A DNA stretch of 25,337 nt from IMG/VR virus record IMGVR_UViG_2698536560_000009, positions 1 to 25,337 of that record. The stretch is one strand, 5' to 3'. Of this stretch, positions 1 to 25,337 are shown piece by piece. The notes beneath the pieces were generated by a model. That model had not been told where the DNA came from, did no database searches, and was given only the letters and a program-made list of their open reading frames with translations. This DNA comes from a virus. Taxonomy: Duplodnaviria; Heunggongvirae; Uroviricota; Caudoviricetes. Positions within the stretch are counted from its first letter, which is position 1, and the number at the start of each line of letters is the position of its first letter. The translations under genes and the position numbers were made by a program.

Positions 1-324
1 TCAACTTTGTCCCTTATAGACGTTCTGCCATACGACGATGGAACCTACCTTAACAAATGATTCTTCGGTCAGGCTTCTATTAGTACCGCCATATACAATC
101 GGTATCCCAGTACTGGGTGAAGTACTTCGAGAGTTAACCGTCCCAGTACTGGGATAGTTTACCCCCTGATCTCCAACACGCATCATCTGGGAGGATGCAA
201 CGTAAGATAGTGCTGCTACACCAACACCAATAGCGATAGATGCAGCAAGACCTACGGCTGCATAGGCAGCGGCGGCGGCTGATGCACCTGCTATTACTGC
301 TGTTAATACGGCTGCTACTGCCAT
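1..324 (-). CDS. hypothetical distal-tail-module protein (lambda gpI position), hydrophobic Ala/Gly-rich N-terminus
   Basis: ATG at 322-324 on minus strand, TGA at 1-3. Last gene of the minus-strand tail block. First ~40 residues are A/G/V-rich and hydrophobic. Contains two CCCAGTACTGGG palindromes encoding P-S-T-G. No family recognised. Confidence 0.4.
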   Translation of the reverse strand: MAVAAVLTAVIAGASAAAAAYAAVGLAASIAIGVGVAALSYVASSQMMRVGDQGVNYPSTGTVNSRSTSPSTGIPIVYGGTNRSLTEESFVKVGSIVVWQNVYKGQS

Positions 325-325
325 G

Positions 326-715
326 TTATTTCCCTCCGAATCTATAAATTTTATAATTGTTTTCTATTGGTTCATATTTCATTACTGCATAAACACCATC
401 GATTGAAATGATTACTTTGCCTCTCCAGTACACAGTAGATTGGGAGCCAGTAATTAGGATATCCCCATCAAATGGTTCTACTTGTTTTGTACCCAGATCA
501 TTACATAGGGCATTTAGTGATTTATATGAACAATGTTCTTTTGCGTACTTTCGACCGCCAGTAGGTGACGTATATCTCTGATAGATTTCGTCCCTGTAAT
601 TTGTACCAAGAAGCATATCAATAACAGTCAGCGACATGATATGACAATCATTTTCACCGTATACAATTGGCTGACCGATTAGAGTACTAAGATATTCTGT
701 AATAAATCCATTCAT
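326..715 (-). CDS. putative tail tip assembly protein (gpK position), possible Cys/His peptidase-like
   Basis: ATG at 713-715 overlaps the upstream stop as TAATG. 129 aa with an N-terminal GENDCH motif and a later His, weakly reminiscent of NlpC/P60-type tail proteins. Function inferred mainly from position. Confidence 0.35.
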   Translation of the reverse strand: MNGFITEYLSTLIGQPIVYGENDCHIMSLTVIDMLLGTNYRDEIYQRYTSPTGGRKYAKEHCSYKSLNALCNDLGTKQVEPFDGDILITGSQSTVYWRGKVIISIDGVYAVMKYEPIENNYKIYRFGGK

Positions 716-1359
716 TATTTTTTACTCGCTTGCCAAAACTGTTCTGAACTATTTAGTATTCCGATTAGGTCAAAGAACTTATCACCCTTGTGGGTTGATT
801 GGTGAATTGATGTACTTGATAGTAGACGTTGTGTCTGGTCTAATTTCTTCCATATAGAATTAAGATTAACAGTGGTTTCATTCTGTGTGTTAGTTCCATC
901 TACAGAAAAATCACTGCTAAAATAATCTATATACCCACTAAAAATACGATAACGGTAAAGAAGTGCACCTGTTGCAGGGTTAACGATCCCCATCCAGATA
1001 TTAACTTTGGCATCTTTCCACAATCCTCTTAAAGCAAGGGAAAGATAATCCTGGCTTACGTTACTAATCTTAAACGTAGTACCGGTATTATTAATCTGAT
1101 TCTTTTCTACATAGTTCGCAAAGGATGAATCAATTAGATCTGGAATTGGTTTATATACAATGCCATTAATATTCTGTTCTACTACTGCATCAGTAAGATA
1201 TAAATTACTTCCTGTAGGAGGTAACAGATCAATCAGTTTTACCATGATTCCACACTGGTATAATTCCCTTTCTGTAAGAACTGACTTATTATCACCTCTC
1301 ATTAGATTCCAGTACTTTACTAATTCTGGGTTACTTAGTACATCGTTTGGAATTGCCAT
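715..1359 (-). CDS. minor tail protein (gpL position)
   Basis: 214 aa ORF with ATG at 1357-1359, directly downstream of the gpM-position gene in the tail block. No specific motif recognised. Confidence 0.4.
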   Translation of the reverse strand: MAIPNDVLSNPELVKYWNLMRGDNKSVLTERELYQCGIMVKLIDLLPPTGSNLYLTDAVVEQNINGIVYKPIPDLIDSSFANYVEKNQINNTGTTFKISNVSQDYLSLALRGLWKDAKVNIWMGIVNPATGALLYRYRIFSGYIDYFSSDFSVDGTNTQNETTVNLNSIWKKLDQTQRLLSSTSIHQSTHKGDKFFDLIGILNSSEQFWQASKK

Positions 1360-1360
1360 A

Positions 1361-1915
1361 TTACCCCCTTATATTCTCAGTTGCCGTAATTGTCATCTCA
1401 ATAATATTTGTACTTGGTAGATCATATGTAGAGTTAGCAGGTGTAAGAATAAAAGAACCCATTAGATTATCGTATTTTACAGTTTCCCCTATCTGGAGAT
1501 TTCGGATCAGTCCAGGGTAGATATTCAGAGTCGTTCCACTACGGGCAATAACACGATAGAGTTTTTTGTGTCCTGAGAATTGAATTAAATCACCAGGGGA
1601 AAGGTTATTAGTATTGGTCTGAATAGATGTAGCTCCGGCAGTACGGGCTGCTGTTACCTGTATACCCGTCGCCTGATTGCCTGAATAATCGCCCCACCAA
1701 CCAAGAGACATATCAAAAGGTCTGCCACTAGAATAGAGTGCAAGAAAGTTTGTTAAATCGGTTCTGTATTTTTTATTTGTTGTAACCTTAAAACTTATGC
1801 TGAAGTACTGTGTTCCGACAATACGGGTAATTACCTCACCAGACCATGTTTTGTTTTGGTATTGGGGGATATTATCAGAAAGTATAAAATCACTTATTAG
1901 AGAGTTATTAAACAT
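1361..1915 (-). CDS. minor/distal tail protein (gpM position)
   Basis: 184 aa ORF with ATG at 1913-1915 and an AGGAAAA Shine-Dalgarno just upstream. First gene after the tape measure gene, the usual position of the distal tail protein. Confidence 0.4.
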   Translation of the reverse strand: MFNNSLISDFILSDNIPQYQNKTWSGEVITRIVGTQYFSISFKVTTNKKYRTDLTNFLALYSSGRPFDMSLGWWGDYSGNQATGIQVTAARTAGATSIQTNTNNLSPGDLIQFSGHKKLYRVIARSGTTLNIYPGLIRNLQIGETVKYDNLMGSFILTPANSTYDLPSTNIIEMTITATENIRG

Positions 1916-1931
1916 ATATTTTCCTTATAAA

Positions 1932-1949
1932 GCCCACATGAATGTGGGC
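1932..1949 (-). terminator. intergenic hairpin downstream of the tape measure gene
   Basis: gcccaca / tgtgggc 7-bp stem with a 4-nt loop, between the tape measure stop and the next ATG. On the minus strand it is followed by UUUAUAAGGAAAA. It may be a partial terminator or an mRNA-stabilising hairpin. Confidence 0.25.
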
Positions 1950-1962
1950 ATACTGTATTTAC

Positions 1963-4224
1963 TTAGACGTTCCTCTGTTGGCTTTTACGTACTGCCTGAG
2001 TGATAGTATCGGCGTGTTTATCACACATACTCTGGAATTTTGAATCTGTGAGTTCTCCGGCACCCTGAATAATTAAAGGGGCATCAATTTTAATATCACC
2101 GCCTTTATCACCACCCTTATTATTCAAGTACTGTGTCAAGTCCTGGTTCAGAGATTTACCTACAACACGTTCACCTTTTTCAAGATTATATGTACCAGTC
2201 TTCGGTAGTGAGTCCCAGCCATCATGTGCCTGCCCTTCAATCTTTGTACCCTTAATCGTACTGACAATATTGGCACCTTCGGCAGCTACTTTAAGCCCTG
2301 CTGGAATCCCCATAGGCCATCCAAGTTTCATAGCCTCTGAAATACCCTGCTGAATATTGATAATAGACTGGGCAACTGCGATCCCTTTGCTCATTGCAAA
2401 TGCAGCTTTTGCCATAGCATTACTTTCACCAAATACACCTGCAAGAGTAGTACCGAGATCCTGAGCACCCGTTGCATACATAGAAAGTGTCTTTTGCTGG
2501 GCATCAATATTAGCCTGACTCATTTTGTCTGTAGTAGATTGTTGAATTGCTACCATGCGATCTTGGTAATCCTGATAACTTAATAACTTCTGTTCATACA
2601 GACTTTGATTCAGTGCTAATTCGGCCTGTCCTTCTGTTGCTAATGTATCGAGCGTGTTCTGATCGGCACTCATATTGAATGGATCTTGATTAAGTCCCAT
2701 ACGTTCGTTTTGACCTGCCAGTACTGAATTAAGGTCTTTCCCTGACATAGAACCACCAATTGCTGAAATATTCTGGGCAAGTTTAAGTGGGTCACTTTCG
2801 GTGAGCATTGAATCAACCATTTCTTTATACAGGCGTTTACGTGAATCAGTCTGCTTTCTTAATAGTTCAGTCTTTTCAGCTTCAGTTTTACCGAGAGTAG
2901 TTGCACTTGTTTTAATGCGTTGTTCTATTTCATCCTGGGTCTTATTAAATTGCTGTAGCTGGAGGGCAGCACCATTACCTGCAATACCATTCATAGTCTG
3001 TTCCAGTACTTTGGCAGCCTGAATACGATCCTTTGCGGCCTTATCACTGGCTTTTTTCGCTTCTTCCCCTGCTTTACCATCATCAAAGTTAGAACGCTCT
3101 TTTGTCGTTCCTGTATATGCCTTTGTGGTTGGTTTATAGTCTTCCTGAGAATATCCACGGGCAAGGGCAGCAAGACCACCAATACCTGGGCCTAGTGGTG
3201 AGAAAACTGCATCGGCTGCTGTCTGTACGTGTTTACGTCCTTTTGCTATTTGCTCTGGTGTAAACTCGGGTAATTCAAGGCCAATCTTTGAGCCTACATT
3301 ACGGATCATGTCATAGAATTTAATTACCTGATCGTATAACGACTGTATGATCGTATTATTTGAATCCCAGTTAAAGAATGAATTAATAAACTCAACTGCT
3401 TTTGTTTTGAGGTTGTCAAACCATTGATATATTTCCTTACAGGCTTTTACGAGTCCATTAAAAATATCAATGAGGGGTGTAACAATTTCAAATGCAAGAG
3501 TTTTCAGTCCACTACCAAGACCTGAAGTATTCTGACTTAACAGATCAAATGTTTTTGCCTGTTCATTAGTCATTGCTACGTTCTGGGCTGCAAGAGAGTT
3601 ATTAAATTCAATCTCACTGTTAAAAGAGTTGAATGTCGGTATTAGTTTTGCAGCATCACCACCGAGGGCGTTGATCATATTTGTTATTTCGGCAAGATTT
3701 GCACCATTCTTTTTCATATCAAAAAAGACTTTTGACAATGCCTGTAAACCACCATCTGCCTGTTTTAATGTCGGTATTAGGCTATTTACATCTACGCCGA
3801 ATGTTTTTAAGTCGGCACCAACACCAGAACCGTCAGCAGACGCAATACCAAGCTGGTCCATCACTGCTTCGTTAATCGAACCAACTTCTTCCATAGATAA
3901 TCCTATGGTTTTGAATGCTCCTGACCACTGCTGAAGTTGCTCGGCACTCAGTCCGGTTGTACGGGTCAATGCGTTGATCTCGTTTGCAAGACCAATTGTA
4001 TATGTAGTCAGTGCTGTAATAGCTGTAATTGCCAAGGTTGCCGCATTACCAACACCACCAAGACCAGTTGCCATTGTGCTTAGTCCACCACTAATACCAC
4101 CAAATACACCACCAGCACGATCACCAAAGTCGGCAAGTCCATTGCCAGCACTTTTTAAAGATTTTTGTAACCCAGATTCATCACCAGTGATTTCAAAAAT
4201 CATCTGTTGTTTATTCCCTGCCAT
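1963..4224 (-). CDS. tail tape measure protein
   Basis: 753 aa, Gly/Ala-rich N-terminus then long helical Q/E/K/A-rich regions typical of tape measure proteins. Lies immediately downstream of the G/GT chaperone pair; the GT stop (4226-4228) is 1 nt from its ATG (4222-4224). At roughly 0.15 nm per residue this implies a tail of about 110 nm. Confidence 0.8.
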   Translation of the reverse strand: MAGNKQQMIFEITGDESGLQKSLKSAGNGLADFGDRAGGVFGGISGGLSTMATGLGGVGNAATLAITAITALTTYTIGLANEINALTRTTGLSAEQLQQWSGAFKTIGLSMEEVGSINEAVMDQLGIASADGSGVGADLKTFGVDVNSLIPTLKQADGGLQALSKVFFDMKKNGANLAEITNMINALGGDAAKLIPTFNSFNSEIEFNNSLAAQNVAMTNEQAKTFDLLSQNTSGLGSGLKTLAFEIVTPLIDIFNGLVKACKEIYQWFDNLKTKAVEFINSFFNWDSNNTIIQSLYDQVIKFYDMIRNVGSKIGLELPEFTPEQIAKGRKHVQTAADAVFSPLGPGIGGLAALARGYSQEDYKPTTKAYTGTTKERSNFDDGKAGEEAKKASDKAAKDRIQAAKVLEQTMNGIAGNGAALQLQQFNKTQDEIEQRIKTSATTLGKTEAEKTELLRKQTDSRKRLYKEMVDSMLTESDPLKLAQNISAIGGSMSGKDLNSVLAGQNERMGLNQDPFNMSADQNTLDTLATEGQAELALNQSLYEQKLLSYQDYQDRMVAIQQSTTDKMSQANIDAQQKTLSMYATGAQDLGTTLAGVFGESNAMAKAAFAMSKGIAVAQSIINIQQGISEAMKLGWPMGIPAGLKVAAEGANIVSTIKGTKIEGQAHDGWDSLPKTGTYNLEKGERVVGKSLNQDLTQYLNNKGGDKGGDIKIDAPLIIQGAGELTDSKFQSMCDKHADTITQAVRKSQQRNV

Positions 4225-4225
4225 A

Positions 4226-4588
4226 TTATTTTCTTCCCATCCAGTTTAACATGTTAGCTCTCTGTTCTTCGGCGATCCGTTTCTCTCTCTCTTCGGCTTG
4301 TTCTTTAATGGTCTTATTGTTGATGATATTAAGAGAATCCAATTCTGTGATACTGAATTTCTTTAAGTCTTCCTTCTTAATATTCCCAGTACTGAGCCAT
4401 ATAGCCTGGAGTATTTCGGTATGTCTTACCTGTTCAATTCTGGAAGAATTTGGTTCTACAAAAGTGTCATATACAAATAGATAGATAAAAAGCGAAAAGG
4501 GCATGGTGCAGAGATCTTCCACACCACACCCTTTTGTCATCAGCATTTTTAGAGAAAGTTTAAGAAACGGATCGCCCCTTACTTTTTT
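4226..4588 (-). CDS. tail assembly chaperone -1 frameshift extension (gpT-like part of G-T fusion)
   Basis: This frame is open from 4588 down to the TAA at 4226-4228 and is the -1 frame relative to the G-like ORF. The slippery heptamer A_AAA_AAG sits at 4588..4582 on the minus strand, just before the G stop. The ORF-track Met at 4546 is internal to the extension. Confidence 0.6.
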   Translation of the reverse strand, partial: KKVRGDPFLKLSLKMLMTKGCGVEDLCTMPFSLFIYLFVYDTFVEPNSSRIEQVRHTEILQAIWLSTGNIKKEDLKKFSITELDSLNIINNKTIKEQAEEREKRIAEEQRANMLNWMGRK

Positions 4589-4869
4589 TCAATTTCTTCA
4601 ATATTCATAGCTTCGGTAAAAATACGCGTGATTTCGGTATTAAGTTTGATTTGATAAACCATGTCAATTTCGCTCTCTACCTGTTCTGGTGATTTAAAAA
4701 GTTGTTTACCATTGGCATCAACTACACAGTAATGGATTGTAGTGTACGGGTCACTACATTCACTATACTTAGAAATAGCTGGAAGACGAATATAAACAGT
4801 AAACCCCGGAGCAAGTTCAAAGGCATGTTTTTTGACACCAATTGCTGTCATTAGATTAGATAGATCCAT
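4579..4869 (-). CDS. tail assembly chaperone (gpG-like)
   Basis: 96 aa acidic ORF between the tail tube gene and the tape measure gene. Ends ...EIEKK-stop with the final codons GAA AAA AAG TAA forming a classic slippery site. Confidence 0.6.
   Translation of the reverse strand: MDLSNLMTAIGVKKHAFELAPGFTVYIRLPAISKYSECSDPYTTIHYCVVDANGKQLFKSPEQVESEIDMVYQIKLNTEITRIFTEAMNIEEIEKK
4582..4588 (-). other. programmed -1 ribosomal frameshift slippery heptamer A_AAA_AAG (G to GT)
   Basis: The minus-strand mRNA reads GAA AAA AAG UAA in the G frame. After a -1 slip it reads AAA AAA GUA AGG... into the open T frame. Confidence 0.6.
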
Positions 4870-4901
4870 GTGTATTTTTTCCTTATTATGATTATTTTAT
4901 A

Positions 4902-5378
4902 TTATGGTTTTGCTGCAATTTCACCAACTGCTACAGGTTCGCCCGTGATTGTCATAACAAATTCACGTGTTGCTACAGCGTCAAAATCGCCACCGACAAC
5001 ATCAGAACTAATATAGCCATTAACTATCGAGTAATAACCCACTCCATCGGTATCAGCGATGTTTTCGTAATAAGTTACTTTTACCTGCATAAGCGTCTGT
5101 TTTTGAGCTGCGGTAACTAACATCTCTTGACCTACTGCCCCTGGTTTCCAGTTCACCGATAGGGTTAGATCTGGCACAGAACGAGATCCTAAAAGCTTCT
5201 GTGCGTACTGCTTACCAAATGTATTTACTGAGATAATTGTAGACTCAGCACCTGCTGCTGCCGGGAAAGCTGCAACTTCTTCAATTACTGTAAAAGTGGT
5301 TGCCTGACCACCACCTGCTGGTGCTTCTGCAATTTCTACTACAACGTTATTCGCTGCGAAAATTCGATTAAAAGCCAT
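4902..5378 (-). CDS. major tail tube protein (lambda gpV-like N-domain)
   Basis: 158 aa, immediately upstream of the chaperone genes. The pattern LTLSVNWKPG...NGY...GDFDAV..REFV resembles the gpV tube domain and is shared with the N-terminus of the 560-aa protein at 8288-9970. Confidence 0.55.
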   Translation of the reverse strand: MAFNRIFAANNVVVEIAEAPAGGGQATTFTVIEEVAAFPAAAGAESTIISVNTFGKQYAQKLLGSRSVPDLTLSVNWKPGAVGQEMLVTAAQKQTLMQVKVTYYENIADTDGVGYYSIVNGYISSDVVGGDFDAVATREFVMTITGEPVAVGEIAAKP

Positions 5379-5399
5379 TTTAATTTCCTTATTTAATTA

Positions 5400-5435
5400 G
5401 GGTAACGTCCTGTTACCCGTTTCCTTTTTTTATTT
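5400..5435 (+). terminator. hairpin plus T-run, oriented antisense to the late operon
   Basis: gggtaac-gtcct-gttaccc stem-loop (5400-5418) followed by gtttcctttttttattt on the plus strand. It lies between the 964-aa gene and the tail tube gene. Confidence 0.3.
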
Positions 5436-8324
5436 ATGAAGATTGTAGTAATGCACATATAGCCCCAATCCGCGTAAAAGTTCACCCGAATAGAAACCAA
5501 AGAACATACTATTGTTTTCGGCAGTTGTTTCATTACCTGTTCTGATTGACGCAGGCCATGTACCATTCATTACATGATTTGGTGAAATAACTGCATAGTT
5601 AAGTTGTATTTCATCAAATAGTAATTGAATTAGCTCATGATCTGGATATCCGGCGATAGCCATCATACATGCCCCTGCTAACCATAGACCGGACATATGA
5701 GGGGTAAAGCCATCATATTCTACAGAACCATTATCCCTAAAATAGGTAGGAGCTTTACCGCCATTATTTTTCATGAACCATTTTAGATAGTTCATCCAGT
5801 TCTGGCAGAAAGATATTAGTTTAGGAGGTATTACAGTACTGTCTTGTCGTGACCATAATTCATGTACTGCATCACACCCACCAAAGAAAGCCCTTGGTTC
5901 GTATCCACTCCATGCTTCGGCGTACCAGTGCTGCATTATGAATTGATCTGGCTTACCATCAGGGGCATATGCTAAAGCGTCCTGTCTGTTCCATACGAAA
6001 GCCTGTGCACATGGTCCTGGTAATGATGGTTTAAATTTATTTGTAAACCATGCCTGAGAATCATATAGAAAATTGATACTGTTATTTAAGCGAGTATGAT
6101 CTATTTCTGTTCCTTTAAAGCACCAGATCGCCGGTAGTTGATAACCCGGATACGGTAGACCACGCCACCCAGAATATAACTGGGCATAGGGATCGGTAAT
6201 GTTAGAGAACGGAATTAAACCCGGAGTATACGCAAGACTATCTAGCATATAATCCTTAATAGTACAGTCACCTAAACGGGCTGTGTAACCATTACCAGTT
6301 GTGTCGTTAAACGTAAGCAGTACTGTGACCGAATAATCACCTGTCCCACCATCTGTATACATCGCAGGCAAATCATTAATACAATACCAGTCAATCTTCC
6401 CATTCACACCATTTACTGGATCTGCATCAAGTAGCAGTGTGAAAGATTCACGGTTCGTTAGTACTGGGCTTGCGGGAATAGGATCAGGTTGAATCCATTC
6501 TCCTGGGTTATCTGGATCTTCAATTTCGGGGTGATCGGGTTGATAACCGTTTAGTTTGAAGTCAGCAATAGTAAAAGTCTTTGTAACCCATTCACCATTT
6601 GTTGCAGGGAGCATAGCCCACCAACGCCATTTATTATCATCACTTATACGAAAGTTAAAATCATCATCATATGAACGATAGGTAAAAGATTGAATATTGG
6701 CAGTCTCTGGTGTGAATATCCAAAACCCCACCACCTGTCCCCCGTCACCATCCATTGTTGTAGACACGACGTTATCGTAATAATTTCCAAGTACTCCACT
6801 CTGATATTCAAAGTTTGTTACCGTGTTATCTCCATAATCGGCGATCATACGTAGATCAGCAGTCATATAATTAGAGCCATCTGGTTTCATTACACGTGTA
6901 AAACGATTCATAGGAATGTCCATTGTAGTGATAGAGCCATCTGGATTAGTCATTGGTAGACCACACCGATAATCAATTGCACCTTCTTCTGTTTTTGTTT
7001 TATTCACTGTGACTTCAGCAGAAACTGACATTGCAGTACTGGTATTATCAACACCACCATATTCAATATGAAACTTTGAGTTATTATTGAATTTAAACCA
7101 GATTGATTGTTGTTCTAACATCGTCTGTGCGGATGCACTTTGATTTATTACAATATAACCCTGTGCATCACGGGAATATGATGCTACTTGCTCACTTGGG
7201 TAGAAGTAGTCGTATGAAATACCATCAGTAAAAGGTGTTACGGCAATAGTAGATTTACGAAAGAACATATCGTACTTGTCAATATCTGAATATCCATAAC
7301 AGGTTAATAGTGCACATTGCCACGCAAGATAATACTGGCGTTCTCCTGTAATATCCCAAAGTAGCTTGGCTGCCTGACAAAACCATAATTCGGCATCTGA
7401 TGCATTATCAGAGAAGTCCAAAGAACCATAGTTATCAATCGGTACGTGTACAGGTCGGTTATGCCAGCGTTCATTACGCTTGAACATATACCCGCCATGT
7501 TCTACAGGGTTTCGGGTTGCATAGTTAAAACGATATTCACCAGTAATGGTTTTATTCTTTAACTGTACTGTACCTTCCTGACCAGTTAGACCGGATTGCA
7601 GTACAGTGCCGTTTGAGTCTACCTTACGTCCGGTACGATCAATGATCCATTCGACGTCATAGGTTGGTGCTTTAGTGTCCCAGTCTATTGAGTCTTCATT
7701 GGCAAGCCACAGATAAGCAGTTGCGTTAACCTGATTCCAGCCAAGTCCCGCACGCTTAGGGAAGGCAAACCATACTGCATCGAGGTATTCACCCCAGTGT
7801 GGTGCACCATGTGGGATCTTTGTAAGGCCATTAGCCCATGTGAATAGTGTCCCTTTAAAACCGCCATGCGTCGGATATTCTGGATCTAATGGGTAGTGTG
7901 CCAGTACTGGAGCCTTCCCATTACAAATCCAATTACAGCGTAGTGATGAACTCGGTGGATCTGGAAATGGTGCACCACGATAGAACGCCTTGTGATATGC
8001 GTTAAAGTACTCTTTTGCCTTCTGTAGATAGAAAGGGTCTTTAGTTGCCTGATACACATATATTGCCCCCAGAATCTGGAGGCTTTGACCTTCTGTAGTT
8101 GCATCACCTTCCGGCTGTGCCTCCCATCCAGTTTCTGCAATAAAGTGACGGTTGTTTGCAAGTACATTATCTGGGTTTAATACATAGTGCTGTGTCTTAT
8201 TATTTGTTGTAAGGCCAGTATTACGTGCCAAGAACTTAAACTGACCTTCGATCATTTGATATGCATTATCTATATTGTGTGGTTTCATTATTTCATATCT
8301 GCCATTAGTAGAGAGCCGTACCAA
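5430..8324 (-). CDS. large virion-associated protein, possible carbohydrate-active/receptor-binding enzyme
   Basis: 964 aa (952 aa if ATG at 8286-8288 is used instead of the TTG at 8322-8324, which has a GGGGG Shine-Dalgarno). Very rich in W/Y/F with Gly-aromatic motifs such as GFTPHMSGLWLAGACMMAIAGYPDHE and FFGFYSGELLRGLGLY, which suggest a glycosidase-like fold. The functional call is inference only. Confidence 0.3.
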   Translation of the reverse strand: MVRLSTNGRYEIMKPHNIDNAYQMIEGQFKFLARNTGLTTNNKTQHYVLNPDNVLANNRHFIAETGWEAQPEGDATTEGQSLQILGAIYVYQATKDPFYLQKAKEYFNAYHKAFYRGAPFPDPPSSSLRCNWICNGKAPVLAHYPLDPEYPTHGGFKGTLFTWANGLTKIPHGAPHWGEYLDAVWFAFPKRAGLGWNQVNATAYLWLANEDSIDWDTKAPTYDVEWIIDRTGRKVDSNGTVLQSGLTGQEGTVQLKNKTITGEYRFNYATRNPVEHGGYMFKRNERWHNRPVHVPIDNYGSLDFSDNASDAELWFCQAAKLLWDITGERQYYLAWQCALLTCYGYSDIDKYDMFFRKSTIAVTPFTDGISYDYFYPSEQVASYSRDAQGYIVINQSASAQTMLEQQSIWFKFNNNSKFHIEYGGVDNTSTAMSVSAEVTVNKTKTEEGAIDYRCGLPMTNPDGSITTMDIPMNRFTRVMKPDGSNYMTADLRMIADYGDNTVTNFEYQSGVLGNYYDNVVSTTMDGDGGQVVGFWIFTPETANIQSFTYRSYDDDFNFRISDDNKWRWWAMLPATNGEWVTKTFTIADFKLNGYQPDHPEIEDPDNPGEWIQPDPIPASPVLTNRESFTLLLDADPVNGVNGKIDWYCINDLPAMYTDGGTGDYSVTVLLTFNDTTGNGYTARLGDCTIKDYMLDSLAYTPGLIPFSNITDPYAQLYSGWRGLPYPGYQLPAIWCFKGTEIDHTRLNNSINFLYDSQAWFTNKFKPSLPGPCAQAFVWNRQDALAYAPDGKPDQFIMQHWYAEAWSGYEPRAFFGGCDAVHELWSRQDSTVIPPKLISFCQNWMNYLKWFMKNNGGKAPTYFRDNGSVEYDGFTPHMSGLWLAGACMMAIAGYPDHELIQLLFDEIQLNYAVISPNHVMNGTWPASIRTGNETTAENNSMFFGFYSGELLRGLGLYVHYYNLHK

Positions 8325-9970
8325 GTACTACCCCCGTCTACTGTGACAAACTGAAATACATCAGTAGAATCTTTTGTAAAGGTTAATACTGGAACACGCC
8401 CATAAGACCATAAAATGTTTGTAGGCCAGGATATTTTATTTGCCCCTGTACCCTGCTTAATAAGCACCTGAAATGTTTGACTCTTTTTGTCATTACCACT
8501 TGCATTTAGTACAGAGAAGTTTGACGTTGGTTGTGATAGAGTCACGGTGAATGTAGTTTTACTATCACTCAAATCTATTTCTAATGAATTATTTACAAGG
8601 GTATTTAGTTTAAGAATATCATCTACAATTGTTACCTTCGTATCAATATCTTCCTTCAGAACCTTGTCTTTGTCATCGATCTGTTTCTTTGAATATGTTC
8701 CTACATCATCAAAATTCAGTACTATATTACTGTTAAGAGCATACCCGTTAATAGTGGTGATACGTAGTGCAAATAGATCATTTGACTGGGTACGTGAGTA
8801 CACATCAGGAATATCAGCAGCAACTAATTGAATGTTAGTTCCTGATAATGGCTTATTGTTGATTAAGTATGTTTTTGGTACATATGTGTTATTAGTAAAA
8901 ACAATACTTGCCATATCTGGGAGTTGTGCGGCTGTCAGTGTTATATTCTGGGAAAGACTTAAACCGTTAACAGTAGTTGTTTTTTTAACAAATGAAGTAT
9001 CAACCTGAGTCTGTGAATACACATCAAGAATATCTGCGGCAACTAAGTTTAATGCCGTACCGGATAGTGCATGACCGTTTAACTGGAATACTTTTGGGAC
9101 TACGTTCTGATCTATATACGTCTTACTGTATACATCAGCGATATCAGAAGCCAGTAGTGTAATATTAGCAGTTAGTGGTTTGCTATTGATAGTACGGGTA
9201 ATCGGTACGTAGTCTGCAAGGGATGCACTTGATGCAGCACCCAGTTCTGTCAGTGTAGGTTTATCAGCACTGGTATAGACCTTGTACCATGCCCCCATAG
9301 ATGCACCATAGTTACGCACGTTAATTATTGGCGTACCTGTCTTACTGATAACCAATTGTGTACCAAAGTTCGAATCAAGGTTATTAATACCGAGTACATC
9401 TGTCCCTGTTGGTGAACCTGCACCAGGGATCTTAATAAAAGCATTACCGTCACGCCCCTGATAACTTGGAAACTCAATACCGTTTGCACCTACGCCCCAG
9501 TCTCCGCGATTTAGAGGGACTATCGTACTGTCAAGAATACCCGAAGAAAGTTGTTCGTTTGGGGTGAATACGTAGGAACGGGAAGTAACAGAATCATAAT
9601 CACCACTGGTGGATACAGAAGCCAGATAACCATTATAAAGTGCATAGTTAACCGTAAGGTCATTCTGTCCTTCATCGGGGATCTCTACCTTCATTTGTAC
9701 TAATTGGCGACTTTTTACGATGTCATCAAGAAACTTATGTTTAGCAGGAACCCAGTTAACCGTAATAGTGACATCACCATATGTGCTATCACCTGCTACT
9801 TTTTCGATGTATTCAGAGTCATATGTTTCAATAGCAAGGGTTGCAGTACTGTGACCGAATGAAGGGAACCCGCTTAATTCTGGTACTTCTTTAAATCCCT
9901 TCGATTTGGGGTCACTGTTTAATGTGTCGGTGTTAATCCATACACTTGTGTTGTTAGTAATAAAAGCCAT
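8288..9970 (-). CDS. tail protein with gpV-like tube N-domain and C-terminal tail-fibre-type repeats
   Basis: The first ~140 aa align by eye with the 158-aa tube protein (VNW.P, NGY, GDYD.V..R.YVFT). This is followed by about five ~37-aa repeats of the form (I/V)N(S/G)KPLSG.NI.L.AADI.DVYS.T, resembling the phage tail fibre repeat seen in side tail fibres. Confidence 0.5.
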   Translation of the reverse strand: MAFITNNTSVWINTDTLNSDPKSKGFKEVPELSGFPSFGHSTATLAIETYDSEYIEKVAGDSTYGDVTITVNWVPAKHKFLDDIVKSRQLVQMKVEIPDEGQNDLTVNYALYNGYLASVSTSGDYDSVTSRSYVFTPNEQLSSGILDSTIVPLNRGDWGVGANGIEFPSYQGRDGNAFIKIPGAGSPTGTDVLGINNLDSNFGTQLVISKTGTPIINVRNYGASMGAWYKVYTSADKPTLTELGAASSASLADYVPITRTINSKPLTANITLLASDIADVYSKTYIDQNVVPKVFQLNGHALSGTALNLVAADILDVYSQTQVDTSFVKKTTTVNGLSLSQNITLTAAQLPDMASIVFTNNTYVPKTYLINNKPLSGTNIQLVAADIPDVYSRTQSNDLFALRITTINGYALNSNIVLNFDDVGTYSKKQIDDKDKVLKEDIDTKVTIVDDILKLNTLVNNSLEIDLSDSKTTFTVTLSQPTSNFSVLNASGNDKKSQTFQVLIKQGTGANKISWPTNILWSYGRVPVLTFTKDSTDVFQFVTVDGGSTWYGSLLMADMK

Positions 9971-9973
9971 AAA

Positions 9974-10410
9974 TTATTCCCCATAGCTAAAAGATATAGT
10001 TTGTGTATGCACATACATCGTATTAGTTGCTTCGGCCTGGGTAGTCATTAAGCTCTCTTCCAGAACAACATTGAAAACATCCATTGGAAGTAGTTTGTTC
10101 AATTCATTAATAAAACCACTTGCATAGATTGCATCAATCACTTTACTAATTTCATCTGATGCAAGTTTATAATTTTCGCCTACTGCTACAAAGTCCACTC
10201 TAAATTCACAGAGATAATTAATCCCACGTGGTATTAATTGACCATTAATTAATGTATTTGCTTTTTGAATGCGTGAACGTGTTACAGTACTGTCACCGAT
10301 GTATAACATTGGTTTGTCGTCTACCGTTGCTCTCGATTGATATTGAAGATTTACCAAAGTACTGAGATTATTAATCAAAAATTTCCGTATTGTGTAGTCT
10401 GAAGTTCGCA

Positions 10411-10411
<1 letters not shown>
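9974..10411 (-). CDS. putative neck / tail completion protein
   Basis: 145 aa ORF between the capsid gene and the tail genes, with TAATG start/stop overlap to the upstream gene. Assigned by position only. Confidence 0.3.
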
Positions 10412-12554
<2,143 letters not shown>

Positions 12555-13998
12555 GGGTTAGTACTGGTGAATAGCCCATCTCAGAAATTATTTGTTCTTT
12601 ACTCTTTAATCCATTTTCCATTGCGAGAATCTCAGTCTGTAAATCTTTCAGTGGGTCTAGACTAATATGACGTTGTGGAATGAAATTACATTCAGTTAGT
12701 TCAGTAAATTTACTAAATGGCAAATCCTTCAACATCGGGTTATTTAGCATTTCATTCTTGAGCCACTTAATATACAAAGGTTGAAGTACTGACTTAACCA
12801 GGTTGTTTTGTTTTGCAAGAAATGTATTTTGCTGAATTTTGTCTGTTAACTTCGAGGCACTGAATGATGCCCCTGCGGTCGAACCTGTTAACGTCTGTGG
12901 TGTAAGATCGAGTGACATCCCTATGAAAATCAACTGGTTATCTAGAAATTCCTGTAGTGCGTCGAATGTTTGTGATGGACTGAGTGACTTCACATCTTGA
13001 CCCTCACGAAGTTCTAACAGTACTCCACCCTCCATACGTGCAACCTGGTATTCATCTACATCAGAATCGTCATCATCATCAATATCTTCAAATGATGCAT
13101 CACGTGACGCATTCGTGATAAAACCCATGCTTTCCGCTGCTAATTGTCGCGTCTTGATTGACGCCCTCATGAATTTATCCAGGTCTGCCAGTAGTCCAGT
13201 ACCGCAAAATATATCGGGAATGCCGCGTTGCTGTTCTGGATAGTCAGTACTGAATAAGTGAAGGATCTCTTCTGCGGGTACACGTTCTGCTTCAGTACTA
13301 ACTGAGTACGATACGGGGTCATATTGTGTTAGAAAGTAAGCAACGGGTTTACCAGTGCCTTTTTCAAACTCAATACCATTTGAACGATAGTTACCATTAC
13401 TTAGCCATTGATTACCTTTCGTATCAATTACAGTACTGTCTAGTACTTCAATCTTCATACCAGGATGGATACGAATAAAACAACTACCATCAATTGAACG
13501 TGTCTTCTCTACCAGTGACTGGAATTTGGACATTTCAAGTTTTCCATTTAGGGAAAAACGTGCGGGGTCTTCACACCATGAGTAGAACGCATCGGCGAGA
13601 CGTTTATTAATATCATTATTAACATTGTCATCTTCAGCAACGTGAACACATGGACGATACGTAATACCATTTGCACCACATACACTACTGGCATTCTGTG
13701 CAATATACTTCTTATGAATTGGGTTACTCATACTAAGCTGGCGACTTTGTAGTACTGCCGTGTTCAATACACGGTTAATTACGGCATTGATCGAGCCACT
13801 CTTACCAACTGCACCAAATGTACCAAGTTGTGCGGCTGCGTTACCGTTACCGATGGAAGAAATGGAACGTTTGGTTTCAATACCTAAATTACCAAGTACT
13901 GGTTCAGTACGTATTTTTGCCTTACCAATATATAGTTTTGGTTCTTCTTTTGGCTGTTCCTTTGCCTTTCTAAAATTAAAATTAAACATATTCCCCTC

Positions 13999-14475
13999 TT
14001 ATCTTGTAAAACGTGTAATTGATTTGATGGGGTTGCCCGTCTTAACTTTTCGTACACGTGCCTTTTCATCTGCAAGTTTCTTTGCATATACTTGTCGCAT
14101 ACGGTAAAGTACTTCAGCACTTTCTGTTACTAGTGTTTTATTATTAATGGTAAGTTGTGTAGTACCACCCCCAAGAATCTTGGATTCAATAACCATATCA
14201 ATTTCATCGATCAATTCCTGTAACTGATTTATTTTATTTGCTGCTTCAAGTGGATCTTTAACAGTGAAAAGTTGTACAGACATACTACCATCGCTAATAA
14301 TTGCAGTACTGACACCAGCTACCCATTGAGATGTATCAATGGGTAAATTTGGAAAGTATTCTTGCTCATTACCTTTTGCATCAATGATTTTAATCGTTGC
14401 TGTTGATGGGAAGTCTAGTACTATAGTTTCACCAATAAAGATCGGGCTAGTTAAGTCCGTCTTACGTGGATTCAT
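13999..14475 (-). CDS. hypothetical head protein (gpW position between terminase and portal)
   Basis: 158 aa ORF with ATG at 14473-14475, lying between the large terminase and portal genes. No motif recognised. Confidence 0.35.
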   Translation of the reverse strand: MNPRKTDLTSPIFIGETIVLDFPSTATIKIIDAKGNEQEYFPNLPIDTSQWVAGVSTAIISDGSMSVQLFTVKDPLEAANKINQLQELIDEIDMVIESKILGGGTTQLTINNKTLVTESAEVLYRMRQVYAKKLADEKARVRKVKTGNPIKSITRFTR

Positions 14476-14487
14476 ATTAATTCCTTA

Positions 14488-16407
14488 TTAAAACCAGTTA
14501 CGATTATTAAGTGCTGAAAGTCCTTTTTTCTTAGGTTTTGATTTCTGCTTCTCTTTCTGTACTGGTTGTTGTTCTGCTTTAGTTTTTATGGATTCTTCTA
14601 CTTTAGTATTTAGTTCTTTTTGTTTAGCTCTATACTCTCGCAACTTCCTATACGGTTGTGCACCAAGTGCCTGTATCTTGTGATCAATCGCTGCTAATGA
14701 GTAGACGAGCGTATCGAGACATTCGTTACGCTCTCCATTTGGATTCTCCCATACCATCACTGAACCTTTTCGTACTAGTTTTTCTGCTGTAAGTTGGAGG
14801 AAGTAATCATCGACAAGGGAATGACTGAAGTGTATATTAGTACTATACTCTCCCCCTTCACATGCCTGTCGTAATAACTTCTTAACCTGGTGCTTCAGTA
14901 CTTGAGTATTAATATTAACCAGTTGATGTCCTGCCGTTGTGGAATCCTTCGTGATGGGACCAGTCTGTGTGTTTGCACCCTTAATTGCATGCCATCGTCC
15001 CCCACTGGAAGAACAAAAGCGATATATGGAACTGGTTGCAGATCCGTTTGAGCTATCAATAAAGGATCTCAGTACTGGTACTTTTCTACCTGAAGTGGTT
15101 TTAAATATACTCTTACTATAATTAAGTAGTTCAGTATATGCCTTATCTTCATACTTAGTACAATCGACACCATAAAACATACGGTGGTCCAGAACCCATA
15201 TATTCTTTTCATCAAATGCAATAGTACTACATTCTAAGCGGTCTATCTGTTGGTCACATGCCAGTACAATACCAAGTGCATTATCTGGAATATGTTTTAC
15301 ATCTAAATCAAAGTCGCGTAAGTTTTCCAGTACTGTAAGATCTTCTTTAATATTATTCTTATCTACCCACGGTAAACCGAGTACGTTATTATAGAAAGAT
15401 TGTTCTTCAAAGTTTATCCATGAGTTCTTAAAGTCTTCAACAATCTTCTCAATAGTAGTAATCGGTGAATATAGTCTATTAACATGGTATCCCCTGAAAC
15501 CCATCACATGCAGTCTGTGTGCTTTCCAGTAACCTTTTGCAACCATCCGTGCACGTTGCCCTTCAGTGATTACTTCATCACATCCTGGACAGTGTAGGCG
15601 TGCTGTAGTGGGTTCTGGTGCATTACGTCGTTCGTTGAACTTCACCCATTCAAACTTTATATTCTCCCATTCTAAAATATGGTCATGATCACAATGTGGA
15701 CACACGACATGAAAATGTCTCTGGTCTGAGAGTTCCCATTGCTGGCAGATCATATCGTCCTGTACTAATGGTGTGGAGGCCATCACGATCAGGGAGTTCT
15801 TACCAAACTGAGTTGCACGCTGTTCTATGAGTGATAGGGGGTTGCCCTCATCTTGTTCTGGATCTACACCTGATAATTCATCAATGAAGATTGCAGGAAC
15901 TGTAAGCGAGCGTAGGGACTGGCTAGAATTGAGGTTAACAAAGTATGTCTTAGTACCGTCAACGTTCTGTTGAGTGTGTAGATCGTTTACTGCATTCTTA
16001 TCTGATTTGTCAGTGATTAATGCTTGAAGGTTTGGACACGCATTAATAGTATCCATCCATTTACCAGTACGGAACTTTTTCACAGTACTACCACTACTAC
16101 CCGCAAATATCATATGGGAGGGTTTATTTGCCATCCTGTAAAGCATTGCATTTTGTAGTATTGTTGTCTTGAGTAATTGTGCACTACTCATTAAACAGAT
16201 CTTCTGTACTGATGGATCTACTGTGGCGTTTAGGGGTTCTACTTGAAATGAAAATAATTTAGTTTTTTGTTGTGCCAGTGGTCCATCTGGAAATACAGTA
16301 TATTGTTCACACCATTCAGATGGTTTAATCTTCGGTGGGGGTAATATTGATTTCAGACTCTGGTTCAGAATCTTCATCATCTTCTTCTGGCTGTTCTTCG
16401 TACTCAT
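14488..16407 (-). CDS. terminase large subunit (lambda gpA-like)
   Basis: 639 aa. Contains Cys/His clusters (CPHCDHDH, HCPGCDE) and an acidic IFIDELSG segment typical of gpA-family terminases. Follows a Nu1-like small subunit gene. Confidence 0.8.
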   Translation of the reverse strand: MSTKNSQKKMMKILNQSLKSILPPPKIKPSEWCEQYTVFPDGPLAQQKTKLFSFQVEPLNATVDPSVQKICLMSSAQLLKTTILQNAMLYRMANKPSHMIFAGSSGSTVKKFRTGKWMDTINACPNLQALITDKSDKNAVNDLHTQQNVDGTKTYFVNLNSSQSLRSLTVPAIFIDELSGVDPEQDEGNPLSLIEQRATQFGKNSLIVMASTPLVQDDMICQQWELSDQRHFHVVCPHCDHDHILEWENIKFEWVKFNERRNAPEPTTARLHCPGCDEVITEGQRARMVAKGYWKAHRLHVMGFRGYHVNRLYSPITTIEKIVEDFKNSWINFEEQSFYNNVLGLPWVDKNNIKEDLTVLENLRDFDLDVKHIPDNALGIVLACDQQIDRLECSTIAFDEKNIWVLDHRMFYGVDCTKYEDKAYTELLNYSKSIFKTTSGRKVPVLRSFIDSSNGSATSSIYRFCSSSGGRWHAIKGANTQTGPITKDSTTAGHQLVNINTQVLKHQVKKLLRQACEGGEYSTNIHFSHSLVDDYFLQLTAEKLVRKGSVMVWENPNGERNECLDTLVYSLAAIDHKIQALGAQPYRKLREYRAKQKELNTKVEESIKTKAEQQPVQKEKQKSKPKKKGLSALNNRNWF

Positions 16408-16846
16408 ATGATCCTAATTCCCTTAGTTTCTCATCAATCCTTTCTTCTAGTTTTATCCGCAATGTATCCGCATCTTCACTTTCAAATAGTTCTACATAGA
16501 TAGATGCCGGAATACTTCTTAGTACTCCGCGTAGTGCTGCAAAATAACCAGTTAGTGTTTGAGTTACATAATCAGTACTCAATACCTTTTCAGTACTGAT
16601 ATTTAATTCAATCTCAACTAAATCTGCTTCAAGTGATATCTTGCGTAATTTCTCTTTTTCAATCTGTTCTTTTACATCAGTATTTCGCAATGGTTGGATA
16701 ATATTAATTAGTATCCATTGATCTATTTCTTTTTTACTTGCTTTCTTTGGGTGTGGCATTCCACGTTTTGCCCATTCACGGCTTACAGTACTGTCATTAA
16801 CTCCCATACGTTCTGCAATTTCGTTTGTTGTATATCTATCGTTCAA
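16325..16846 (-). CDS. terminase small subunit (lambda Nu1-like, N-terminal HTH)
   Basis: The N-terminal TNEIAERMGVNDSTVSREWAKRGMP resembles the Nu1 winged-HTH (…IRTIQNWQEQGMP), and the C-terminus is acidic. The start codon at 16844-16846 is TTG; the first in-frame ATG would truncate the HTH. Confidence 0.6.
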   Translation of the reverse strand: MNDRYTTNEIAERMGVNDSTVSREWAKRGMPHPKKASKKEIDQWILINIIQPLRNTDVKEQIEKEKLRKISLEADLVEIELNISTEKVLSTDYVTQTLTGYFAALRGVLRSIPASIYVELFESEDADTLRIKLEERIDEKLRELGSYEYEEQPEEDDEDSEPESEINITPTED

Positions 16847-16904
16847 TTTGTTTATCCAGGTTTTGTTTGTGTTATTTAAAATATTTAATATGCAAAAAAA
16901 ATAG

Positions 16905-16915
16905 TTCGCGGCGAA
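16905..16915. other. GC-rich near-palindrome TTCGC-G-GCGAA, candidate cosN-like site
   Basis: An isolated GC-rich symmetric element in the AT-rich region about 60 bp upstream of the Nu1-like terminase start. It resembles the GGCGGCGA core of lambda cosN. A 7-bp inverted repeat acttccc/gggaagt lies at 16915-16921 and 16940-16946. Confidence 0.25.
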
Positions 16916-16952
16916 ACTTCCCGATTGTGTCTATTCAGAGGGAAGTACCTAT

Positions 16953-16981
16953 AGTATTTATTAACCCTACCATGTTATACT
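16953..16981 (+). promoter_or_regulatory. candidate sigma70-type promoter with extended -10 (TGtTATACT) for the SLATT-NTase operon
   Basis: TG at 16973-16974 and TATACT at 16976-16981, about 30 nt upstream of the ATG at 17011. The -35 is weak. Confidence 0.3.
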
Positions 16982-17010
16982 GTTAGGGAATCGGATTTGT
17001 TGGAGTGTTT

Positions 17011-17514
17011 ATGAATCAGAAGCTCATCCAAACAGTCATTTCTGAGTGTCATCGTATAGAAGAGGACGCTCTTTACTCTTCTAAATCTCATTATAATGTT
17101 TCTGATAGATGGGATAAGCTGAATCTGTGGTTCGGTGTACCATTAGCAATCTTAACCGCTTTGAGTGGTATTGCCGCAATCAAGAGTACAGCCAATGCTG
17201 TTGTAGCTATTTCCATAACTGCTACAATTCTAACTGCATTAAATACGTCTCTTAACCCAAGTAAGCGTGCTGCACTTCATAAATCAGCAGCAAATGAATA
17301 TAATAAATTAAAGAATGAAGTTAGAATATTTAGGGAAATATTGACTTCTAATTTTGATTTTACTGATAAAACTTTGATTGAAAAACTTACGAGTTACTCT
17401 GATCGACGCAATCAACTTAATTCAAGTTCGCCAAATATTCCTCGGTGGGCTTATGAGAAAACTCAAAGAGATGTTAACCAAGGCTTTACTAAGTATAATA
17501 TTGACAAGGAATAA
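17011..17514 (+). CDS. SLATT-like two-transmembrane effector protein
   Basis: 167 aa from the ATG at 17011 (GGAG 6 nt upstream; the ORF track begins at a GTG at 17005). Two adjacent hydrophobic helices (LWFGVPLAILTALSGIAAI and AVVAISITATILTALNTSL) are flanked by short soluble regions. The stop lies 2 nt before the NTase start. The family call rests on architecture and on the SMODS neighbour. Confidence 0.45.
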   Translation: MNQKLIQTVISECHRIEEDALYSSKSHYNVSDRWDKLNLWFGVPLAILTALSGIAAIKSTANAVVAISITATILTALNTSLNPSKRAALHKSAANEYNKLKNEVRIFREILTSNFDFTDKTLIEKLTSYSDRRNQLNSSSPNIPRWAYEKTQRDVNQGFTKYNIDKE

Positions 17515-17516
17515 AC

Positions 17517-18293
17517 ATGACAGTCAGTACCTATCTTGAGTCTATTAAAAGCAATGCTTATCAAAGAGATATTACAATAACGAATTCAATTGCAACCATA
17601 AAAAACAGACTGAATGGTTATTTTGCTGGTGAACTTGTTAGTCATTTTGTATTTGGCTCATATTCACGTAATACAATGCTTCCTCGTAGCTATGATCCTT
17701 CTTCTGATGTTGATTATATGGTTGTATTCAAAAATGTAATATATCAGCCTCAGACCTACCTAAACAAGCTAAGGGGTTTTGTAAATTATTACTATCGTAC
17801 ATCTGAAATAAAGCAAAGCCACCCTACTATTCAATTGAACCTTAATCATATTACTTTCGAGCTTGTCCCTGCATCTCATAATATTTTATTTGGTTATCAA
17901 ATCCCTTCCAACCAGGATTTTTTGAACCGTTGGATGAATACCGATCCCAATGCGTTCAATACTGATTTAACTAATTGCAATAAAAATAATAACAATTTAA
18001 TTAAGCCTCTTATTCGCATAATGAAATATTGGAATGCCAATGCAGGTTATGTCTTTGAGTCGTATCAACTTGAAAAAGATATTGTTAGCTTTAACTATTT
18101 TTGGTGCTCTACCCTTAAAGAATATTTTTACTCTGCTGTAGAACAACTTTCAGGTTCCTATTATCTCGCACAATGGAAAAAAGATAAGATTCAGCGTCTA
18201 AAAAATTCAGTTATGATGTCAAAATATTATGAGCAGTTAAACAATCATTTTGCCGCCGAAAATGAAATAAAGAAAATTTTACCCATAAAATAA
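17517..18293 (+). CDS. SMODS / CD-NTase-like nucleotidyltransferase (Pol-beta superfamily)
   Basis: 258 aa. Carries the GS-x15-DVD signature (FGSYSRNTMLPRSYDPSSDVDYMVVF), a downstream acidic ITFELV, and a LIRIMKYW motif like the OAS/cGAS-type helix. AAGGA Shine-Dalgarno 8 nt upstream. Confidence 0.6.
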   Translation: MTVSTYLESIKSNAYQRDITITNSIATIKNRLNGYFAGELVSHFVFGSYSRNTMLPRSYDPSSDVDYMVVFKNVIYQPQTYLNKLRGFVNYYYRTSEIKQSHPTIQLNLNHITFELVPASHNILFGYQIPSNQDFLNRWMNTDPNAFNTDLTNCNKNNNNLIKPLIRIMKYWNANAGYVFESYQLEKDIVSFNYFWCSTLKEYFYSAVEQLSGSYYLAQWKKDKIQRLKNSVMMSKYYEQLNNHFAAENEIKKILPIK

Positions 18294-18298
18294 TCTTG

Positions 18299-18326
18299 CC
18301 CCCTTATATTACTAATTATAAGGGGG
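18299..18326. terminator. perfect 10-bp stem hairpin immediately after the NTase gene
   Basis: cccccttata - ttactaat - tataaggggg, starting 6 nt after the stop at 18291-18293. A U-rich tract follows on the minus-strand side, so it may act bidirectionally. Confidence 0.4.
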
Positions 18327-18540
18327 TACAGCTCATTGTCTTTGCTTGAATCCAAAAAATCATTCTCGATATTTTTACTTGTAAGAATTGAGTACAGTTG
18401 AAACATTCCACCGTCGTACAGCTAAATGAGATTGCTAAGATTGTATGACCCGCTCCTCTACCATCAGTATCAGGAGATTACATTCCCTTATCGCTAAAGA
18501 TAGCAGTTTTGTGAGAAGAGATAGTTTCCAATTTCTAATT

Positions 18541-18567
18541 TATAAGCCAGTTAGTTGCTGGCTTATA
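18541..18567 (-). terminator. hairpin 4 nt downstream of the tail-anchored protein gene
   Basis: tataagccag - ttagttg - ctggcttata, a 10-bp stem. There is no clear U-run. Confidence 0.3.
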
Positions 18568-18571
18568 ATCA

Positions 18572-19246
18572 TCATGATTTAACAGATACTAATGCCAGAA
18601 TAGATGCTACTGCGGCAGCCAACGAAACTATAAGACTTAATGTAGGTATATATAATGCTGTAACTCTTCTAAACTTGTTCTCTTTGTCGTTATACTGAAT
18701 AAAAAACATCTTAATTTTCAGTAAGCGGATTAAAATTAAATCTTTTAATGCGGCCTTGTGTAAAACACCTGTAACACGGTGATAATGAAGTAAATTCTTT
18801 ACTGCTTTCTCTATTTTTTTTGGTGTTATGTGTTTAACGTTATATGAATGATGGACAATCAAGGAATCATGTGTTGCTAATGAATCATCTGAAGTAGACG
18901 GAAAAAGAATTATATGCACAGCCCCCGTCGCACTATATGTAATTGAAAGTGCGGCTCCTTTTTGCCAATGATGATTAAACTTTATGCTTTCGGTAGTTTT
19001 TTCCTGCCGCATATTTCCAGTCATACGATCAGCGATCTGAAATGTCAGGCAATCAAAACCATAACCATCTGGTTCATCTTGCATATCAATTATATTAAAT
19101 CTTATATGCTCTCCTGATAATTGGGTTGATAGTATTTCTAATTGCTTTTTTATTTTAGGTTTGAATATAATCCAGTTTACATTAGAAATTAATCTTCTAA
19201 GTTCGTCTCTTTCAAACTTTGCTCTAAGCTCTTTCTTCCACTCCAT
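18572..19246 (-). CDS. hypothetical tail-anchored membrane protein
   Basis: 224 aa with a GGAG Shine-Dalgarno and ATG at 19244-19246. A soluble His-rich domain is followed by a single C-terminal transmembrane helix (LYIPTLSLIVSLAAAVASILALVSV). Sits alone on the minus strand between hairpins. Confidence 0.5.
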   Translation of the reverse strand: MEWKKELRAKFERDELRRLISNVNWIIFKPKIKKQLEILSTQLSGEHIRFNIIDMQDEPDGYGFDCLTFQIADRMTGNMRQEKTTESIKFNHHWQKGAALSITYSATGAVHIILFPSTSDDSLATHDSLIVHHSYNVKHITPKKIEKAVKNLLHYHRVTGVLHKAALKDLILIRLLKIKMFFIQYNDKENKFRRVTALYIPTLSLIVSLAAAVASILALVSVKS

Positions 19247-19569
19247 TATCTCCCCCTAAGCCTCTTGCTACTATAGATTATTTAGATTCTATCGTACCAT
19301 AATTGATAAACTTACCCTAGGTCGATAATCAATAGTATATGTATGTTCTATTTGGTGGTAAAGTGTTAATGCTACATGGTATAGGCTATAATGATGATTA
19401 CTCATAAAATCAATTCTTATATCGATATTTTCAGTTTATTATCGCAGTTTGAGTATTCGTCCATGTATAAGTTTGCATAAAAAATAGCACACTGGTTAGA
19501 GTAAAATCATATTGAACATTGTGTTTGAATGCTCTATATTTTGGTGATGTTAACTTTTGAGATTGCAGA

Positions 19570-20373
19570 ATGAAATTTGTCTCTGAAAGAATTGACCATG
19601 TAAAAATAGCTAATGGATATTGTGTAATATGTGGTAATTTTGGCAAATTAAAAAAAGACCATGTTCCCCCGCAATGTGCATCTAAACCTTCACCTATGTT
19701 ACAAAAAACGATTTCTGAGTATTTCTCTAATACTCGAGTACCACCAATTAAAGCAAAAAGCGGGACAACTTTTCGTACCATTTGTCACAATTGTAACTCG
19801 AATATTTTAGGATCAATGGATGCAGAAATAGGCCGTGTTACAACTGAATTCATCGAAAAGTTAAATGATTATTTTAGTGGTAAGTTCTTTTACAAAAATT
19901 ATATTTCATTAAAATTTGATGCGGATAAATTTCTAAGAGCAATGATTGGACACCTTCTGGCTGCAACTTCAGTAAAAGATTGTATGAAGCCTATTGTTGA
20001 TAGTCCTTTTTATACTCCATTGAGAAATTTTGTATTAGGCAGGAATCCAGACATTGGGGCAACTCATAATATTTACTATTGGTTTTATCCATTCAGAAAA
20101 CAAATTACTGCTCAGTCAGTTACATTCTACAATAATGGACATCATAGTATATGTTCTTGCTTACATTTTTTCCCAATATCTTTTTTGGTTACACTGAAGG
20201 AGCAAGGAACATTTCCTATTCATGCAACTGAAATGACTCAATATGATCAATCTCTTCATTTTAATATGACAACGGCTAATATTGATTATGCTTCATTTCC
20301 CTTTGTAGGTTTAAAGAATAATCAATTTATGATGGTAATTTCTGGTCATACTTGTGTTAGTTATCCTAAATGA
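19570..20373 (+). CDS. HNH-motif (His-Me finger) nuclease-like protein with uncharacterised C-terminal domain
   Basis: The N-terminus contains C-x2-C ... DH ... C-x2-C-N (CVICGNFGKLKKDHVPP ... TICHNCNSN). The spacer is longer than in the canonical HNH motif. The C-terminal ~180 aa are unrecognised. Confidence 0.5.
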   Translation: MKFVSERIDHVKIANGYCVICGNFGKLKKDHVPPQCASKPSPMLQKTISEYFSNTRVPPIKAKSGTTFRTICHNCNSNILGSMDAEIGRVTTEFIEKLNDYFSGKFFYKNYISLKFDADKFLRAMIGHLLAATSVKDCMKPIVDSPFYTPLRNFVLGRNPDIGATHNIYYWFYPFRKQITAQSVTFYNNGHHSICSCLHFFPISFLVTLKEQGTFPIHATEMTQYDQSLHFNMTTANIDYASFPFVGLKNNQFMMVISGHTCVSYPK

Positions 20374-20400
20374 TTTTCAACTAAAGGTTGAGAAATATAG

Positions 20401-20445
20401 ACATAAGAACATAAGAACATAAGAACATAAGAACATAAGAACATA
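20401..20445. repeat. tandem octanucleotide repeat (ACATAAGA) x 5.6
   Basis: acataaga x5 then acata, in the intergenic region between the HNH gene stop (20373) and the next gene (20591). Confidence 0.9.
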
Positions 20446-20457
20446 GTCCAACTGTTC

Positions 20458-20519
20458 AGCGACACGTCCCACACACACCAACTAAACAAACCTACCCTTT
20501 ATGAGTGGGGCGTGTCGCT
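20458..20519. repeat. GC-rich inverted repeat with 15-bp arms (one mismatch) and a 32-nt CA-rich spacer
   Basis: agcgacacgtcccac (20458-20472) pairs with gtggggcgtgtcgct (20505-20519); the spacer is acacaccaactaaacaaacctaccctttatga. Confidence 0.8.
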
Positions 20520-20590
20520 AATAGTTTACGCCAGAATGGTTATTATGGTAAAGTTCATTTTTCACTTTGATATATTGGATTTCTAAAAAA

Positions 20591-21142
20591 ATGGAAGCTG
20601 AAACCATTACACAACTCATTGCAGTCGGTGGTACTTTAGGCGGTGCATTAATAGCTGCGGGTGTAACATTGGCAAGCCAATTAATCACTAAAAAATATGA
20701 GAACGAAAAACTAAAAAAACAACTTTTATTCAAAATACTCGAAGATGAATTAAAAGAAAAAAAGCAAACTATTAAACCTTTCATTCAGTTTATTAATTCT
20801 TTGAATCTTCCAGAAAATTTTAATTTTTATGATGATGGTGATCTTTTAGATCAAATTATGCTTTATAAACAGGATTTAATTAAAAGTAAAGCAAGTGACT
20901 TCCTTCTCGATTATACATTATACATGACACCACAAATTCACGATGCGATTTGGACGGTTACTAATGCTATAAATGATTTTGAAGAATTGGGAGCACGGTT
21001 TTATGATTCATCATTGAGTAAACAAGAAAACGATGAAATATTACTTAGAAATTGTAGCGGTAAGCCAACTGAAATTTGGGAAGCTTTGATGAAATTGAAA
21101 GGCTTGCTCTATAGTGAAGTTAACATAGCTGATAAATTATGA
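20591..21142 (+). CDS. hypothetical membrane-anchored coiled-coil protein
   Basis: The ORF track starts at a TTG at 20567; the first ATG is at 20591. An N-terminal transmembrane helix (LIAVGGTLGGALIAAGVTLASQLI) is followed by a K/E-rich helical domain. The stop overlaps the next gene's ATG as ATGA at 21139-21142. Confidence 0.5.
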   Translation: MEAETITQLIAVGGTLGGALIAAGVTLASQLITKKYENEKLKKQLLFKILEDELKEKKQTIKPFIQFINSLNLPENFNFYDDGDLLDQIMLYKQDLIKSKASDFLLDYTLYMTPQIHDAIWTVTNAINDFEELGARFYDSSLSKQENDEILLRNCSGKPTEIWEALMKLKGLLYSEVNIADKL

Positions 21143-21840
21143 ATATAAAAACTATAAACTCTACTCTTGTCGGCATTGTTGCAGTACTTCTGTTTTTAGC
21201 AGTCTTAGTACTCGTTAAGGTTCTATTCGCTGGTAGCAGGGGGTTTGAATGGGGGAACGCAGCTGATTTAACAAGTGCGTTATGCAATATCGTGATTGCG
21301 TCTACAGCTCTTTGTGCTGCTTTTGTAGCAAATAATTGGTTCGTTCAGAATAAAAAATTAAAATCCCTTTCTACCTCACATCAGTTGGCTATGAAATTTG
21401 AGATGCAGTTATGGGAAATAAATTCACGTTTATATAATGATGGTATAGTTCGTGCTTCCATCAGGAAATATGTTCAGGATAATAAAGAACTGACAGATGA
21501 AATAAAATCTAAAGTTGCTGCTGAAATTAATAAAAAGGCCACAAGTGATTTATCTGAACTTGCTAAGCTATATACGACAAGGTCAATGCTAGCCAGGTTT
21601 GATATTAAGTTAAGCGAACGGCTTGAAAATTTATTTAAAAATATATTAGAGTTAAGGCAGTCATATTTAGACAATCAATATATATATCTATTGACCATAT
21701 GCAAACATATTAATTGCCCCAAGCATGAGGACGTAATTGCAGCTACAGAAAATCTTGAAAGTGTTAAAAGAGAGCTAGCTGCCATATTTCAGTACGAGCT
21801 ATGTGAAACAAATATTGATACTGATTATTCGTTCAGCTAA
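21139..21840 (+). CDS. hypothetical 2TM membrane protein (paralog A)
   Basis: 233 aa with an N-terminal hydrophobic hairpin (LVGIVAVLLFLAVLVLVKVLFAGSRGFEWG, then LCNIVIASTALCAAFVANNWF) and a soluble C-terminal domain. The N-terminus is about 35% identical by eye to that of the 22818-23561 protein. Confidence 0.5.
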   Translation: MNIKTINSTLVGIVAVLLFLAVLVLVKVLFAGSRGFEWGNAADLTSALCNIVIASTALCAAFVANNWFVQNKKLKSLSTSHQLAMKFEMQLWEINSRLYNDGIVRASIRKYVQDNKELTDEIKSKVAAEINKKATSDLSELAKLYTTRSMLARFDIKLSERLENLFKNILELRQSYLDNQYIYLLTICKHINCPKHEDVIAATENLESVKRELAAIFQYELCETNIDTDYSFS

Positions 21841-21877
21841 ATTTATAGTTAATTGATGTAAATAAAAAGGAAAGCTT

Positions 21878-22699
21878 ATGCTTGGGGAGTCATTTAATCA
21901 ATTCATGGTAGAGTCTTATTTGTCCAGTACCTCAATAGGTGGTGGGCTTACTGCTGTGCGGAAATGTAGAGCACATGATAAAGGTAGCTTCTATAGCAGC
22001 TTCTTTCAATTATCAATTGGCATAGAAAGGTTTTTTAAGATTATCTTCATACTCAATCATATGATCGAAAATAATCTTGAGAAGCCAGACTTCCGTACAC
22101 TTAAAAAATTCAGCCATAATATTGCGGAGCTTCATAAAAACTGTTCAAGCTATGGTGCTAGCCATTTACCCAATTTGGAGTGGGAATTAAACTGGCAGCA
22201 AAACCTCATATTAGAAATGCTTTCTGAATTCGCTGATGCTTCAAGATATTATAATCTTGATAAAATTGTAAAAGGCAAAAAAGAAGTCAAAGATCCGTTA
22301 GCACAGTGGAACGAAATAATTAATTCTTGCTTCCGTAAACACATTACTGATTCTAGAAAACAAAAACTAGAAAGAGAATTAAATTTATGGGCCGACAAAT
22401 ACAAAGCATACGGTTACACCTGGAATAGAGGTCTTGATGGTGCGATTTTAAGCCAAATTGATGAGTATATACTTTCCTGGAAAGTAATAAACGTTTCACC
22501 TTATATTGTGTTTGAAATCATTGATATGTTGCAGCCTTATTATTATCTAATTTCTAAATTTAAAGATGATATTGACAACATTGAGCACAGTAAAGGGATA
22601 AGAGAACCTCTGGTTCCATATCTCCATGAGATATTTGTATTTCTACTTGTCCATAAGAAGTTAGCTTTGAGTAGAAAAACATGGAGTTTCCGTTATTAA
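21878..22699 (+). CDS. hypothetical soluble protein flanked by the two 2TM paralogs
   Basis: 273 aa with an AAGGA Shine-Dalgarno and ATG at 21878. An R-x4-H (RKCRAH) motif lies near the N-terminus, but no confident family assignment is possible. Confidence 0.45.
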   Translation: MLGESFNQFMVESYLSSTSIGGGLTAVRKCRAHDKGSFYSSFFQLSIGIERFFKIIFILNHMIENNLEKPDFRTLKKFSHNIAELHKNCSSYGASHLPNLEWELNWQQNLILEMLSEFADASRYYNLDKIVKGKKEVKDPLAQWNEIINSCFRKHITDSRKQKLERELNLWADKYKAYGYTWNRGLDGAILSQIDEYILSWKVINVSPYIVFEIIDMLQPYYYLISKFKDDIDNIEHSKGIREPLVPYLHEIFVFLLVHKKLALSRKTWSFRY

Positions 22700-22735
22700 T
22701 TACATGGACATGTATCACATTATTAATCAGAGAGG

Positions 22736-22753
22736 CACTAATCATGATTAGTG
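22736..22753. promoter_or_regulatory. 18-bp perfect palindrome cactaatcatgattagtg, candidate operator upstream of 2TM paralog B
   Basis: Perfect dyad in the 118-bp gap between the genes at 21878-22699 and 22818-23561. Confidence 0.35.
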
Positions 22754-22817
22754 GAATATATATCCATCAATGCTACATATATACATCTATGTCTTTTATT
22801 TAAGAAATGAGATTAAC

Positions 22818-23561
22818 ATGCTTAATATTAAAAAATATAATTTAATACTACTAAGTACCGTACTATTACTGCTGCTAATTGCTATATTAGTTGGTGTAAA
22901 AATATTATTTTCTGGTTCGAAAGGATGGGAGTGGGTAACTTTAATTGGAACATTATGTAGTGCTGTAGGTACATTAGGTACACTATGGGTAGCCTACCAA
23001 GCATACCTAAAAGCACCTGAATGGTTGTCGCAAAAACATTATGATGTAGTATATGGTGTTATTGAGAAAGCAATTTATCAAGATCTTAATAAAGTACGTA
23101 CTTCAACCTTAATTTTAAAACATCAATTAGTGACATTCTCCAAAAAATATCGCAATCATTTAAAAAACGAGACCATACCCCAAGATTCACATGATGAGTT
23201 TATGAAGGAAACAGATGCTCTTGTTTCCGATTTATTCTTCACTTCTTACTCCGTTATTAATTCCTTAAAATCTATTGATAGAACTAATTATGCTTTAAGC
23301 GAATACACAAAAAACATTATTGCTGAACTTAAATTAAATATTGATGAATATAACGGACTGAGTATCGATTTCTATATTGCAAGTTCTGAGGTTCCTGCAC
23401 TTATACAGGCCGATGAATGTGTGAGGGATCAAACTAGTAGTGAGCTTTTCGTTATACAGTCAAAAGCAATTTCACTTCACAATAAGATTTCATCTTTCAT
23501 AAAAGATATATATGATGATAACTATCCAATTGATAACTTCATAACTCTAAAGAAAAAATGA
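22818..23561 (+). CDS. hypothetical 2TM membrane protein (paralog B)
   Basis: The likely start is the ATG at 22818 (MLNIKKYNLILL...); the ORF track begins at 22770. The N-terminal hairpin LILLSTVLLLLLIAILVGVKILFSGSKGWEW matches paralog A (shared VK.LF.GS.G.EW). Confidence 0.5.
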   Translation: MLNIKKYNLILLSTVLLLLLIAILVGVKILFSGSKGWEWVTLIGTLCSAVGTLGTLWVAYQAYLKAPEWLSQKHYDVVYGVIEKAIYQDLNKVRTSTLILKHQLVTFSKKYRNHLKNETIPQDSHDEFMKETDALVSDLFFTSYSVINSLKSIDRTNYALSEYTKNIIAELKLNIDEYNGLSIDFYIASSEVPALIQADECVRDQTSSELFVIQSKAISLHNKISSFIKDIYDDNYPIDNFITLKKK

Positions 23562-23696
23562 TTAATACCCTATCTTGCAAACCTATTAAGTTTGTAGAAT
23601 TACTGATGACTTAATAGAAAAAGTCATACTTGATTCAAAATCATTAAGGATGCATATTAAAGAAACGTTTACATTTCCCAAATAAGCATCAGTTCT

Positions 23697-23730
23697 AAAA
23701 CACCGGATTTATCATTGCATCTGGTGTTTT
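23697..23730. terminator. hairpin at the convergent junction of the plus-strand island and minus-strand small genes
   Basis: aaaacacc / ggtgtttt 8-bp stem with an 18-nt loop. The right arm overlaps the last codons of the 66-aa ORF. Confidence 0.25.
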
Positions 23731-23912
23731 GAATAAATTTCTATTAGTAAATCTCTGTGTAGATTAGTACTAGGTAGTTCTTGCAATAATTGTATGTTAT
23801 GCTTTTCAATTACTTGATAACCTAGCTCTAGTACTTCTACAATTCCTTTTTTAAAATCAAACTCATAGATGTACTCTCCATAGTTATGGTGTATAAAATT
23901 GACGCCTTTCAT
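23712..23912 (-). CDS. hypothetical small protein (second gene of coupled pair)
   Basis: 66 aa with a GAGGA Shine-Dalgarno 7 nt upstream. Its ATG overlaps the stop of the 103-aa ORF as ATGA at 23909-23912. Confidence 0.4.
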   Translation of the reverse strand: MKGVNFIHHNYGEYIYEFDFKKGIVEVLELGYQVIEKHNIQLLQELPSTNLHRDLLIEIYSKHQMQ

Positions 23913-24220
23913 TCGTAGTCCTCACTTATTTTATTCATTTGTGTTTGAATAATAATTAATCGATTAATGTCGATCTCTGTTTGCAGTGCTAAGCTTGCTT
24001 GGAATAGTTCTGATTCACTCATCCTAGATAGATCAGGTGTTTCATTTATTTGAGTACCATCAATCTTCTGATGATAGAATTGTAGTCCTTCTCGTTGCAG
24101 TACTACACGTGTTGGGTGATTAAAGTAGACAATCTGATCCGTGAATACTGTCATAGTACTGTGATCCTCATACGTGTATCGGTGAAACAGATCATACTCT
24201 TCAGTTTTTAGTAATTTCAT
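23909..24220 (-). CDS. hypothetical small protein (first gene of coupled pair)
   Basis: 103 aa with an AGGA Shine-Dalgarno 9 nt upstream of the ATG at 24218-24220. No transmembrane segment and no recognised motif. Confidence 0.45.
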   Translation of the reverse strand: MKLLKTEEYDLFHRYTYEDHSTMTVFTDQIVYFNHPTRVVLQREGLQFYHQKIDGTQINETPDLSRMSESELFQASLALQTEIDINRLIIIQTQMNKISEDYE

Positions 24221-24329
24221 TTTTATTATCCTCTGTAGTACTGGTATTTATTAAAAAGGTGTGATTCTATAATAAAGGCCAGTTTATTTTCATAGTCTAA
24301 TGGGTATACACAGACTCCCTACTCACTTT

Positions 24330-24690
24330 CATTTCCTCATAGTATGCCTCTCGGTGGCTTGTGTGTTGCGTATTCATCCGGCGGTGCGGCTTCACACTTT
24401 AATTAATTAAGTTCCTAGCTAGTATGGGTAGTGGTTCACTTTAGTGAGCTTCAACAGCGAACGACCCAAACAAGGGAGTTTACGACCGCGTAGTACTCAC
24501 GAATACTTTAGACCGTAGGTCGACCCCAAATACTTTATTAATCACTTTGGTGAGTACATGGGGTTTGTTTGAGCGAAAGCAAGTAAAGGACTTGCTCGAC
24601 CTGAAAGGGCGAAAGTCTGGTTATAAATTCTAAGATCAAAGGCGAGCTTGCGAGGTTTTGATCTTCGGACTTCAGTCCATTTTATATGTG
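24330..24690 (+). ncRNA. GC-enriched structured non-coding segment (candidate ncRNA or late-transcript leader)
   Basis: No convincing ORF. Contains several local stems, including aagatcaaa/tttgatctt, agcaagt/acttgct, gtactcac/gtgagtac and two GCGAAAG (GNRA-type) hairpin loops. Strand and class are undetermined. Confidence 0.2.
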
Positions 24691-24707
24691 TTATTATATT
24701 ATAGTGT

Positions 24708-24719
24708 TCCATTAATGAA
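24708..24719. promoter_or_regulatory. operator-like palindrome copy 1 (tccattaatgaa, one mismatch)
   Basis: Imperfect copy of the TCCATTAATGGA dyad. Confidence 0.3.
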
Positions 24720-24782
24720 GTAAAATTCACAATTTCAACGGTAGAATGCGGGTTTCAAGCCATATATGTTGGAATATAACAC

Positions 24783-24794
24783 TCCATTAATGGA
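24783..24794. promoter_or_regulatory. operator-like 12-bp perfect palindrome TCCATTAATGGA (copy 2)
   Basis: Perfect dyad, 41 bp from copy 3. Confidence 0.4.
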
Positions 24795-24823
24795 ATAAAA
24801 TCTCTATTAGTGGATTAACTCAT

Positions 24824-24835
24824 TCCATTAATGGA
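24824..24835. promoter_or_regulatory. operator-like 12-bp perfect palindrome TCCATTAATGGA (copy 3)
   Basis: Perfect dyad, 14 nt from the stop of the 162-aa ORF. Confidence 0.4.
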
Positions 24836-24848
24836 GTTAAAAAATGCT

Positions 24849-25337
24849 TCATTTACCATCAATGAAACCCTGTAGAATAATAATTAGTTCCTCTGCTGAT
24901 GCTCCGCTATCATGTGCGTTTGCTAACGTCTCATAGAACTGTTTGTTGTCTATGTAGTGCATTCCGTCCTTTTGCACTTTGAATAGCTTCACTTTGCGTT
25001 TATGTGCTGCTATAAGAGCTTTTGATACTGCGGTTGCTACACGCCTTACCTTTACTGCGGTAGATTCACTTACACGTTCCTGAACTTCTTTTATATGATA
25101 GTCCTGGTAAAGATGTAACCTGGCTAAAACTTTCTCAGTACTGAATGTGATCAAATTGAAAACGATGTAATAGATCTTAAATCCACTATATGGCTTACCG
25201 TTACCCATTGGGACTGATGCTATTGCTTCATCAATTATCTGTTTTGCTTCTGGTGTAAGATCGTTGTCATAGTCTCCAAAATTCCCCGCAATGCGTAGGA
25301 ATGGTGTATTGTCGTAATCTCGTGCTTTATTTGCCAT
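24849..25337 (-). CDS. hypothetical protein (possible regulator; start coincides with window edge)
   Basis: 162 aa ORF whose ATG is at 25335-25337, exactly at the window end, so the true start could lie beyond the window. Stop at 24849-24851. Followed by a region with three TCCATTAATGGA palindromes. Confidence 0.4.
   Translation of the reverse strand: MANKARDYDNTPFLRIAGNFGDYDNDLTPEAKQIIDEAIASVPMGNGKPYSGFKIYYIVFNLITFSTEKVLARLHLYQDYHIKEVQERVSESTAVKVRRVATAVSKALIAAHKRKVKLFKVQKDGMHYIDNKQFYETLANAHDSGASAEELIIILQGFIDGK

Follow-up and report, generated by a model that had tools for sequence, protein, structure and literature searches.

A nested palindrome, GTAC inside AGTACT inside the octamer CAGTACTG, its longest form, is greatly over-represented in the structural genes of a prophage-like element of E. 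coli, and the motif is a property of the element family, not of the host. The pressure that produces the excess is frame-independent and strand-symmetric. Two routes write the excess into the DNA: a choice among synonymous codons that depends on context, and amino-acid replacements that yield Ser-Thr and Val-Leu. Lineages continue to acquire new sites, at positions that differ from one lineage to the next, with individual losses occurring at about the neutral rate.

Enrichment is confined to part of the element

The window (the whole stretch of DNA analysed, 25,337 nt) is part of a ~35 kb prophage-like element inserted in the E. coli chromosome, with yggS on one side and yggR on the other. Genes were assigned from open reading frames (ORFs), PHROG and Pfam, and the PGAP annotation of an identical copy in E. 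coli N61. The structural block encodes the small terminase subunit, a GpA-type large terminase, a head-tail joining protein, the portal, a protease/scaffold-capsid fusion, tail genes, the tape measure and the start of a tail-tip fibre gene, all on the minus strand. The defence cargo provides an internal negative control, with two AGTACT against 2.3 expected, no CAGTACTG and likewise no GCGC; its octamer-free bounds are 17.0–23.6 kb, and the copy at 25136 lies outside it. The early end is enriched like the structural block (seven AGTACT versus 0.6 expected), and the flanking E. coli chromosome is at background (three in 19 kb versus 4.3 expected). Recently joined DNA without an excess of the motif comprises the defence cargo, the recombinase gene and an IS3 copy.

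Table 1 Regions of the window and copies of the octamer
Feature	Position	Strand	Context
Structural (late) block	1–16846	-	24 CAGTACTG, 57 AGTACT, 134 GTAC, no GCGC
Defence cargo	16900–23600	+	Type I CBASS (2TM effector, cyclase) and six genes of no assigned function; 32–33% GC
Early/regulatory end	23600–25337	-	66-, 103- and 162-aa ORFs and a 630-nt non-coding stretch
CAGTACTG	108–115		Tail-tip fibre ORF, Ser-Thr (SPSTGI); extended palindrome CCCAGTACTGGG
CAGTACTG	144–151		Tail-tip fibre ORF, Ser-Thr (YPSTGT); extended palindrome CCCAGTACTGGG
CAGTACTG	2719–2726		Tape measure gene, Val-Leu (NSVLAG)
CAGTACTG	4387–4394		106-aa ORF, Ser-Thr (WLSTGN)
CAGTACTG	5834–5841		964-aa tail protein, Ser-Thr (QDSTVI); one of four TTACAGTACTGTC copies
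CAGTACTG	6318–6325		964-aa tail protein, Val-Leu (VTVLLT); 18-mer GCAGTACTGTGACCGAAT in common with 9844 copy, other frame
CAGTACTG	7034–7041		964-aa tail protein, Ser-Thr (NTSTAM)
CAGTACTG	7902–7909		964-aa tail protein, Val-Leu (APVLAH); 16-mer in common with 11136 copy
CAGTACTG	9844–9851		560-aa tail/fibre protein, Ser-Thr (GHSTAT)
CAGTACTG	10285–10292		145-aa ORF, Ser-Thr (GDSTVT)
CAGTACTG	10881–10888		Capsid gene, Val-Leu (GSVLIG)
CAGTACTG	11136–11143		Capsid gene, Val-Leu (APVLDS); extended form TCCAGTACTGGA
CAGTACTG	11445–11452		Capsid gene, Val-Leu (RSVLVK)
CAGTACTG	11684–11691		Capsid gene, Ser-Thr (IRSTEK)
CAGTACTG	11840–11847		Capsid gene, acidic scaffold region, Ser-Thr (ESSTEE)
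CAGTACTG	11859–11866		Capsid gene, acidic scaffold region, Val-Leu (EPVLEE)
CAGTACTG	11964–11971		Capsid gene, Val-Leu (EPVLEE); in 36-nt duplicate of stretch around 11859
CAGTACTG	13245–13252		Portal gene, Ser-Thr (LFSTDY)
CAGTACTG	13431–13438		Portal gene, Ser-Thr (LDSTVI)
CAGTACTG	14304–14311		158-aa head-tail joining gene, Ser-Thr (GVSTAI)
CAGTACTG	15070–15077		Large terminase gene, Val-Leu (VPVLRS)
CAGTACTG	15328–15335		Large terminase gene, Val-Leu (LTVLEN)
CAGTACTG	16591–16598		Small terminase gene, Ser-Thr (NISTEK)
CAGTACTG	16786–16793		Small terminase gene, helix-turn-helix region, Ser-Thr (NDSTVS); kept in closest relative L002
CAGTACTG	25136–25143		162-aa early ORF, Ser-Thr (TFSTEK); 25th copy, outside the earlier tally

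Pressure falls on the DNA duplex

The window contains 25 copies of CAGTACTG, whereas dinucleotide-preserving shuffles contain a mean of 0.36 and at most 3. The initial annotation had placed 24 copies between 108 and 16793 and none in the accessory 8.5 kb; each of the 24 lies exactly where it was reported and the defence cargo is indeed free of the octamer, but the early end holds one further copy. AGTACT, previously put at about 50, occurs 66 times, 57 of them within 1–16900 (7.3 in shuffles). Synonymous codon shuffling within genes (1,000 runs) left 1.74 ± 1.27 octamers (maximum 7), far from the 24 observed in the structural genes, and 15.1 AGTACT compared with 57 observed; shuffling codon order gave an octamer expectation of 0.45. 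The shorter GTAC was also in excess in the structural block (136 observed, 90.5 by synonymous codon shuffle). The copies at 11859 and 11964 are not independent, owing to the 36-nt internal duplication in the capsid-scaffold region.

Fifteen octamers are read as xxC-AGT-ACT-Gxx (Ser-Thr) and ten as xCA-GTA-CTG (Val-Leu), with none of the 25 in the Gln-Tyr frame. The earlier claim of three frames therefore fails for the octamer, but it holds for AGTACT, which occurs 25, 5 and 27 times in the three frames against 6.4, 1.0 and 7.9 expected (3.4–5× in each). Half-sites are enriched symmetrically on the two strands (CAGTAC 3.56× and GTACTG 2.96×; AAGTAC 2.31× and GTACTT 2.49×), and complementary flanks are over-represented at ±1 (P = 0.018) and ±2 (P = 0.0005). 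Since both AGTACT half-sites are equally enriched and the hexamer is in excess in all three frames, we conclude that the pressure is on double-stranded DNA; together with the synonymous shuffle, this bears out the proposal that the DNA itself is the target, by selection or drive, with no codon-pair effect. Neither spacing periodicity nor a density gradient was seen among the sites. One-base variants of CAGTACTG cluster at the outer positions (19 versus 8, 8 and 5), the same bias as that reported for HIP1 (PMC4390886).

The motif also leaves its mark on the proteins, as had been suggested. There are 49 Ser-Thr dipeptides where 30.6 are expected and 45 Val-Leu where 27.3 are expected, with no enrichment of the reverse dipeptides; AGT-ACT encodes 25 of the 49 Ser-Thr (51%; 12% expected from codon usage) and GTA-CTG 38% of Val-Leu (7% expected). 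Across lineages the Ser-Thr/Thr-Ser ratio climbs with AGTACT density (rho = 0.44), and in alignments some sites were made through amino-acid replacements.

The trait follows the element family

Some 90 related elements, from at least 13 enterobacterial genera, share the trait (median AGTACT excess 7×, up to 19×). Members of this family of Enterobacterales elements are ~30–35 kb long and AT-rich (36–43% GC), and encode a large serine recombinase, a terminase of lambda type and head, tail and lysis functions, along with variable defence cargo. AGTACT is in 4–10× excess in 16 of 17 related loci (13 genera) and in at least twofold excess in 61 of 72 IMG/VR relatives (median of all 72, 7.4×; maximum, 19×). 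A family-wide synonymous-shuffle scan found 497 AGTACT against 138 expected (z = 33), the sole strongly enriched hexamer palindrome. A host-wide palindrome like HIP1, one suggestion of the initial annotation, does not fit these data, as host flanks are at background and the trait tracks the element across at least 13 genera. The motif accumulates in genomes that otherwise purge palindromes, every GCGC included: family elements contain none, and roughly half of all palindromic hexamers are avoided in them.

One subclade has specifically lost AGTACT: it carries zero to a few copies, with a context-dependent GTAC excess of only 1.16×. As this subclade is maintained in many genomes, the perfect hexamer can be dispensed with. 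The trait is absent from L171/L172, a prophage type co-resident in E. coli whose large terminase and capsid genes are at family level and which also has a small-terminase-like gene (GTAC 0.56–0.66×, AGTACT zero), and from L073, with family-level joining, portal and capsid genes.

Sites turn over between relatives. The window and L002 have 13 sites in common, with 21 found only in the window and five only in L002; in the 964-aa tail gene, one site is common to the seven of the window and the 11 of L003, and several owe their origin to replacements such as Leu/Ile to Val. The homologue of this gene in the virulent phage PVP-SE1, 54% identical, has none. Each lineage acquires sites independently, through single-base changes at positions that are not homologous, and the sites are about as well conserved as control hexamers, indicating near-neutral turnover. 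HIP1 differs in this respect, its sites being reported as conserved (PMC5861425), whereas those described here are not conserved above background.

Alternative explanations

That frequent Ser-Thr and Val-Leu, written in preferred codons, yield the octamer as a by-product of composition is scarcely credible. Protein sequence alone does lift the expectation from the codon-order to the synonymous-shuffle value, and the octamer is confined to two frames, but the synonymous codon shuffle refutes this reading: none of its runs exceeded seven copies, the codon choice within both dipeptides is far from expectation, a single palindrome is reached from two unrelated codon pairs, and the hexamer is in excess in the third frame as well. 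Spread by short-patch ectopic gene conversion, or by a miniature mobile sequence copying an octamer-bearing unit of ~13–18 bp between unrelated genes, is highly improbable. All the longer identical flanks quoted in the initial annotation were found (an 18-mer at 6317 and 9843, a 16-mer at 7901 and 11135, and a 13-mer in four copies that each specify D-S-T-V); identical 18-, 16-, 15- and 13-mers surround the motif in unrelated genes, once in different frames, and five pairs share at least 15 nt compared with 0.57 under a position-weight null (P = 0.003), a modest excess. However, flanks differ at most sites, in the family logo conservation stops about ±2 bp outside AGTACT, and aligned relatives reveal single-base routes to and from the motif, at non-homologous positions, with no inserted blocks. 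The 10-bp palindrome ACAGTACTGT and the predominance of GTA among Val codons go part of the way to explaining the four D-S-T-V copies; D-S-T-V is read at all five ACAGTACTGT family sites in that frame. Gene conversion is thus unsupported as the main cause; the slight surplus of longer flanks held in common would allow for micro-conversion now and then. We consider it very unlikely that the self-complementary CAGUACUG acts in the RNA of the long late transcript, pairing with other copies or with the seed of a small RNA and so controlling how the mRNA folds, how stable it is or how it is translated. In favour are the single direction of transcription of all enriched genes in the window, the frame independence of the motif, the excess of complementary flanks, and two AGTACT in the ~600-nt non-coding region that adjoins the early genes. 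Yet enrichment across the family is even over the span from -10 to +11 kb relative to the terminase gene, regions with genes on both strands included; non-palindromic variants are strand-symmetric (CGGTACTG and CAGTACCG, CTGTACT and AGTACAG all occur); an Rfam search of the window gave no match; and an unextended 8-bp duplex would probably be weak in translated mRNA.

An inherited signature, in which motif-rich codon usage came from a reservoir host or ancestor and is slowly decaying under no present pressure, is quite unlikely. It accords with the share of GTA among Val codons (56%), which places part of the GTAC excess in codon usage, with a synonymous-shuffle expectation already at 5–7 GTAC per kb, with the small GTAC excess of the AGTACT-poor subclade and with the absence of the motif from new cargo. 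Against it, lineages with 76–85% protein identity have mostly different sites, many arising from lineage-specific substitutions; a tail gene shared with AGTACT-free virulent rV5-like phages gained 7–11 sites in two lineages, at different places; and decay could not yield the 19× density reached in some lineages. Unlikely, too, is a methylation-linked repair drive (Elhai's HIP model), whereby a GTAC/AGTACT methyltransferase and a very-short-patch-type mismatch nuclease would repeatedly correct near-cognate sequences to the cognate, so that sites accumulate without benefit. The nesting of GTAC, AGTACT and CAGTACTG parallels that of GATC, CGATCG and GCGATCGC; the outward bias of one-base variants, the near-neutral turnover expected of continual replenishment and the restriction of enrichment to long-resident DNA all agree with it, as does the C-to-T variant AGTATT/AATACT, the only non-enriched neighbour group (0.68× and 0.94×, versus 1.3–1.9× for most others). 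This transition-neighbour depletion is weak, however, and no methyltransferase or Vsr-like gene occurs in any element locus annotated or clustered; a host-encoded system would need to be present in at least 13 genera and would enrich the chromosome too, which sits at background, and L171/L172 show the opposite pattern.

A putative symmetric DNA reader

Our preferred explanation, held tentatively, is an element-specific iterated palindrome maintained by continuing directional pressure from a putative symmetric DNA reader. Several observations count against it: L171/L172 and L073 carry family-level genes yet lack the trait, non-conservation of sites is a prediction of mutational or repair drive, the AGTACT-poor subclade persists, and no periodicity or density gradient points to a mechanism. 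Among annotated or clustered element loci, we found no methyltransferase or conserved candidate reader, a result that bears on two further suggestions of the initial annotation, an orphan methyltransferase target and a protein-binding array. Genes common to all 17 compared loci are those for head and packaging only, the small terminase subunit being the only conserved DNA-binding protein; it was rejected as the reader, its recognition helix scarcely varying between lineages whose flank preferences differ. The putative cos region contains no AGTACT cluster. SlmA and a local operator protein were also rejected.

Under this preferred explanation, the motif would be the recognition site of an element- or host-encoded protein with two-fold symmetry that may bind, modify or nick the element's DNA. 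The quantity favoured would be the number of dispersed copies, irrespective of their positions. The motif may thereby serve as a tag of self DNA, a logic comparable to that of uptake sequences or HIP1.

The octamer is enriched at the level of DNA

The initial annotation had placed 24 copies of the octamer CAGTACTG in the structural genes. All of the positions that it listed were confirmed, and one further copy in the 162-aa early ORF brings the total in the window to 25, against a mean of 0.36 and a maximum of 3 in dinucleotide-preserving shuffles. The nested hexamer AGTACT occurs 66 times (7.3 expected from shuffles) and GTAC 167 times. The claim that the octamer falls in different reading frames was correct for Ser-Thr (xxC-AGT-ACT-Gxx; 15 copies, including the 25th) and Val-Leu (xCA-GTA-CTG; 10 copies); the Gln-Tyr frame, also proposed, is unused. 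AGTACT was enriched in each frame, with 25, 5 and 27 copies observed versus 6.4, 1.0 and 7.9 expected. We tested the suggestion that selection acts on the DNA by shuffling synonymous codons within genes, and the outcome was clear: the structural genes hold 24 octamers, against 1.74 ± 1.27 in the shuffles. The same control rejects codon-pair or dipeptide bias as the cause.

Motif counts against shuffled controls
Motif	Sequence set	Observed	Synonymous shuffle	Codon-order shuffle
CAGTACTG	Structural coding sequences, window	24	1.74 ± 1.27 (within genes; maximum 7 in 1,000 shuffles)	0.45
AGTACT	Structural coding sequences, window	57	15.1	7.66
GTAC	Structural coding sequences, window	136	90.5	79.7
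GCGC	Family palindrome scan	0	199	
CTGCAG	Family palindrome scan	0	64	
CAGCTG	Family palindrome scan	6	57	
GGTACC	Family palindrome scan	2	39	
CGTACG	Family palindrome scan	2	21.5	

Across the family, AGTACT is preceded mostly by C (0.40) or A (0.35) and followed by G (0.37) or T (0.29), with the C...G flanks favoured more in the window's lineage (about 0.6). In about 170 kb of family genes, measured against their synonymous shuffles, GTAC was enriched 1.57-fold and AGTACT 3.59-fold (497 versus 138, z = 33), both being palindromes; CAGTAC and its reverse complement GTACTG reached 3.56-fold and 2.96-fold, and AAGTAC and GTACTT 2.31-fold and 2.49-fold. Complementary bases were in excess at ±1 and ±2 (P = 0.018 and 0.0005, stratified by locus and frame). 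The strand symmetry, the frame independence and the complementary flanks together point to two-fold-symmetric recognition of the motif as double-stranded DNA. Positions beyond ±2 bp carried no information across the 556 family sites, and spacing showed no periodicity, helical or long-range, except the 3-bp coding period. As in HIP-type motifs, one-base variants of the octamer cluster at outer positions 1/8 (19, versus 8, 8 and 5 at the inner positions).

Enrichment follows the element and not the host

The window is a prophage-like element of E. coli. A 3.9-kb stretch of it is 100% identical to the chromosome of E. coli N61, where an element of ~35 kb sits between yggS and yggR. The element begins with a large serine recombinase, a few tiny ORFs, the 162-aa ORF and defence cargo, followed by packaging genes (a Nu1-like small terminase subunit and a GpA-type large terminase), head genes (head–tail joining protein, portal and a protease/scaffold–capsid fusion), siphovirus-type tail genes, a 1,185-aa tail-tip fibre and a putative lysis block. 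Head, tail and lysis genes are complete in this copy, which has an IS3 inserted in the 964-aa tail gene, and no replication module, repressor or excisionase was recognisable in its ~35 kb. GC content is 39–40% in the structural part, 32–33% in the cargo and about 51% in the host.

Outside the N61 element we counted 0–1 AGTACT per 2 kb, versus 4–12 inside, the exceptions inside being the recombinase gene (0), the cargo (0–2) and the distal tail-fibre gene (1). The 19 kb of flanking E. coli DNA hold 3 AGTACT, versus 4.3 expected, and 1 octamer; enrichment ends at the element borders. A host-wide iterated palindrome like HIP1, one of the explanations first offered, is contradicted by this background level in the flanks, and the motif tracks the element.

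We recovered relatives with scans that used a large-terminase alignment, in two sets: 17 loci, and 72 usable IMG/VR contigs of 28–35 kb. A single-protein scan of IMG/VR had returned nothing. The 17 loci come from Pantoea, Mangrovibacter, Serratia, Raoultella, Phytobacter, Pseudocitrobacter, Cedecea, Pseudescherichia, Yersinia, Enterobacter, Citrobacter, Escherichia, Pluralibacter and Klebsiella, and all have a GC content of 36–42%. In 16 of them we found 32–75 AGTACT per ~22 kb, versus ~7 expected. Among the IMG/VR contigs the excess had a median of 7.4-fold and a maximum of 19-fold, the extreme example carrying 110 AGTACT and 44 CAGTACTG in 21.9 kb. Distant GpA-terminase prophages of other phyla showed no AGTACT enrichment. 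Among sequenced phages there was no megablast match, and the best large-terminase match was 34% identical.

We also considered whether density changes with distance from cos. Head genes are the denser part of the window, yet when averaged across the family the density of AGTACT stays flat between −10 and +11 kb of the terminase gene, which rejects a gradient. Given this flat density, the lack of copies in the window's cargo reflects recent acquisition of the cargo rather than a restriction of the motif to structural genes.

Sites are continually regenerated and alter proteins

Over 12 aligned genes the closest relative of the window (L002) is 72% identical in nucleotides, and in five core genes 80–87%. 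The two share 13 sites, with 21 found only in the window and 5 only in the relative, and in the alignment of the five core genes 60–70% of site columns are unique to one element. The overlap of AGTACT sites between genomes was close to that of control hexamers in six pairs, with Jaccard indices of 0.25 versus 0.23, 0.10 versus 0.07, 0.12 versus 0.06, 0.15 versus 0.07, 0.79 versus 0.71 and 0.18 versus 0.10. All six lie within the control range, so that conservation above control motifs, a property of HIP-type sites, is absent. The 964-aa tail gene has 7 sites in the window and 11 in the Klebsiella element, of which 1 is common to both; new sites in this gene arose through GELLR to GEVLR and SGIVG to SGVLG changes. 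Since different lineages carry different sites, each lineage keeps making them, which argues for a present-day directional pressure and not for inheritance. We conclude that AGTACT sites are continually regenerated in the family.

The 964-aa tail protein aligns over its full length, at 54% identity, with tail proteins from rV5-like virulent myophages (PVP-SE1 gp50, 4MG and others), a module common to a small temperate-type element and large lytic phages. The homologue in the virulent phage PVP-SE1 has no sites, and 42.8 kb of that phage contain 0 AGTACT, versus 12 expected.

The proposal that the DNA motif shapes protein sequence held up. AGT-ACT supplies the codons of 25 of the 49 Ser-Thr pairs, where codon usage predicts 12%, and GTA-CTG those of 17 of the 45 Val-Leu pairs (7% predicted). 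Both dipeptides are themselves in excess (49 versus 30.6 and 45 versus 27.3 expected), and the reverse dipeptides are not enriched (Thr-Ser 21, Leu-Val 24). Across lineages the Ser-Thr/Thr-Ser ratio climbs with AGTACT density (rho = 0.44), and site differences between the window and its closest relative include the amino-acid changes PVL/PKL, STE/SAE and STN/ALN. The iterated palindrome therefore has a measurable effect on protein sequence. Separately, an exact 36-nt duplication lies in the acidic scaffold region of the capsid fusion; it includes two of the octamers and repeats 12 residues of the protein.

One palindrome rises where most are purged

Phages and mobile elements lose palindromes under pressure from restriction enzymes. 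We scanned palindromes against synonymous shuffles in window positions 1–16900 and family loci (L002–L017, L033, L037 and L081). About half of the 64 hexamer palindromes fell below 0.5-fold of expectation, and AGTACT, the ScaI/Eco255I site, was the sole strong positive outlier. The elements thus purge most palindromes in the manner of textbook restriction-site avoidance, but for AGTACT the sign is reversed in most of the family, at 3.6-fold over the synonymous-shuffle expectation. The coding strand is also depleted in TATTTA (0.15-fold), A-tracts and GGAG (0.55-fold).

GCGC is absent from the window (0 versus ~32 expected) and from 69 of the 72 IMG/VR loci; the only copies in the N61 element are eight within its IS3, and the host flanks have 145 in 19 kb. 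Tetramers neighbouring GCGC are normal, including GTGC and GCAC. This indicates selection against the exact site and argues against an origin of GTAC by double deamination of methylated GCGC, a route whose intermediates GTGC and GCAC stand at 1.0–1.1-fold.

AGTACT is avoided by PVP-SE1, by an E. coli prophage type with the opposite composition (L171/L172) and by one subclade of the family (L011, L090–L098, L100, L129 and the common E. coli type L169/L170). Loci of the subclade carry 0–9 copies each, and L169 has 0 versus 7.4 expected from synonymous shuffles, which indicates that AGTACT is actively purged there. The subclade remains GCGC-free and retains 7–10 GTAC per kb, with a context-dependent GTAC excess of only 1.16-fold. 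One-off derivatives of the octamer are many in it, in both orientations (CGGTACTG/CAGTACCG, CAGTACAG and CTGTACTA). On the simplest reading, this suggests that restriction of the ScaI/Eco255I type disrupted the sites, each through a single substitution; we infer that such a pressure probably exists, given that PVP-SE1 and L171/L172 avoid AGTACT. Because the subclade lost AGTACT, the perfect hexamer must be dispensable and the pressure that raises it can be overridden.

Candidate readers of the motif

To search for a DNA-binding reader of the motif, we clustered all ORFs of the 17 loci. The proteins common to all of them are only the two terminase subunits, the joining, portal and capsid proteins, a 98-aa head–tail protein and a tail-tube-like protein. 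The clustering revealed no methyltransferase or conserved nuclease in these loci; nucleases of the HNH, GIY-YIG and OLD types occur sporadically in the family, as cargo.

Of these universal proteins, the small terminase subunit alone is a DNA-binding protein. As the reader it was rejected on several grounds: its helix-turn-helix is near-identical in lineages with C..G flank fractions of 0.57 versus 0.24–0.29, no AGTACT cluster lies upstream of its gene, the putative cos region has no AGTACT, and the prophage type L171/L172 has a small-terminase-like gene without the trait. In this type the large terminase is 40.7% and the capsid protein 44–45% identical, GTAC stands at 0.56–0.66-fold, AGTACT is absent and GCGC is normal. 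The trait is weak in locus L073, which has family-level joining, portal and capsid genes.

SlmA, the enterobacterial nucleoid-occlusion protein, binds a 12-bp palindrome (GTGAGTACTCAC) with conserved outer GT/AC. The family motif resembles these sites in its AGTACT centre and in its host group, but it does not have the outer GT...AC, and its adjoining base is C or A, with G rarest. We rejected SlmA, as the window has 66 cores yet 0 sites with at most one mismatch (13 with at most three, versus 8.8 by chance) and the family logo lacks GT at −3/−2.

Just downstream of the 162-aa ORF lies an operator- or iteron-like array of a 12-bp palindrome, TCCATTAATGGA, three copies of which are spaced ~20.5 bp apart. 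It shares the pattern CA.TA.TG with CAGTACTG. The element's own operator protein is rejected as the reader: just 9 of 90 loci have a homologue of the 162-aa protein, whose occurrence is unrelated to flank preference (0.38 versus 0.37); the operator 10-mer forms an array in this element only. Host Dcm/Vsr very-short-patch repair was discarded as the source of the C..G flanks, since it could explain only CCAGTACTGG-type copies, and copies beginning ACAG or TCAG are equally common.

Other features of the element

A type I CBASS stands at the head of the 6.5-kb cargo, which has a GC content of 32%; the six remaining cargo genes have no family match. All that 88 other complete E. coli genomes keep of the element is a remnant, in which the small terminase gene and this defence cargo persist together with just the initial ~445 bp of the large terminase gene. 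We inspected one of these genomes (strain 357900), in which the remnant lies inside a larger island and is bounded on its cargo side by a copy of IS3. It seems that the cargo survives longer than the phage genes. Two paralogous proteins share a similar N-terminal transmembrane segment; with homologues in 12 of the 17 loci, no other non-structural gene family of the elements is as well conserved. The N61 element carries a SegE-like GIY-YIG nuclease among its lysis genes and a 45-aa HNH gene remnant near the recombinase. A locally GC-richer stretch of ~630 nt without an ORF is a possible non-coding RNA or origin region; Rfam gave no match in the window, including this stretch.

Features of the window
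Feature	Position	Detail
Octamer copies 1–24	108–16793	all 24 inside minus-strand structural genes
Octamer copy 25	25136	162-aa early ORF
964-aa tail protein	5430–8324	
Scaffold-region duplication	11825–12000	36 nt, 105 nt apart; octamers at 11859 and 11964
Element remnant in other E. coli	~15956–23561	
Type I CBASS	17005–18293	SLATT/2TM effector (169 aa), then SMODS cyclase (258 aa)
Paralogous proteins	21139–21840; 22770–23561	
ORF-free stretch	24220–24849	between 162-aa and 103-aa genes
TCCATTAATGGA array	24708–24835	exact copies 24783, 24824; degenerate copies 24708, 24803

Relation to known motifs and possible function

The family carries its own iterated palindrome, read as double-stranded DNA, amid strong avoidance of other palindromes. 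The closest known phenomenon is HIP1 (GCGATCGC) with the alternate cyanobacterial iterated palindromes. Both are octamers of nested palindromes, tens-fold over-represented and mostly in genes, and here too a palindromic octamer stands many-fold above expectation (25 versus 0.36 and 1.74; family median for AGTACT, 7.4-fold). One-base deviants of HIP1 concentrate at the outer positions, as in the family motif (PMC4390886). HIP1, however, marks whole host chromosomes in the presence of cognate orphan methyltransferases (PMC4390886), and its sites are periodic and conserved above neutral expectation (PMC5861425). The family motif rides a mobile element through many genera, with enrichment short of the whole genome, the host at background and no methyltransferase found in the element loci; its sites are about neutrally conserved, with no periodicity beyond 3 bp.

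Closest in logic are the uptake sequences of Pasteurellaceae (USS) and Neisseriaceae (DUS), dispersed and peptide-shaping like the family motif. They are short motifs that occur about once per kb of coding DNA in several frames, biasing peptides, and probably accumulate because it is copy number rather than position that helps the DNA bearing them to be transmitted. The family motif is likewise spread through coding DNA in several frames with biased peptides. USS and DUS are non-palindromic, mark the whole chromosome and are recognised by the machinery with which naturally competent hosts take up DNA; the family motif differs in being palindromic rather than asymmetric, in leaving the host chromosome unenriched and in having no identified uptake or packaging receptor. 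Chi and KOPS-type motifs, similarly short oligomers dispersed over a replicon, are asymmetric, polar and host-wide, with number and dispersion selected through a DNA-processing machine; the window has a single Chi octamer.

We tentatively propose, as a possibility rather than a firm expectation, that a symmetric protein would read the motif, that copy number would matter and that the motif would serve as a tag of self DNA. A methylation-linked repair drive, as proposed for HIP1 (PMC4390886), appears unlikely. It would fit the near-neutral turnover of sites and the C-to-T neighbour AGTATT/AATACT, the only one-off class that is not enriched, but the elements yielded no such enzyme and the host chromosome shows no enrichment. 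Four further explanations rank below repair drive. An inherited signature would have descendants share sites, and lineages carry different ones; a function in RNA would act on one strand, and the motif is strand-symmetric. Micro-conversion would spread a short cassette: the window does show a small excess of flank matches of at least 15 nt, but a REP/MITE-like mobile repeat or converted cassette was rejected, as the family sites carry no information beyond ±2 bp and differ from their homologues by point substitutions. A codon-pair artefact is refuted by the synonymous shuffles.

A more elaborate alternative, which we consider improbable, is a two-part barcode, rich in GTAC and CAGTACTG and free of GCGC, that would let the life-cycle machinery distinguish element and host DNA. 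In E. coli DNA, GCGC recurs about every 130 bp and GTAC is scarce. A nuclease would attack host DNA at GCGC, the element being immune for want of sites, and the iterated palindrome would positively tag element DNA for protection, recruitment or packaging. If true, self and non-self would be told apart by oligonucleotide content and not by base modification.

Our literature search returned nothing relevant on the octamer, on AGTACT over-representation or methylation in enterobacteria or on GTAC over-representation, nor did it turn up any prophage family described as positively enriched in a restriction-type palindrome. Here one family purges palindromes to an extreme yet raises a single restriction-type palindrome 4–19-fold, altering its own proteins. 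This implies a sequence-specific DNA-reading activity not described before for these elements, which are unstudied but widespread, small enterobacterial prophages with defence cargo, and it means that HIP-like iterated palindromes occur beyond cyanobacterial chromosomes. A 35-kb element in E. coli, together with natural motif-free relatives, offers a tractable system for the origin and function of such motifs, and the GTAC-rich, GCGC-free composition at ~38% GC is a signature by which to recognise the family and to date DNA acquired by it.

Follow-up and report, generated by a model that had tools for sequence, protein, structure and literature searches.

A probable programmed -1 frameshift at a G/GT-type tail gene junction of Enterobacteriaceae prophages, with a conserved RNA hairpin downstream

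In the prophage examined here, the genes for the major tail protein and the tape measure flank two overlapping reading frames, the second of which has no start codon at the point where the first one ends, and this raises the question of how the second frame is translated. The analysis was made on a 25,337-nt stretch of viral DNA (the window), which derives from an Escherichia coli prophage of a siphovirus-like family in Enterobacteriaceae; an 801-nt region was 100% identical in E. coli N61. The prophage family has hosts in Escherichia, Pseudescherichia, Klebsiella, Enterobacter, Duffyella and Yersinia, and about 60 related prophage or phage loci (56 loci and 6 further ones) were used for comparison. 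All of the features described below are on the minus strand.

Read on that strand, the junction of the two frames is ...ATT GAA AAA AAG TAA GGG GCG ATC CG..., in which positions 4589-4583 are seven consecutive A. The G-like ORF (4869..4579; 96 codons) has the 3' end GAA AAA AAG TAA, formed by the zero-frame codons GAA (4590-4588), AAA (4587-4585) and AAG (4584-4582) and the stop codon TAA (4579..4581). The slippery heptamer A_AAA_AAG (4582..4588) was read directly from the sequence in zero-frame phase and is proposed to allow tandem -1 slippage of tRNA-Lys, and the TAA directly 3' of it provides a 'shifty stop' context. A TGA (4589..4591), which is not conserved, blocks the -1 frame directly before the heptamer; unlike in the window, the -1 frame of the relatives is open for 2-17 codons upstream of the junction. 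After the TGA the -1 frame reads AAA AAA GTA AGG GGC GAT CCG... and runs for 120 sense codons (4588..4229) to a TAA at 4228-4226, and this T extension (4226..4588) is separated from the tape measure ATG at 4224 by the single base T4225. As the TGA at 4591-4589 and the zero-frame TAA at 4581-4579 bound it, a long product by a -1 shift is possible only within 4588-4582, and the heptamer fills this entire 7-nt overlap exactly. The first-pass annotation had described, at 4579-4588, a G-like ORF ending in GAA AAA AAG TAA and a -1 frame open from exactly there for 120 codons, ending 1 nt before the tape measure ATG; the direct reading and the coordinates agree with this description, the interval being the heptamer plus the stop codon on the minus strand.

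The motif itself is not rare. Fourteen copies of AAAAAAG were counted in the window against 9.4 expected, a number reached by 13 of 100 shuffles, and this enrichment is by itself no evidence for recoding. Five copies are inside the 15 long minus-strand ORFs, and among them only the copy at 4588-4582 is in phase A_AAA_AAG, the other four all being in phase AAA_AAA_G. The special feature is the context of the heptamer, that is, its phase and its position at a conserved frame junction, and not the motif count.

The neighbouring genes and the structure model of G indicate what kind of gene pair this is. The major tail (tube) protein gene (4902..5378; 158 aa) is immediately upstream of G and matched phrog_158 (E 3.7e-16), and its match to Pfam Phage_TTP_12 (lambda TTP; E 8e-4) was below the cutoff. 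Downstream, the tape measure protein gene (1963..4224; 753 aa) matched phrog_13674 over residues 11-750 (E 1.5e-56). The order of major tail protein, G/T pair and tape measure is also kept in the relatives. The G protein (96 aa, 11.0 kDa, pI 5.1) is 96 aa long in all 59 Enterobacteriaceae loci read through the ORF end, and 98-100 aa long in the Yersinia lineage. Its structure model (pLDDT 78, pTM 0.69) had as top PDB match 2ob9, 'bacteriophage HK97 tail assembly chaperone' (prob 1.00, TM 0.54/0.49, Foldseek E 0.028), and its matches in the viral library included many proteins named tail assembly chaperone. Support for a tail assembly chaperone fold of the modelled G is moderate, not strong (TM about 0.5). 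Of the Pfam families, PF16459 (Phage_TAC_13) was the one with matches to the largest number of G family members, at a sub-threshold level in 16 of 18 (E up to 1, best 4.6e-4). The window G scored 14.2 bits (E 0.059) and did not reach the gathering cutoff of 28.8 bits, and is therefore not a PF16459 member by the curated threshold.

No significant match for G, T or the fusion was found in profile searches of PHROGs and Pfam, a profile search of PDB sequences gave noise only, and neither blastn nor tblastn matched the G-T-TMP region to anything in the GenBank phage collection; the family is known only from prophages and metagenomes. The homologues of the T part are 64-67% identical, with one at 55%. 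The model of T was of low confidence (pLDDT 55), too low for a structure search, so that the T domain is defined by position only.

Comparison of the relatives showed that the two-frame arrangement of G and T is kept in about 60 related loci, with the frame change at the last sense codon in all of them but one. The junction ...A AAG/AAA followed by TAA/TGA and G is common to 56/56 loci of the main set, and TAA or TGA is also directly 3' of AAG/AAA in loci L063-L066, the Yersinia rohdei locus being the sole exception. The conserved core of the junction is A_AAG (or A_AAA) and then a stop codon. The heptamer varies around this core: it is A_AAA_AAG, A_AAA_AAA, lambda's G_GGA_AAG (in 9 loci) or absent, and the identical A_AAA_AAG TAA is present in Klebsiella and Enterobacter relatives. 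In the relatives compared, the -1-frame codon that overlaps the stop is only GTA, GTG or ATA and never GTT or GTC, which indicates that the stop is under selection. The heptamer had been called canonical by the first-pass annotation; A_AAA_AAG is indeed present in the window, but it is not the conserved feature of the family. The reading of the pair as G/GT chaperone genes, and the gene order on which it was based, gained support from the major tail protein and tape measure neighbours, from the HK97-like model of G and from the conserved junction.

The -1 frame is also conserved as protein from the junction onwards. A peptide V/I-R-(R/S/G)-D-P-x-L-(K/R)-L starts at the first shifted codon in the relatives compared, and the first 12 shifted codons show synonymous turnover (AGG/AGA, CCG/CCT/CCA, and 4-5 different Leu codons per Leu column). 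For these 12 codons, pairwise pN/pS was 0.39 when read in the T frame, as against 0.57 for the G frame and 3.9 for the +1 frame; these values are weak alone in such a short region, and the Leu codon turnover is the clearer sign. The closest relative (L009) has AGA in place of the window's AGG as second shifted codon, and only in the -1 frame is this change silent. As first shifted codon the window has GTA, and 38 of the 56 loci have GTA or ATA, neither of them a start codon; the remaining 18 have GTG. Since the -1 peptide is conserved right from this codon although a start codon is missing at the junction of most relatives, frameshifting is the expected route to the extension.

It is thus very probable, from the comparison of sequences, that the window carries a G/GT-type chaperone pair with a programmed -1 frameshift, which would give a short G protein of 96 aa and a predicted G-T fusion of 214 aa (24.8 kDa). 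The ORF at 4869..4579 would encode the short G-type chaperone, as most ribosomes would terminate at the TAA at 4581-4579 and release the 96-aa protein. A small fraction would slip back by one base, the lysine tRNAs on AAA-AAG (4587-4582) re-pairing on AAA-AAA (4588-4583), and these ribosomes would then read GTA AGG GGC GAT... into a 214-aa G-T protein ending one base before the tape measure start. The ratio of G and G-T would be set by the shift frequency, for which a few per cent is probable. If the locus works like lambda gpG/gpGT, the G part may coat the tape measure protein and the T part may recruit the major tail protein. Slippage would be favoured at this place because the heptamer is the most shift-prone known in E. 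coli (PMC5009743) and because the adjacent stop is slowly decoded. G_GGA_AAG is likewise shift-prone, and A_AAG alone supports -1 shifting in IS1222 and Bacillus cdd (PMC5009743). Neither GGAG nor AGGA, as a Shine-Dalgarno-like stimulator about 10-14 nt upstream of the heptamer, was found in GCTATGAATATTGAAGAAATTG, and no stable conserved structure was found about 5-9 nt downstream of the heptamer; a weak stem (4581-4561) begins directly 3' of it in the window.

Further downstream, an RNA hairpin was found on the sense strand in the T coding region (4495..4535), with an 18-bp stem in the window and a 5-nt loop. Its conserved core comprises 16 bp (4533-4518 paired with 4512-4497), and the stem starts 46-48 nt after the heptamer. 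The hairpin has an energy of -26.3 kcal/mol and ranks first in stability among the 45-nt folds of both strands of the window (mean -5.06, sd 3.09, second best -19.3). Pairing was 99-99.6% in the relatives, with changes on both sides at five pairs, whereas slid controls were 28-63% paired. Synonymous divergence was 0.13 inside the hairpin and 0.36-0.54 in its flanks. The hairpin is at a fixed distance from the junction, with covariation, in every relative including Yersinia, and no Rfam family matched the region or the hairpin. Its fold is weaker on the antisense strand (-15.7 kcal/mol, compared with -24.8 on the sense strand), which, together with the four G-U pairs among the 16 of the core, points to a sense-strand RNA; a DNA palindrome, such as a protein binding site, was rejected on the same grounds, with an antisense fold about 9 kcal/mol weaker. 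The first-pass annotation was silent on this element. Directly after the hairpin there is a U-rich tract, CGCUUUUUAUC (4484..4494), which appeared terminator-like in a consensus scan. In 27 of 28 relatives 5-7 of 8 bases of this tail are U, and in one Yersinia locus 4 of 8 are. The tract also encodes a conserved Leu-Phe, and the constraint on it is therefore ambiguous.

The hairpin is real and is a new element, which may be a terminator or a 3'-end stabiliser. The best guess is a partial one, which would keep the mRNA of the major tail protein and G above that of T and the tape measure. As an explanation of the element, a partial intrinsic terminator or protective 3' end formed by the hairpin and its U tail, with less mRNA of T, the tape measure and the distal tail genes than of the major tail protein and G, is tentative. 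It would be compatible with the G/GT frameshift explanation. The stem is GC-rich and specific to the sense strand, its G-U pairs turning into mismatches on the other strand, and the U-rich tail is present in 27/28 sequences. For the Leu of the tail, 30 of 34 sequences use CTT and none uses CTG or CTC, whereas the other Leu columns have 4-5 codons. The position is also suitable, right after the two genes needed in the largest amounts and in a stretch which about 95% or more of the ribosomes would leave untranslated. However, the U tract is interrupted (UUUUCGCUUUUU, GUUUUGCUUUUC) and is poor in Yersinia rohdei (UUAGCACUUUUC), the conserved Leu-Phe coding confounds it, and antitermination of late transcription of the lambda kind, if it occurs here, would override such a terminator.

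An extended form of this explanation, in which the hairpin would be a regulatory RNA tied to recoding, was considered unlikely. It could be, for example, an attenuator-type terminator or 3'-end stabiliser which would fold on those transcripts, about 95% or more, on which the ribosomes stop at the G terminus, and would be melted only by shifted ribosomes; the signal would then be 'A_AAG + stop + distant hairpin' rather than the heptamer, and in the Yersinia branch polymerase slippage on A10-11 would have taken over, the extension lying in either frame. If this is true, the frameshift would set not only the G:GT ratio but also how much tape measure and distal tail mRNA is made or survives.

It is less probable again that the hairpin (4535..4495) is a frameshift stimulator, forming a cassette of heptamer and distant structure. 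It is the strongest fold of the window, it covaries and keeps its spacing from the junction in all relatives, those of Yersinia too, and it is also kept in lineages with weak slip sites such as GCA AAG, all of which would suit a stimulator. The distance stands against this role: known bacterial stimulators (dnaX, IS911; reviewed in PMC5009743) act about 5-9 nt downstream, at the mRNA entrance of the ribosome on the slip site, whereas the stem begins 46-48 nt past the heptamer, out of reach for a ribosome on it, and only ribosomes which have already shifted ever arrive there. A collision of ribosomes did not rescue the distant stimulator, as the P site of the trailing ribosome would be about 8-10 nt downstream of the slip codons (an estimate) and only shifted ribosomes meet the stem. 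The local stem at 4581-4561, with three G-U pairs, was rejected as a stimulator: it has no spacer, its consensus fold starts inside the heptamer, and a change on both sides was observed at one pair in one sequence. Kissing of the loop GAUC with the invariant GCGAUCC after the stop was also rejected, as the loop is GAAC in most relatives.

For the frame change itself, a step by RNA polymerase was weighed against the ribosomal shift. Slippage on the seven-A run would add one A to some of the mRNAs, and G-T would then be translated normally. Runs of about 9 A or T make bacterial polymerases slip (PMC5009743). The window has a homopolymer of A7 at the site, and longer A runs were found in relatives, namely A8 in L007, L036 and L050 and A10-A11 in the Yersinia loci L061 and L063; in Yersinia rohdei the T frame is in +1, and the loss of one A from the mRNA would be easier there than a ribosomal shift. 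However, A7 is shorter than the runs known for efficient slippage, and a length of about 9 or more is reached only by the A10-11 of Yersinia. Moreover, 48 of the 56 relatives have only AAA-G at the junction (GCA AAG, GTA AAG, TCA AAG, GGA AAG), where slippage of tRNA-Lys would be expected and that of polymerase would not, and the conserved A_AAG plus stop in fixed phase matters to a ribosome and not to a polymerase. The A7 run could permit some transcriptional slippage, but as the source of the frame change in the window this is highly improbable. The Yersinia relatives with runs of 10-11 A, one of them with the extension in the +1 frame, are the second new observation here besides the hairpin.

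The weakest of the alternatives is that T is a separate protein with its own initiation, at ATG 4546, at GTG 4522 or at the GTGA of some relatives, and that no G-T fusion is made. This is how gene callers and RefSeq present it: T is listed as an ORF by itself, in E. coli N61 as a 'hypothetical protein' of 98 aa from the GTG equivalent to 4522, and 123-aa proteins are annotated from the junction GTG in relatives. A GTGA overlap with GAGG 4 nt upstream is present in 18/56 relatives, and a coupled restart, or perhaps an independent start, is plausible in those lineages. In the window, the codon at the junction is GTA and could not serve as a start, as in the 38 relatives with GTA or ATA. The GTG at 4522 sits in the 5' arm of the -26 kcal/mol hairpin and is replaced by GTA or TAC in several lineages which keep the hairpin; the idea that the hairpin hides an internal Shine-Dalgarno and GTG start (AAGGG...GTG) was rejected for the latter reason. 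Translation of T only from the internal ATG at 4546 had been named by the first-pass annotation as the case that would speak against a fusion. Of 34 distinct relatives, only 3 have this ATG, and the TTCTTAAACTTTCTCTAAAA that precedes it contains no Shine-Dalgarno sequence. The 12-21 codons upstream of the candidate T starts, 12 of them in the case of this ATG, are conserved as protein, which is not expected if they are untranslated. Separate initiation in place of a fusion is therefore very improbable, and a programmed -1 frameshift is retained as the explanation of the locus.

The frameshift as such is textbook, and the first-pass annotation was right to call it not novel but unusually clean: it is an ordinary yet very clean example. 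For annotation, G, T and the tape measure are entered in the records of this family as hypothetical proteins, each separate and T with an arbitrary start; the joined G-T product can now be annotated, and functions can be given to all three genes. For recoding, the family offers a compact natural series in which the junction is fixed and its sequence varies, comprising A_AAA_AAG, A_AAA_AAA, G_GGA_AAG, the bare A_AAG and A10-11, with the stop adjacent in all loci but Yersinia rohdei and the downstream hairpin common to all. This series could be used to gauge the contributions of the 5' triplet, the adjacent stop and the distant structure to the shift frequency, and could show whether the tail genes are expressed in proportions controlled by a structured element within a frame that is rarely translated, and whether long A runs move the mechanism to the polymerase.

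Among known systems, the locus resembles most the programmed -1 frameshift of lambda gpG/gpGT (Levin, Hendrix and Casjens 1993; Xu, Hendrix and Duda 2004, 2013, 2014, as cited in PMC5009743). Lambda has G and GT at about 30:1, and long-tailed phages have widely kept the arrangement (PMC5009743). In both the window and lambda, a pair of overlapping ORFs is flanked by the major tail protein and tape measure genes, the downstream ORF of the pair is read in the -1 frame without a start of its own, tRNA-Lys would slip on A_AAG, and there is no closely spaced stimulatory structure; nine of the window's relatives have the exact lambda heptamer. In contrast to lambda, the window has the heptamer A_AAA_AAG and no detectable sequence similarity to lambda G or T, and its family has the conserved hairpin 46-48 nt downstream. 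The lambda shift site is a few codons before the end of G, whereas in the window it is formed by the last two sense codons, with the stop adjacent and a slippage window of 7 nt. The HK97 chaperone 2ob9 was the best structural match of the window G, but at 15% sequence identity and a Foldseek E of 0.028.

With dnaX gamma/tau of E. coli, the window shares the identical heptamer A_AAA_AAG, the host genus and the same shift-prone tRNA-Lys (PMC5009743). The shift in the window would yield the longer product, whereas that in dnaX yields the shorter one. In dnaX, which shifts at about 50%, the heptamer has a Shine-Dalgarno-like stimulator (10 nt upstream) and a stem-loop (about 6 nt downstream), and the window has neither, its upstream sequence being GAAGAAATTG and its conserved stem being 46-48 nt away. 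'Shifty stops' were reportedly described by Weiss et al. in 1987, and most of the relatives (GCA AAG TAA, GTA AAG TGA, TCA AAG TAA) resemble such stops, and A_AAG sites, in having only A_AAG and a stop. By analogy, a single tRNA would slip in these relatives, aided by the slow decoding of the codon that follows (PMC5009743). Tetranucleotide A_AAG sites for -1 shifting are known from IS1222 (G_CGA_AAG) and from cdd of Bacillus subtilis (A_CGA_AAG) (PMC5009743); the window differs from them in having the full tandem heptamer, and the conservation of its adjacent stop suggests that this stop contributes to the shift.

Every gene in this region of the window lies on the minus strand, on which the junction reads ...ATT GAA GAA ATT GAA AAA AAG TAA GGG GCG ATC CGT... 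The G ORF (4869..4579; 96 aa, C-terminus ...IEEIEKK) ends in the slippery heptamer A_AAA_AAG (4588-4582), made up of A 4588 and the codons AAA (4587-4585) and AAG (4584-4582), the last two sense codons of G, in the phase required for tandem -1 slippage. The G stop TAA (4581-4579) follows directly, and a -1-frame TGA (4591-4589) abuts the heptamer on its 5' side; slippage would be productive over exactly the heptamer's seven bases. The T extension is open from 4588 to TAA 4228-4226 (120 codons, KKVRGDPFLKL...WMGRK), and the tape measure ORF (753 aa) starts one base further on, at ATG 4224. The first-pass annotation had placed a frameshift site (GAA AAA AAG TAA, 4579-4588) at the end of a G-like ORF, with a -1 frame open from exactly this point for 120 codons and ending 1 nt before the tape measure ATG; sequence and translation bore this out, the coordinates being right when taken on the minus strand. 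The AAAAAAG motif is not unusual by itself (14 copies in the window, 9.4 expected). The junction heptamer was the sole copy in a shift-prone phase among the 15 long minus-strand ORFs, the other four being phased AAA_AAA_G. The 1-nt gap between T and tape measure (4224-4228) is not typical: in most relatives (compare L001 and L002, two related loci, at 10359-10372), T carries 5-12 additional residues (..VKPNGTK) and runs past the tape measure start in a 14-nt overlap.

PHROG matches agreed with the earlier gene-order reading, as the G/T pair is flanked by the genes for the major tail protein (158-aa ORF, 5378..4902; phrog_158, E 3.7e-16) and the tape measure protein (phrog_13674, E 1.5e-56, end-to-end). 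Genes for terminase, portal, a protease-capsid fusion and head-tail connectors lie upstream, and those for a distal tail protein, a hub-like protein and a DUF6950 protein downstream. The protease-capsid fusion is a 613-aa ORF (10713-12554, minus strand) with a prohead protease-like N-terminal part and a major capsid domain, linked through a long acidic repeat that also gives rise to repeat-derived hairpins at the DNA level; relatives of the fusion match Pfam Peptidase_S78 and Phage_capsid. The window holds a second tail-tube-like protein besides the 158-aa protein (4902-5378, minus strand): a 560-aa protein (8288-9970, minus strand) whose N-terminal tube domain (phrog_158, E 1.8e-18) is joined to a fibre-like C-terminal part. 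Between the two lies a protein of ~950 aa (5430-8324, minus strand; phrog_2871 'tail protein', E = 0) without a Pfam domain, and this order of three tail genes is kept in every long relative. The ~950-aa protein is listed as a 964-aa ORF from TTG 8324; the versions in relatives have 940-951 aa and a start overlapping the preceding stop by 1 nt, so that ATG 8288-8286 (MKPHNIDN...) fits as the real start.

Neither G nor its -1 extension had a significant match in Pfam or PHROG, and no G/T relatives were found in the GenBank phage collection. Matches of 16 of 18 family members to Pfam Phage_TAC_13 were sub-threshold (best E 4.6e-4), including that of the window G (E 0.059; 14.2 bits, cutoff 28.8). 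An AlphaFold model of G built with 17 homologues (pLDDT 78, pTM 0.69) had as its best solved-structure match 2ob9, 'bacteriophage HK97 tail assembly chaperone' (prob 1.00, TM 0.54/0.49, E 0.028), and many matches in a viral structure library were named tail assembly chaperone. For the T extension, the model (pLDDT 55) was too poor for use. Position, size and modelled fold of the 96-aa protein (computed 11 kDa, pI 5.1) all agree with a G-type chaperone.

Over an 801-nt region, the window is 100% identical to the E. coli N61 chromosome and 98.3% identical to two further complete E. coli genomes. RefSeq lists G, T and tape measure as three separate hypothetical proteins, with T beginning at an internal GTG and without any frameshift annotation. 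The N61 prophage, otherwise identical, carries an IS3-family element, with its own annotated programmed frameshift, in its homologue of the ~950-aa tail protein (locus L060, 3793-4955; NZ_AP028880.1, 814929-816091), and is therefore probably defective.

Protein and pattern searches gave ~66 related loci, from prophages and viral contigs of Escherichia, Pseudescherichia, Klebsiella, Enterobacter and Yersinia, with unchanged gene order in all and a readable junction in ~60. In a census of 56 loci, G was always 96 aa and the frame changed at the last sense codon in every case (...A AAG or AAA, then TAA or TGA, then G), with a variable preceding triplet: GAG GCA AAG TAA (14 loci), GAG GCA AAG TGA (13), GAG GGA AAG TAA (9), GTA AAG with TAA or TGA (7), GAA GCA AAG with TAA or TGA (5), TCA AAG TAA (3), GAA AAA AAA TAA (3) and GAA AAA AAG TAA (2, the window and its closest relative). 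Prophages of Klebsiella aerogenes and Enterobacter hormaechei also have the A_AAA_AAG TAA of the window. This variation indicates that the conserved core is A_AAG with its adjoining stop rather than the canonical heptamer; A_AAG by itself is a known low-level -1 site in IS1222 and Bacillus cdd (PMC5009743). The zero-frame stop also appears to be under selection, because the -1-frame codon overlapping it is only GTA, GTG or ATA and never the synonymous GTT or GTC, which would abolish the stop. Just 3' of the stop, GCGATCC (4569-4575, minus strand), which includes a Dam site (GATC) and reads (R/G/S)-D-P in the -1 frame, was invariant in 32/32 sequences of one alignment (columns 52-58). It is replaced by GCGATTC in Klebsiella and Enterobacter relatives, and Yersinia loci diverge further; the invariance may be mere coding constraint.

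The first shifted codon was non-initiating (GTA or ATA) in 38 of the 56 loci, including the window, and from this codon onward the peptide V/I-R-(R/S/G)-D-P-(I/F/V)-L-(K/R)-L-x-L was conserved family-wide with the synonymous turnover typical of coding DNA (AGA/AGG for Arg; CCG/CCT/CCA for Pro; four to five Leu codons in each Leu column, CTN and TTR interchanging). The nearest relative has AGA in place of AGG as its second shifted codon, a change silent in the -1 frame alone. Together with the rarity of ATG 4546, this makes a strong, if indirect, case that ribosomes would enter the -1 frame at the junction. The best-supported mechanism in the window is that the P-site and A-site lysine tRNAs would slip -1 in tandem, from AAA-AAG to AAA-AAA, with G (96 aa) and G-T (214 aa, 24.8 kDa) as predicted products; slippage of a single tRNA while the stop sits in the A site is possible. 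Coupled restart is possible in the lineages of 18 loci with a TGA stop, in which the shifted codon is GTG within a GTGA overlap and GAGG lies upstream, but this cannot serve the family as a general mechanism. Bacterial RNA polymerase slips efficiently at runs of ~9 (PMC5009743); as the window has only seven A and most relatives have no run, transcriptional slippage would be at most a minor contributor here. Initiation of T at ATG 4546, the alternative raised earlier, was not supported, this codon being found in 3/34 distinct sequences and without a Shine-Dalgarno sequence.

Longer runs occur in Yersinia. One lineage (L063, ~1900-1932) combines an 11-A run with a -1-frame T; in Yersinia rohdei GCA_001217805.1 (L061/L062, ~4270-4303), the run is 10 A long, T is in the +1 frame, and G gains three codons (AAT AAG AAG, then TGA). 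Runs of 10-11 A are classic transcriptional slippage sites, from which either frame can be reached. The Y. rohdei arrangement is either a true change of frame or an error in assembling the homopolymer.

A feature not noticed in the first-pass annotation is an RNA hairpin (4535..4495, minus strand; AAAAGGGUGUGGUGUGGA-AGAUC-UCUGCACCAUGCCCUUUU) within the T frame, 46-48 nt past the heptamer. At -26.3 kcal/mol, it exceeded in stability every other 45-nt fold across both strands of the 25-kb window (mean -5.06, sd 3.09; runner-up -19.3 kcal/mol). Its 16-bp core was 99.6% paired across 32 distinct relatives, among which one pair was C-G in 18, U-A in 9, A-U in 3 and G-C in 2 and never broken, and another was A-U in 20 and G-C in 11. 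With Klebsiella, Enterobacter and Yersinia added, pairing was 99% and five pairs had changed on both sides, which was matched by 1/500 shuffles; slid controls were 30-62% paired. The distance of the stem is unchanged in Yersinia, where its sequence differs (GGGCAUAGUUACCA...UGAUGGCUAUGCCC). Synonymous divergence was 0.13 in the hairpin versus 0.36-0.54 in its flanks, and pairing was maintained through several amino-acid changes (Gly/Ser, Cys-Thr/Tyr-Ala). The four G-U pairs of the core and an antisense fold ~9 kcal/mol worse point to action as sense-strand RNA. An Rfam search returned nothing resembling it.

The hairpin was rejected as a conventional frameshift stimulator, being too distant from the slip site and reached only by already-shifted ribosomes. 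The leading, though tentative, reading is a partial intrinsic terminator or 3'-end stabiliser, which would give more mRNA for the major tail protein and G than for T and tape measure: the hairpin lies just past the two genes whose products are required in greatest amounts, and a U-rich stretch follows in 27/28 sequences, although this tract is interrupted, is weak in one Yersinia locus and also serves as Leu-Phe codons. Separately, a perfect 8-bp GC-rich hairpin (GGGTAACGTCCTGTTACCC, 5400-5418) occurs in the short gap that separates the major tail protein gene from the ~950-aa tail gene, where it could bracket the highly expressed tail tube gene as a signal for processing or termination. The runner-up in local fold stability (18286-18330, plus strand; -19.3 kcal/mol; GCCCCCUUAUAU...AUAUAAGGGGGU) sits where the plus-strand ORF 17517..18293 ends, and probably acts as a terminator separating divergent gene blocks.

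On sequence grounds, a textbook frameshift mechanism, with its predicted fusion protein, was correctly identified in a family without annotation of it. The value of the family lies in its naturally occurring slip-site variants, all at a single fixed junction beside a stop, the strongly conserved hairpin downstream and the possible frame flip in Yersinia. The site in the window differs from a dnaX-type stimulated cassette, since no SD-like element was found upstream of the heptamer and the only stem near the slip site (4581-4561), which starts directly 3' of the heptamer and has three G-U pairs, was rejected as a stimulator (its family consensus fold overlaps the slip site, with almost no covariation). 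The lambda heptamer G_GGA_AAG is present at the junction in nine relatives of the window. Shift frequency would be expected to be low, in line with the lambda product ratio of roughly 30:1 (PMC5009743).

Follow-up and report, generated by a model that had tools for sequence, protein, structure and literature searches.

A putative tube-anchored side fibre and its GH8-like partner protein in a prophage of Escherichia coli

The tail gene region of the window, i.e., the whole stretch of 25,337 nucleotides that was analysed (IMG/VR record IMGVR_UViG_2698536560_000009, Caudoviricetes), holds two tube-like genes of very different length on either side of a large open reading frame. This arrangement raises the question why a tail operon should contain a second, much longer version of a tube-protein domain, and what the large protein encoded next to it contributes. 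A preliminary description, made from the letters alone, had taken the two flanking proteins for tail-tube-like paralogs with a common motif series, and the large protein for an enzyme-like, possibly glycosidase-like product; it viewed the two large genes as an inserted decoration or receptor-binding module in a lambda-like operon, and proposed pairwise alignment and structure prediction of the two N-domains as checks.

This paper describes the protein families, predicted folds, gene order and relatives of the region, of which the features are listed in Table 1. With somewhat better than even confidence, the region as a whole is best explained as encoding the side-fibre apparatus of a temperate siphophage that resides in E. 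coli as a prophage.

Table 1. Features of the tail gene region and their positions in the window
Feature	Positions	Strand	Details or basis
Two small neck-position genes	9974..10707	minus	FII-like, 98 aa (10411-10707); 145 aa (9974-10411)
Fibre protein, 560 aa	8288..9970	minus	tube-like N-domain, neck region, five shaft repeats, docking-type C-domain
Tube-protein-like N-domain, aa 1-150	9521..9970	minus	28% identity to the 158-aa protein; AF2 and Foldseek
Conserved region after the tube-like domain, aa ~151-245	9236..9520	minus	opens with motif GDWGVGANG
Five fibre shaft repeats, 36-37 aa each, aa 261-443	8642..9190	minus	repeat scoring against shuffles
C-terminal ~100-aa domain, proposed docking, aa 459-560	8291..8596	minus	motif QGTGANKISWP...W.YGR.PVLTF
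Predicted GH8-like split (alpha/alpha)6 barrel with beta-rich insertions, 952 aa	5430..8288	minus	start codon overlaps fibre stop
Beta-sandwich insertion inside the barrel sequence, aa 357-680	6249..7220	minus	all-beta by DSSP in the AF2 model
Hairpin, 8-bp, GC-containing	5400..5418		between the 952-aa gene and the tube gene, which are 51 nt apart
Major tail tube protein, 158 aa	4902..5378	minus	phrog_158 match and gene position
Downstream tail genes	1361..4869	minus	chaperone-position genes (4579-4869, 4226-4546), tape measure (1963-4224), distal tail protein (1361-1915)

The tube protein, its paralog and the tail operon

In PHROG profile searches the 158-aa protein matched phrog_158, annotated as 'major tail protein', with an E-value of 3.7e-16, and the N-terminus of the 560-aa protein matched the same family (E 1.8e-18); the Pfam lambda tube families Phage_TTP_11/12 were matched weakly by both (19.7 and 16 bits, at gathering cut-offs of 26-28). 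BLASTP aligned the two proteins with each other over 138 aa, covering residues 3-136 of the 560-aa protein, at 28% identity and E 8e-16, and the motifs VNW.P, NGY, and GD.D.V..R were found in register in this pairwise alignment. The tube-like paralogy and the common motif series of the preliminary description were thereby confirmed. Chance similarity between the 158-aa protein and the N-domain of the 560-aa protein was ruled out by the BLASTP E-value together with the clean separation of clades in eight loci that is described below.

Searches of the PDB with the 560-aa, 158-aa, and 952-aa sequences returned no usable match, and the fold of the N-domain was approached by structure prediction. 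The homolog search with the N-domain alignment gave 8 short proteins and thus a shallow alignment, so that the AF2 model of the whole 560-aa protein was poor (pLDDT 46); its usable part is the N-domain, which was modelled with moderate confidence (pLDDT 61-86 at residues ~11-40 and ~61-150, and about 33 at residues 41-60). The best PDB matches of this domain found by Foldseek were the YDC107 tail core, lambda gpV, the 80alpha/SaPI1 tube, and Hcp1 (E 5e-6 to 1e-3, TM 0.5-0.6 on target). The predicted fold of the N-domain is that of tube proteins, a beta-sandwich with a flanking helix, in line with the outcome of the sequence alignment.

The 158-aa gene lies directly upstream of two chaperone-position genes and the tape measure gene, as it does in all related loci, and tube orthologs of 150-167 aa hold the same position in all related loci compared. 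Judged by gene position and by homology, from which its fold is also taken, the 158-aa protein is the real tail tube subunit; its PGAP label is 'phage tail protein'. The 560-aa protein was likewise considered as major tube protein and was rejected in this role. Its gene is located one or two genes further upstream, away from the place that tube genes occupy next to the chaperone pair and the tape measure gene, and the protein was therefore filed as a tube paralog.

The age of the duplication was deduced from eight related loci (the window, L002, and L004-L009), with the near-identical contig L003 as a ninth; a genome scan with a 6-sequence alignment yielded 6 loci. The gene order is the same in all eight: connector genes, tube-domain fibre, tube gene, chaperones, tape measure, and distal tail protein. 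Mean identity amounts to 54% among the tube proteins, 38% among the fibre N-domains, and 26% between the groups, and the two groups form clean paralog clades, which implies that the duplication is older than this phage family. The occurrence of a tube-domain fibre in every one of these loci, combined with the old duplication, makes the fibre gene a standing component of the operon and not an insertion. The duplicated tube domain of the preliminary description is therefore retained, as an old tube paralog with a clade of its own, whereas its view of both large genes as an inserted module does not apply to the fibre gene and holds for the distal cassette only. The comparison with lambda-like operons proved partly appropriate: it fits the head and neck genes, but the distal tail genes match other PHROG families.

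Only two small genes are present between the capsid gene and the fibre gene. The 98-aa product weakly matches Pfam Phage_attach (E 0.005) and phrog_82 head closure (E 0.002). The 145-aa product, considered as tail terminator, matched nothing in Pfam, PHROGs, and NCBIfam at permissive thresholds, and the canonical terminator was consequently not identified.

The fibre protein, its C-terminal domain and the distal cassette

In PHROG searches the N-terminus of the 560-aa protein matches major tail protein, whereas its middle and C-terminal parts match tail fibre families. Full-length homologs with 69-98% identity occur in Enterobacter, Cronobacter, Klebsiella, E. coli, and Pantoea, and are mostly labelled 'hypothetical'. 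The tube-like domain is followed by a conserved region with the motif G[DN][YF]G[VL]G, which was found in 100 of the 107 fibre-family members longer than 300 aa, and the fibres of DCP80 and of L004-L009 stay similar to the 560-aa protein up to residue ~235-245 or beyond. AF2 gave no confident structure for residues 150-245 or for the C-domain, and no fold was assigned to either. The shaft repeats begin at residues 261, 297, 334, 370, and 407, are 22-54% identical to one another, and have a mean pairwise score 21 standard deviations above that of shuffles (z = 21). They match the tail-fibre PHROGs 23008 and 17472 as well as tail fibres of Vibrio and Salmonella phages. The earlier count of about five fibre repeats of some 37 aa was thus accurate, and so was the notion that the longer paralog runs on into a fibre.

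Clustering of the fibre N-domain family at 50% identity gave 131 clusters, including 95 of more than 600 aa; nearly all of these long clusters have the tube-like domain at the N-terminus, and at least 61 of the 95, according to a local HMM, end in a Peptidase_S74 chaperone domain. The latter domain was also present in seven of the nine relatives scanned with Pfam. The S74 intramolecular chaperone is typical of trimeric fibres and spikes, such as the K1F endosialidase and the L-shaped T5 fibre pb1, which ends in it. A Pfam scan detected no S74 domain in the 560-aa protein, in which a gp140-like C-domain stands in its place, and a trimeric state of this fibre is hence suggested by its relatives and its fibre-type repeats. 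Judging from these families, the putative mounting of fibres through a tube domain is widespread in bacterial genomes; among phage genomes, a megablast search with the region gave no match, and the N-domain alone matched the single phage record DCP80.

The C-domain has a distribution of its own. It is 41-50% identical to the C-terminus of small proteins of the phi92-like phage Bas62 (Bas62_0024), 4MG, and rV5 (gp43), each encoded directly upstream of a homolog of the 952-aa protein, and 29-38% identical to the equivalent small proteins of a Pseudomonas prophage, a Salmonella prophage, and Stenotrophomonas phage Philippe; the BLASTP E-values were 1.6e-31 for Bas62_0024, 3.5e-21 for rV5 gp43, and 1e-14 to 1e-17 for the latter three. 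Moreover, the C-domain HMM matches the gene upstream of the 952-aa homolog in L014 and L016. In eight of nine contexts (this siphophage, the phi92-like and rV5 myophages, a P2/HP1-like Pseudomonas prophage, the Salmonella prophage, the podophage Philippe, and two metagenomic contigs) the C-domain is encoded in the gene that immediately precedes the 952-aa family gene; in the ninth, a P2 gpI baseplate wedge domain and a 952-like domain are directly joined in a fusion. The partner of ~950 aa was found immediately downstream in the window, L001, L010, L011, L012, L013, L014, and L016. The N-terminal parts of the adaptors from the different contexts are unrelated to one another, and none of 120 homologs combines the adaptor C-domain with the 952-aa family in a single protein.

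Within the fibre family the cluster of the window is the only one with the C-domain, and the relatives without the C-domain are also without the 952-aa gene. The cassette is absent from L004-L009, in which the tube gene follows the fibre gene directly, or, in L008, after one ORF of 125 aa. By its distribution, the C-domain of ~100 aa together with the 952-aa gene is a swapped, horizontally shared cassette and the sole swapped part of the fibre module, and we infer that the C-domain is the adaptor on which the 952-aa protein docks. More than 500 sequenced phages have the pair of adaptor and 950-aa protein, among them the rV5, phi92, and PVP-SE1 groups, which have broad host ranges and are used in therapy research.

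The 952-aa protein

All three ORFs were found at the coordinates stated beforehand, on the minus strand. The length of 964 aa given for the ORF between the paralogs, however, counts from a TTG codon (8324) that is located within the 560-aa gene. Translation probably begins at the ATG at 8288, which shares bases with the stop codon of the upstream gene (TAATG), so that the product has 952 aa; a contig of 98% identity has its gene call at the same start. In the gap towards the tube gene, the T-run of the hairpin, a terminator-like feature, is on the plus strand only, and the operon is on the minus strand; promoter and terminator scans of the region were uninformative, with fewer promoter-like sites than in shuffles.

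The model of the 952-aa protein contains the (alpha/alpha)6 barrel that characterizes glycoside hydrolase family 8 (E. coli BcsZ; C. perfringens CPF_2247, PDB 3ren), which is its nearest fold family. Enzymes of this family cleave beta-1,4-linked glycans with inversion. The earlier portrayal of the 952-aa protein as enzyme-like and possibly glycosidase-like is borne out at the level of the predicted fold. By sequence, the protein matched neither a Pfam family (threshold E 0.1), Glyco_hydro_8 included, nor an NCBIfam family (threshold E 1), and a profile of 47 homologs searched against the PDB gave merely marginal matches to GH76 helix hairpins. Residues E66, D298, E300, and D770 are invariant across these 47 homologs, and the motifs around them are collinear with TTSEGQS, SASDGDVW, and YDAIRVY of BcsZ, in local alignments that are not significant (E about 1). 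In BcsZ we take the roles of the residues concerned to be catalytic acid (Glu), signature Asp, and base (Asp). Foldseek additionally gave weak partial matches to tandem CBM22 (4xup), CBM11 (1v0a), an agarase CBM region (4bq2), and GH101 accessory domains (E 1e-5 to 3e-3), which were assigned to residues 357-680 by the all-beta content of that part, the output being without query residue ranges. The modelled beta-sandwich insertion thus weakly resembles carbohydrate-binding modules.

Homologs from phages of E. coli, Salmonella, Vibrio, Pseudomonas, Stenotrophomonas, and Shewanella retain 42-54% identity, and rV5 gp42 is 31.5% identical to the 952-aa protein (E 5e-134). Full-length homologs of the two large ORFs are kept in many genera, at 70-78% identity. 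For a depolymerase, the 42-54% identity of the 952-aa family across phages of very different hosts is unusual, and could reflect a structural role or a very conserved ligand. Mass spectrometry has shown both rV5 gp42 and rV5 gp43 to be present in virions (PMC3606486). Downstream of the 952-aa homolog, loci of the phi92 type contain further fibre genes. One source names a 952-aa homolog 'tail formation protein'.

Proposed architecture, comparison with known systems and alternatives

The reading that we moderately favour is that of a tube-anchored side fibre docking a glycan-binding and probably hydrolytic 952-aa protein. The 560-aa protein would be a fibre, probably trimeric, of which the first ~150 residues descend from an old tube-subunit paralog and most likely anchor the fibre by replacing the tube subunits in one ring of the tail, a stack of hexameric rings around the tape measure protein; six N-domain copies in that ring would accommodate two trimeric fibres. 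By analogy with T5 p140, the favoured ring would be the one next to the distal tail protein. The five repeats would constitute the shaft, and the last ~100 residues the adaptor to which the product of the next gene, coupled to it in translation, is recruited. The latter, as a virion-borne barrel of predicted GH8-like fold, would bind, and probably cleave, surface polysaccharide during adsorption. The receptor-binding appearance attributed to the module beforehand is supported in this respect. The order of the genes, with the fibre gene between neck genes and tube gene, counts against a distal position and argues for a head-proximal one.

A precedent for a tube-paralog ring is provided by T5, in which the tube paralog p140, as a single ring between the last tube ring and the distal tail protein, and the collar p132 around it serve as side-fibre anchor (PMC10038345). 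In both systems a dedicated paralog of the major tube protein carries the side fibres, here covalently as a fusion, and relatives of the fibre in the window end in S74, as pb1 does. The differences are that T5 employs three separate proteins, whereas tube-like domain and fibre form one polypeptide here; that the p140 gene is located among baseplate genes, and the fibre gene here upstream of the tube gene; and that neither a p132-like collar among the operon ORFs nor sequence similarity to T5 proteins was seen. The lambda gpV Ig domain and SPP1 gp17.1* share with the 560-aa protein a tube fold with an outward C-terminal extension, and the N-domain model matches gpV. In those cases, however, the major subunit or its frameshift variant bears a small globular domain, in contrast to a separate, anciently diverged paralog with a fibre of 400 to >1000 aa. 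The distal part resembles phi92 gp140/gp141 and rV5 gp43/gp42 from the lateral tail fibre locus of Vequintavirinae and relatives, with identities of 41-50% for the C-domain and 31-54% for the 952-aa protein, and with adjacent or overlapping genes in the same order (the pair was equated with gp140 and gp141 of phi92 from the order of the genes in Bas62, and not from a direct comparison). The small protein of the myophages carries a short N-terminal part, and both genes are located among baseplate genes, whereas here the adaptor domain appears grafted onto the tube-anchored fibre of a siphophage.

The location of the fibre invites a different explanation, namely that the tube-like domain makes up the final ring at the head-proximal end, directly below the terminator, or belongs to the terminator itself, and that the fibres are neck or collar projections comparable to T4 whiskers or lactococcal neck passage structures, acting in early reversible binding and not at the tail tip. 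This is unlikely, although the fibre gene is found between neck-position genes and tube gene in every locus, the genes between capsid and fibre are few and include no identified canonical terminator, and the adaptor and 985-aa pair of Salmonella prophage L011 comes right after the tail terminator gene and before the sheath gene. The N-domain is nearer to the tube protein of the same phage (26-28% identity) than to any family of terminators, with tube proteins as its best Foldseek matches; the known tube-paralog ring with S74-type fibres, T5 p140, is distal; and a glycan-cleaving tip far from the cell surface would be less obviously useful. Quite improbable is co-polymerization of the 560-aa protein with the 158-aa protein along the whole tail, which would be fibre-studded in the manner of SPP1 gp17.1*. 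Decoration of tube subunits is familiar from the lambda gpV Ig domain and from SPP1, and the alignment shows that the paralog keeps the arm at the N-terminus and the core motifs of the tube protein; yet extensions of 400 to >1000 aa, an S74 trimerization chaperone in relatives, by which three neighbouring subunits would have to join per fibre, and the crowding of a flexible tail by a 952-aa partner on every fibre argue against it, and clades distinct at 26% identity fit a specialized position better than interchangeable subunits.

Independent of location, the 952-aa protein may be a non-catalytic structural or lectin component, i.e., a scaffold or branching node of the fibre. This possibility is doubtful, but it agrees with the conservation across six host genera, unlike that of typical hypervariable depolymerases, with the absence of any matching glycosidase HMM in Pfam and NCBIfam, and with the 'tail formation protein' name and the neighbouring fibre genes of homologs. 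Finally, both large genes could be non-functional remnants of a decaying cryptic prophage: the prophage is rare, being present in 4 of 5426 complete E. coli genomes, and in strain N61 an IS3 element interrupts the 952-aa gene; over the 3.5 kb used as query, the copies in strains FDN-24 and FDN-9 show 97.7% identity. Such decay is extremely improbable here, because both ORFs are intact in the window, full-length homologs persist in many genera, and the structural operon of the window is whole and syntenic with the related loci.

Joining the two halves of the favoured architecture leads to a broader and more tentative proposal, which we consider possible rather than probable, of fibres built into the tube wall of a non-contractile tail combined with the gp140-like domain of ~95 aa as a universal plug. 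Three N-domains per trimer would occupy half a ring, a collar-free answer to the 6-to-3 symmetry mismatch that would be used by a large family of Enterobacterales prophages. By means of this plug, one and the same GH8-like protein of 950 aa would be carried by siphophage tubes, by myophage baseplates, and by a podophage-type virus, i.e., one with a portal of the P22/SU10 type. Tube paralogs as well as side fibres were known before; in the papers and databases searched, no description was found of a fibre with a tube-domain N-terminus, i.e., a tube-paralog fibre fusion, and neither the tube-wall fibre nor the universal plug was found described as a modular principle.

If the domain does enter the tube wall, it would represent a simple, portable anchor for receptor-binding fibres on siphophage tails or F-type tailocins. 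Adaptor and 950-aa protein as one unit also constitute a concrete hypothesis for the rV5, phi92, and PVP-SE1 groups. In a recent cryo-EM paper on phi92, gp141 is absent from the main text and gp140 could not be placed in the density map; if the plug reading is true, gp140 and gp141 may explain unassigned fibre density in phi92-like phages. PGAP and other sources label fibres with a tube-like N-domain 'hypothetical' or merely 'tail fiber domain-containing'.

Tail tube protein and tube-domain fibre

The genes of interest all lie on the minus strand in one structural operon (see table). The observation in the preliminary description is confirmed, with one small correction of a gene start. As claimed there, the 158-aa and 560-aa proteins are tube paralogs, displaying 28% identity over 138 residues by BLASTP (residues 7-143 with residues 3-136; E 8e-16). 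Each has a match to PHROG 158 'major tail protein' (E 3.7e-16 for the shorter protein and 1.8e-18 for the longer one); Pfam lambda tube matches were sub-threshold for both. AF2 modelled the 560-aa protein poorly as a whole (pLDDT 46), with values in the N-domain of 61-86 at residues ~11-40 and ~61-150 and about 33 at 41-60. The top PDB matches to this model are Hcp1 and tube proteins of siphophages (YDC107 tail core, lambda gpV, 80alpha/SaPI1; E 5e-6 to 1e-3). The proposed fibre repeats were recovered as five units starting at residues 261, 297, 334, 370, and 407, with a repeat-to-repeat similarity 21 sd over shuffled controls. The intervening gene, described earlier as encoding 964 aa, stands, but its start is most likely the ATG at 8288, a codon that overlaps the upstream stop codon (TAATG); the resulting length of 952 aa agrees with the gene call in a 98%-identical contig.

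Positions of the structural operon and neighbouring features in the window
Feature	Position	Strand	Basis or remark
SLATT and SMODS genes	17005-18293	+	
Small terminase	16846-16325	-	operon gene
Large terminase, gpA-type	16407-14488	-	family assignment
Head-tail joining protein	14475-13999	-	family assignment
Portal, lambda-type	13989-12478	-	family assignment
Protease-capsid fusion	12554-10713	-	family assignment
98-aa protein, FII-like	10707-10411	-	family assignment
145-aa protein	10411-9974	-	no family assigned; between FII-like and 560-aa genes
560-aa protein	9970-8288	-	phrog_158-matching N-terminus
964/952-aa protein	8324 or 8288 to 5430	-	phrog_2871 match
Intergenic gap, 51 nt	5379-5429		8-bp hairpin
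158-aa protein	5378-4902	-	phrog_158 match
Two small genes, tail assembly chaperone position	between 158-aa and tape measure genes	-	position
Tape measure protein	4224-1963	-	family assignment
Distal tail protein, then tip genes	1915-1361 (distal tail protein)	-	family assignment
107-aa ORF	1-324	-	

An exhaustive HMMER search with residues 1-160 of the 560-aa protein yielded a tube-domain family of 131 clusters at 50% identity, 95 of which represent proteins of more than 600 aa, with the domain N-terminal in nearly all. Members occur in Edwardsiella, Citrobacter, Erwinia, Pantoea, Shigella, and E. coli, under source names such as 'tail fiber domain-containing protein' and 'pyocin knob domain-containing S74 family peptidase'. 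Of the nine members scanned with Pfam, seven have a Peptidase_S74 intramolecular chaperone at the C-terminus, a domain characteristic of trimeric fibres and spikes, and a local HMM located it in 61 of the 95 long members. The motif G[DN][YF]G[VL]G follows the tube-like domain in 100 of the 107 members longer than 300 aa.

The gene order of the window (connectors, tube-domain fibre, tube gene, chaperones, tape measure, distal tail protein) is shared by the near-identical contig L003, a module of Escherichia phage DCP80 (L002), and six related loci (L004-L009, from Buttiauxella, Pluralibacter, Pseudescherichia, Pseudocitrobacter, Enterobacter, and Phytobacter, respectively), with fibres of 560-1182 aa and tube proteins of 150-167 aa. 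Neighbour-joining placed the eight tube proteins and eight fibre N-domains from the window, L002, and L004-L009 in two separate clades, with a mean identity of 54% within the tube clade, 38% within the fibre N-domain clade, and 26% from one clade to the other; these sequence relationships therefore indicate that the duplication predates this phage family and that both copies were retained. Consequently, the earlier view of an inserted module does not hold for the tube-domain fibre, a family trait in a shared gene order, and applies to the distal end only, where a shared cassette is found.

Among 50,697 phage records, the N-domain query matched DCP80 only (E up to 0.001), whose 699-aa fibre homolog came up when the whole 560-aa protein was the query. 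DCP80 (PQ671644.1) is a 141-kb record classified as a T-even Gaprivervirus, with a siphophage structural module of ~18 kb at 1-18557, and probably represents either an assembly chimera or a record that includes a co-induced prophage. Its module encodes, in synteny with the window, the fibre, an unrelated 745-aa protein, and a 164-aa tube protein, the 745-aa protein being a different, uncharacterised partner in the slot of the 952-aa protein.

The 952-aa protein and its proposed adaptor

The 952-aa protein matches phrog_2871 'tail protein' with 1215 bits, and has homologs in 528 phage records (identity up to 54%) and in Enterobacterales prophages (76-78%). Conservation this high across hosts is unusual, and points either to a glycan that is itself conserved or to a partly structural role. 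The AF2 model (pLDDT 89.3, pTM 0.85; 47-sequence alignment) contains ~12 helices drawn from residues 6-102, 297-334, and 719-950, separated by beta-rich insertions (residues 121-290 and 357-680). Searches against glycosidase HMMs gave zero matches; at the level of the fold, the earlier 'glycosidase-like' suggestion is supported. Three residues invariant in all 47 homologs fall in short motifs collinear with E. coli BcsZ: E66 (TTEGQS versus TTSEGQS), D298 (NASDAELW versus SASDGDVW), and D770 (QDALAY versus YDAIRVY). In BcsZ, the matched stretches carry the catalytic acid, GH8 signature, and catalytic base. Because the local alignments are not significant alone (E about 1), this collinearity is a lead rather than proof of family membership.

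At L004-L009 no 952-aa gene was found, and the tube gene directly follows the fibre gene in five of these six loci, with one extra 125-aa ORF between them at L008. Among the 131 family representatives, the adaptor-type C-domain (residues ~459-560; motif QGTGANKISWP...W.YGR.PVLTF) is confined to the cluster of the window itself. This C-domain shares 41-50% identity with the C-terminal end of a small protein in phi92-like phages, 4MG, and rV5, the gene of which directly precedes that of the 952-aa homolog. Such pairs include the adjacent Bas62_0024 (157 aa) and Bas62_0025 (958 aa), counterparts by gene order of phi92 gp140 and gp141; rV5 gp43 (222 aa) and gp42 (865 aa; 31.5% identity to the 952-aa protein, E 5e-134); and pairs of 173 and 943 aa after a gpI-like wedge gene in a P2/HP1-like Pseudomonas prophage, 207 and 985 aa between the tail terminator and sheath genes of a Salmonella prophage, 189 and 1083 aa in Stenotrophomonas phage Philippe, and 107 and 1631 aa or 310 and 953 aa in two metagenomic contigs. 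The adaptor N-terminal parts are mutually unrelated across contexts, and in the sole adaptor-less context a 952-like domain is fused straight to a P2 gpI baseplate domain. Read most simply, these comparisons suggest a C-domain that recruits the large protein and a variable N-terminal part, in the window the tube-anchored fibre, that fixes the pair to the tail type of the phage.

The Salmonella enterica contig (L011, AADECS010000022.1, 7070-15031) carries, in this order, the terminator gene, adaptor and 985-aa homolog, two Big_2 proteins, and a sheath-like gene (PF11863, E217_gp31_N); as in the window, the cassette is placed in the neck-to-tail interval, not among baseplate genes. Both rV5 gp42 and gp43 have been detected in virions by mass spectrometry (PMC3606486), and a review citing Schwarzer et al. 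2012 lists phi92 gp141 and gp142 as glycosidases (PMC5380687). In a 2026 phi92 cryo-EM paper gp141 is absent from the main text, gp140 could not be fitted in the density map, and fibre II is left unassigned (PMC13450770).

Each of the three component kinds (tube paralogs, side fibres, and fibre-borne glycosidases) is already known. The literature searched contained no description of a fibre with a tube-protein paralog as its own N-terminus, nor of an adaptor domain and 950-aa protein forming a single unit portable between tail types, and annotation pipelines name neither.

Proposed position of the fibre on the tail

In the proposed assembly, the 158-aa protein would build the tail tube, and the 560-aa protein would be a fibre, probably trimeric, whose tube-like domains replace the tube subunits in one ring; six copies per ring would give two fibres. 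Its C-domain would carry the 952-aa protein, predicted to be glycan-binding and probably hydrolytic. The closest precedent is T5, in which a single ring of the tube paralog p140 sits above the distal tail protein and anchors three L-shaped fibres via the p132 collar; the authors of that work remarked that other siphophages must anchor their side fibres differently (PMC10038345). Whereas anchor, collar, and fibre are separate in T5, anchor and fibre are proposed to be one polypeptide here. Based on this precedent and on the S74-type fibres of the relatives, a distal ring is favoured. Placement in a head-proximal ring, which is favoured by the gene order and by the lack of a canonical terminator among the operon genes by family assignment, appears rather unlikely, and co-polymerisation of the 560-aa protein along the whole tube less likely still.

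Prophage setting and mosaicism

Positions 4-25337 are 99.99-100% identical to a ~35-kb prophage of the bovine mastitis strain E. coli N61, located between yggS and yggR with a serine-type 'recombinase family' gene at one end, in which PGAP labels both large genes 'hypothetical protein'. The single large difference is an IS3-family element within the N61 952-aa gene (~codon 787; window ~5926-5930, L018 24046-25302 in the N61 prophage), which offers a naturally occurring knockout for possible use as a control. The 3.5-kb stretch at 6500-9970 was found in only 4 of 5426 complete E. coli genomes. The GC content of the structural operon is 36-43%, well under that of the E. coli chromosome (roughly 51%), and close homologs occur in Enterobacter, Cronobacter, Klebsiella, and Pantoea, which suggests a recently acquired or broadly mobile lineage.

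Comparison with L003 revealed a sharp mosaic breakpoint (10707-10713; L003 9253-9264): from the FII-like gene through the tape measure protein every protein is 92-100% identical, whereas identity drops to 34-45% in the terminases, head-tail joining protein, portal, and capsid protein. These sequence comparisons place the junction of the recombined head and tail modules after the capsid gene and before the first neck gene. Adjoining the small terminase gene in divergent orientation are two genes, one for a two-transmembrane protein of 169 aa with a SLATT domain (weak Pfam SLATT_4 match, E 2.4e-4) and the other for a 258-aa SMODS nucleotidyltransferase (E 4.9e-31); together they look like a CBASS-like defence pair of the prophage. 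In L003 this slot is occupied instead by an OLD-family AAA_15/TOPRIM nuclease, so that it may represent a hotspot for defence genes. GC content in the surrounding 17-24 kb is only 30-35%.

The N-terminus encoded by the 107-aa ORF is very hydrophobic and rich in Ala/Gly. This ORF corresponds to the beginning of a 1185-aa protein that the N61 prophage encodes in full, named 'phage tail tip fiber protein'; its stop codon in the window consists of bases 1-3, which do not align to N61, and its end is most likely a window-edge effect rather than a real truncation. The hairpin between the 952-aa and tube genes (GGGTAAC...GTTACCC) lies just upstream of a good tube-gene ribosome-binding site, scanned as terminator-like only on the strand opposite the operon, and may act as an RNA stabiliser or attenuator setting the expression ratio of the fibre and tube genes.

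What the first reader, a model, noticed from the sequence alone, without database searches (positions are those of the whole stretch)
16847..23711. Accessory island sits at the lambda bor-equivalent moron locus and is compositionally distinct
The island lies between the late or regulatory genes at 23712-25337 and the cos/terminase start, is transcribed opposite to the late operon, is visibly more AT-rich, and lacks CAGTACTG entirely. In lambda, the opposite-strand moron bor occupies this position. The island looks like recently acquired cargo carrying several candidate defence genes. I found no holin or endolysin where lambda has S-R-Rz, so the lysis cassette is either elsewhere or displaced.
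Basis: partly seen in the sequence, partly recalled or inferred. Interest (0 to 1): 0.55.

Follow-up and report, generated by a model that had tools for sequence, protein, structure and literature searches.

The report
Prophage defence-gene slot beside terminase
About 6.6 kb of swappable accessory genes, led by a CBASS anti-phage system, sits next to the DNA-packaging genes of an uncultured E. coli prophage; this is a known kind of prophage defence hotspot, not a lambda bor-type locus.

Summary
The block at 16847-23711 has 32.6% GC against 38.8-40.8% for late-gene segments of equal size. It has no CAGTACTG and 2 AGTACT where 23 are expected at the late-gene rate. Seven of its eight ORFs run opposite to the late operon. 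No lysis gene flanks it.

The window is an E. coli prophage, 100% identical to strain N61 apart from an IS3 insertion there. It has a large serine recombinase.

The island opens with a two-gene type I CBASS: a SLATT 2TM effector and a SMODS CD-NTase. Six uncharacterised genes follow: four membrane proteins, a Cys4 metal-binding protein with no fold match, and a HEPN-fold protein.

Across 23 related prophages the terminase and head genes are always present, but the island genes are patchy. Other occupants of the slot include JukA, methyltransferases and PDC candidates.

Against the closest relative, synonymous divergence is 0.08-0.09 in CBASS and 0.44-1.06 in the adjacent core genes. This points to recent exchange.

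About 87 complete E. coli genomes keep only the island, with all eight ORFs intact.

The lambda-bor analogy is only positional. The upstream neighbours are integrase-proximal genes, and the lysis genes lie beyond the tail fibre gene.

Verdict: a new member of a known kind.

The parts
16325..16846 (-). terS (small terminase), first gene of the late operon. It is the left conserved flank of the slot.
   Evidence: phrog_57 terminase small subunit, 8e-20. Present in 23 of 23 related loci.
16906..16953 (.). Conserved bipartite element. Read in terS orientation it is AGGTACTTCCC - about 20 nt - CGGGAAGTTTCGCCGC. It is a candidate cos site or late promoter and belongs to the core, not the cargo.
   Evidence: The same two boxes lie 60-130 bp upstream of terS in most relatives, including L002, L011-L014, L016, L018, L020, L023 and L088. 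Its function is inferred.
17005..17514 (+). CBASS effector: a SLATT-type protein with two transmembrane helices. RefSeq starts it at 17011 (167 aa).
   Evidence: PADLOC 2TM effector PDLC00712, 2e-70. NCBIfam SLATT_4, 2e-41. Two hydrophobic helices at residues 39-57 and 61-79.
17517..18293 (+). CBASS CD-NTase (SMODS cyclase), 258 aa. It starts 2 nt after the effector gene ends.
   Evidence: PADLOC cyclase PDLC00769, 3.5e-113. Pfam SMODS, 4.9e-31. G46-S47, D64-x-D66 and E115 are present. Weak sequence match to PDB CD-NTase 9sa4, 6e-6.
18572..19246 (-). 224-aa protein with a C-terminal membrane anchor. Function unknown. It is the only island gene on the late-gene strand.
   Evidence: Transmembrane segment at residues 204-222. 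No family match. Present in L001 (95% identity) and L015 (67%) only.
19570..20373 (+). 267-aa Cys4 metal-binding protein with HNH-like invariant residues. The family is uncharacterised and mis-named 'chaperonin' in RefSeq.
20401..20445 (.). Tandem repeat of the 8-nt unit ACATAAGA, 5 exact copies, in the intergenic region upstream of the next operon.
   Evidence: No run of two or more copies in the remnant L087, L001 or L088; the intergenic region is 32 nt shorter in L087.
20567..21142 (+). 191-aa protein with one N-terminal transmembrane helix (183 aa from the RefSeq start at 20591). First gene of a two-gene membrane module.
   Evidence: Transmembrane segment at residues 17-35. It overlaps the next gene by 4 nt. 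The same pairing occurs in L001 and in E. coli FDN-9.
21139..21840 (+). 233-aa 2TM protein. It belongs to a fast-evolving family that recurs in this slot.
   Evidence: Transmembrane segments at 13-31 and 46-64. Its N-terminus is 42% identical to that of the 263-aa paralogue. The 233/263-aa family has homologues in this slot in the closest relative, the Klebsiella prophages and six other relatives.
21878..22699 (+). 273-aa all-helical protein with a HEPN-like fold. It is a candidate single-gene abortive-infection effector and is absent from all 23 related loci.
22770..23561 (+). 263-aa 2TM protein, paralogue of the 233-aa protein (247 aa from the RefSeq start at 22818).
   Evidence: Transmembrane segments at 25-43 and 56-74.
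23606..23760 (.). Conserved junction that marks the right edge of the variable slot. It contains a hairpin (AACACCGGAT...ATCTGGTGTT, 23699-23728) followed by a run of T.
   Evidence: 82-83% identical in L001 and L088, although the adjacent cargo differs. The hairpin was read directly from the sequence. A terminator role is inferred.
23712..24220 (-). 66-aa and 103-aa ORFs inside an extra insert of about 500 bp (23755-24273). This insert is missing at this position in L001 and FDN-9. Its motif density matches native phage DNA.
   Evidence: The flanking segments are contiguous in L001 and L088. It holds 4 AGTACT sites.
24849..25337 (-). 162-aa integrase-proximal backbone gene of unknown function. 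It is the right conserved flank of the slot.
   Evidence: Homologues sit at the equivalent position in Klebsiella prophages (27-35% identity) and in L009 (33%). In N61 it lies between the island and the serine recombinase.

Best explanation
The block is the cargo of a variable accessory slot, a defence hotspot, in a temperate siphovirus-like prophage of E. coli. The prophage belongs to a widespread, uncultured, low-GC family of Enterobacterales prophages that integrate with a large serine recombinase.

The slot lies between the integrase-proximal backbone genes and terS. It sits just beyond a conserved element that may be cos.

Most of its genes point away from the late operon, so they can be expressed from the lysogen independently of phage development.

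The first two genes form a type I CBASS. On infection by another phage, the CD-NTase would make a cyclic nucleotide signal. That signal would activate the 2TM SLATT effector, which would damage the membrane and kill the cell before the invader completes its cycle (abortive infection).

The remaining six genes are probably further exclusion or abortive-infection factors of unknown mechanism. They are a tail-anchored membrane protein, a Cys4 metal-binding protein, a 1TM+2TM gene pair, a HEPN-fold protein and a second 2TM paralogue.

Cargo modules are swapped between related phages by recombination at the conserved flanks.

Shown: gene identities, variability of the slot, recent exchange, purifying selection, and retention of the island without the phage. 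Inferred: expression in the lysogen, CBASS activity, the defence role of the six unknown genes, and the cos identity of the conserved element.
For: Identity of the CBASS pair:
- PADLOC cyclase 3.5e-113 and 2TM effector 2e-70; Pfam SMODS 5e-31; NCBIfam SLATT_4 2e-41.
- The catalytic GS / DxD / E residues and two transmembrane helices are present.

Cargo rather than core:
- terS, terL, the head-tail joining gene, portal and capsid genes are present in 23 of 23 related loci.
- The CBASS pair is found only in L001 (98-99% identity) and in Rouxiella L017 (58-64%), at the same place in both.
- The 273-aa gene is in none of the loci. The 224-, 267- and 191-aa genes are each in two.
- Other occupants of the slot match JukA, type II methyltransferases, PDC-S29/S30/S31, PLD and a dynamin-like GTPase.

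Recent exchange:
- Nucleotide identity to L001 jumps from 74-89% in late genes to 92-99% at about position 16800.
- Synonymous divergence (dS) is 0.075-0.09 for CBASS and the 224-aa gene, against 0.44-1.06 for terS, terL, portal and capsid.

The genes are functional: the ratio of non-synonymous to synonymous divergence (dN/dS) is 0.07-0.26.

Benefit to the host rather than the virion:
- About 87 of 5426 complete E. coli genomes, including strain 55989, keep only window 15956-23668 inside another genomic island.
- In the remnant examined codon by codon (strain 357900) terL is truncated but all eight island ORFs are intact; strain 55989 is annotated the same way.
- Three exact island proteins (SLATT effector, 247-aa form of the 263-aa ORF, one 224-aa variant) reach the 1000-contig counting cap. 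The 162-aa backbone protein is on 57.

Foreign composition: AGTACT density is 0.29 per kb in the island and 1.3-5.5 per kb in the flanking phage modules.

Precedent: the P2 and P4 defence hotspots lie adjacent to cos (PMC9122126). A homologue of the 267-aa protein sits in a moron position of P2-like phage pro147.
Against: - No expression or phenotype data exist. The promoter and terminator scans of the island are at chance level (42 promoter-like sites found, 42.7 expected).
- Six of the eight genes match no defence model, so calling them defence genes rests on association only.
- The closest relative shares five of the eight genes at the same place, so part of the block is stable within this sub-lineage.
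- GC3 differs little from the core. The motif gap could also reflect selection against AGTACT in genes expressed in the lysogen rather than recent arrival.
- The 2TM family is present in roughly half of the relatives. It may be a semi-core resident rather than cargo.
- The N61 copy of the phage is probably defective: an IS3 sits in a tail gene and the lysozyme gene is truncated.
Confidence: 0.8

Rival explanations
1. One reading: the block occupies the lambda bor-equivalent moron locus. That is an opposite-strand insert between the late lysis or regulatory genes and cos.
For: The block lies immediately upstream of terS. It is mostly on the opposite strand. A conserved element that could be cos lies between terS and the first cargo gene.
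Against: - In complete elements the genes upstream of the island lead to a large serine recombinase at the prophage end, not to a lysis cassette.
- The Phage_lysozyme gene and a weak holin candidate lie after the tail fibre gene at the other end.
- No island protein matches a Bor family in Pfam or PHROGs.
- The phage is not lambdoid at the sequence level. There is no megablast match to any phage record, and the best TerL match is 34% identical.
Confidence: 0.1
2. The block is a core lysogeny or early module of this phage family, not exchangeable cargo. It would hold regulators, immunity functions or membrane proteins needed for the phage's own life cycle.
For: - No repressor or replication module was recognised anywhere in the 36-kb element.
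- A 2TM family member occurs in this slot in roughly half of the relatives.
- The closest relative shares five of the genes.
Against: - The other island genes are absent from at least 20 of 23 relatives, which all have intact core genes.
- The leading pair is an unambiguous CBASS.
- dS is 5-12 times lower than in the core, which shows separate ancestry.
- The island persists intact without the phage in about 87 genomes.
Confidence: 0.05
3. The compositional contrast does not show recent foreign origin. The island would be a long-term resident whose lower GC reflects membrane-protein composition. Its lack of AGTACT would reflect selection against that motif in genes expressed in the lysogen.
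For: - GC3 is nearly the same as in core genes. The difference lies in codon positions 1 and 2.
- Cargo ORFs in relatives have an intermediate AGTACT density: 1.30 per kb against 2.73 per kb in core genes and about 0.1-0.25 per kb background.
Against: - The jump in synonymous divergence at the terS boundary does not depend on composition.
- The integrase-proximal genes on the other side of the island carry 3.8 AGTACT per kb.
- The distal genes (273 aa and 263 aa) have no counterpart in the closest relative.
Confidence: 0.15
4. The cargo is real, but most of it is not anti-phage defence. The six unknown genes would serve other lysogenic-conversion roles, such as envelope modification, toxin-antitoxin addiction or host fitness.
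For: Five of the eight proteins are membrane proteins with no defence-family match. Prophage morons such as lambda bor and lom serve host-interaction roles (established knowledge).
Against: - They sit next to CBASS in a slot whose other occupants include JukA, methyltransferases and PDC candidates.
- The 273-aa protein has a HEPN fold.
- A homologue of the 267-aa protein occupies a P2-type moron site. By established knowledge, that site in P2 holds an exclusion gene.
Confidence: 0.25

Closest known systems
cos-adjacent defence hotspots of P2-like phages and P4-like satellites (Rousset et al. 2022, PMC9122126)
   Same: Both are variable blocks between conserved flanks, next to the packaging site and genes. 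Both hold known defence systems mixed with unknown genes, and both differ between otherwise related prophages of E. coli.
   Different: The phage family is different: GpA-type terminase, siphovirus-like tail genes, a large serine recombinase, 33-45% GC and no cultured relative. The flanks are integrase-proximal genes and terS, not gpA and gpQ. The cos identity of the conserved element is untested.
Lambda morons bor and lom
   Same: Both are independently oriented accessory genes inserted in or beside the late region. By established knowledge they are more AT-rich than their surroundings and are expressed from the prophage.
   Different: Lambda bor is a single lipoprotein gene downstream of S-R-Rz. 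Here there are eight genes spanning about 6.6 kb, none resembles Bor, and the lysis genes are at the other end of the prophage.
Type I CBASS with a 2TM / SLATT effector (the SMODS-SLATT pairs of Burroughs et al. 2015 and the type I classification of Millman et al. 2020; cited from my own knowledge)
   Same: It is a two-gene operon of a CD-NTase and a small two-helix membrane effector, with no Cap2/Cap3 or HORMA/TRIP13 partners.
   Different: The cyclase is short (258 aa) and scores below the NCBIfam CBASS_cyclase_b cut-off (94.6 bits against a cut-off of 200). The effector gene precedes the cyclase gene. The signal molecule and the trigger are unknown.
P2 Z/fun moron locus, between the tail-fibre-assembly and sheath genes (location and T5-exclusion role of fun cited from my own knowledge)
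   Same: A 51% homologue of the 267-aa protein occupies this position, on the opposite strand, in P2-like phage pro147.
   Different: The phage and the locus are different. No functional data exist for either homologue.
HEPN-domain toxins and abortive-infection proteins (MNT-HEPN toxins, the AbiA HEPN domain, Csm6)
   Different: The canonical Rx4-6H motif is absent. The invariant residues are E12, E50-R51-x2-K54, H80 and R123. It matches no Pfam or PADLOC family.

Membership tests
Type I CBASS | A CD-NTase (SMODS) enzyme with the Pol-beta-type GS ... [DE]x[DE] ... [DE] catalytic residues | tested here: met
   PADLOC PDLC00769, 3.5e-113. Pfam SMODS, 4.9e-31. G46-S47, D64-x-D66 and E115 are present.
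Type I CBASS | An effector gene adjacent to the cyclase in the same operon | tested here: met
   The 2TM SLATT gene ends 2 nt before the cyclase start, on the same strand. PADLOC PDLC00712, 2e-70. NCBIfam SLATT_4, 2e-41. Two transmembrane helices.
Type I CBASS | No ancillary Cap2/Cap3 genes (type II) and no HORMA/TRIP13 genes (type III) | tested here: met
   No such match among the eight island proteins in PADLOC, Pfam or NCBIfam.
Type I CBASS | Cyclic nucleotide synthesis on infection, and protection from phage | not testable with these tools
   This needs biochemistry and plaque assays.
Lambda bor-type moron locus | Located between the lysis cassette (S-R-Rz) and cos | tested here: not met
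   The upstream neighbours lead to the serine recombinase. The lysozyme and holin candidates lie beyond the tail fibre gene.
Lambda bor-type moron locus | Encodes a Bor-like lipoprotein | tested here: not met
   No Bor family match for any island protein.
Lambda bor-type moron locus | Opposite-strand accessory gene or genes, more AT-rich than the neighbours | tested here: met
   Seven of eight ORFs are on the opposite strand. GC is 0.326 against 0.396.
Prophage defence hotspot (in the sense of the P2/P4 cos-adjacent hotspots) | Gene content varies between conserved flanks across related elements | tested here: met
   The presence/absence matrix over 23 loci, together with the conserved left element and right junction.
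Prophage defence hotspot (in the sense of the P2/P4 cos-adjacent hotspots) | Known defence systems are among the occupants | tested here: met
   CBASS here and in L001 and L017. JukA, type II methyltransferases and PDC-S29/S30/S31 in other relatives.
Prophage defence hotspot (in the sense of the P2/P4 cos-adjacent hotspots) | Adjacent to the cos site | tested here: inconclusive
   A conserved bipartite element lies at 16906-16953 and in most relatives. Cos cleavage has not been shown, and the element could be a late promoter.
Prophage defence hotspot (in the sense of the P2/P4 cos-adjacent hotspots) | The element is a P2-like phage or a P4-like satellite | tested here: not met
   GpA-type TerL, siphovirus-type tail genes, a serine recombinase, and no DNA match to any phage record.
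HEPN superfamily (273-aa protein) | A HEPN alpha-helical fold | tested here: met
HEPN superfamily (273-aa protein) | A conserved Rx4-6H catalytic motif | tested here: not met
   The family alignment shows [KR]76-x3-H80 with H80 invariant. No Rx4-6H is conserved.
HNH nuclease (267-aa protein) | A beta-beta-alpha-metal fold recognisable by structure comparison | tested here: not met
HNH nuclease (267-aa protein) | Invariant Cys4 zinc ligands together with D-H ... N catalytic-type residues | tested here: inconclusive
   C18, C21, D30, H31, C72, C75 and N76 are invariant in 33 sequences. Their geometry was not examined.

The most novel reading that the evidence does not exclude
Beyond CBASS, the island would hold at least one anti-phage system not yet described. 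The candidates are:
- the 267-aa Cys4 protein, which has a confidently predicted fold with no solved relative;
- the 273-aa HEPN-fold protein, which lacks the canonical motif and belongs to a family of 712 cluster representatives that no defence catalogue searched here includes;
- the 1TM+2TM gene pair.

In addition, the family-wide AGTACT/CAGTACTG enrichment that stops at the island's edges would be a functional self-mark of this uncultured prophage family, one that cargo lacks.
Probability: 0.3. Interest if true: 0.55.

Novelty: new member of a known kind. Interest (0 to 1): 0.36.

Why it matters
It adds a third E. coli phage lineage to the picture of packaging-site-adjacent defence hotspots. 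This lineage is uncultured and unrelated to P2 and P4.

It gives a clean example of defence cargo outliving its phage. The same 7.7-kb fragment is intact in about 1.6% of complete E. coli genomes, including strain 55989.

It nominates three compact gene sets for phage-challenge testing.

It also shows that a family-specific oligonucleotide (AGTACT) separates native from imported DNA in these prophages far better than GC content does.

Tried and rejected
- Megablast of the window against the phage collection found nothing.
- Single-protein locus searches with TerL in the genome and viral collections found nothing. An alignment-based scan was needed.
- TerL tblastn against phages gave at best 34% identity.
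- The promoter and terminator scan of the island was at chance level and was not used.
- The Rfam scan of 16500-25337 found nothing.
- Profile searches of the PDB with the 267-aa and 273-aa families found nothing useful.
- A Pfam scan of 56 members of the 273-aa family gave no family.
- Pfam on the large integrase-proximal proteins of relatives gave only weak helicase hints. The backbone's replication functions therefore stay unidentified.
- Literature searches for CAGTACTG or AGTACT in a prophage context, and for the RefSeq protein accessions, found nothing relevant.
- I considered that stronger purifying selection explains the higher identity of the island to L001. I rejected this because synonymous sites show the same 5-12-fold drop.
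- I considered that the E. coli remnant is the source from which the phage picked up the island. I rejected this because the remnant includes terS and a truncated terL.

Full report
WHAT THE WINDOW IS

The - strand of 1-16846 carries a complete late operon. It contains terS (16325-16846), a GpA-type terL (14488-16407), a head-tail joining gene, a portal gene, a protease-capsid fusion, tail genes and a tape measure gene.

The window is 100% identical to a prophage of E. coli strain N61, except for an IS3 that interrupts a tail gene in that strain. In N61 the element spans about 36 kb between yggR and yggS. Its gene order is:
- a large serine recombinase;
- three tiny ORFs and an HNH fragment;
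- a 162-aa gene, followed by the 103-aa and 66-aa ORFs;
- the island;
- terS and terL, then head, tail and tail fibre genes;
- a truncated lysozyme gene, several small ORFs and a 226-aa ORF.

No cultured phage matches it at the DNA level. The best TerL match among phage records is 34% identical.

TerL homologues define a family of prophages in Klebsiella, Citrobacter, Salmonella, Serratia, Yersinia, Leclercia and other genera. Their GC content is 33-45%, in hosts of 50-57%.

THE OBSERVATION

- Island GC is 0.326. Late-region segments of the same length have 0.388-0.408 (p = 1.2e-6 on 500-bp windows).
- CAGTACTG occurs 25 times in the window against 0.36 expected. None lies in the island, where 9.8 are expected at the late-region rate.
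- AGTACT occurs 57 times in the late region and twice in the island, where 23.2 are expected (P = 2.4e-8).
- Seven of the eight ORFs point away from the late operon.
- No lysis gene flanks the island.

Two cautions apply. First, the GC gap is mainly in codon positions 1 and 2. GC3 is nearly the same, and the k-mer signature differs only modestly. Second, the true cargo is about 16960-23605. A conserved bipartite element at 16906-16953 recurs upstream of terS in most relatives. A conserved 155-bp junction at 23606-23760 recurs in L001 and in E. coli FDN-9 although their cargo differs.

WHAT THE GENES ARE

The ORFs at 17005-17514 and 17517-18293 form a two-gene type I CBASS.
- The first is a SLATT-type 2TM effector (PADLOC 2e-70; NCBIfam SLATT_4 2e-41).
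- The second is a 258-aa SMODS CD-NTase (PADLOC 3.5e-113; Pfam 5e-31). It has the GS, DxD and E catalytic residues.
- Related SMODS genes, 39-51% identical and in at least two cases next to an annotated SLATT gene, lie on plasmids of many phyla.

The other six genes match no defence model.
- 18572-19246 (- strand) encodes a tail-anchored membrane protein.
- 20567-21142 and 21139-21840 overlap by 4 nt. They encode a 1TM protein and a 2TM protein.
- 22770-23561 encodes a 2TM paralogue of the 233-aa protein (42% identical over the N-terminus).
- 19570-20373 encodes a 267-aa protein with invariant Cys4 and D-H...N residues. Its model is confident (pLDDT 87), but it has no structural neighbour. A 51% homologue sits on the opposite strand between the tail-fibre-assembly and sheath genes of P2-like phage pro147. 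From my own knowledge, that position holds the exclusion gene Z/fun in P2.

CARGO OR CORE?

I compared 23 related loci: L001, the Klebsiella prophages L002-L005, and eighteen Enterobacterales genomes (L006-L023).
- terS, terL, the head-tail joining gene, portal and capsid genes are present in all of them.
- The CBASS pair is only in L001 (98-99% identity) and in a Rouxiella prophage (58-64%), at the same position in both.
- The 224-, 267- and 191-aa genes each occur in two loci. The 273-aa gene occurs in none.
- Only the 2TM family is common; it is found in the closest relative, the Klebsiella prophages and six other relatives.
- The E. coli relative FDN-9 is inserted in ybhA. Its tail genes are 95-97% identical to the window's, yet its slot content differs: four ORFs of 304, 183, 236 and 198 aa, of which the 183/236-aa pair is homologous to the window's 191/233-aa pair.
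- Among 78 opposite-strand ORFs from the slots of relatives, PADLOC and Pfam recognise JukA (2 ORFs), type II methyltransferases (2), CBASS, PDC-S29/S30/S31, a PLD domain and a dynamin-like GTPase.

The slot is therefore a hotspot for accessory and defence genes.

RECENCY

Nucleotide identity to L001 steps up at about position 16800. It is 74-89% in late genes and 92-99% from there to about 20400. Beyond about 21300 nothing aligns until the junction.

Nei-Gojobori estimates give synonymous divergence (dS) of 0.44-1.06 for the capsid, portal, head-tail joining, terL and terS genes. They give 0.075-0.09 for the two CBASS genes and the 224-aa gene, 0.25 for the 267-aa gene and 0.34 for the 191-aa gene. 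The ratio of non-synonymous to synonymous divergence (dN/dS) in the island is 0.07-0.26.

The drop at synonymous sites rules out selection as the cause of the higher identity. It shows that the proximal cargo was exchanged between lineages after their cores had diverged. The low dN/dS shows that the genes are maintained.

LIFE WITHOUT THE PHAGE

About 87 of 5426 complete E. coli genomes, including strain 55989, carry only window 15956-23668. This fragment comprises a 5' piece of terL, terS and the whole island, at about 99.3-99.9% identity.

In both remnants examined it lies inside a genomic island that encodes a GTPase, an HTH regulator and an 'inovirus Gp2 family protein', and it ends at an IS3. 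All eight island ORFs are intact in the copy compared codon by codon.

In the wider protein collection, three exact island proteins reach the 1000-contig counting cap. The 162-aa backbone protein is on 57 contigs.

This is what one expects of genes that benefit the host cell rather than the virion.

HOW IT MOST LIKELY WORKS

The following is inferred from the established behaviour of these families. The cargo would be expressed from the prophage. CBASS would sense a superinfecting phage, make a cyclic nucleotide and open the membrane through the SLATT protein, so the infection aborts. The membrane proteins, the metal-binding protein and the HEPN-fold protein would add further exclusion or abortive-infection layers. 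None of this is tested, and the consensus promoter scan is uninformative.

THE LAMBDA COMPARISON

The positional resemblance is real: opposite-strand, AT-rich cargo just upstream of terS and a possible cos. The locus is not equivalent, however. The upstream neighbours are integrase-proximal genes. In the related E. coli element (FDN-9) a Phage_lysozyme gene lies beyond the tail fibre gene. In N61 only its C-terminal 90 codons survive at that position, next to a weak holin candidate and a GIY-YIG homing endonuclease.

The closer precedent is the cos-adjacent hotspot of P2 and P4 (PMC9122126), here in an unrelated phage lineage.

VERDICT

This is a new member of a known kind, of moderate interest.

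The most unusual thing seen is not the island. It is the motif that the island lacks; see the items noticed in passing.

Noticed in passing
window 1-16846 and 23712-25337; loci L001-L023, L086 and L088: AGTACT, often extended to CAGTACTG, is enriched 10-fold or more across the whole prophage family. Core genes carry 2-9 sites per kb. Two Leclercia prophages have 44-48 CAGTACTG in 22 kb. The E. coli flank has 0.09 per kb. Two relatives (L006 and L019) lack the enrichment. The sites fall in two reading frames (Ser-Thr 28, Val-Leu 31), so the constraint acts on DNA. Individual sites turn over at the neutral rate: 13 of 34 are shared with L001, against 34% expected. The window has 34 sites where L001 has 18. 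No explanation and no literature were found.
   Followed up: partly
L086 (E. coli N61) 1100-37300; L088 (E. coli FDN-9) 4268-38640: The complete element is only 34-36 kb. It has a large serine recombinase, packaging, head, tail and lysis genes, but no recognisable replication or repressor module. No cultured phage is related. Family members insert at different sites (yggR/yggS, ybhA next to modC). It is unclear whether they are autonomous temperate phages, defective elements or something like a gene transfer agent.
   Followed up: partly
L087 8001-15681 (E. coli 357900); L090 (E. coli 55989): Window 15956-23668 (truncated terL, terS and the island) is embedded in a larger genomic island that encodes a GTPase, an HTH regulator and an 'inovirus Gp2 family protein'. 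It is capped by IS3, and in strain 55989 also by IS100. About 87 complete genomes from humans, poultry, pigs and dogs carry it.
   Followed up: partly
window 20401-20445: An 8-nt tandem repeat (ACATAAGA, 5 copies) lies upstream of the 191/233-aa operon. It is followed by a GC-rich inverted repeat at about 20455-20520. The intergenic region is 32 nt shorter in the remnant copies, which fits one repeat copy there. It may be a slippage-prone expression switch.
   Followed up: partly
L086 35487-37277 (serine recombinase gene, outside the window): The integrase gene has no AGTACT in 1.8 kb, while the neighbouring small genes have 3.8 per kb. This suggests that the integration module is also an exchanged part.
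   Followed up: no
window 5430-9970: Two large genes lie between the head genes and the 158-aa major tail protein gene. One encodes a 964-aa 'tail protein' (phrog_2871). The other encodes a 560-aa protein with an N-terminal part like a major tail protein and a C-terminal part like a tail fibre. This is an unusual order for a siphovirus-type module. These genes are 67-77% identical in protein sequence to those of some relatives and are absent or highly divergent in the rest.
   Followed up: no
window 23755-24273: An insert of about 500 bp carries the 66-aa and 103-aa ORFs. It is missing at this position in L001 and FDN-9. Part of it (23792-23913) recurs in inverted orientation near the integrase of FDN-9. 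It is a second, smaller mosaic spot at the edge of the slot.
   Followed up: no
L086 3321-3749 and 34490-34627: A GIY-YIG SegE-like homing endonuclease gene lies among the small ORFs beyond the tail fibre gene. A 45-codon HNH endonuclease fragment lies next to the 162-aa gene.
   Followed up: no

Follow-up and report, generated by a model that had tools for sequence, protein, structure and literature searches.

A composite element of about 100 bp, situated just upstream of the terminase genes of an uncultured Escherichia coli prophage (~16860-16951, minus strand), is probably the cos site of this prophage, a reading based on sequence comparisons to which we assign a probability of roughly 70%. 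It is proposed because of the position of the element, the enzyme family of the adjacent terminase, the family-wide conservation of the element with fixed geometry and its location at a cargo boundary. A candidate cos site had been placed at 16905-16946 by the initial annotation on the grounds of a GC-rich dyad, an inverted repeat and a likeness to lambda. Comparative evidence supported this position, but most of the reasons then given carry little, and the element proved larger than the stretch first noted.

The prophage and its packaging genes

The window (the whole stretch of DNA analysed, 25,337 nucleotides) represents a chromosomal E. coli prophage of ~35 kb and low GC content. This prophage was present in 88 of 5426 complete E. 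coli genomes (~1.6%) with at least 99.7% identity, as one copy each and in the chromosome every time. The candidate cos site was found at one place in each of these 88 genomes, always with the prophage alongside. In strain N61, the prophage occupied ~36 kb between yggS and yggR and carried a large serine recombinase at one end. The copies in E. coli 55989 (NC_011748) and APEC E19035 are intact; that of N61 carries IS3 in a tail gene, and that of AR_0114 IS1 in terS/terL. The candidate site lies well inside the prophage in its integrated form, as is expected of a cos site and not of an attachment site, and an attP was ruled out on this ground.

Searches with the DNA of the window region returned no match among cultured phages and none among plasmids, and the best TerL match among 50,697 phage records was 34% identical. 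Single-protein scans of GTDB genomes and of IMG/VR with TerL, as well as a scan of GTDB with a TerS alignment, confirmed nothing, and no description of the prophage or of prophage ends was found in the literature. The prophage belongs to a large, uncultured family of Enterobacterales prophages with terminases of the lambda gpA type.

The large terminase subunit, encoded by terL (14488..16407, minus strand), is of the gpA type, in agreement with its first description: it matched both PF05876 (GpA_ATPase, 3e-52) and PF20454 (GpA_nuclease, 1e-45) and could be aligned from end to end with lambda gpA at 24% identity (E 2e-30). It is presumed to be the nicking enzyme. The small subunit, encoded by terS (16325..16846, minus strand), is the presumed recognition subunit; it matched phrog_57 at 8e-20, and its TTG start, with GGAG upstream, was conserved in relatives. 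The qualification of TerS as Nu1-like was only partly borne out, with 26% identity to lambda Nu1 over the N-terminal 61 amino acids only, a marginal wHTH similarity, but no Nu1 match against Pfam. Further minus-strand genes to the left of the site encode a head-tail joining protein, a portal of the lambda family and a protease-capsid fusion, and the packaging gene order terS-terL-adaptor-portal is that of lambda. To the right of the site, on the plus strand, PADLOC identified a CBASS effector of the SLATT/2TM type (17011-17514, 2e-70) and a CBASS SMODS cyclase (17517-18293, 3.5e-113).

Architecture and conservation of the composite element

The relatives compared were, in order of distance, metagenome contigs with TerS 81-84% identical to that of the window (L002-L004), a second E. 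coli lineage with TerS 31% and TerL 42-47% identical (L005, L006 and L011-L014) and a set of Klebsiella, Citrobacter, E. coli and Salmonella prophages together with metagenome contigs (L023-L034, TerL 46-60% identical), to which IMG/VR proviruses were added (L156-L181). One and the same composite element was found in 19 distinct relatives, with TerL 42-87% identical and TerS 31% identical in one lineage. It was always located upstream of terS and on the terS strand, with its core 60-170 nt before the called start. Read on this strand, its consensus is AGGT(A/T)CYCC, variable DNA of ~17-19 nt, then (G)AGTTT(Y)CGCCGCGA, the family form of the core being (C/G)G(A)GTTT(Y)CGCCGCG(A)(A). The core is followed, in most relatives, by an AT-rich stretch and then by AACAAACAA, after which comes (AAC).

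All parts of the element in the window lie on the minus strand. The upstream motif, a cosQ-like candidate, occupies 16941..16951 and reads T-AGGTACTTCC, the latter at 16941-16950 (consensus AGGT(A/T)C(T/C)CC). It is separated by a variable spacer (16922..16940), the length of which is held to within 1 nt and the sequence of which is unconserved, from the GC-rich core (16905..16921, GGAAGTTTCGCCGCGAA), the candidate cosN. The next segment (16874..16904) is AT-rich, contains a T8 tract (A8 on the plus strand, 16894-16901) and is a candidate I2 equivalent. The window, L002, L003, the L005 group and L023 possess a run of T7-T8 with its start at +14 to +19, the A of AGTTT being the reference; this run was absent in L025, L026 and L028, all three of which have CGTGGGATTTT in common instead. 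The last part, the AACACAAACAAAAC block (16860..16873), is conserved across relatives and is a candidate cosB or R3-position element. Counted from the A of AGTTT, AACAAACAA was located at ~+47 to +60 in most relatives, at a different distance in L023, and was absent in L029.

Within the 19 distinct versions, GGT.C was invariant in all and CG.CGC was invariant or nearly so. The spacing from GGT to CG was fixed at 31-33 nt, and 25-28 nt separated the T of GGT from the A of AGTTT. Among ten independent contexts, mean pairwise identity rose from 0.34 in the 30-nt left flank to 0.78 in the upstream motif, fell to 0.31 in the spacer and reached 0.74 in the AGTTT block and 0.82 in the GC core. In these comparisons, the core is the best-conserved piece of the composite element, and it is the likely nicking region. 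Each locus examined, the 42-kb locus L001 included, contained a single copy of it, and it was kept between lineages of which TerS is 31% and TerL 42-47% identical, despite divergence of the terS-proximal DNA. Its variation was mainly confined to positions 8, 9 and 12, the A of AGTTT being position 1 (CGTCGCA, CGCAGC, CGCCGCT). In the near-clonal E. coli group, the sole substitution within the element was a G/T change in the spacer. It should be mentioned that TerL of the L005 lineage carries shared frameshifts; conservation within this lineage may therefore partly reflect recent common descent.

The bipartite motif has predictive power for terminase loci of the family. When the pattern was used as a query against IMG/VR, 26 matches were obtained. 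In 13 out of 13 low-GC matches with enough downstream sequence, a TerL homologue started ~650 nt further on. A TerL homologue was found in none of the other 13, of which eleven were high-GC and two, with ~40% GC, were chance matches; L162, which is among the matches lacking a TerL homologue, is a truncated member of the family. A scan of IMG/VR with the 14-mer core gave chance matches only, and the one match that also displayed the upstream motif was a high-GC coincidence.

Symmetry features of the core

The dyad from which a cos site had originally been proposed is present and is perfect rather than near-perfect: TTCGC-G-GCGAA, on the plus strand at 16905-16915, is a 5+1+5 palindrome included in the core. 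It is located in a divergent intergenic region of 158-164 bp between terS (minus strand) and the SLATT gene (plus strand), its centre being 64 nt from the TTG start of terS. The 7-bp inverted repeat is likewise present and perfect (ACTTCCC at 16916-16922 and GGGAAGT at 16940-16946, with 17 nt between arms). The window contained 30 perfect 5-1-5 palindromes versus 32.8 +/- 6.9 in shuffled sequences, and 78 inverted repeats of 7 bp with loops of 3-20 nt versus 40 +/- 7, so that neither feature is individually remarkable. CGCGGCG (16907-16913) is the only pure G/C run of at least 7 nt between terS and the SLATT gene, and such runs numbered 7 in the 25 kb versus 17 +/- 4 after shuffling.

Across ten distinct contexts, the dyad was perfect in 5 and degraded elsewhere (GCGAT, GCTCA, GCACT, GCCCG). 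It was perfect in the window, L002, L026 and L029, matched at four of five positions in L025 and L028 and at three or fewer in L003, L005, L023 and L032, and its frequency within the window was at chance level. The two halves were unequally conserved, the left half, AGTTTYCGC, far above the right half. Likewise, the inverted repeat was peculiar to the window lineage and was not conserved beyond it, complementarity amounting to 3-5 bp elsewhere (ACTCC/GGAGT in L026, for example). One arm, ACTTCCC, forms the end of the upstream motif, and the other, GGGAAGT, the beginning of the AGTTT block; the spacer corresponds to the 17-nt loop plus one base of each arm. Judged from the alignments, the arms are conserved as pieces of two motifs, pairing itself not being the conserved property.

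A boundary with variable cargo

Over the stretch that extends from 7-8 nt before CGCCGCG to the end of terL, L005, L011 and L013 shared ~97.6% identity; leftward of this stretch they were unrelated, yet AGGTTC was found exactly 32 nt from the core inside each of these unrelated left segments. Since this motif is retained although the cargo differs, the element travels with the terminase genes and not with CBASS. The left cargo was diverse. The window and L005 carry CBASS, Klebsiella has an EAL protein, and Citrobacter has an HNH protein together with small ORFs. Another lineage of E. coli carries an OLD-family nuclease, and further relatives a DuOB/DUF488/mSLOG set or LprI. In L011 and L013, the left genes were co-oriented with terS. 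Across the loci compared, the element marks the edge between the conserved packaging genes and a hotspot of variable cargo.

A mosaic boundary as sharp as this would be expected at the end of a chromosome. Junctions of this kind may also come from recombination in the sole shared homology, where this is a conserved motif, and are not specific to end-joining. A second mosaic example was sought in L026, L168 and L174, where the junction was less clean than in L005, L011 and L013. The possibility of a cos site beyond the CBASS genes (18294-18571) was also considered and rejected, as relatives without CBASS share only the composite element with the L005 lineage in the upstream region.

Comparison with known cos sites

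The candidate site resembles lambda cos in several respects. The TerL proteins are gpA-family enzymes of the same length, the gene order is the same and the site lies just upstream of terS and on the terS strand, with a GC-rich core, the partial symmetry of which varies among relatives, and a short upstream motif, containing GGT.C in the family of the window. In lambda, the T of cosQ, which we take to be GGGTCCT at 48473-48479, precedes the left nick by 26 nt, to be compared with the 25-28 nt between GGT and AGTTT. T tracts are found at similar positions, T8 at +18 in the window, a T tract at +19 in the L005 group and TTTT at +19 in lambda. In general, order, spacing and pattern of variation parallel cosQ-cosN-I2-cosB. 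The I2 segment of lambda (bp 18-50) is AT-rich and contains poly-dT and poly-dA tracts (PMC4856287). The position of the AACAAACAA block (~+47-60) coincides with that of R3 at bp ~48-65 in lambda and N15 (PMC4669245).

These are parallels of layout only. The lambda ends (NC_001416) read ...TTTACGGGTCCTTTCCGGTGATCCGACAGGTTACG / GGGCGGCGACCT / CGCGGGTTTTCGCTATTTATGAAAATTTT..., with Nu1 starting at bp 191, and the core of the window has no homology to GGGCGGCGACCT. The likeness to lambda cosN that had been invoked comes down to a shared 7-mer, GCGGCGA, which is the only one in common. It is antisense to terS here, an orientation opposite to that in lambda, and chance alone was estimated to produce such sharing in about one of ten comparable regions. 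The distance from core to terS also differs (~60-75 bp in the lineage of the window versus 190 bp in lambda), and neither three-fold R repeats nor an obvious IHF site, as in lambda, were found between core and terS. In its narrow sense, the term 'lambda-like' designates phages with 12-nt 5' ends closely similar to GGGCGGCGACCT (PMC4669245). Judging from its sequence, the phage of the window falls outside this group, the centre of the core varying among its relatives (CGTCGC, CGCAGC).

The variation of the core can nevertheless be compared with that among lambda relatives, the cohesive ends of N15 differing from those of lambda at positions 9 and 12 and those of gifsy-1 at positions 8, 9 and 11 (PMC4669245); the variable positions of the family (8, 9 and 12) parallel these. 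Similarly, lambda and phage 21 have cosQ and cosN in common and differ in cosB and TerS (PMC4669245), a situation paralleled by a core that is kept while TerS identity drops to 31% and the terS-proximal DNA diverges. The cos of N15 is 'simple', R3 at bp 48-59 being its one critical site (PMC4669245), and the candidate cosB of the window is compact in the same way, with one conserved block ~48-60 bp from the predicted left end. However, N15 has a cosQ and cosN of the lambda type and a TerL 65% identical to that of lambda, to which the sequences of the window are unrelated, and the block of the family was conserved across very different TerS proteins. This constancy of AACAAACAA speaks against the cos reading, since it would not be expected of a site bound by a TerS that determines specificity.

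Other systems were also considered. P2-like phages have cos-adjacent defence hotspots, and the cos layout of the cos-type PICI satellites has been described (PMC9026076). With both, the family shares variable anti-phage cargo adjoining the candidate cos at the predicted chromosome end, but phage family, terminase gene order and cos sequence are different, and no satellite carrying the candidate cos of the window was found among E. coli genomes. A likeness to cos sites of the HK97 type is seen in L005, L025 and L032, where an HNH endonuclease gene is located slightly upstream of terS; the window differs in having no HNH gene there and a TerL of the gpA type with its own nuclease domain. An HNH-assisted cos in the manner of HK97 was rejected for the window, its 224-aa ORF not being an HNH protein.

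Alternative explanations

Several other roles can be imagined for such an element. It is unlikely that the element regulates the late transcription of the packaging and head operon in cis, through a phage-encoded activator, sigma factor or antiterminator. As the first gene after a divergent region, terS of the window needs a promoter unless it is transcribed by read-through antisense to CBASS, and two motifs at fixed spacing could be half-sites, ACTCC and GGAGT being partly complementary. Nevertheless, upstream genes were co-oriented with terS in L011, L013, L025 and L028, where no promoter is needed and the element is kept. No -10-like element was found at any fixed position, the 20-bp spacer there being unconserved; a sigma-70 promoter scan gave no site at the element, and a sigma-70 promoter was discarded, as no -35/-10 pair was found at a spacing of 16-18 bp. 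The sequence CTATAGG, present in the window and L005, bears a loose resemblance to the core of T7-type promoters; however, it was unconserved, reading CGTTAGG, CTTTAGG or AAAAAGG in other relatives, and no gene for a large single-subunit RNA polymerase was apparent in the ~35-kb prophage, so that a T7-type promoter was discarded as well. An intrinsic terminator, insulator or attenuator on the terS strand (GC hairpin followed by U8) is hardly plausible. It could be suspected from T8 being 3 nt after the GC dyad in the window, the L005 group and L023, and from A-to-G changes in L002 and L003 that keep G.U pairing of the 7-bp stem on the terS strand. Yet a terminator scan returned nothing at the site, a dyad centred on 1 nt cannot form a proper hairpin loop, minimum free energy folds contained no stem beside the U-run, and folding was unexceptional relative to shuffled sequences (z-scores of +1.27 for L005, +0.22 for L002 and -0.73 for L003). 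The T-run was, moreover, missing in L025, L026, L028 and others in which the core is kept, and what is conserved is sequence, not complementarity. A Rho-independent terminator was discarded for want of a consistent hairpin and because of the absence of the T-run in several relatives, as was a known structured RNA, comparison of 16500-17300 with Rfam 15 covariance models having given no match at E-values up to 1.

It is very improbable that the element is a packaging signal without unique cohesive ends, i.e. the start of pac-type headful packaging or the cut of a terminal repeat, although a position adjacent to terS and family-wide conservation suit any packaging signal. Sites of the pac type are usually found inside terS and not upstream. 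TerL is a full-length gpA-family enzyme and, to our knowledge, the characterised members of this family (lambda, N15, P2) make 5' cohesive ends. A fixed upstream motif, furthermore, suits a site that is recognised again at termination, following the logic of cosQ (PMC4669245), and is unneeded in headful systems. The abutment of unrelated cargo on the element in different relatives, with breakpoints at the core or at the upstream motif, might also designate a recombination or insertion boundary, or a linker for exchangeable cassettes in a hotspot; we consider this to be scarcely credible, as the core is single in each locus with no second copy flanking the cargo, and no recombinase is encoded in the cargo. 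The retention of the upstream motif at exact spacing in each unrelated left segment implies instead a function needing both motifs in cis. Finally, dyad and inverted repeat could be functionless chance features, both occurring in the window at about chance frequency. The conservation of core and upstream motif throughout the family, at fixed spacing and in otherwise unrelated DNA, makes the probability of this close to negligible.

Proposed packaging mechanism

If the composite element is a cos site, a terminase of the lambda type would start and finish the packaging of one genome length there. Cleavage, nick positions, overhang polarity and the role of each block are what we infer. The upstream motif, AGGTACTTCC, would be cosQ-like and assist termination, and the ~20 bp that follow would act as a spacer for which no particular sequence is needed. 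The core, (G)AAGTTTCGCCGCGAA at 16905-16921, would constitute a cosN-like nicking region, and the AT-rich T8 segment, bendable or meltable, would be the counterpart of I2. The AACACAAACAAAAC block, ~50 bp from the predicted left end, would be cosB-like, holding TerL in place through TerS or a bending protein of the host.

TerL would introduce staggered nicks within or beside the GC-rich core, most likely around AGTTTCGCCGCG (16907-16918) as far as can be judged from the sequence. In lambda, each nick is flanked by CG, but CG positions as a guide to nicks proved inconsistent across relatives. This would generate short cohesive ends rich in GC, probably with ~10-13 nt protruding at the 5' side. 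In the virion, the chromosome would have terS at its start and the CBASS cargo at its end, and the linear phage molecule would begin with AGTTTCGCC... and end with ...AGGTACTTCC plus ~20 nt. No virome contig of the type of the window itself was found in IMG/VR, exact-pattern scans of IMG/VR with flanks of the window type yielded no contig ending at the site, and no metagenome contig among those of 30-37 kb that were checked ended there. In L164 and L166, only 58 nt precede the motif; the starts of these two contigs were judged to result from trimming at a gene boundary during provirus prediction, and not to be physical ends.

Significance of the element

The element would be an ordinary type of site, but it occurs in a family of prophages that is widespread and has never been brought into laboratory culture. 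Knowledge of cos fixes the ends and the orientation of the virion chromosome, both for the E. coli prophage and for its relatives in Klebsiella, Salmonella, Citrobacter and other genera. On the cos reading, CBASS and other defence cargo are located here because this is the right end of the chromosome. A tentative extension, which we regard as rather doubtful, is that the family may use the complete packaging grammar of lambda in unrelated sequence and that its chromosome end may be a site at which defence cargo is swapped, the cargo concerned comprising CBASS, the OLD nuclease and the DuOB/DUF488/mSLOG set. Swapping would possibly proceed by joining of cohesive ends from co-resident phages. 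If this were true, dependence on cosQ for termination would be common to gpA-type terminases in general and not a speciality of the lambda group, and the motif pair would be a one-line predictor of genome ends and cargo hotspots for the family.

In practical terms, the motif pair locates the packaging module and the cargo hotspot in genomes and metagenomes, and it supplies the cis element for cosmid-type packaging or transduction assays in a family without a cultured member. The study of how a cosQ-like element aids termination by a gpA-type terminase would also gain a second system, independent of the first in sequence. The main added value is the motif pair itself, as a definition of the genome end and of the defence-cargo hotspot of this prophage family.

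Distribution and integrity of the prophage

The prophage is about 35 kb long, with a GC content (35-37%) well under the E. coli value. Of 5426 complete E. coli genomes, 88 carried it at identities of at least 99.7%, the carriers being of human, poultry, cattle, dog and water origin. The prophage was inserted between yggS and yggR (loci L001 and L022; 792.6-829 kb in E. coli N61), accompanied by a large serine recombinase. TerL relatives at 39-60% identity were common throughout the Enterobacterales; among the cultured phages compared by TerL, identity to the window protein never exceeded 34%.

IS insertions were detected in the prophage copies of single strains (L001 8736-9898; L018 772-1469): IS3 within a tail gene in N61, IS1 within terS/terL in AR_0114 and ISVsa5 within the prophage of EC21Z-048. 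Some copies have therefore been inactivated.

Terminase and capsid genes

An apparent TTG start of terS was found in all relatives of the window lineage (16844-16846, minus strand, in the window); 8 nt upstream of it, GGAG was present in metagenome contigs L002-L004, but only GGAT in the window. Across the second E. coli lineage, represented by independent genomes and metagenome contigs, the terL frame was disrupted at two identical points (L005 5379-7337; L011 3392-5292; L013 3392-5310), which in the window TerL correspond to residues 343/344 and 378/379. Frameshifts shared in this way could reflect a defective lineage or recoding. As for the more distant L036 (TerL 39% identical), it lacked the motif pair of the predicted cos and carried instead, upstream of terL, four direct repeats of GCTATCTAGAGTAAC (L036 1-300), possibly a packaging or TerS-binding array of a different type.

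A 613-aa ORF (10713-12554, minus strand) matching phrog_617 (2e-76) and phrog_80 (6e-08) joined head-maturation protease, scaffold-like and major capsid regions, and shared about 77 nt with the overlapping portal gene.

Genes adjoining the predicted cos

In the window, the predicted cos is immediately adjoined by a two-gene CBASS system (17011-18293, plus strand) composed of a SLATT/2TM effector and a SMODS cyclase (PADLOC, 2.3e-70 and 3.5e-113). Its probable promoter, at 16965-16988 (plus strand), contains an extended -10 element, TGtTATACT (16973-16981), lying between the two arms of a short inverted repeat (CCCTA/TAGGG); the form TGnTAT(G/A)(C/T)T was retained in L003 and L005, 21 nt from CTATAG as in the window. 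This candidate was not called by a consensus scan because a good -35 is absent.

Further on, a 224-aa ORF (18572-19246, minus strand) with a hydrophobic segment at its C-terminus matched none of the families in Pfam, PHROGs or PADLOC; its L002 counterpart was 95% identical, and the L005 lineage carried an unrelated HNH endonuclease at this place. The CBASS position itself was filled in relatives by other cargo: an EAL protein, HNH, an OLD-family nuclease, DuOB/DUF488/mSLOG and LprI. This spot is a defence and cargo hotspot adjoining the predicted cos.

Follow-up and report, generated by a model that had tools for sequence, protein, structure and literature searches.

A phage-borne SLATT_4 and CD-NTase gene pair of Escherichia coli is a Type I CBASS of a catalogued kind

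Do the two small genes next to the terminase genes of an E. coli phage form a signalling defence system, and if so, is this system a new one? The pair is located in the 25,337-nucleotide IMG/VR record IMGVR_UViG_2698536560_000009, which was analysed as a whole and is referred to here as the window. The initial annotation had read it as a CBASS-like combination of a SLATT-type effector with two transmembrane helices (2TM) and a SMODS/CD-NTase nucleotidyltransferase, and had suggested an undescribed minimal variant. Profile HMM matches and the CD-NTase fold of the cyclase agree with the first part. The second part did not hold, since the RefSeq names for both genes and the dedicated full-length PADLOC models for this cyclase and effector subfamily already existed and the pair is a standard Type I CBASS. 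Thus, the pair is an intact Type I CBASS on an E. coli prophage and, because its kind has already been catalogued, the finding is correct but ordinary and does not constitute a new variant.

Gene arrangement and flanking elements

Both genes are located on the plus strand. The gene of the SLATT_4-family 2TM effector (167 aa) extends from 17011 to 17514, with an ATG at 17011 and a TAA stop at 17512–17514, and the gene of the SMODS/CD-NTase cyclase (258 aa, without an AGS-C fusion) extends from 17517 to 18293, whereby reading of the open reading frames places its ATG at 17517, 2 bases past the SLATT stop. These coordinates, together with the hydropathy profile, confirm the coupled plus-strand genes and the small protein with two adjacent transmembrane helices that had been described at the outset. 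An in-frame GTG is present at 17005, upstream of the SLATT ATG, and RefSeq uses the ATG as the start. A plausible ribosome-binding site (GGAG, plus strand, 17002–17005) lies 5 nt ahead of this ATG. Direct reading of the intergenic region between the small terminase gene (terS) and the SLATT gene revealed an extended -10 promoter element (TGtTATACT, plus strand, 16973–16981), which is considered as a candidate only, since a scan of the region for consensus promoters and terminators yielded counts no higher than in shuffled sequence. Just past the SMODS stop, between the convergent genes and assigned to neither strand, there is a perfect 12-bp GC-capped hairpin (18297–18328) with an RNA folding energy of -19.3 kcal/mol (z = -3.8), whereby none of 200 shuffles was equally stable. 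It probably presents a transcription stop or an RNA-stabilising element and was missed by the terminator scan because no T-run follows.

The pair is flanked by terminase, portal, and capsid genes, which substantiates the earlier assignment of the sequence to a phage. The genes for the small terminase subunit (minus strand, 16325–16846; phrog_57, 8e-20) and the GpA-type large terminase (minus strand, 14488–16407; phrog_15, 1.6e-132) belong to this context and not to the system itself. The GC content of the pair is 0.33 compared to 0.40 for the phage backbone.

The two proteins and their assignment to Type I CBASS

Type I CBASS are defined by a cyclase and an effector and by the absence of Cap2/Cap3. 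With regard to the cyclase, all sequence-level statements of the initial annotation about a 258-aa nucleotidyltransferase with GS-x15-DVD and LIRIMKYW motifs proved accurate. GS-x15-DVD spans residues 47–66, FELVP is found at 114, and LIRIMKYW at 165. In an alignment of 44 homologues, G47, S48, D64, and D66 are invariant and E115 is conserved in at least 90%, so that the Pol-beta active site of a CD-NTase, which consists of GS, [DE]x[DE], and a third acidic residue, is intact. The proposed profile searches yielded 108.6 bits for Pfam SMODS (cut-off 26.5; E 4.9e-31) and a full-length match of 375 bits to the PADLOC CBASS “Cyclase” model PDLC00769 (1–256 of 261). The score for the NCBIfam CBASS_cyclase_b equivalog NF041117 was 94.6 bits and thus below the cut-off of 200, which, judged by this profile, makes the protein a relative rather than a member of that subfamily. 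Structure prediction, which had also been suggested, gave an AlphaFold (AF2) model with a pLDDT of 91.3 that covers the full two-lobed CD-NTase fold. As the relatives are 256–283 aa long, which is the usual family length, the enzyme is not unusually short, contrary to what had been assumed. All of the best 50 Foldseek matches in the PDB are bacterial CD-NTases (CdnB/C/D/E/G or DncV), with PaCdnD as the best one (E 5e-12, TM 0.75). For this reason, the possibility that the protein is an antibiotic nucleotidyltransferase (ANT) or an MNT antitoxin, which would have spoken against the original reading, was rejected; the score for Pfam NTP_transf_2 (20.2 bits) was also below its cut-off of 21.

The effector passes the NCBIfam SLATT_4 model NF033632 with 141.4 bits (cut-off 55) and matches the PADLOC CBASS “Effector 2TM” model PDLC00712 at full length with 234 bits. 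Its score for Pfam SLATT_4 (PF18186) is 21.3 bits and falls short of the gathering score of 27, so that one of the two curated models supports SLATT_4 membership and the other one does not. Kyte-Doolittle windows revealed hydrophobic segments at about 39–57 and 63–81, which are separated by a loop of 4–5 residues, and the AF2 model (pLDDT 90.4) is all-helical with helices at 3–57, 61–81, 83–111, 119–139, and 145–156. Hydropathy and model together show the two adjacent transmembrane helices between cytoplasmic helices that characterise SLATT proteins, with a cytoplasmic C-terminal region that is likewise helical. The cytoplasmic N-terminal helix carries a conserved R-I-E-E-D-x-x-Y-S-S-K-x-H-Y-N motif among the invariant positions of the family alignment. 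A holin, the other reading named beforehand as contradicting the SLATT assignment, was rejected in view of the SLATT_4 score of 141 bits and because no holin family of Pfam or PHROGs was matched.

The effector gene directly adjoins the cyclase gene and belongs to a recognised effector class according to PADLOC, NCBIfam, and its adjacency across genera. No Cap2/Cap3, HORMA/TRIP13, or Type IV accessory genes accompany the pair: the open reading frames from 16325 to 24220 gave no PADLOC accessory or relevant Pfam match, and among the neighbours only the small terminase gene matched a PADLOC model (mad1), weakly and over a short stretch (E 0.001). The initial annotation had thus been right about the missing sensor domain and the missing Cap2/Cap3, but both are normal for the subfamily. 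Likewise, the effector gene does come first as described, which is no peculiarity, as the same order was found in every homologous SLATT pair examined and in the lactococcal system discussed below.

Since standard defence-finder models and RefSeq label the pair, the system type is described, and sister architectures of Type I CBASS with a SLATT effector have been validated experimentally, the discovery value is limited. Membrane effectors, SLATT4 included, belong to the CBASS effector classes listed as most abundant (PMC12480259). As a study object, the pair offers a very compact, natural, and prophage-borne E. coli example of the SLATT_4 branch.

Related systems, conservation, and carriage by phages

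A verified antiphage system of similar architecture is the Type I CBASS pUCCL631_167/168 from a Lactococcus plasmid, which combines a SLATT protein (PF18186) with an NTase/AGS-C protein (PMC11381338). It also consists of two genes with SLATT first and CD-NTase second, but the lactococcal cyclase has 408 aa and a C-terminal AGS-C Ig-like domain, compared to 258 aa without this domain here, and the SLATT protein has 190 aa compared to 167 aa. Furthermore, the lactococcal system is plasmid-borne in a Firmicute, whereas the present one is prophage-borne in E. coli. EcCdnF04-SLATT6 and EcCdnF05-SLATT6, which restrict phages of five families at least 10^4-fold (Richmond-Buccola et al., 10.1101/2023.05.21.541620), also come from E. 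coli and are Type I CBASS operons in which two genes encode a cyclase and a SLATT-class membrane effector, but they comprise AGS-C fusion cyclases and SLATT6 instead of a cyclase without AGS-C and SLATT_4.

The nearest solved enzymes belong to clade D, by sequence as well as by fold. CdnD of P. aeruginosa (6P8U/6P82) and of B. cereus (9SA4) share the GS/DxD/acidic core and a K-P-L-x-x-x-M-K-x-W helix with the cyclase, and the solved clade D enzymes are its best sequence matches (E 6e-6), at an identity of only ~16%. However, PaCdnD works with HORMA/TRIP13 in a Type III system, and BcCdnD, a cA3 synthase, was assayed with the Cap4 nuclease. AGS-C is never found on Type I enzymes of clade D (10.1101/2023.05.21.541620), in contrast to the ~50%-identical relatives of the present cyclase, which possess it. 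Close relatives occur both with and without AGS-C, and such a mixed presence is found in clades F and G alone (10.1101/2023.05.21.541620); this indirect hint would fit a placement in clade F or G. Beyond CBASS, DRT10/UG17 RT-SLATT and ThsH of type VII Thoeris also possess a SLATT domain as the presumed membrane-disrupting executioner; there, however, the signal comes from a reverse transcriptase and its ncRNA or from a TIR enzyme that produces cADPR, respectively, instead of from a CD-NTase.

Homologues of the SLATT protein and the cyclase number in the hundreds or dozens. With pN at 0.08–0.27 compared to pS at 0.62–0.83, purifying selection acts on both genes. The SLATT-then-cyclase pair is kept in Providencia, Photobacterium, Kluyvera, Rouxiella, Serratia, and a P2-like phage within unrelated flanks, with a 4-nt overlap or a 2-nt gap at the gene junction, and it is present in 9 of 17 IMG/VR viral loci. 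In six viral loci, PDLC00769-type cyclases are instead paired with PADLOC “4TM” CBASS effectors encoded upstream or downstream. The IMG/VR loci L025–L030 are phage-borne two-gene operons with a PDLC00769 cyclase (299–315 bits; 46–48% identity) like the one studied here, but their effector is a 4TM protein of ~256–259 aa (PDLC00719/00726) and their gene order varies, whereas the present effector is a 2TM protein and is encoded first. Thus, one cyclase subfamily swaps between 2TM and 4TM effectors. A 267-aa HNH-like neighbour was considered as an obligate third component, as the pair is accompanied by 54%-identical homologues in Providencia and Rouxiella. This was rejected because Serratia, Kluyvera, and Photobacterium lack the protein.

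In the window, the pair is the first cargo past the small terminase gene, and the arrangement recurs in Rouxiella, Serratia, Kluyvera, and two IMG/VR contigs. With its place directly behind terS in related prophages from four genera and its further occurrence in a P2-like cargo slot and on viral contigs of IMG/VR, the pair is recurrent phage cargo. The pair is more conserved than the phage backbone. In E. coli N61 it lies within a whole prophage adjoining yggS. At an identity of at least 99%, it was detected in 88 of 5,426 complete E. coli genomes, in 87 of which it resides in a decayed prophage remnant. The terminase-adjacent position, as well as a cargo block outlasting the rest of the prophage in these 87 genomes, illustrates CBASS as stable cargo of temperate phages, although its retention in the decayed remnants could also reflect hitchhiking rather than selection. 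Among 50,697 phage records, megablast found no match to either the pair or the phage backbone, and tblastn against the phage collection gave a single distant one, a Clostridioides phage at 44%.

Proposed mode of action and alternative explanations

Taken together, the pair is most probably (probability about 0.78) the Type I CBASS cargo (“moron”) of a temperate E. coli phage, which likely defends the lysogen by abortive infection. By shielding the lysogen from other phages, it would therefore shield the prophage, too. Two-gene Type I CBASS operons are enough for defence (10.1101/2023.05.21.541620). In the proposed course of events, both translationally linked genes would be transcribed divergently from the phage late operon, and infection by another phage would switch on the CD-NTase. 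Escape mutations in other Type I CBASS concern prohead protease/scaffold, capsid, and tail-fibre proteins. The Pol-beta active site (G47-S48, D64, D66, E115), as judged from sequence and model, would then turn NTPs into a nucleotide second messenger. Following the model in the literature, this messenger would act on SLATT at its cytoplasmic helical part, where the invariant acidic/basic motif is located, upon which the protein would oligomerise and breach the inner membrane, so that the cell would die before the cycle of the invader is completed. SLATT effectors are thought to form such membrane-breaching oligomers (10.64898/2025.12.03.692087). It counts against this explanation that the SLATT protein has no recognised nucleotide-binding domain and that no solved structural relative was found, the PDB having yielded no SLATT structure. 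The scores for NF041117 and Pfam SLATT_4 below their cut-offs, the possible hitchhiking in the decayed remnants, and the DRT10 and clade F findings described below weigh in the same direction. A literature search found no report of a product, phenotype, or expression for this subfamily, and SLATT activation is named an open question in the literature of 2025–2026.

More far-reaching proposals can be attached to this reading. The short SLATT_4-paired cyclases without AGS-C might make a messenger outside the known CBASS cyclic di- and trinucleotides, and the conserved N-terminal helix of SLATT_4 together with N102, R105, and E109 might be an unrecognised receptor that drives membrane-pore assembly. 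The terminase-proximal slot in at least four genera and the conservation above that of the backbone suggest that the pair may be a long-standing, phage-adapted exclusion module, which may also have to avoid firing on the capsid-assembly proteins of its own phage. That a novel messenger, the SLATT_4 helix as a compact nucleotide receptor, and such an exclusion module all apply jointly is rather improbable.

A CBASS-like defence with a non-canonical product, such as a linear 2'-5' or 3'-5' oligonucleotide or a short polymer sensed by SLATT, is an unlikely explanation. It would fit that SLATT also serves reverse transcriptase systems with DNA polymer output: for DRT10, a related SLATT has been proposed to respond to DNA polymers, with its activation called “a central open question”, and the present effector matches the PADLOC RT-associated model RTasSLATT (PDLC03811) at full length (1.6e-14). 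Nor is SLATT tied to cyclic oligonucleotides, since it is also used by the Thoeris type that signals with cADPR. Moreover, SLATT-associated clade F cyclases are without a known product, and none of these SLATT6 partners had shown in vitro cyclase activity at the time of writing of 10.1101/2023.05.21.541620. However, fold and active site match those of enzymes making cyclic di- and trinucleotides, cA3 is the product of BcCdnD, the nearest relative by sequence among the solved enzymes, and the same cyclase subfamily also drives 4TM CBASS effectors.

In an inverted guard arrangement, a constitutive cyclase signal would hold SLATT off until phage sponges or nucleases remove the signal and free its toxicity. 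Such a logic has reportedly been described for an mCpol/2TM-SAVED system, is compatible with the sequence, and would suit a cyclase that has neither AGS-C nor another sensor domain, unlike its ~50%-identical relatives. It is nevertheless very improbable, as the enzyme is a SMODS/CD-NTase and not mCpol, and all tested Type I CBASS operons act as infection-activated systems. Similarly, tight translational coupling and strict adjacency would suit a toxin-antitoxin-like pair, in which the nucleotidyltransferase restrains or covalently modifies SLATT by contact and no diffusible messenger is made. This is hardly to be expected, since the same cyclase subfamily also partners 4TM effectors, in either gene order, which fits a shared diffusible small-molecule signal better than a bespoke, co-evolved protein interface, and the fold is that of signal-making CD-NTases and not of MNT antitoxins. 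Finally, the absence of any defence role, with SLATT as a holin or lysis-timing protein beside an unrelated antibiotic/MNT-type nucleotidyltransferase, or with the pair as an anti-defence decoy akin to the counter-defence mimic considered initially, for which no support was found, has next to no probability, because the phage-borne location and the superficial resemblance of a small 2TM phage protein to class II holins are outweighed by the family and fold assignments given above, by searches of PHROGs and PADLOC that revealed no likeness to a known anti-CBASS protein, and by the occurrence of the pair outside prophage structural modules, namely in an integrase-adjacent island in Photobacterium and in Providencia, where its neighbours are housekeeping genes and a resolvase.

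A SLATT effector gene coupled to a CD-NTase gene

The window contains two coupled plus-strand genes, the coordinates and spacing of which agree with the initial annotation. ORF A (17011–17514, +) encodes the SLATT effector of 167 aa and extends from an ATG at 17011, with a GGAG 5 nt upstream and an in-frame GTG at 17005 as an alternative start, to a TAA stop at 17512–17514. ORF B (17517–18293, +) encodes the cyclase of 258 aa, its ATG being located 2 bases past the ORF A stop. A perfect 12-bp hairpin (18297–18328; −19.3 kcal/mol, z = −3.8) is located 3' of ORF B, between ORF B and a convergent gene (18572–19246, −). The latter encodes a 224-aa protein with a hydrophobic segment at its C-terminal end, for which searches of Pfam, PADLOC and PHROGs yielded no match.

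The assignment of the nucleotidyltransferase to the SMODS/CD-NTase enzymes was confirmed by the Pfam SMODS profile (E 4.9e-31, 108.6 bits, cut-off 26.5) and by the PADLOC CBASS "Cyclase" model PDLC00769, which ORF B matches end to end (1–256 of 261) with 375 bits. Its 94.6 bits fall short of the 200 bits required by the NCBIfam equivalog CBASS_cyclase_b, and it is thus a relative of that subfamily, not a member. ORF B carries the motifs GS-x15-DVD (residues 47–66), FELVP (at 114) and LIRIMKYW (at 165). In an alignment of 44 family members none of the catalytic residues G47, S48, D64 and D66 varies, and at least 90% of the sequences retain E115, so the active site is intact. An AlphaFold2 model built from this alignment (pLDDT 91.3, pTM 0.87) was compared with the PDB by using Foldseek, whereby the best 50 matches were all bacterial CD-NTases (CdnD, CdnB, CdnC, CdnE, CdnG, DncV), with CdnD from P. 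aeruginosa on top (E 5e-12, TM 0.75). An antibiotic nucleotidyltransferase or MNT was excluded by these profile and fold matches.

The cyclase family comprises 340 matches at E ≤ 1e-5, which are mostly 256–283 aa in length; a minority of ~395–407 aa, with ~50% identity to ORF B, carries a C-terminal AGS-C domain. ORF B is short by absence of this optional fusion and not by truncation. Clades F and G are the only ones in which some close relatives carry AGS-C and others lack it (10.1101/2023.05.21.541620); the solved structures nearest to ORF B belong to clade D. An AGS-C-fused relative (400 aa, 51% identical) was found in a bivalve gill-symbiont genome (locus L008, 4517–6203). The SLATT gene 121 bp upstream of it is truncated to 120 aa and has lost the C-terminal helices, and this locus probably represents a decaying system.

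The two-transmembrane protein is a SLATT protein, as had been proposed. ORF A exceeds the NCBIfam SLATT_4 cut-off (141 vs 55 bits) and aligns along its entire length with the PADLOC CBASS "Effector 2TM" model PDLC00712 (234 bits), and it also matches the model for RT-associated SLATT proteins from DRT systems (1.6e-14); it falls under the Pfam SLATT_4 threshold (21.3 vs 27). Its hydrophobic segments (approximately residues 39–57 and 63–81) are joined by a loop of 4–5 residues, which places the N- and C-termini together with the bulk of the protein on the same membrane side. The predicted all-helical model (pLDDT 90.4) shows a long helix (3–57) leading from the cytoplasm into TM1, TM2 (61–81) and three further cytoplasmic helices; none of the solved structures compared was alike. 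The positions invariant among 31 homologues, including E12, I16, E17, E18, D19, S23, K25, H27, W34, L100, N102 and R105, mostly fall into a cytoplasmic motif before TM1 (R-I-E-E-D-x-x-Y-S-S-K-x-H-Y-N) and the helix past TM2.

Type I CBASS is defined as a CD-NTase plus effector without Cap2/Cap3 or other accessories, and two genes of this kind suffice to confer defence (10.1101/2023.05.21.541620). Membrane proteins, SLATT4 and SLATT6 among them, account for over 40% of CBASS effectors (PMC12480259). CdnF04/05-SLATT6 operons from E. coli restrict phages at least 10^4-fold (10.1101/2023.05.21.541620), and a lactococcal plasmid system, in which SLATT (PF18186) precedes an NTase/AGS-C gene, is among the verified systems of PMC11381338. 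Given these precedents, the leading effector gene, the short cyclase and the lack of a sensor domain and of Cap2/Cap3, all of which are indeed present as initially annotated, are normal for this branch and not unusual. Thus, the suggestion of an undescribed minimal variant is not supported; the pair is a Type I CBASS of a kind already catalogued, and its effector is SLATT_4. RefSeq names the products "SLATT domain-containing protein" and "SMODS domain-containing nucleotidyltransferase". What remains of interest is how SLATT senses its signal and the stable terminase-proximal site in one temperate phage lineage.

Prophage carriage and relatives of the pair

The window is a prophage and the pair is part of its cargo. 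The suggested phage origin is borne out by flanking minus-strand genes to the left of the pair, which encode a large terminase (phrog_15, 1.6e-132), a small terminase, a portal protein and a major capsid protein (10713–12554, −). To the right there is an AT-richer block of uncharacterised genes (GC 0.33 vs 0.40). A megablast search of 50,697 deposited phage genomes with the phage backbone (1–16846) yielded no match. E. coli N61 harbors a 100% identical sequence as a whole prophage, which has a large serine recombinase and is integrated next to yggS; here, an IS3 splits a tail gene. The pair occurs at ≥99% identity in 88 of 5,426 complete E. coli genomes, among which the backbone is present only in N61 (1 of 5,426). 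The other 87 contain an ~8-kb remnant, in which SLATT and SMODS are accompanied by roughly the last 845 bp of the terminase side and by six hypothetical genes. The left breakpoint is common to the listed remnants within 3 bp, except for one slightly shorter copy, and in two remnants examined in detail the flanks are IS100 and IS3 inside a tRNA-Leu island.

In same-type prophages of Rouxiella and Serratia, and in a Kluyvera remnant, the pair directly follows the small terminase gene, and in a P2-like prophage it fills the cargo slot that separates replication gene A from the portal gene. Providencia and Photobacterium have kept the SLATT-then-cyclase order with a 4-nt overlap amid unrelated flanks. 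Identities to the window amount to 53–84% (SLATT) and 53–77% (SMODS) in Enterobacterales and Providencia, and to 39% and 49%, respectively, in Photobacterium, compared to 38–46% for the large terminase, 42–45% for the small terminase and 36–41% for the portal protein. Thus, the pair is better conserved than the backbone, which reflects either tighter constraint or exchange among these phages. Both genes are under purifying selection (pN 0.08–0.27 vs pS 0.62–0.83, with ratios that are rough due to saturated synonymous sites).

Proposed signalling between cyclase and SLATT

We consider it likely (probability roughly 0.78) that the pair is a prophage-encoded abortive-infection module. Expressed in the lysogen, the cyclase would be switched on by infection and produce a nucleotide messenger, which would bind the cytoplasmic helical region of SLATT; SLATT would then oligomerise and breach the inner membrane, presumably as a pore. 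By sequence, the nearest solved enzyme is CdnD from B. cereus (9SA4), a cA3 synthase. When the preprint 10.1101/2023.05.21.541620 was written, none of the clade F cyclases associated with SLATT had a known product in vitro. A non-cyclic product of ORF B appears improbable, and an inverted guard logic even less probable. SLATT domains also work in TIR/cADPR and in reverse-transcriptase/DNA systems, and their activation has been called a central open question in the literature.

Direct, toxin-antitoxin-like control of SLATT by the nucleotidyltransferase is likewise improbable, given the effectors found with one cyclase subfamily. Among 17 IMG/VR viral loci with cyclase family members, SLATT is located directly upstream in 9; in 6 it is replaced by a PADLOC "4TM" CBASS effector, upstream or downstream, and the remaining 2 are truncated where the contig ends. 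In loci L025–L030 the cyclase is 46–48% identical to ORF B, with PDLC00769 as best PADLOC model, and the partner is a 4TM effector of ~256–259 aa without a Pfam match, which lies downstream of the cyclase in L025 and upstream in L026. Such swapping within a cyclase subfamily has been described for Type I CBASS (10.1101/2023.05.21.541620). It favours a diffusible signal over a co-evolved protein-protein pair and argues for the messenger-based module. A lysis or decoy role seems very unlikely.

In its N-terminal region the major capsid protein resembles a prohead protease (matches to phrog_4523 and phrog_80), and its Rouxiella homologue combines Peptidase_S78 and Phage_capsid. Since escape mutations from Type I CBASS in published work map to prohead protease/scaffold proteins, the question arises how the phage avoids its own CBASS on induction.

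Neighbouring cargo genes

A 267-aa protein (19570–20373, +) with an N-terminal HNH-like motif (CxxC...DH...CxxCN) matches phrog_21495, which has no assigned function in PHROGs; it gave no PADLOC and no significant Pfam match. Homologues with 54% identity (L004 5828–6634, −; L011 12178–12984, +) adjoin the pair in Providencia and lie 4.4 kb away in Rouxiella; in Serratia, Kluyvera and Photobacterium the pair has no such neighbour. The protein looks like co-travelling phage cargo and is possibly an independent defence gene. Four co-directional cargo genes follow (20567–23561, +; 191, 233, 273 and 263 aa), which have neither Pfam nor PADLOC matches. The proteins of 191, 233 and 263 aa begin with a membrane anchor, and those of 233 and 263 aa share an N-terminal TM region (42% identical, E 8e-7). 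This block may constitute another uncharacterised membrane-linked system and is kept alongside the CBASS pair in the 88 E. coli genomes.

What the first reader, a model, noticed from the sequence alone, without database searches (positions are those of the whole stretch)
18572..19246. Orphan tail-anchored membrane protein between the CBASS-like pair and the HNH gene
A well-supported minus-strand gene (GGAG Shine-Dalgarno) encodes a 224-aa protein with a soluble His-rich domain and a single C-terminal transmembrane anchor. It is flanked by hairpins on both sides and looks like an independent single-gene cassette, possibly an exclusion or immunity factor.
Basis: inference. Interest (0 to 1): 0.35.

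Follow-up and report, generated by a model that had tools for sequence, protein, structure and literature searches.

The report
Orphan tail-anchored membrane protein, defence-island cargo
A real single gene in an E. coli prophage island encodes a membrane protein anchored by its C-terminal end; its uncharacterised family travels alone between anti-phage defence islands, but a 2026 study tested this same gene and saw no protection against 24 phages.

Summary
The ORF at 18572..19246 (-) is a real gene. It encodes a 224-aa protein, is under purifying selection, and has a GGAG ribosome-binding site and a 3' hairpin. No 5' hairpin was found, and the His enrichment is not conserved in the family.

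The protein has a roughly 185-aa cytoplasmic alpha/beta domain and one C-terminal TM helix. The family has 74 clusters at 50% identity. It has no Pfam, PADLOC, PHROG, NCBIfam or PDB-sequence match. A pLDDT-92 model has no Foldseek match in the PDB.

It behaves as a stand-alone mobile cassette with no conserved partner gene. In independent genomes its direct neighbours are CBASS, Old, SIR2-HerA, Uzume plus a PLD nuclease, type I R-M plus Schlafen, and AbiL plus PDC-S15. In Pseudomonas lambdoid prophages it sits between Q and the holin.

It is not a spanin, a holin or a CBASS effector.

DefensePredictor (Science 2026) lists this protein (WP_000454879.1, working id "VANC") as a predicted novel defence gene with log-odds 9.46. 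Cloned with its native promoter region in MG1655, it gave no protection against 24 coliphages.

Best reading, held at low-to-moderate confidence: a narrow-spectrum, membrane-acting exclusion or abortive-infection factor of a new family.

The parts
18572..19246 (-). CDS for the 224-aa C-tail-anchored membrane protein. It is 99% identical to WP_000454879.1 / UniProt B7LD23 of E. coli 55989, and its DNA is 100% identical to that encoding WP_244566648.1 of strain N61.
   Evidence: ORF and translation. Homologues. dN/dS 0.10-0.16. Annotated as a hypothetical protein in RefSeq.
19250..19256 (-). Shine-Dalgarno-like GGGGGAG, 3 nt upstream of the ATG.
   Evidence: Read directly from the sequence.
18692..19246 (-). 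Codons 1-185, the predicted cytoplasmic alpha/beta domain. It comprises a long N-terminal helix (residues 3-43), a seven-stranded antiparallel sheet (50-134) and two helices (142-159 and 167-183).
   Evidence: AlphaFold2 model built on the 40-sequence alignment: pLDDT 92.4, pTM 0.81. Model numbering is protein numbering minus 1. Conserved motifs are NW (W25), TG (G77), E-x-G-A-x-L (G97, L100) and G108.
18581..18661 (-). Codons 196-222, the C-terminal transmembrane helix. It is preceded by the conserved juxtamembrane motif KF-R..ALYIP and carries a stripe of small residues (S204, A211, S215, A218).
   Evidence: Hydropathy. Conservation. Helical-wheel angles of 40-100 degrees for the four conserved small residues. 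The tail anchor is a family hallmark.
18540..18568 (-). Terminator-like hairpin directly after the stop codon: an 11-bp perfect stem with a 7-nt loop, and no clear U-tract.
   Evidence: MFE -14.2 kcal/mol, z = -3.8.
17005..18293 (+). Neighbour (context only): a convergent type I CBASS operon, made of a SLATT 2TM effector and a SMODS cyclase. Its own terminator lies at 18299-18326.
   Evidence: PADLOC matches: 2TM effector 2.2e-70 and cyclase 3.5e-113. Pfam SMODS 4.9e-31. Hairpin z = -4.2.
19570..20373 (+). It belongs to PHROG 21495 and is WP_001609855.1.
   Evidence: PHROG match 1.3e-94, family of unknown function. Pfam HNH_5 only at E = 0.036. Tested as 'PDP1' and marked not defensive.
20567..21840 (+). 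Neighbour (context only): a two-gene operon of TM proteins. Its products match WP_000387046.1 and WP_001022716.1 apart from a few substitutions; that pair is the experimentally validated defence system DS-13.
   Evidence: Accessions from the 55989 annotation. Table S6, TMO1 = DS-13, defensive TRUE; protein sequences in Table S8.

Best explanation
This is a stand-alone, horizontally mobile cargo gene of defence islands and prophage moron slots. It encodes a C-tail-anchored inner-membrane protein of an uncharacterised family.

Shown here:
- The gene is real and under purifying selection.
- The product has a roughly 185-aa alpha/beta domain followed by one TM helix that ends 2 residues before the C-terminus. 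There is no signal peptide, so the domain is predicted to face the cytoplasm.
- The TM helix and its basic juxtamembrane motif are conserved more strongly than a passive anchor would need. Four conserved small residues lie on one helix face.
- The gene moves by itself between islands and repeatedly lands next to known anti-phage systems.

Inferred:
- The cytoplasmic domain recognises a phage-derived protein or state.
- The TM helices then self-associate through the small-residue face.
- The outcome is either a compromised inner membrane (abortive infection) or a membrane-level block of a phage step (exclusion).
- The phage range is narrow and was not covered by the 24 coliphages already tested.
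For: Gene reality.

Architecture:
- Hydropathy.
- AF2 model with pLDDT 92.4.
- Conserved ALYIP plus small-residue stripe.

No membership of a known family. No Foldseek match in the PDB or BFVD.

Autonomy:
- It is on the opposite strand to both neighbours, and its own hairpin and the CBASS terminator lie between it and the CBASS operon.
- No partner gene is shared across 17 loci.
- It is about 70% identical in prophages whose TerL is 42-44% identical and whose other island genes are almost all different.

Defence context in independent loci:
- CBASS in the window.
- Old nuclease in Serratia, 1e-75.
- SIR2 plus HerA in Mangrovibacter, 3e-155 and 4e-253.
- UzuA (5e-53) plus a PLD nuclease.
- Type I R-M plus a Schlafen/AlbA_2 protein on a Pseudoalteromonas plasmid.
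- AbiL (7.5e-60) plus PDC-S15 in an integrase-bearing element.

Retention: in the E. coli genomes examined that carry it, the island is kept while the phage structural genes are gone.

Independent machine-learning call: DefensePredictor log-odds 9.46 against a cut-off of 4, with no remote homology to known defence proteins (HHblits log-odds -2.35) (PMC13092281, Table S6).
Against: - The direct test was negative. The 99%-identical allele, cloned with its native promoter region on low-copy pCV1 in MG1655, gave no reduction of plating by 10-fold or more and no small plaques for any of 24 diverse coliphages. The neighbouring DS-13 from the same contig scored positive in the same screen.
- Guilt by association is weak for genes that simply hitch-hike in variable islands. 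Two other genes of this island also have high scores and tested negative.
- Nothing in the sequence identifies a sensing or pore-forming activity.
- One E. coli strain carries the gene split by an IS without obvious consequence.
- In Pseudomonas lambdoid prophages the homologue lies in the late operon just upstream of the holin, which also fits a phage-serving role.
Confidence: 0.4

Rival explanations
1. It is a phage-serving or neutral 'moron', not a host defence. It would be a membrane protein expressed by the prophage for its own benefit, or simply tolerated cargo with another membrane-related role. Examples of a self-serving role are modulating lysis timing, excluding only close kin at genome entry, or altering envelope physiology in the lysogen.
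For: - The published phage challenge was negative.
- In two Pseudomonas lambdoid prophages the homologue lies between antiterminator Q and the holin, on the late-gene strand.
- Other copies sit at prophage edges or next to IS elements with no defence gene nearby.
- Most copies are phage-borne.
Against: - The Serratia, Mangrovibacter (L016) and Pseudoalteromonas-plasmid copies show no phage genes in the loci examined and lie directly next to defence systems.
- E. coli strains kept the island after losing the phage.
- The slot between Q and the holin is a classic moron site (established knowledge), so that position alone does not imply a lysis role.
Confidence: 0.33
2. It is a component of a multi-gene system with a neighbour. 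For example, it could be a second membrane effector or regulator of the adjacent CBASS, or a partner of the divergent 267-aa Cys-rich protein. On this view it tested negative because it was cloned alone.
For: - It is immediately adjacent to CBASS and shares a 323-bp divergent intergenic region with the 267-aa gene.
- The whole island is inherited as a block in 87-88 E. coli genomes.
- The DefensePredictor authors note that wrongly drawn system boundaries can cause false negatives.
- In L010 and L026 a 155-aa gene follows on the same strand, 18 bp downstream in L010.
Against: - No neighbour family co-occurs with it outside closely related prophage islands. CBASS, the 267-aa protein and the 155-aa protein are all absent from most other loci.
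- It is convergent with CBASS, with two hairpins between them.
- PADLOC effector models do not match it.
Confidence: 0.08
3. It is a known type of phage lysis or membrane protein (holin, antiholin or spanin). This was the refutation the first reader named.
For: It has a single TM helix, is encoded in a prophage, and Pseudomonas homologues lie next to a holin gene.
Against: - No Pfam or PHROG lysis family matches any of 40 diverse members.
- At 224 aa, with a large structured cytoplasmic domain and a 2-residue periplasmic tail, it cannot span the periplasm as a spanin does. Its N-terminus is charged and has no lipobox (read from the sequence).
- In the window it lies in the cargo island between the small terminase and the recombinase, and no endolysin was recognised among its neighbours.
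- It occurs in chromosomal and plasmid loci where no phage genes were seen.
Confidence: 0.04
4. It is a spurious or decaying ORF with no function.
For: The region is AT-rich (33% GC), where long ORFs arise easily. One strain has an IS insertion in the gene.
Against: - 74 clusters of similar architecture were found.
- dN/dS is 0.10-0.16.
- The AF2 model is confident.
- The gene is intact in 87 of 88 E. coli carriers.
Confidence: 0.02

Closest known systems
DefensePredictor candidate 'VANC' (WP_000454879.1), DeWeirdt et al., Science 2026, PMC13092281
   Same: It is the same protein: 99% identical, 224 aa, from the same island on ECOR contig NZ_QOYF01000062.1. It is classed as 'Predicted novel defense gene' with log-odds 9.46.
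   Different: Nothing differs in the molecule. That study reports only the prediction and a negative 24-phage assay. It gives no family description, topology, structure or context analysis.
Prophage-encoded single-protein membrane exclusion factors (T4 Imm, P22 SieA, HK97 gp15). This comparison is from general knowledge and was not tested here.
   Same: They are stand-alone, prophage- or phage-borne inner-membrane proteins that act without partner genes, typically with a narrow phage range.
   Different: No sequence or fold relationship was found. As I recall, those proteins are anchored N-terminally or span the membrane several times, and act at the periplasmic face or in the channel. This protein has almost all its mass in the cytoplasm and only a 2-residue external tail.
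Membrane effectors of nucleotide-signalling defence systems (SLATT/2TM, Cap15, PycTM)
   Same: They combine a soluble beta-rich or ligand-binding domain with TM helices. One such system, SLATT plus SMODS, is the direct neighbour here.
   Different: The domain order is reversed, with the soluble domain first and a single C-terminal TM helix. No PADLOC effector model matches. There is no linkage to a cyclase outside E. coli.
Bacterial C-tail-anchored proteins such as ElaB, YqjD and YgaM (from general knowledge)
   Same: The topology class is the same: a cytoplasmic N-terminal part and a single TM helix at the extreme C-terminus.
   Different: Those are roughly 100-aa helical, ribosome-associated stress proteins (DUF883). 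This protein has a 185-aa alpha/beta domain, no Pfam match, and a mobile, island-borne distribution.

Membership tests
C-tail-anchored membrane protein (topology class) | A single TM segment within about 30 residues of the C-terminus, with no N-terminal signal peptide or other TM segment. | tested here: met
   Only one segment in the window protein has a KD19 score of 1.6 or more (residues 204-222, score 2.46, 2-residue tail); the N-terminus is charged. 53 of the 57 family members with a clear TM segment have it within 15 aa of the C-terminus. AF2 predicts a helix at residues 188-223.
C-tail-anchored membrane protein (topology class) | Experimentally shown membrane insertion with the N-terminal domain in the cytoplasm. 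| not testable with these tools
   This needs fractionation, or PhoA/GFP fusions, or protease accessibility assays.
CBASS effector | Encoded in one operon with the CD-NTase/SMODS cyclase and co-inherited with it. | tested here: not met
   It is on the opposite strand, convergent, with two hairpins in between. The cyclase is absent from all 16 other loci compared.
CBASS effector | Homology to a known effector family (2TM/SLATT, 4TM, Cap15, patatin, and others). | tested here: not met
   No PADLOC or Pfam hit for the protein or for 40 family members.
Spanin | An i-spanin has an N-terminal TM helix plus a periplasmic coiled coil. An o-spanin has a lipoprotein signal. Both are encoded in the lysis cassette. 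| tested here: not met
   The TM helix is C-terminal with a 2-residue tail, and the charged N-terminus has no lipobox (read from the sequence). No endolysin was recognised among the neighbours. No PHROG match.
Holin | A small protein (about 70-150 aa) with one to four TM helices and a charged C-terminal tail, adjacent to an endolysin, matching holin families. | tested here: not met
   It is 224 aa with a large folded soluble domain. No holin Pfam or PHROG match. It is not in a lysis cassette in the window. Pseudomonas homologues lie next to, but are distinct from, a Phage_holin_3_1 gene.
Anti-phage defence gene (operational definition) | Recurrent co-localisation with known defence systems in unrelated genomes. 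| tested here: met
   Its direct neighbours are CBASS, Old, SIR2-HerA, Uzume plus PLD, type I R-M plus Schlafen, and AbiL plus PDC-S15 in separate contexts. This is qualitative only; no genome-wide statistic was computed. DefensePredictor log-odds is 9.46.
Anti-phage defence gene (operational definition) | Heterologous or native expression reduces phage plating or plaque size. | not testable with these tools
   The published test was negative: MG1655 pCV1-VANC against 24 coliphages, defensive = FALSE (PMC13092281, Tables S6 and S11). The authors caution that negatives may reflect the phage panel, the host or expression.

The most novel reading that the evidence does not exclude
The protein founds a new family of single-chain, C-tail-anchored phage sensors. 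On this reading a cytoplasmic alpha/beta domain, of a fold with no detectable match in the PDB, recognises a specific phage cue. It then drives TM-helix clustering through a conserved small-residue stripe, which collapses the membrane or blocks a membrane-associated phage step. Immunity would be narrow-range and was missed by the published 24-phage screen.
Probability: 0.25. Interest if true: 0.55.

Novelty: new variant of a known kind. Interest (0 to 1): 0.3.

Why it matters
If the family does act against phages, it would add a minimal, one-protein, tail-anchored architecture with an unmatched fold to the set of membrane-acting immunity factors. It would also show that a high-scoring DefensePredictor negative was a false negative caused by the phage panel.

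In practical terms, the gene is now better defined for follow-up:
- It acts, or fails to act, on its own.
- It is not part of the adjacent CBASS.
- Its TM helix has a testable interaction face.

If it is not defensive, it is a useful example of how variable-island cargo inflates predictions based on guilt by association and on machine learning.

Tried and rejected
Searches that found nothing:
- Curated libraries. Pfam, PADLOC, PHROGs and NCBIfam gave nothing for the protein. Pfam, PADLOC and PHROGs also gave nothing consistent for 40 diverse members.
- PDB by sequence profile: nothing meaningful.
The best E-values were 0.096 and 0.42 (PDB) and 0.019 (BFVD), with TM-scores of 0.28 or less.
- tblastn against 50,697 phage records: no match. 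Against plasmids: one distant Pseudoalteromonas hit.
- Rfam over 16800-20600: no RNA family.
- Literature search by accession in main texts: nothing. The hit came only from supplementary tables.

Ideas tested and dropped:
- A remnant of the 155-aa gene that follows the homologue in L010 and L026 might lie in the 278-bp spacer 3' of the gene. It does not.
- The rare long members (P0033, P0045, P0051, P0076) might carry an informative fused domain. They do not.
- A His-rich metal site. Rejected because the His residues are not conserved.
- An amphipathic interfacial role for helix 167-183. Rejected because its hydrophobic moment is only 0.08.

Full report
**Observation**

The minus-strand ORF at 18572..19246 starts at ATG, encodes 224 aa and has no upstream in-frame start. 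GGGGGAG lies 3 nt before the ATG.

Hydropathy shows one strong segment at the extreme C-terminus. The KD 19-mer score peaks at 2.46 for residues 204-222, only 'KS' follows, and the flank before it is basic (KENKFRR). The N-terminus is highly charged and not signal-like. So 'tail-anchored, N-in' is what the sequence predicts.

A perfect 11-bp-stem hairpin at 18540-18568 directly follows the stop codon (z = -3.8). The 5' region folds no better than shuffled sequence (z = -0.64 and +0.80). The second strong hairpin, at 18299-18326, terminates the convergent CBASS operon (z = -4.2). 'Hairpins on both sides' is therefore only half right.

His makes up 4.9% of residues, but no His is conserved family-wide. 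Promoter-like hexamers are at chance level. No Rfam family lies in 16800-20600.

**Where the window comes from**

The island 16800-23700 is 100% identical to E. coli N61 and 99.7% identical to 55989 and about 85 other complete genomes.

In N61 it is part of a prophage integrated beside yggS by a large serine recombinase. The cargo island lies between the small-terminase gene and the recombinase. GC content is 33% in the island and 40% in the phage structural region.

Among the 15 of 91 matching complete genomes listed in the spread sample, only N61 keeps the structural genes. All the others listed keep the island plus a roughly 440-bp stub of the large terminase gene. In 55989 an IS100 element lies directly next to that stub.

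The gene itself is present in 88 of 5,426 complete E. coli genomes. It is always at least 99% identical and always in this island. In one strain it is split by ISVsa5.

**The gene is real and defines an unannotated family**

- A word-indexed search of 5.8 billion proteins found 15 clusters. They come from E. coli, Serratia and Dryocola/Cedecea at 66-70% identity, plus a 47-51% group. The genome scan added Buttiauxella at 67% and assigned the 51% group to Mangrovibacter.
- An exhaustive HMM search of 1.84 billion cluster representatives found 74 members at E below 1e-3. Nearly all are 205-245 aa.
- Of 72 full-length members, 57 have a clear hydrophobic segment. In 53 of these it ends within 15 aa of the C-terminus.
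- Three members continue for 100-250 aa beyond the TM helix, but those extensions match no Pfam family.
- dN/dS is 0.10 (L013 against L015) and 0.13-0.16 (the Mangrovibacter group).
- Nothing in Pfam, PADLOC, PHROGs or NCBIfam matches the protein, and Pfam, PADLOC and PHROGs give nothing consistent for 40 diverse members.
- A profile search of all PDB sequences found nothing.

**Structure**

With the 40-sequence alignment, AlphaFold2 gives pLDDT 92.4 and pTM 0.81. I omitted Met1 from the query by mistake, so model numbering is protein numbering minus 1.

In protein numbering the elements are:
- helix 3-43;
- seven beta-strands between residues 50 and 134;
- helices 142-159 and 167-183;
- a lower-confidence linker;
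- helix 188-223.

Among close relatives the juxtamembrane and TM region is strikingly conserved (KF-R..ALYIP). The conserved small residues S204, A211, S215 and A218 fall within a 60-degree arc of the helical wheel. That pattern is typical of helix-helix packing faces. This last point is my inference.

**Autonomy and context**

- The gene is on the opposite strand to both neighbours.
- Related prophages have TerL at 42-44% identity and small terminase at 41-48%. They carry the gene at about 70% identity in the same slot between recombinase and terminase. Of the other island genes, the tblastn comparison found only a weak partial match to the 233-aa DS-13 protein in one locus. The wider clustering added homologues of two more island genes (the 191-aa and 263-aa proteins) in some prophage loci.
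- Clustering all ORFs from 17 loci found no family that accompanies the gene outside closely related islands.

Its immediate neighbours in separate contexts are:

| Context | Neighbour(s) |
|---|---|
| The window (E. coli) | Type I CBASS |
| Serratia chromosome | P2-Old-like nuclease (1e-75) |
| Mangrovibacter phragmitis | SIR2 plus HerA (3e-155, 4e-253) |
| An IMG/VR prophage | UzuA (5e-53) and a PLD nuclease |
| Pseudoalteromonas plasmid | Type I R-M plus a Schlafen/AlbA_2 protein |
| Integrase-bearing element | AbiL (7.5e-60) and PDC-S15 (6e-29) |
| Dryocola and Buttiauxella prophages | An HNH protein with a weak type IV restriction match |

Other copies lie at a prophage edge or next to IS elements. 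In two Pseudomonas lambdoid prophages the copy lies between antiterminator Q and the holin, on the late-gene strand.

**Literature**

Accession searches of main texts found nothing. The supplementary tables of DeWeirdt et al., 'DefensePredictor' (Science 2026, PMC13092281), do list this protein.

Table S6 has working id VANC = WP_000454879.1. This is the allele annotated in 55989. It lies on ECOR contig NZ_QOYF01000062.1 at 8499-9173. The entry gives:
- DefensePredictor log-odds 9.46, against a cut-off of 4;
- HHblits log-odds -2.35;
- category 'Predicted novel defense gene';
- defensive = FALSE.

The strain was MG1655 pCV1-VANC. The plasmid is low-copy pSC101 with no vector promoter and carries the native promoter region. 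It was challenged with 24 diverse coliphages. A positive was scored as a 10-fold or larger EOP reduction or smaller plaques.

From the same contig:
- the two-gene TM operon corresponding to window 20567-21840 (TMO1) was positive and is named DS-13;
- the 267-aa gene (PDP1, window 19570-20373) was negative;
- the 273-aa gene (COAT, window 21878-22699) was negative.

The authors state that negatives may validate with other phages, hosts or system boundaries.

**Interpretation**

Four things are solid:
- It is a real, conserved gene.
- Its product is predicted to be a C-tail-anchored protein with a cytoplasmic alpha/beta domain.
- It moves as a stand-alone cassette.
- It is recurrent cargo of defence islands and prophage moron slots.

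It is not a spanin, a holin or a CBASS effector; the defining features were tested and not met.

Its function remains inferred. I favour a narrow-range, membrane-acting exclusion or abortive-infection factor (confidence about 0.4). The reasons are the repeated defence neighbourhoods, retention of the island after phage decay, the independent high machine-learning score, and a TM helix conserved beyond what anchoring needs.

The published negative assay and the position between Q and the holin in Pseudomonas keep a phage-serving or neutral moron role nearly as likely (about 0.33). A multi-gene role with a neighbour is unlikely because no partner is conserved (about 0.08).

**Novelty and score**

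The family is undescribed in curated libraries and has an unmatched fold. However, the general kind, an orphan membrane protein in a defence island, is familiar. This exact gene has already been flagged and tested, with a negative result. Interest is modest (0.3).

Noticed in passing
window 20567-21142 and 21139-21840 (+): This overlapping two-gene operon of TM proteins corresponds to WP_000387046.1 and WP_001022716.1 (a few substitutions apart). That pair is the experimentally validated defence system DS-13 (working id TMO1) in DeWeirdt et al. 2026. PADLOC v2 and Pfam do not recognise it.
   Followed up: partly
window 17005-18293 (+), hairpin 18299-18326: A complete type I CBASS is present: a SLATT 2TM effector (PADLOC 2.2e-70) and a SMODS cyclase (3.5e-113). 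A strong terminator hairpin follows it (z = -4.2).
   Followed up: partly
It belongs to PHROG 21495, a family of unknown function (1.3e-94). It was tested as DefensePredictor candidate PDP1 and was not defensive. The 273-aa gene at 21878-22699 (candidate COAT) was also negative.
   Followed up: partly
window 1-16400 compared with E. coli genomes; L022 (55989): In the genomes examined among roughly 88 E. coli carriers, all except N61 have lost the phage structural module. They retain the cargo island plus a roughly 440-bp stub of the large terminase gene. In 55989 the island is bounded by IS100 and IS3. In N61 an IS3 interrupts the region corresponding to the 964-aa ORF at window 5430-8324, which is intact in the window.
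   Followed up: partly
window about 19057-19074 (codons 58-63, PDGYGF): E. coli alleles carry in-frame indels at a GY repeat: DGYGYGFD (226 aa, P0002) and DGFD (222 aa, P0003), against DGYGFD here. This looks like slippage in a loop of the beta domain.
   Followed up: no
window 22770-23561 (+); L013 6254-6967 and 8885-9634; L015, L024, L026: The 263-aa N-terminal-TM protein has only weak library matches (NCBIfam SLATT_1 E = 0.088). Its family recurs in these prophage islands, sometimes as two copies flanking the target homologue.
   Followed up: no
L018 2342-5803, L019 3110-3736, L020 788-3025: The distant subfamily (P0063, P0091) is convergent in all three loci with a protein of more than 1,100 aa that has no Pfam or PADLOC match. 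This could be a subfamily-specific partner.
   Followed up: no
L008 7292-7666, L014 7277-7954, L013 10238-10747, L015, L024, L026; L010 9961-10713, L014 5000-5875: Small EAL-domain proteins (Pfam EAL 2.6e-14 in L014) and 8xMP (PF24838) membrane proteins recur within about 3 kb of the target homologue in several islands. Neither is present in the window.
   Followed up: no
E. coli EM06-18-14 (NZ_CP063479.1), hits H12 and H56: In this strain the target gene is split by an IS4-like ISVsa5 insertion. The gene is therefore dispensable in at least one strain.
   Followed up: no

Follow-up and report, generated by a model that had tools for sequence, protein, structure and literature searches.

The gene at the centre of this analysis encodes a 267-residue protein that conserved residues and a predicted fold place in the His-Me finger (HNH) superfamily, as a zinc-stabilised, nuclease-like protein of the 'HNN' variant. 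It is also firmly supported that the gene is a single-gene, horizontally mobile cargo module located in defence-rich neighbourhoods. Our best reading, which we hold tentatively and at slightly below an even chance, is that the protein is a self-contained conflict nuclease, used in defence against or exclusion of other mobile DNA, with the zinc-stabilised finger as its core. The nuclease domain is of a known kind; the family itself, its split motif and its accessory body are uncurated. Features of the window, i.e., the whole stretch of 25,337 nucleotides of viral DNA that was analysed, are collected in Table 1.

Table 1. Features of the target gene and its neighbours; positions are those of the window.
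Feature	Position	Strand	Basis
Candidate sigma-70-like promoter, TTGAAC-17-TATATT, about 30 bp 5' of the ATG	19512..19540	+	Consensus match only
Complete CDS of the target, 267 aa	19570..20373 (ATG 19570, TAA 20373)	+	Identity to WP_001609855.1
First zinc knuckle C18-V-I-C21, directly before strand beta1, between strands 15-17 and 24-32	19621..19632	+	At least 90% conserved; AlphaFold models
D30-H31-V-P-P at the end of strand beta1; predicted general-base His after metal-ligand Asp	19657..19671	+	Conservation; aligned to DH.P of 4H9D; model
Omega-loop insertion, residues 35-66, between the two core strands; family hallmark	19672..19767	+	Loop lengths; model; PMC5714182
C72-H-N-C75-N76, second zinc knuckle and predicted metal-binding Asn in the first turn of the helix	19783..19797	+	Invariant; PDB sequence alignment; model
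D84, +8 from N76 in the same helix; predicted extra metal ligand	19819..19821	+	Invariant; model; +4/+8 rule (PMC5714182)
C-terminal alpha/beta body, residues 85-267, with invariant H128 (19951-19953) and P202	19822..20370	+	Alignment; model; no Pfam or PDB relative
SLATT (2TM effector) and SMODS nucleotidyltransferase pair	17005-17514 and 17517-18293	+	Context only
Hypothetical gene (224 aa), near-identical to WP_000454879.1 ('VANC')	18572-19246	-	Protein identity
Two overlapping transmembrane-protein genes, DS-13	20591-21142 and 21139-21840	+	Context only; identity to validated system
Hypothetical gene, near-identical to WP_000900255.1 ('COAT')	21878-22699	+	Protein identity

The target is a genuine open reading frame, and its product is 100% identical to WP_001609855.1, which bears the label 'hypothetical protein' in the E. 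coli strains N61 and 55989 and was named PDP1 in the DefensePredictor screen (PMC13092281). Literature searches by accession or PHROG identifier found nothing in main texts, the accession being present in supplementary tables (PMC13092281), and no biochemical data on the family were found in the literature. PADLOC and NCBIfam scans of the protein gave no match, and the sole match in a PHROGs scan was phrog_21495, a function-unknown family. Many family members are called 'chaperonin' by NCBI and UniRef (P0001, P0002, P0005, P0008 and P0009, and the plasmid matches H64, H65, H78 and H83). Since similarity of the family to chaperonins was absent in every scan, this label looks like a propagated misannotation, and the public records need correction. 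The distant members are all named 'hypothetical' by their sources. Promoter and terminator scans gave totals no higher than expected from shuffled sequence or by chance, and an Rfam search of positions 16800-25337 returned no families.

The Cys/His motif of the target consists of C18xxC21, D30-H31 and C72-H-N-C75-N76, residues that are invariant among 25 close homologues, together with D84. In an alignment of 127 distant relatives with a mean identity of 21%, C72, C75, N76, D84 and H128 are invariant, and C18, C21, D30, H31, P33 and P34 are conserved in at least 90% of the sequences. Because the motif is conserved at such low identity, it is not a chance pattern. The preliminary description had located the CxxC pairs, the DH dipeptide and the CHNCN segment in the N-terminal 65 residues; the residues were correctly identified, and the extent was slightly inaccurate as the motif covers residues 18-84. 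The longer-than-usual spacer that it mentioned is a hallmark of the family, with an insertion of 33-60 residues between H31 and C72 in every member. A profile search against 1.84 billion cluster representatives retrieved about 1,170 relatives (50%-identity clusters) at E ≤ 1e-3. Nearly all of these are 260-290 residues long, so that neither the Cys/His part nor the remainder of the protein occurs without the other. The extra N-terminal regions of the longer relatives P0086, P0097 and P0143 had no Pfam matches.

Pfam profiles recognised the native target below threshold, with 14.4 bits for HNH_5 (PF14279; gathering threshold 27.5) and 11.5 bits for Endonuclease_7, because the insertion between H31 and C72 interrupts the HNH motif. 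Among the 127 relatives, 50 matched HNH_5 at E ≤ 0.01 (best 1.9e-6), and no other Pfam family recurred. When residues 36-62 were deleted in silico, the target matched positions 1-53 of the 56 in HNH_5 with 23.1 bits (E 7e-5), still below the gathering score, and positions 19-75 of the 82 in Endonuclease_7 with 20-21 bits (cut-off 23.6). The full-length family profile found no match among PDB sequences. With a loop-less family profile, a search of 177,635 PDB sequences gave three matches, all of them His-Me nucleases (4H9D with E 0.004, Hpy99I and the HNH domain of IscB), and in these the CxxC, DH.P and CxxCN elements line up with those of the family. The HMM search that had been proposed as a check thus gave sub-threshold HNH_5 and Endonuclease_7 matches with the native protein, and HNH nucleases after loop removal. 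Since the HNH_5 threshold was missed even by the loop-deleted sequence, the target is filed at the level of the superfamily and not as a formal member of HNH_5.

Two AlphaFold (AF2) models were generated, the first with a pLDDT of 86 and the second, based on a deeper alignment, with a pLDDT of 95.8 (all five models at least 94.7) and a pTM of 0.93. The predicted order of elements is a strand at residues 24-32 ending with D30-H31, an omega-loop of about 35 residues, a strand at 66-72, and a helix at 73-102 that carries C75, N76 and D84, which agrees with the strand-strand-helix order of His-Me fingers. In His-Me enzymes, an Asn or His in the first turn of the helix holds the metal, often with assistance from a polar residue at +4 or +8 and from an Asp, Glu or His that precedes the catalytic His; the omega-loop that joins the two strands varies and is sometimes elaborate (PMC5714182). 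The published metal-ligand positions are filled in the target by N76, D30 and D84 (+8). Many members of the superfamily, though not all, have a treble-clef zinc knuckle with one CxxC before beta1 and another at the N-terminus of the helix, and these positions are occupied by the conserved residues C18, C21, C72 and C75. Conservation, the loop-less PDB and Pfam matches and the predicted fold order together uphold the HNH/His-Me finger assignment made in the preliminary description.

With the HNH_5 or group 1 His-Me nucleases, represented by 4H9D from Geobacter metallireducens, the target shares the CxxC knuckle, [D/E]H-x-P at the end of beta1, and the second CxxC plus Asn at the start of the helix, and the alignment is residue-for-residue once the loop of the target is removed. 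On the other hand, the omega-loop of 33-60 residues splits the motif of the target, and its body of about 270 residues has no counterpart in these enzymes. T4 endonuclease VII and Hpy99I (Endonuclease_7, PF02945) have the same C-x2-C ... D-H ... C-x2-C-N arrangement, which comprises the zinc-binding and catalytic residues. Both have a minimal omega-loop (PMC5714182), whereas the loop is long in the target, which shows no sign of a dimerisation architecture or of junction specificity.

The model predicts with high confidence that residues 85-267 consist of helices and a multi-stranded sheet that form one compact body with the finger. The approximately 180 C-terminal residues had no match in Pfam, NCBIfam, PADLOC or PDB sequences, in agreement with the earlier remark that the rest of the protein is without a recognised domain. 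A structure search of the PDB with the target model revealed no relative of the C-terminal body, and a search of BFVD gave a single match, an uncharacterised phage protein. Pfam and fold searches of the target gave no SRA, EVE or winged-helix domain and no other known reader fold, and a SAVED or CARF sensor domain was absent in Pfam, PADLOC and fold searches. Pfam scans of the target and the 127 relatives also gave no known sequence-specific DNA-binding module.

The window is a prophage inserted beside yggS. The minus strand carries its structural and packaging genes as far as a gpA-type terminase, after which follows an AT-rich cargo region with a GC content of 0.30-0.34 vs about 0.40. The cargo consists, in this order, of SLATT and SMODS, the divergent 224-aa gene, the target, the two-gene transmembrane pair and two further genes, so that three genes separate the target from the terminase, and the target and the packaging genes are divergently transcribed. 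The target gene was found in 88 complete E. coli genomes. N61 alone has a match to the terminase region in full and therefore appears to be the only one to keep an intact prophage, whereas the other 87 match just the last ~890 bp of that region. These 87 retain the block from the terminase stub to the last cargo gene (window 15956-23561) at ≥99% identity. In the one remnant that was inspected, E. coli 55989 (L130 8487-16130), the block lies in a genomic island, with IS100 and IS3 at its borders. A 964-aa ORF of the tail region (window 5430-8324, minus strand) is intact, and its counterpart in N61 (L001 4770-8889) is interrupted by an IS3 insertion, with an offset of ~1.26 kb; the window thus represents a prophage copy other than that of N61.

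Beyond E. coli, the family is spread over many kinds of mobile elements. A locus scan with the closer alignment of the family, using one genome per species, identified 70 loci, most of them in Gammaproteobacteria, with more distant copies in cyanobacteria and a few other groups. When all neighbours were clustered (69 loci, one per species), no conserved partner gene was found. The commonest neighbours were a small serine recombinase (14 of the 69 loci), integrases, large serine recombinases, a helicase-like protein and S24 peptidases, which are backbone genes of mobile elements. A small conserved flanking ORF was not found near the family either, and hence there is no candidate immunity gene. 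Members occur on 47 IMG/VR viral contigs and on 60 plasmids, of which 44 are conjugative, including plasmids of E. coli, Shigella and Klebsiella, as well as in integrative islands with integrases or resolvases. An Enterobacter prophage (L009) has the family gene in the same cargo slot, directly beside the terminase genes (small terminase). The P2-like phage pro147 has it as an isolated gene on the opposite strand, flanked by tail sheath and tail fibre genes. An accessory or defence hotspot within the tail genes has been reported for P2-like phages (PMC13586616); the P2 tail-gene locus is not covered by Rousset 2022. As a separate observation, Enterobacterales islands and IncF-type plasmids (L013-L018, L025, L031 and L060; plasmid L132 8907-11080) repeatedly contain, close to the family gene, a small serine recombinase (~200 aa) and a ~480-aa protein whose N-terminus is ResIII/DEAD-like; this pair may be a shared mobile backbone that carries the target gene.

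The surroundings of the family are rich in defence genes. The 148 sampled genes within 2.5 kb of a family gene matched 252 PADLOC models at E ≤ 1e-6, and 148 genes at 7-10 kb matched 80, a qualitative comparison since many models cover one family and a genome-wide background is not included. Matches near the family include a CBASS cyclase, bSEFIR, DRT, GajB, a type I specificity subunit, NsnB and PD-T4-2. With SLATT-SMODS and DS-13 on its flanks in the window, these PADLOC neighbours (a qualitative enrichment) and the P2-like tail region, the gene has the location of a defence-island or hotspot gene. The DS-13 proteins of the window are identical at 181 of 183 and 231 of 233 residues to WP_000387046.1 and WP_001022716.1.

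The published screen of DefensePredictor candidates (Science 2026, PMC13092281) bears directly on this context, as its Table S6 contains four candidates from this block, taken from one ECOR strain. PDP1, which is the target, had a log-odds of 7.50 and was scored as non-defensive (defensive FALSE). The same outcome was reported for VANC alone, the upstream 224-aa gene (log-odds 9.46), and for COAT alone, the next gene after DS-13 (log-odds 12.36), whereas TMO1, the two genes directly downstream of the target, had a log-odds of 12.50, was defensive (TRUE) and was named DS-13 (PMC13092281, Table S6). DS-13 defends without the target gene (PMC13092281). Candidates were examined with their native upstream region on pCV1 (pSC101 origin, no vector promoter) in MG1655 against 24 diverse coliphages, and 42 of the 94 were validated (PMC13092281, Tables S6 and S11). 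According to the authors, candidates that failed to validate may depend on different phages, hosts or gene boundaries, and a second member of the target family was predicted as a defence gene with a log-odds of 8.36 (PMC13092281). The negative result with the 24-phage panel lowers the defence reading of the target. MG1655 carrying the target gene alone on pCV1 was viable (PMC13092281), which, together with the lack of an immunity gene, is compatible with a restrained or specific nuclease and equally with a protein that is unexpressed or inactive. Of the stand-alone defence nuclease suggested in the preliminary description, the stand-alone part (no conserved neighbour or small ORF) and the defence-rich context thus hold, and protection was not seen with the 24 coliphages.

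On the reading that we prefer, the target would be a cytoplasmic single protein with a beta-beta-alpha-metal core inside a compact body of 267 residues. The His-Me core would cleave nucleic acid, and the C-terminal body may supply target recognition and/or restrain the active site until a specific trigger or substrate is encountered. The role of the protein would then be in conflict with other mobile DNA, with a target that is probably narrow or conditional. The gene would move among prophages, conjugative plasmids and integrative islands and usually land among anti-phage systems. It is possible, though doubtful, that the family represents a new immune nuclease made of one protein, with a His-Me finger joined to a sensor or regulator fold not seen before, and that its trigger or target lies outside the standard panels of lytic coliphages. 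Such triggers or targets could be incoming conjugative or plasmid DNA, specific temperate phages, or satellites.

Two known kinds of system offer a comparison for such a conflict nuclease. Type IV HNH restriction enzymes (McrA-like, winged-helix-HNH) are also single chains with an HNH and a second domain, lack an immunity gene and reside in defence islands. In single-chain type IV enzymes, the HNH nuclease is accompanied by a domain thought to select the target (concept in part from PMC11037411). The target differs from them in having no known reader fold and in giving no protection against a panel that included modified-DNA phages. Like the target, DS-3 is a lone nuclease-domain protein encoded on accessory DNA of E. 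coli, predicted by DefensePredictor and without a cognate antitoxin. It has a split PIN domain with proposed autoinhibition and was validated in a manner dependent on its catalytic residues (PMC13092281), whereas PDP1 was not validated.

An alternative that we regard as unlikely is that the gene encodes a selfish homing-type or mobility endonuclease, which would cut sites in related elements that lack the gene and be copied in by repair. This fits a single gene that is confined to mobile elements, changes neighbours from locus to locus and is distributed patchily among taxa, and many freestanding homing endonucleases are of the HNH type (PMC5714182, Table 1). It also fits the negative defence test and explains scattered presence without benefit to the host. 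However, the Pfam scans revealed no recognisable sequence-specific DNA-binding module, and the flanking genes vary across loci, so that no common target gene is evident. Furthermore, the gene is kept at ≥99% identity in the remnant block of 87 E. coli genomes, and the whole body of ~270 residues is conserved over deep divergence.

We consider it improbable that the protein is a life-cycle nuclease of the element, acting in cos cleavage as an aid to the terminase, in endonuclease VII-like resolution of branched DNA, or in degradation of host DNA. The weak Endonuclease_7 matches, the small terminase gene adjoining the family gene in the Enterobacter prophage, and the recombinases that are often nearby would agree with such a function. 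The arrangement in the window does not, with three genes between the target and the terminase and with transcription of the target diverging from that of the packaging genes, and the gpA-type terminase has its own nuclease domain. The target is also retained where no more than a stub of the phage is left, is found on plasmids and small islands, stands as a lone opposite-strand gene among the tail genes of pro147, and has no conserved positional link to any life-cycle gene in the neighbour clustering. The more specific proposal of a packaging HNH protein like HK97 gp74 is contradicted by the same context, i.e., no conserved adjacency to a terminase, and presence in remnants, plasmids, islands and the pro147 tail genes. 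The preliminary description had already judged a packaging role unlikely from the gpA-type terminase and the distance to it, and the retention of the target with only a terminase stub, on plasmids and on non-phage islands reinforces that judgement.

There is also little probability that the target has kept an HNH-like shape without cleaving nucleic acid, as a non-catalytic zinc-finger protein (for instance a scaffold or a DNA-binding regulator). At a mean identity of 21%, D30, H31, N76 and D84 are as strictly conserved as the zinc-binding cysteines, a pattern that is difficult to account for if the protein neither is catalytic nor binds a metal. His-Me fingers that are inactive have normally lost residues of the catalytic type. 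An 'inactive Smad' is mentioned in the His-Me classification (PMC5714182). The non-nuclease zinc ribbon that the preliminary description had named as the finding that would speak against its assignment is not what the alignment revealed, as the four residues are conserved together with the cysteines.

The least probable explanation, to which we give very little credence, makes the target a component of a larger system, in which it would serve SLATT-SMODS signalling as an additional effector or act as an accessory of DS-13. In E. coli, no more than 5 kb separate SLATT-SMODS from the family gene, and the same holds for homologues with 53-64% protein identity in five further Enterobacterales species. 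CBASS includes HNH effectors that are fused to nucleotide sensors (Cap5). However, the order, spacing and orientation of the pair differ among loci (L015-L018 and L025), with a convergent arrangement in L015-L017 and other genes in between elsewhere, and the pair is absent near the family gene in the sister elements L013 and L014 and in 63 other species. An operon with the target was rejected because of these inconsistent and partly convergent arrangements and the absence in sister elements, and SLATT-SMODS is therefore a neighbouring cargo module rather than an operon partner. Compared with a Cap5-like effector (HNH-SAVED), the target has no SAVED or CARF-like fold, and its association with SMODS is inconsistent. 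As for DS-13, it works without the target, and its homologues are absent from the other 69 loci.

If active, the target would represent an uncurated and fairly large stand-alone HNH family with a split active-site motif and an accessory body that is absent from the PDB, riding the main vehicles of horizontal transfer in Enterobacterales. Its cutting target and mode of restraint, once found, could reveal a new sensing module, or defence directed against plasmids rather than lytic phages. If the protein is inactive or merely selfish, the family would be a documented false positive for machine-learning prediction of defence genes. An HNH protein in a defence island will not surprise a specialist, but biochemical work on the family is still reasonable in view of its size, its occurrence across conjugative plasmids and its fold, for which no match was found.

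Two tandem repeats were observed in the cargo region and beyond it. A perfect array of ACATAAGA, repeated 5.6 times, occupies 20401-20445, between the stop codon of the target and DS-13. There is no tandem array at the matching place in E. coli 55989, which is probably the source of the 32-bp length difference in the other 87 genomes, and the array may be a variable-number repeat in the upstream region of DS-13. An imperfect 21-bp tandem repeat (TGGAATAAACACTCCATTAA-like, 3.2 copies) is present at 24770-24835, just 3' of the minus-strand ORF 24849-25337, and may constitute a putative set of binding sites.

Follow-up and report, generated by a model that had tools for sequence, protein, structure and literature searches.

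Promoter-early stem-loop (PeSL) cassettes of T4-like phages (Arbiol et al. 2010, PMC2839356; Comeau et al. 2014, PMC4122927) are the closest analogue of the unit described here, in which a stem-loop is joined to a predicted promoter. PeSLs were shown to act as promoters and as terminators or attenuators, and to mediate cassette shuffling (PMC2839356). Like PeSLs, whose stems are often of the G/C-run kind, the present unit is a composite in which a sigma-70-like promoter consensus directly adjoins a stable intergenic stem-loop. Both occur in several copies per genome within plastic accessory regions (in the present family, two in the window, by which we mean the whole 25,337-nt stretch of DNA analysed, and two in the related locus L137). 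Both lie at the borders of insertions, deletions or replacements, PeSL crossovers having been mapped in or beside the stem-loop, and in both each cassette is proposed to be insulated and expressed.

The unit differs from PeSLs in several respects. Its hosts are temperate Escherichia prophages with a lambda-type terminase, not T4-like myoviruses, and there are just one or two copies per genome, fewer than in T4-like phages. The stem (13-24 bp, with loops of 19-29 nt) lies wholly upstream of the -35 hexamer. The stem-loop sequence of PeSLs (GGGG...CCCC type) is conserved, whereas here the stems are unrelated and a loop motif of 13-15 nt is conserved. Promoter activity, terminator or attenuator activity and mini-circle formation are features of PeSLs, whereas here the promoter is predicted from sequence and a terminating role is proposed. 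We do not count the unit as a PeSL because its stem sequence is unconserved and because it adds a conserved loop motif, which PeSLs lack, at a nearly fixed distance from the -35 hexamer.

The morons and linkers of lambdoid phages are similar in that accessory genes with their own promoter and terminator lie between core genes near cos, in a slot flanked by conserved sequence (the Hendrix-type moron model, discussed in PMC2839356). Morons, however, are not known to have a flanking element that is both conserved and repeated, whereas here one cassette precedes different genes. Hotspots in P2-like phages and satellites, reportedly described by Rousset et al. 2022, have a fixed slot near cos or structural genes with interchangeable anti-phage systems. 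The locus studied here likewise holds interchangeable defence genes (CBASS, an OLD-family nuclease), and the P2-like phage pro147 has a homologue of its 267-aa cargo protein, alone in the tail-fibre/sheath slot and without the cassettes. The present prophages are nevertheless a separate phage family. We know of no hairpin-promoter cassette described in P2 hotspots.

Prophage defence hotspots are well documented, but accounts of how cargo is exchanged and kept isolated in transcription come mostly from T4-like phages. As far as the searched libraries show, a cassette with a conserved loop and a variable stem at a prophage defence hotspot is previously undescribed. We give about an even chance to the reading that it is a composite stem-loop and promoter cassette, in which transcription of the next gene would start at the predicted promoter, the hairpin would insulate it and cap upstream messages, and the conserved block would serve as a linker in recombination. 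In favour of this reading are the joining of a promoter to a stable stem-loop, the repetition within the plastic accessory block, the position at exchange borders and the breakpoint inside the L122 copy.

The prophage and its cargo slot

The DNA of the window is AT-rich and belongs to a lambda-like prophage of E. coli (IMG/VR record IMGVR_UViG_2698536560_000009). Its minus strand encodes a lambda-type packaging, head and tail module (1-16846) that includes the small and large terminase, portal, fused protease/capsid and tape measure. The cargo slot contains a CBASS-type pair on the plus strand, a SLATT 2TM effector (17005-17514) and a SMODS cyclase (17517-18293). A 224-aa gene on the minus strand (18572-19246) lies between this pair and a 267-aa cargo gene on the plus strand (19570-20373), which is itself placed between two copies of the unit, cassettes A and B. 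The latter gene had been named an HNH gene in the first-pass annotation. Its product does have a zinc-ribbon/HNH-like N-terminus, but the HNH match is weak and N-terminal (PHROG E = 0.0037), and the family to which it belongs is phrog_21495, with no function assigned.

Cassette B precedes a conserved 183-aa gene with an N-terminal membrane helix (20591-21142, plus strand). This is the first core gene past the variable slot and is without a match in Pfam, PHROG or PADLOC. It is part of a four-gene block 3' of the hairpin region (183, 233, 273 and 263 aa), in which three of the genes encode membrane helices and no family matches were found.

A 267-aa protein identical to that of the window occurs in thousands of assemblies (roughly 7,800), on E. 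coli chromosomes. In N61 the prophage is intact (~36 kb), lies between yggR and yggS and has a large serine recombinase. In E. coli 55989 and most other carriers only a prophage remnant is present, with the terminase gene interrupted by IS100. N61 matches the window exactly across a 501-bp query (window 20250-20750). The tail-protein region of N61 contains an IS3 element (L012 4486-5648) that is missing from the window (5393-5566); because the IS3 is in N61 only, the window derives from a sibling genome or from a different assembly of the N61 lineage.

Searches of phage and plasmid DNA databases with megablast and blastn gave no match for the hairpin region. Within IMG/VR, no relative was recovered using the promoter pattern, the 267-aa protein, a profile of the 183-aa protein or the window arm, the last of these queries being the private T allele of the window, with which the common allele would be missed. 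A scan of IMG/VR with a 16-mer returned chance matches only.

Across the family, the variable slot lies between cos/terS and the conserved 183-aa gene, the 183-aa gene being on the strand opposite to terS and terL. The cargo of the window, shared with L120, consists of CBASS and the 224-aa and 267-aa genes. It is replaced by a 304-aa gene in E. coli FDN-24 (L014), by a 189-aa gene in E. fergusonii (L115), by an OLD-family nuclease in L119, and by other small genes in L123, L134, L137 and L138. The same cassette was found with different upstream cargo in eight contexts, and the homology between the window and FDN-24 starts exactly at the left arm of the hairpin. The alignments thus place the cassette at the exact edge of cargo exchange, and the slot is a cos-proximal defence hotspot.

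Several other features of the prophage were recorded. A DarT/Macro pair lies near the cargo slot in L123. A GC-rich block at ~16930-16990 (AATAGTTCGCGGCGAAACTTCCCG...GGGAAGTACCTATAG) adjoins the small terminase gene and is kept in L119, L115, L014 and L123. It is probably the cos site, for which the hairpin was also considered and rejected; the block beside terS is the better candidate, the hairpin being 0.4-3.6 kb away depending on the cargo. Past this candidate cos, and before the SLATT gene, the motifs ATAG, TATTTA and TTAACCCTACC bear a faint resemblance to those of the cassette. Three to four copies of a 14-16-bp palindrome (ACTCCATTAATGGAAT / TTCCATTAATGAAGT) are found in intergenic DNA at 24707-24837, upstream of a 162-aa gene on the minus strand (24849-25337), and look like an operator array of the prophage immunity/regulatory region. 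A 12-bp palindrome, CCCAGTACTGGG, occurs twice at 102-157, 30 bp apart in the first minus-strand open reading frame, and was scanned as a 15-pair inverted repeat.

Stem-loop, loop motif and predicted promoter

The stem-loop of cassette B (20450-20526, plus strand) consists of an outer stem (20450-20456/20520-20526), a GC-rich core stem of 15 bp (20458-20472/20505-20519; arms AGCGACACGTCCCAC / GTGGGGCGTGTCGCT, with one T:G), two inner pairs (20474-20475/20502-20503) and a C/A-rich loop of 26 nt (20476-20501). The 15-bp GC-rich inverted arms reported from the first reading are therefore confirmed, and the inverted repeat extends to 18 nt with 89% complementarity (20458-20475 / 20502-20519). When the outer AACTGTT/AATAGTT is included, the RNA folds with 22 pairs at -33.5 kcal/mol (z = -7.2 relative to 200 shuffles). 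A search for the inverted repeat elsewhere, which had been proposed as a check, showed the arm sequence to be unique within the window (0.02 chance matches expected). In a mononucleotide shuffle control, scanned for stems of at least 12 bp with one mismatch and a loop of 10-45 nt, 14 pairs were reached in two of five shuffles. Arm length alone thus does not establish that the inverted repeat is real; its GC content and extension do so and, most strongly, its conservation. In the common alleles (ten fetched loci) the stem is perfect, with C at 20467 where the window has T.

Relatives were found through homologues of the 183-aa protein (P0001-P0011), which occupy the same position in related prophages from E. 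coli, E. fergusonii and metagenomes. Down to 43% identity in this protein, a stem of 13-24 bp is present at the same place. The FDN-24 stem (CTATCAGCGATATCCCCCTC/GAGGGGGATATCGCTGATAG) is a perfect 20 bp with four double substitutions relative to 55989, and that of L123 reads TTCACGCCAC(A)CCC/GGG(A)GTGGCGTGAA. Distant members (55-43% identity in the 183-aa protein) have wholly different perfect stems of 18, 22 and 24 bp. The stems of L123, L134, L137a, L137b, L138 and L119b are unrelated, with 18-25 pairs and folds of -21 to -47 kcal/mol, and contain 10-24 bp of uninterrupted perfect complementarity. Among the seven closest alleles, both sides have changed in 10 of 18 pairs and 91% of cells pair. 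None of 500 shuffles matched this, and slid registers gave 0-2 double changes, the covariation as a whole being drawn from only about eight independent stem variants. Stems are weak or missing in cassette A of the window, L115, L119a and L122, and the stem is therefore dispensable in some contexts.

These comparisons indicate that the stem is held by complementarity alone, with its sequence free to vary even between copies in the same genome. Since the two copies in L137 have unrelated arms, the arm sequence is not read by any protein. Two half-sites for one dimeric protein were rejected on the same observation and on the varying spacing of the arms. Either the arms matter through their complementarity, as a folded nucleic acid, or they are kept complementary by mutational template switching. 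Template switching between the arms is a mutational route by which compensatory changes in DNA inverted repeats can come about without selection (PMC8794818).

The first-pass annotation had preferred a protein-binding or recombination site, or an RNA element with a large loop, over a simple terminator. The hairpin does not resemble an intrinsic terminator: such a terminator has a GC-rich stem, a loop of 3-8 nt and a U-run, whereas here the loop is 26 nt long and the tail reads UUUACG. As had been noted, there is no U-run, the sole U residues being the UUU of TTTACG. A terminator scan was empty at the hairpin and found no intrinsic terminator anywhere in 19200-21200, nor in 55989 or FDN-24. Conventional terminator-like hairpins lie just upstream of the cassette in FDN-24/L115, L137a and L119, and the gene upstream of the cassette is divergent in L137b and L138. 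Thus, given the missing U-run, the long loop, the terminator-like hairpins just upstream and the divergent neighbours, the hairpin is something other than a plain terminator serving the gene before it. The view of the first reading stands: stems that co-vary and a conserved loop motif point to a structured or recognised large-loop element, and the hairpin, often with a canonical terminator just upstream of it, marks a recombination boundary. Separately, a conventional bidirectional terminator-like hairpin, AAAACACCGGAT-N10-ATCTGGTGTTTT, is found at 23697-23730 between the convergent 263-aa (plus) and 66-aa (minus) genes, so this phage uses ordinary terminators elsewhere.

A conserved loop on stems that vary in sequence is what functional RNA hairpins classically show. 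The unit could be read as a structured RNA (a 3'-UTR element, a processed small RNA or an RNase III site) whose C/A-rich loop is read by a protein or an RNA and controls message stability or translation. RNase III substrates are about two helical turns long, a length that the 18-25 pairs would fit. The plus-strand loop is G-poor and unstructured, and in the window transcription reading through from the 267-aa gene would cross the hairpin, no other terminator being present. We consider this reading unlikely. No Rfam 15 family matches at its gathering threshold, even with the search opened to E = 10 (the best candidate at E ≤ 10 has 17 bits against a threshold of 70 bits), and no complementary target of the loop is present in the ~36-kb prophage or in the related loci. 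Upstream of the hairpin there is no conserved promoter, two copies have a divergent gene there as described above, and the tight abutment to the -35 hexamer is unexpected for a free-standing RNA. A search for tRNA and tmRNA gave no match at the hairpin. A retron non-coding RNA was rejected, there being no reverse transcriptase.

Within the loop of cassette B, the motif AACAAACCTACCC (20485-20497, plus strand) matches the family consensus TTAACAAACCYACCC. The motif is identical in L120, L123, L134, L119 and both copies of L137, and has one mismatch in L138. In every strong copy TTAACAAACCYACCC lies toward the 3' side of the loop. Within the window it recurs no more often than chance would give. 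From its 3' end it is 27 nt downstream to the -35 hexamer of the predicted sigma-70-like promoter of the 183-aa gene (20525-20554, plus strand), which consists of TTTACG (-35, 20525-20530), an 18-nt spacer and the extended -10 TGG TAAAGT (20546-20554). By alignment and pattern match, the arrangement of -35, 18 nt and TGnTAAAGT directly follows the right arm in all relatives. In its general form, the right arm ends in (G/A)ATAG, followed by T(T/G/A)TA(C/T/A)G, 17-18 nt, and TGnTAAAGT or TATAGT. A promoter scan flagged the FDN-24 version, with its TG. We infer that the conserved right-hand block is a sigma-70-type promoter with an extended -10.

The loop motif, centred near -69 of the promoter, could instead be bound as double-stranded DNA by a transcription factor, phage or host, that co-regulates all the cassette-linked accessory genes. 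The inverted repeat would then be secondary: either template switching produced it in passing, or it is a supercoiling-sensitive cruciform by which the site is hidden or exposed. Upstream of the -35 hexamer only the motif is conserved in sequence, and it lies 27 nt away in seven of 11 copies despite the differences in the stems, although this constancy could reflect descent without indels. Motif and promoter are kept where the stems have decayed (cassette A of the window, L122), wobble and mismatch positions show no RNA-strand preference (two favour plus, three favour minus), and in L137b and L138 transcription need not cross the hairpin. Such a binding site leaves unexplained why eight unrelated stems are near-perfectly complementary over 13-24 bp. 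Long spacers disfavour cruciform extrusion in duplex DNA, and those here are 19-29 nt. No candidate regulator was found. We therefore regard a duplex site as possible but somewhat unlikely.

A degenerate second copy of the unit, cassette A, lies upstream of the 267-aa gene (19269-19364, plus strand). Its stem (TACTATAGATTAT/ATAATCAATAGTA, 19269-19337) is weak and AT-rich, with a fold of only -8.2 kcal/mol. The motif and promoter-like block, which ends at 19364, contains TGATAAACTTACCC, ATAG, TATATG (-35, 19336-19341), 17 nt and TGGTAAAGT (-10, 19359-19364). A regular expression of the form ATAGTNTANG...TGGTAAAGT finds exactly two sites in the 25-kb window, at 19332 and 20521, both on the plus strand. 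With cassettes A and B both present, the 267-aa cargo gene is bracketed. A motif search of L137 also gave two cassette copies, with unrelated stems. L119 has an extra copy after the 183-aa gene and before the next gene, and L122 has a half copy in which the left arm of the L123 type and the loop are kept and the right side is different. All copies lie within the accessory block, at one or two per genome.

The bracketing of the 267-aa gene, the position of the hairpin exactly at the cargo boundary and the breakpoint of the L122 half copy at the loop/right arm junction would fit a dedicated site for site-specific recombination or capture, integron-like, at which a phage enzyme recognises the folded DNA hairpin through its loop and inserts or excises defence cassettes. 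The combination of conserved structure and free stem sequence recalls folded single-strand recombination sites. Integron attC sites, however, have conserved terminal R/L boxes and a variable centre, whereas the cassette has a conserved centre and variable arms, and the prophage has no tyrosine recombinase. No HUH enzyme or transposase is associated with the unit either, the large serine integrase at the prophage end being the only recombinase. The cargo on the cos side has no matching hairpin, and homologous recombination within the ~100 bp of conserved cassette would account for the same boundaries. A dedicated recombination site is thus very unlikely in our estimate. Two related candidates were rejected outright: attP, as the site is internal to the prophage, and an invertible promoter, as the spacer is only 26 nt.

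Proposed insulation, recognition and cargo exchange

In the composite cassette that we prefer, the unit would sit in front of accessory genes in the variable block beside cos, across the prophage family. The predicted promoter would drive the downstream gene, here that of the 183-aa membrane protein. The hairpin, stably folded in transcripts coming from the cargo side, in DNA or in both, would insulate this promoter from upstream transcription and would cap the upstream mRNA. The conserved ~100 bp may provide a homology linker for swapping defence cargoes, as proposed for the PeSL cassettes of T4-like phages. On the simplest view, the loop motif, at its near-fixed distance to the -35 hexamer, would be a recognition site for a factor acting on the promoter.

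Several observations count against this model, among them the copies with weak or missing stems and the mutational route to paired changes described above. A loop of 19-29 nt followed by a mere UUU makes a poor intrinsic terminator. With a divergent upstream neighbour, as in L137b and L138, there is nothing co-directional to terminate. Further, the conserved part of the hairpin is its loop, which insulation leaves unexplained.

A broader proposal is that unrelated perfect stems of about two helical turns, all presenting one conserved single-stranded 15-mer, define a class of structure-specific elements read by a dedicated phage or host factor. Such elements could serve the capture and exchange of defence cassettes (integron-like but without a tyrosine integrase) or the switching of accessory genes through DNA or RNA folding. 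We consider this proposal unlikely.

The compact unit of ~100 bp (stem, loop motif, predicted promoter) flanks a cargo gene on both sides and marks an exchange boundary, within a prophage remnant that thousands of E. coli assemblies carry, strain 55989 among them. Should the stem insulate and the conserved block be a linker for recombination, the concept of PeSLs would apply to temperate phages as well. Should a factor read the loop motif, this would point to one regulator shared by the accessory and defence genes of prophages.

The octamer array

Tandem Repeats Finder reported ACATAAGA at 20401-20445, in the 3' flank of the 267-aa cargo gene, with period 8, 5.6 copies, 100% matches and a score of 90, the top-scoring array in the window. 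The 5.6-fold octamer of the first-pass annotation is thereby reproduced. That annotation had also suggested that changes in copy number could alter promoter spacing in the manner of phase variation. The ancestral allele, ACATAAGAACATA, is a 13-bp proto-repeat of 1.6 units, relative to which the window array has gained 32 bp (four units).

Comparison across isolates, which had been put forward as a check, did reveal a difference in copy number. Out of 5,426 complete E. coli genomes, 90 have the locus and 88 the full locus. Among the matches listed, 87 of these 88 carry 1.6 copies (a 469-bp span) and N61 alone carries 5.6 (501 bp); no intermediate allele ranked between N61 and the 469-bp genomes. 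The 1.6-copy allele was also present in all ten chromosomal loci fetched via the 267-aa protein (L002-L011) and in three metagenome contigs (L127, L128, L130), the metagenome scan having recovered only these three copies of the common E. coli allele.

In phase-variable promoters of simple-sequence contingency loci, such as Haemophilus hif and Neisseria opc/porA, tracts are found inside the -35/-10 interval or adjoining these hexamers and vary widely among isolates. The octamer array resembles them as a non-triplet, intergenic short tandem repeat. It differs in lying outside the conserved promoter and in having 1.6 copies in all but one lineage. The array is 5' of the hairpin and the family-wide conserved promoter (20525-20554) is 3' of it, so octamer copy number cannot alter the conserved -35/-10 spacing. 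The array does fall inside another hexamer pair, TTGAGA (20388-20393) and CATAGT (20442-20447) on the plus strand, 48 nt apart in the window and 16 nt apart in the 1.6-copy allele. In the 55989 allele, TTGAGA-16 nt-CATAGT is promoter-like at chance level (three such matches found, 2.9 expected), and a promoter scan of the window did not find the pair with its 48-nt spacing. The pair belongs to the cargo flank and is missing in relatives with other cargo.

A phase-variation switch that tunes a promoter by hexamer spacing would be in keeping with the existence of a copy-number polymorphism (1.6 versus 5.6), with the stretching of the promoter-like pair from 16 to 48 nt, and with an independent expansion of AACCAT to 3.8 copies at the equivalent place in FDN-24. 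Among the 88 complete genomes and 13 contigs, however, there is one expanded lineage and there are no intermediates. The promoter match, at chance level and in the cargo flank, is outside the conserved unit. A tract of 1.6 copies is too short to slip at the rates known from simple-sequence contingency loci. The population data largely refute a switch, which we judge highly improbable, and this suggestion of the first reading is left unsupported. Most simply, the array is a recent replication-slippage expansion from 1.6 to 5.6 units that is private to the N61 lineage, and it probably has little or no regulatory consequence. A repeat array of the type III toxin-antitoxin kind was rejected because most genomes have only 1.6 units. 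The result is a useful negative, in that a perfect microsatellite beside a promoter proves to be a single-lineage expansion rather than a contingency locus.

The AACCAT repeat of FDN-24 (L014 7896-7918) directly follows the stop codon of a different cargo gene, and E. fergusonii (L115) has a single copy of this hexamer. In every allele the 267-aa gene has, immediately 3' of its stop codon, a short hairpin rich in AU (UUUUCAACU-AAA-GGUUGAGAA, 20374-20394), and L120 carries a compensated variant of it (CAACC AAA AGTTG).
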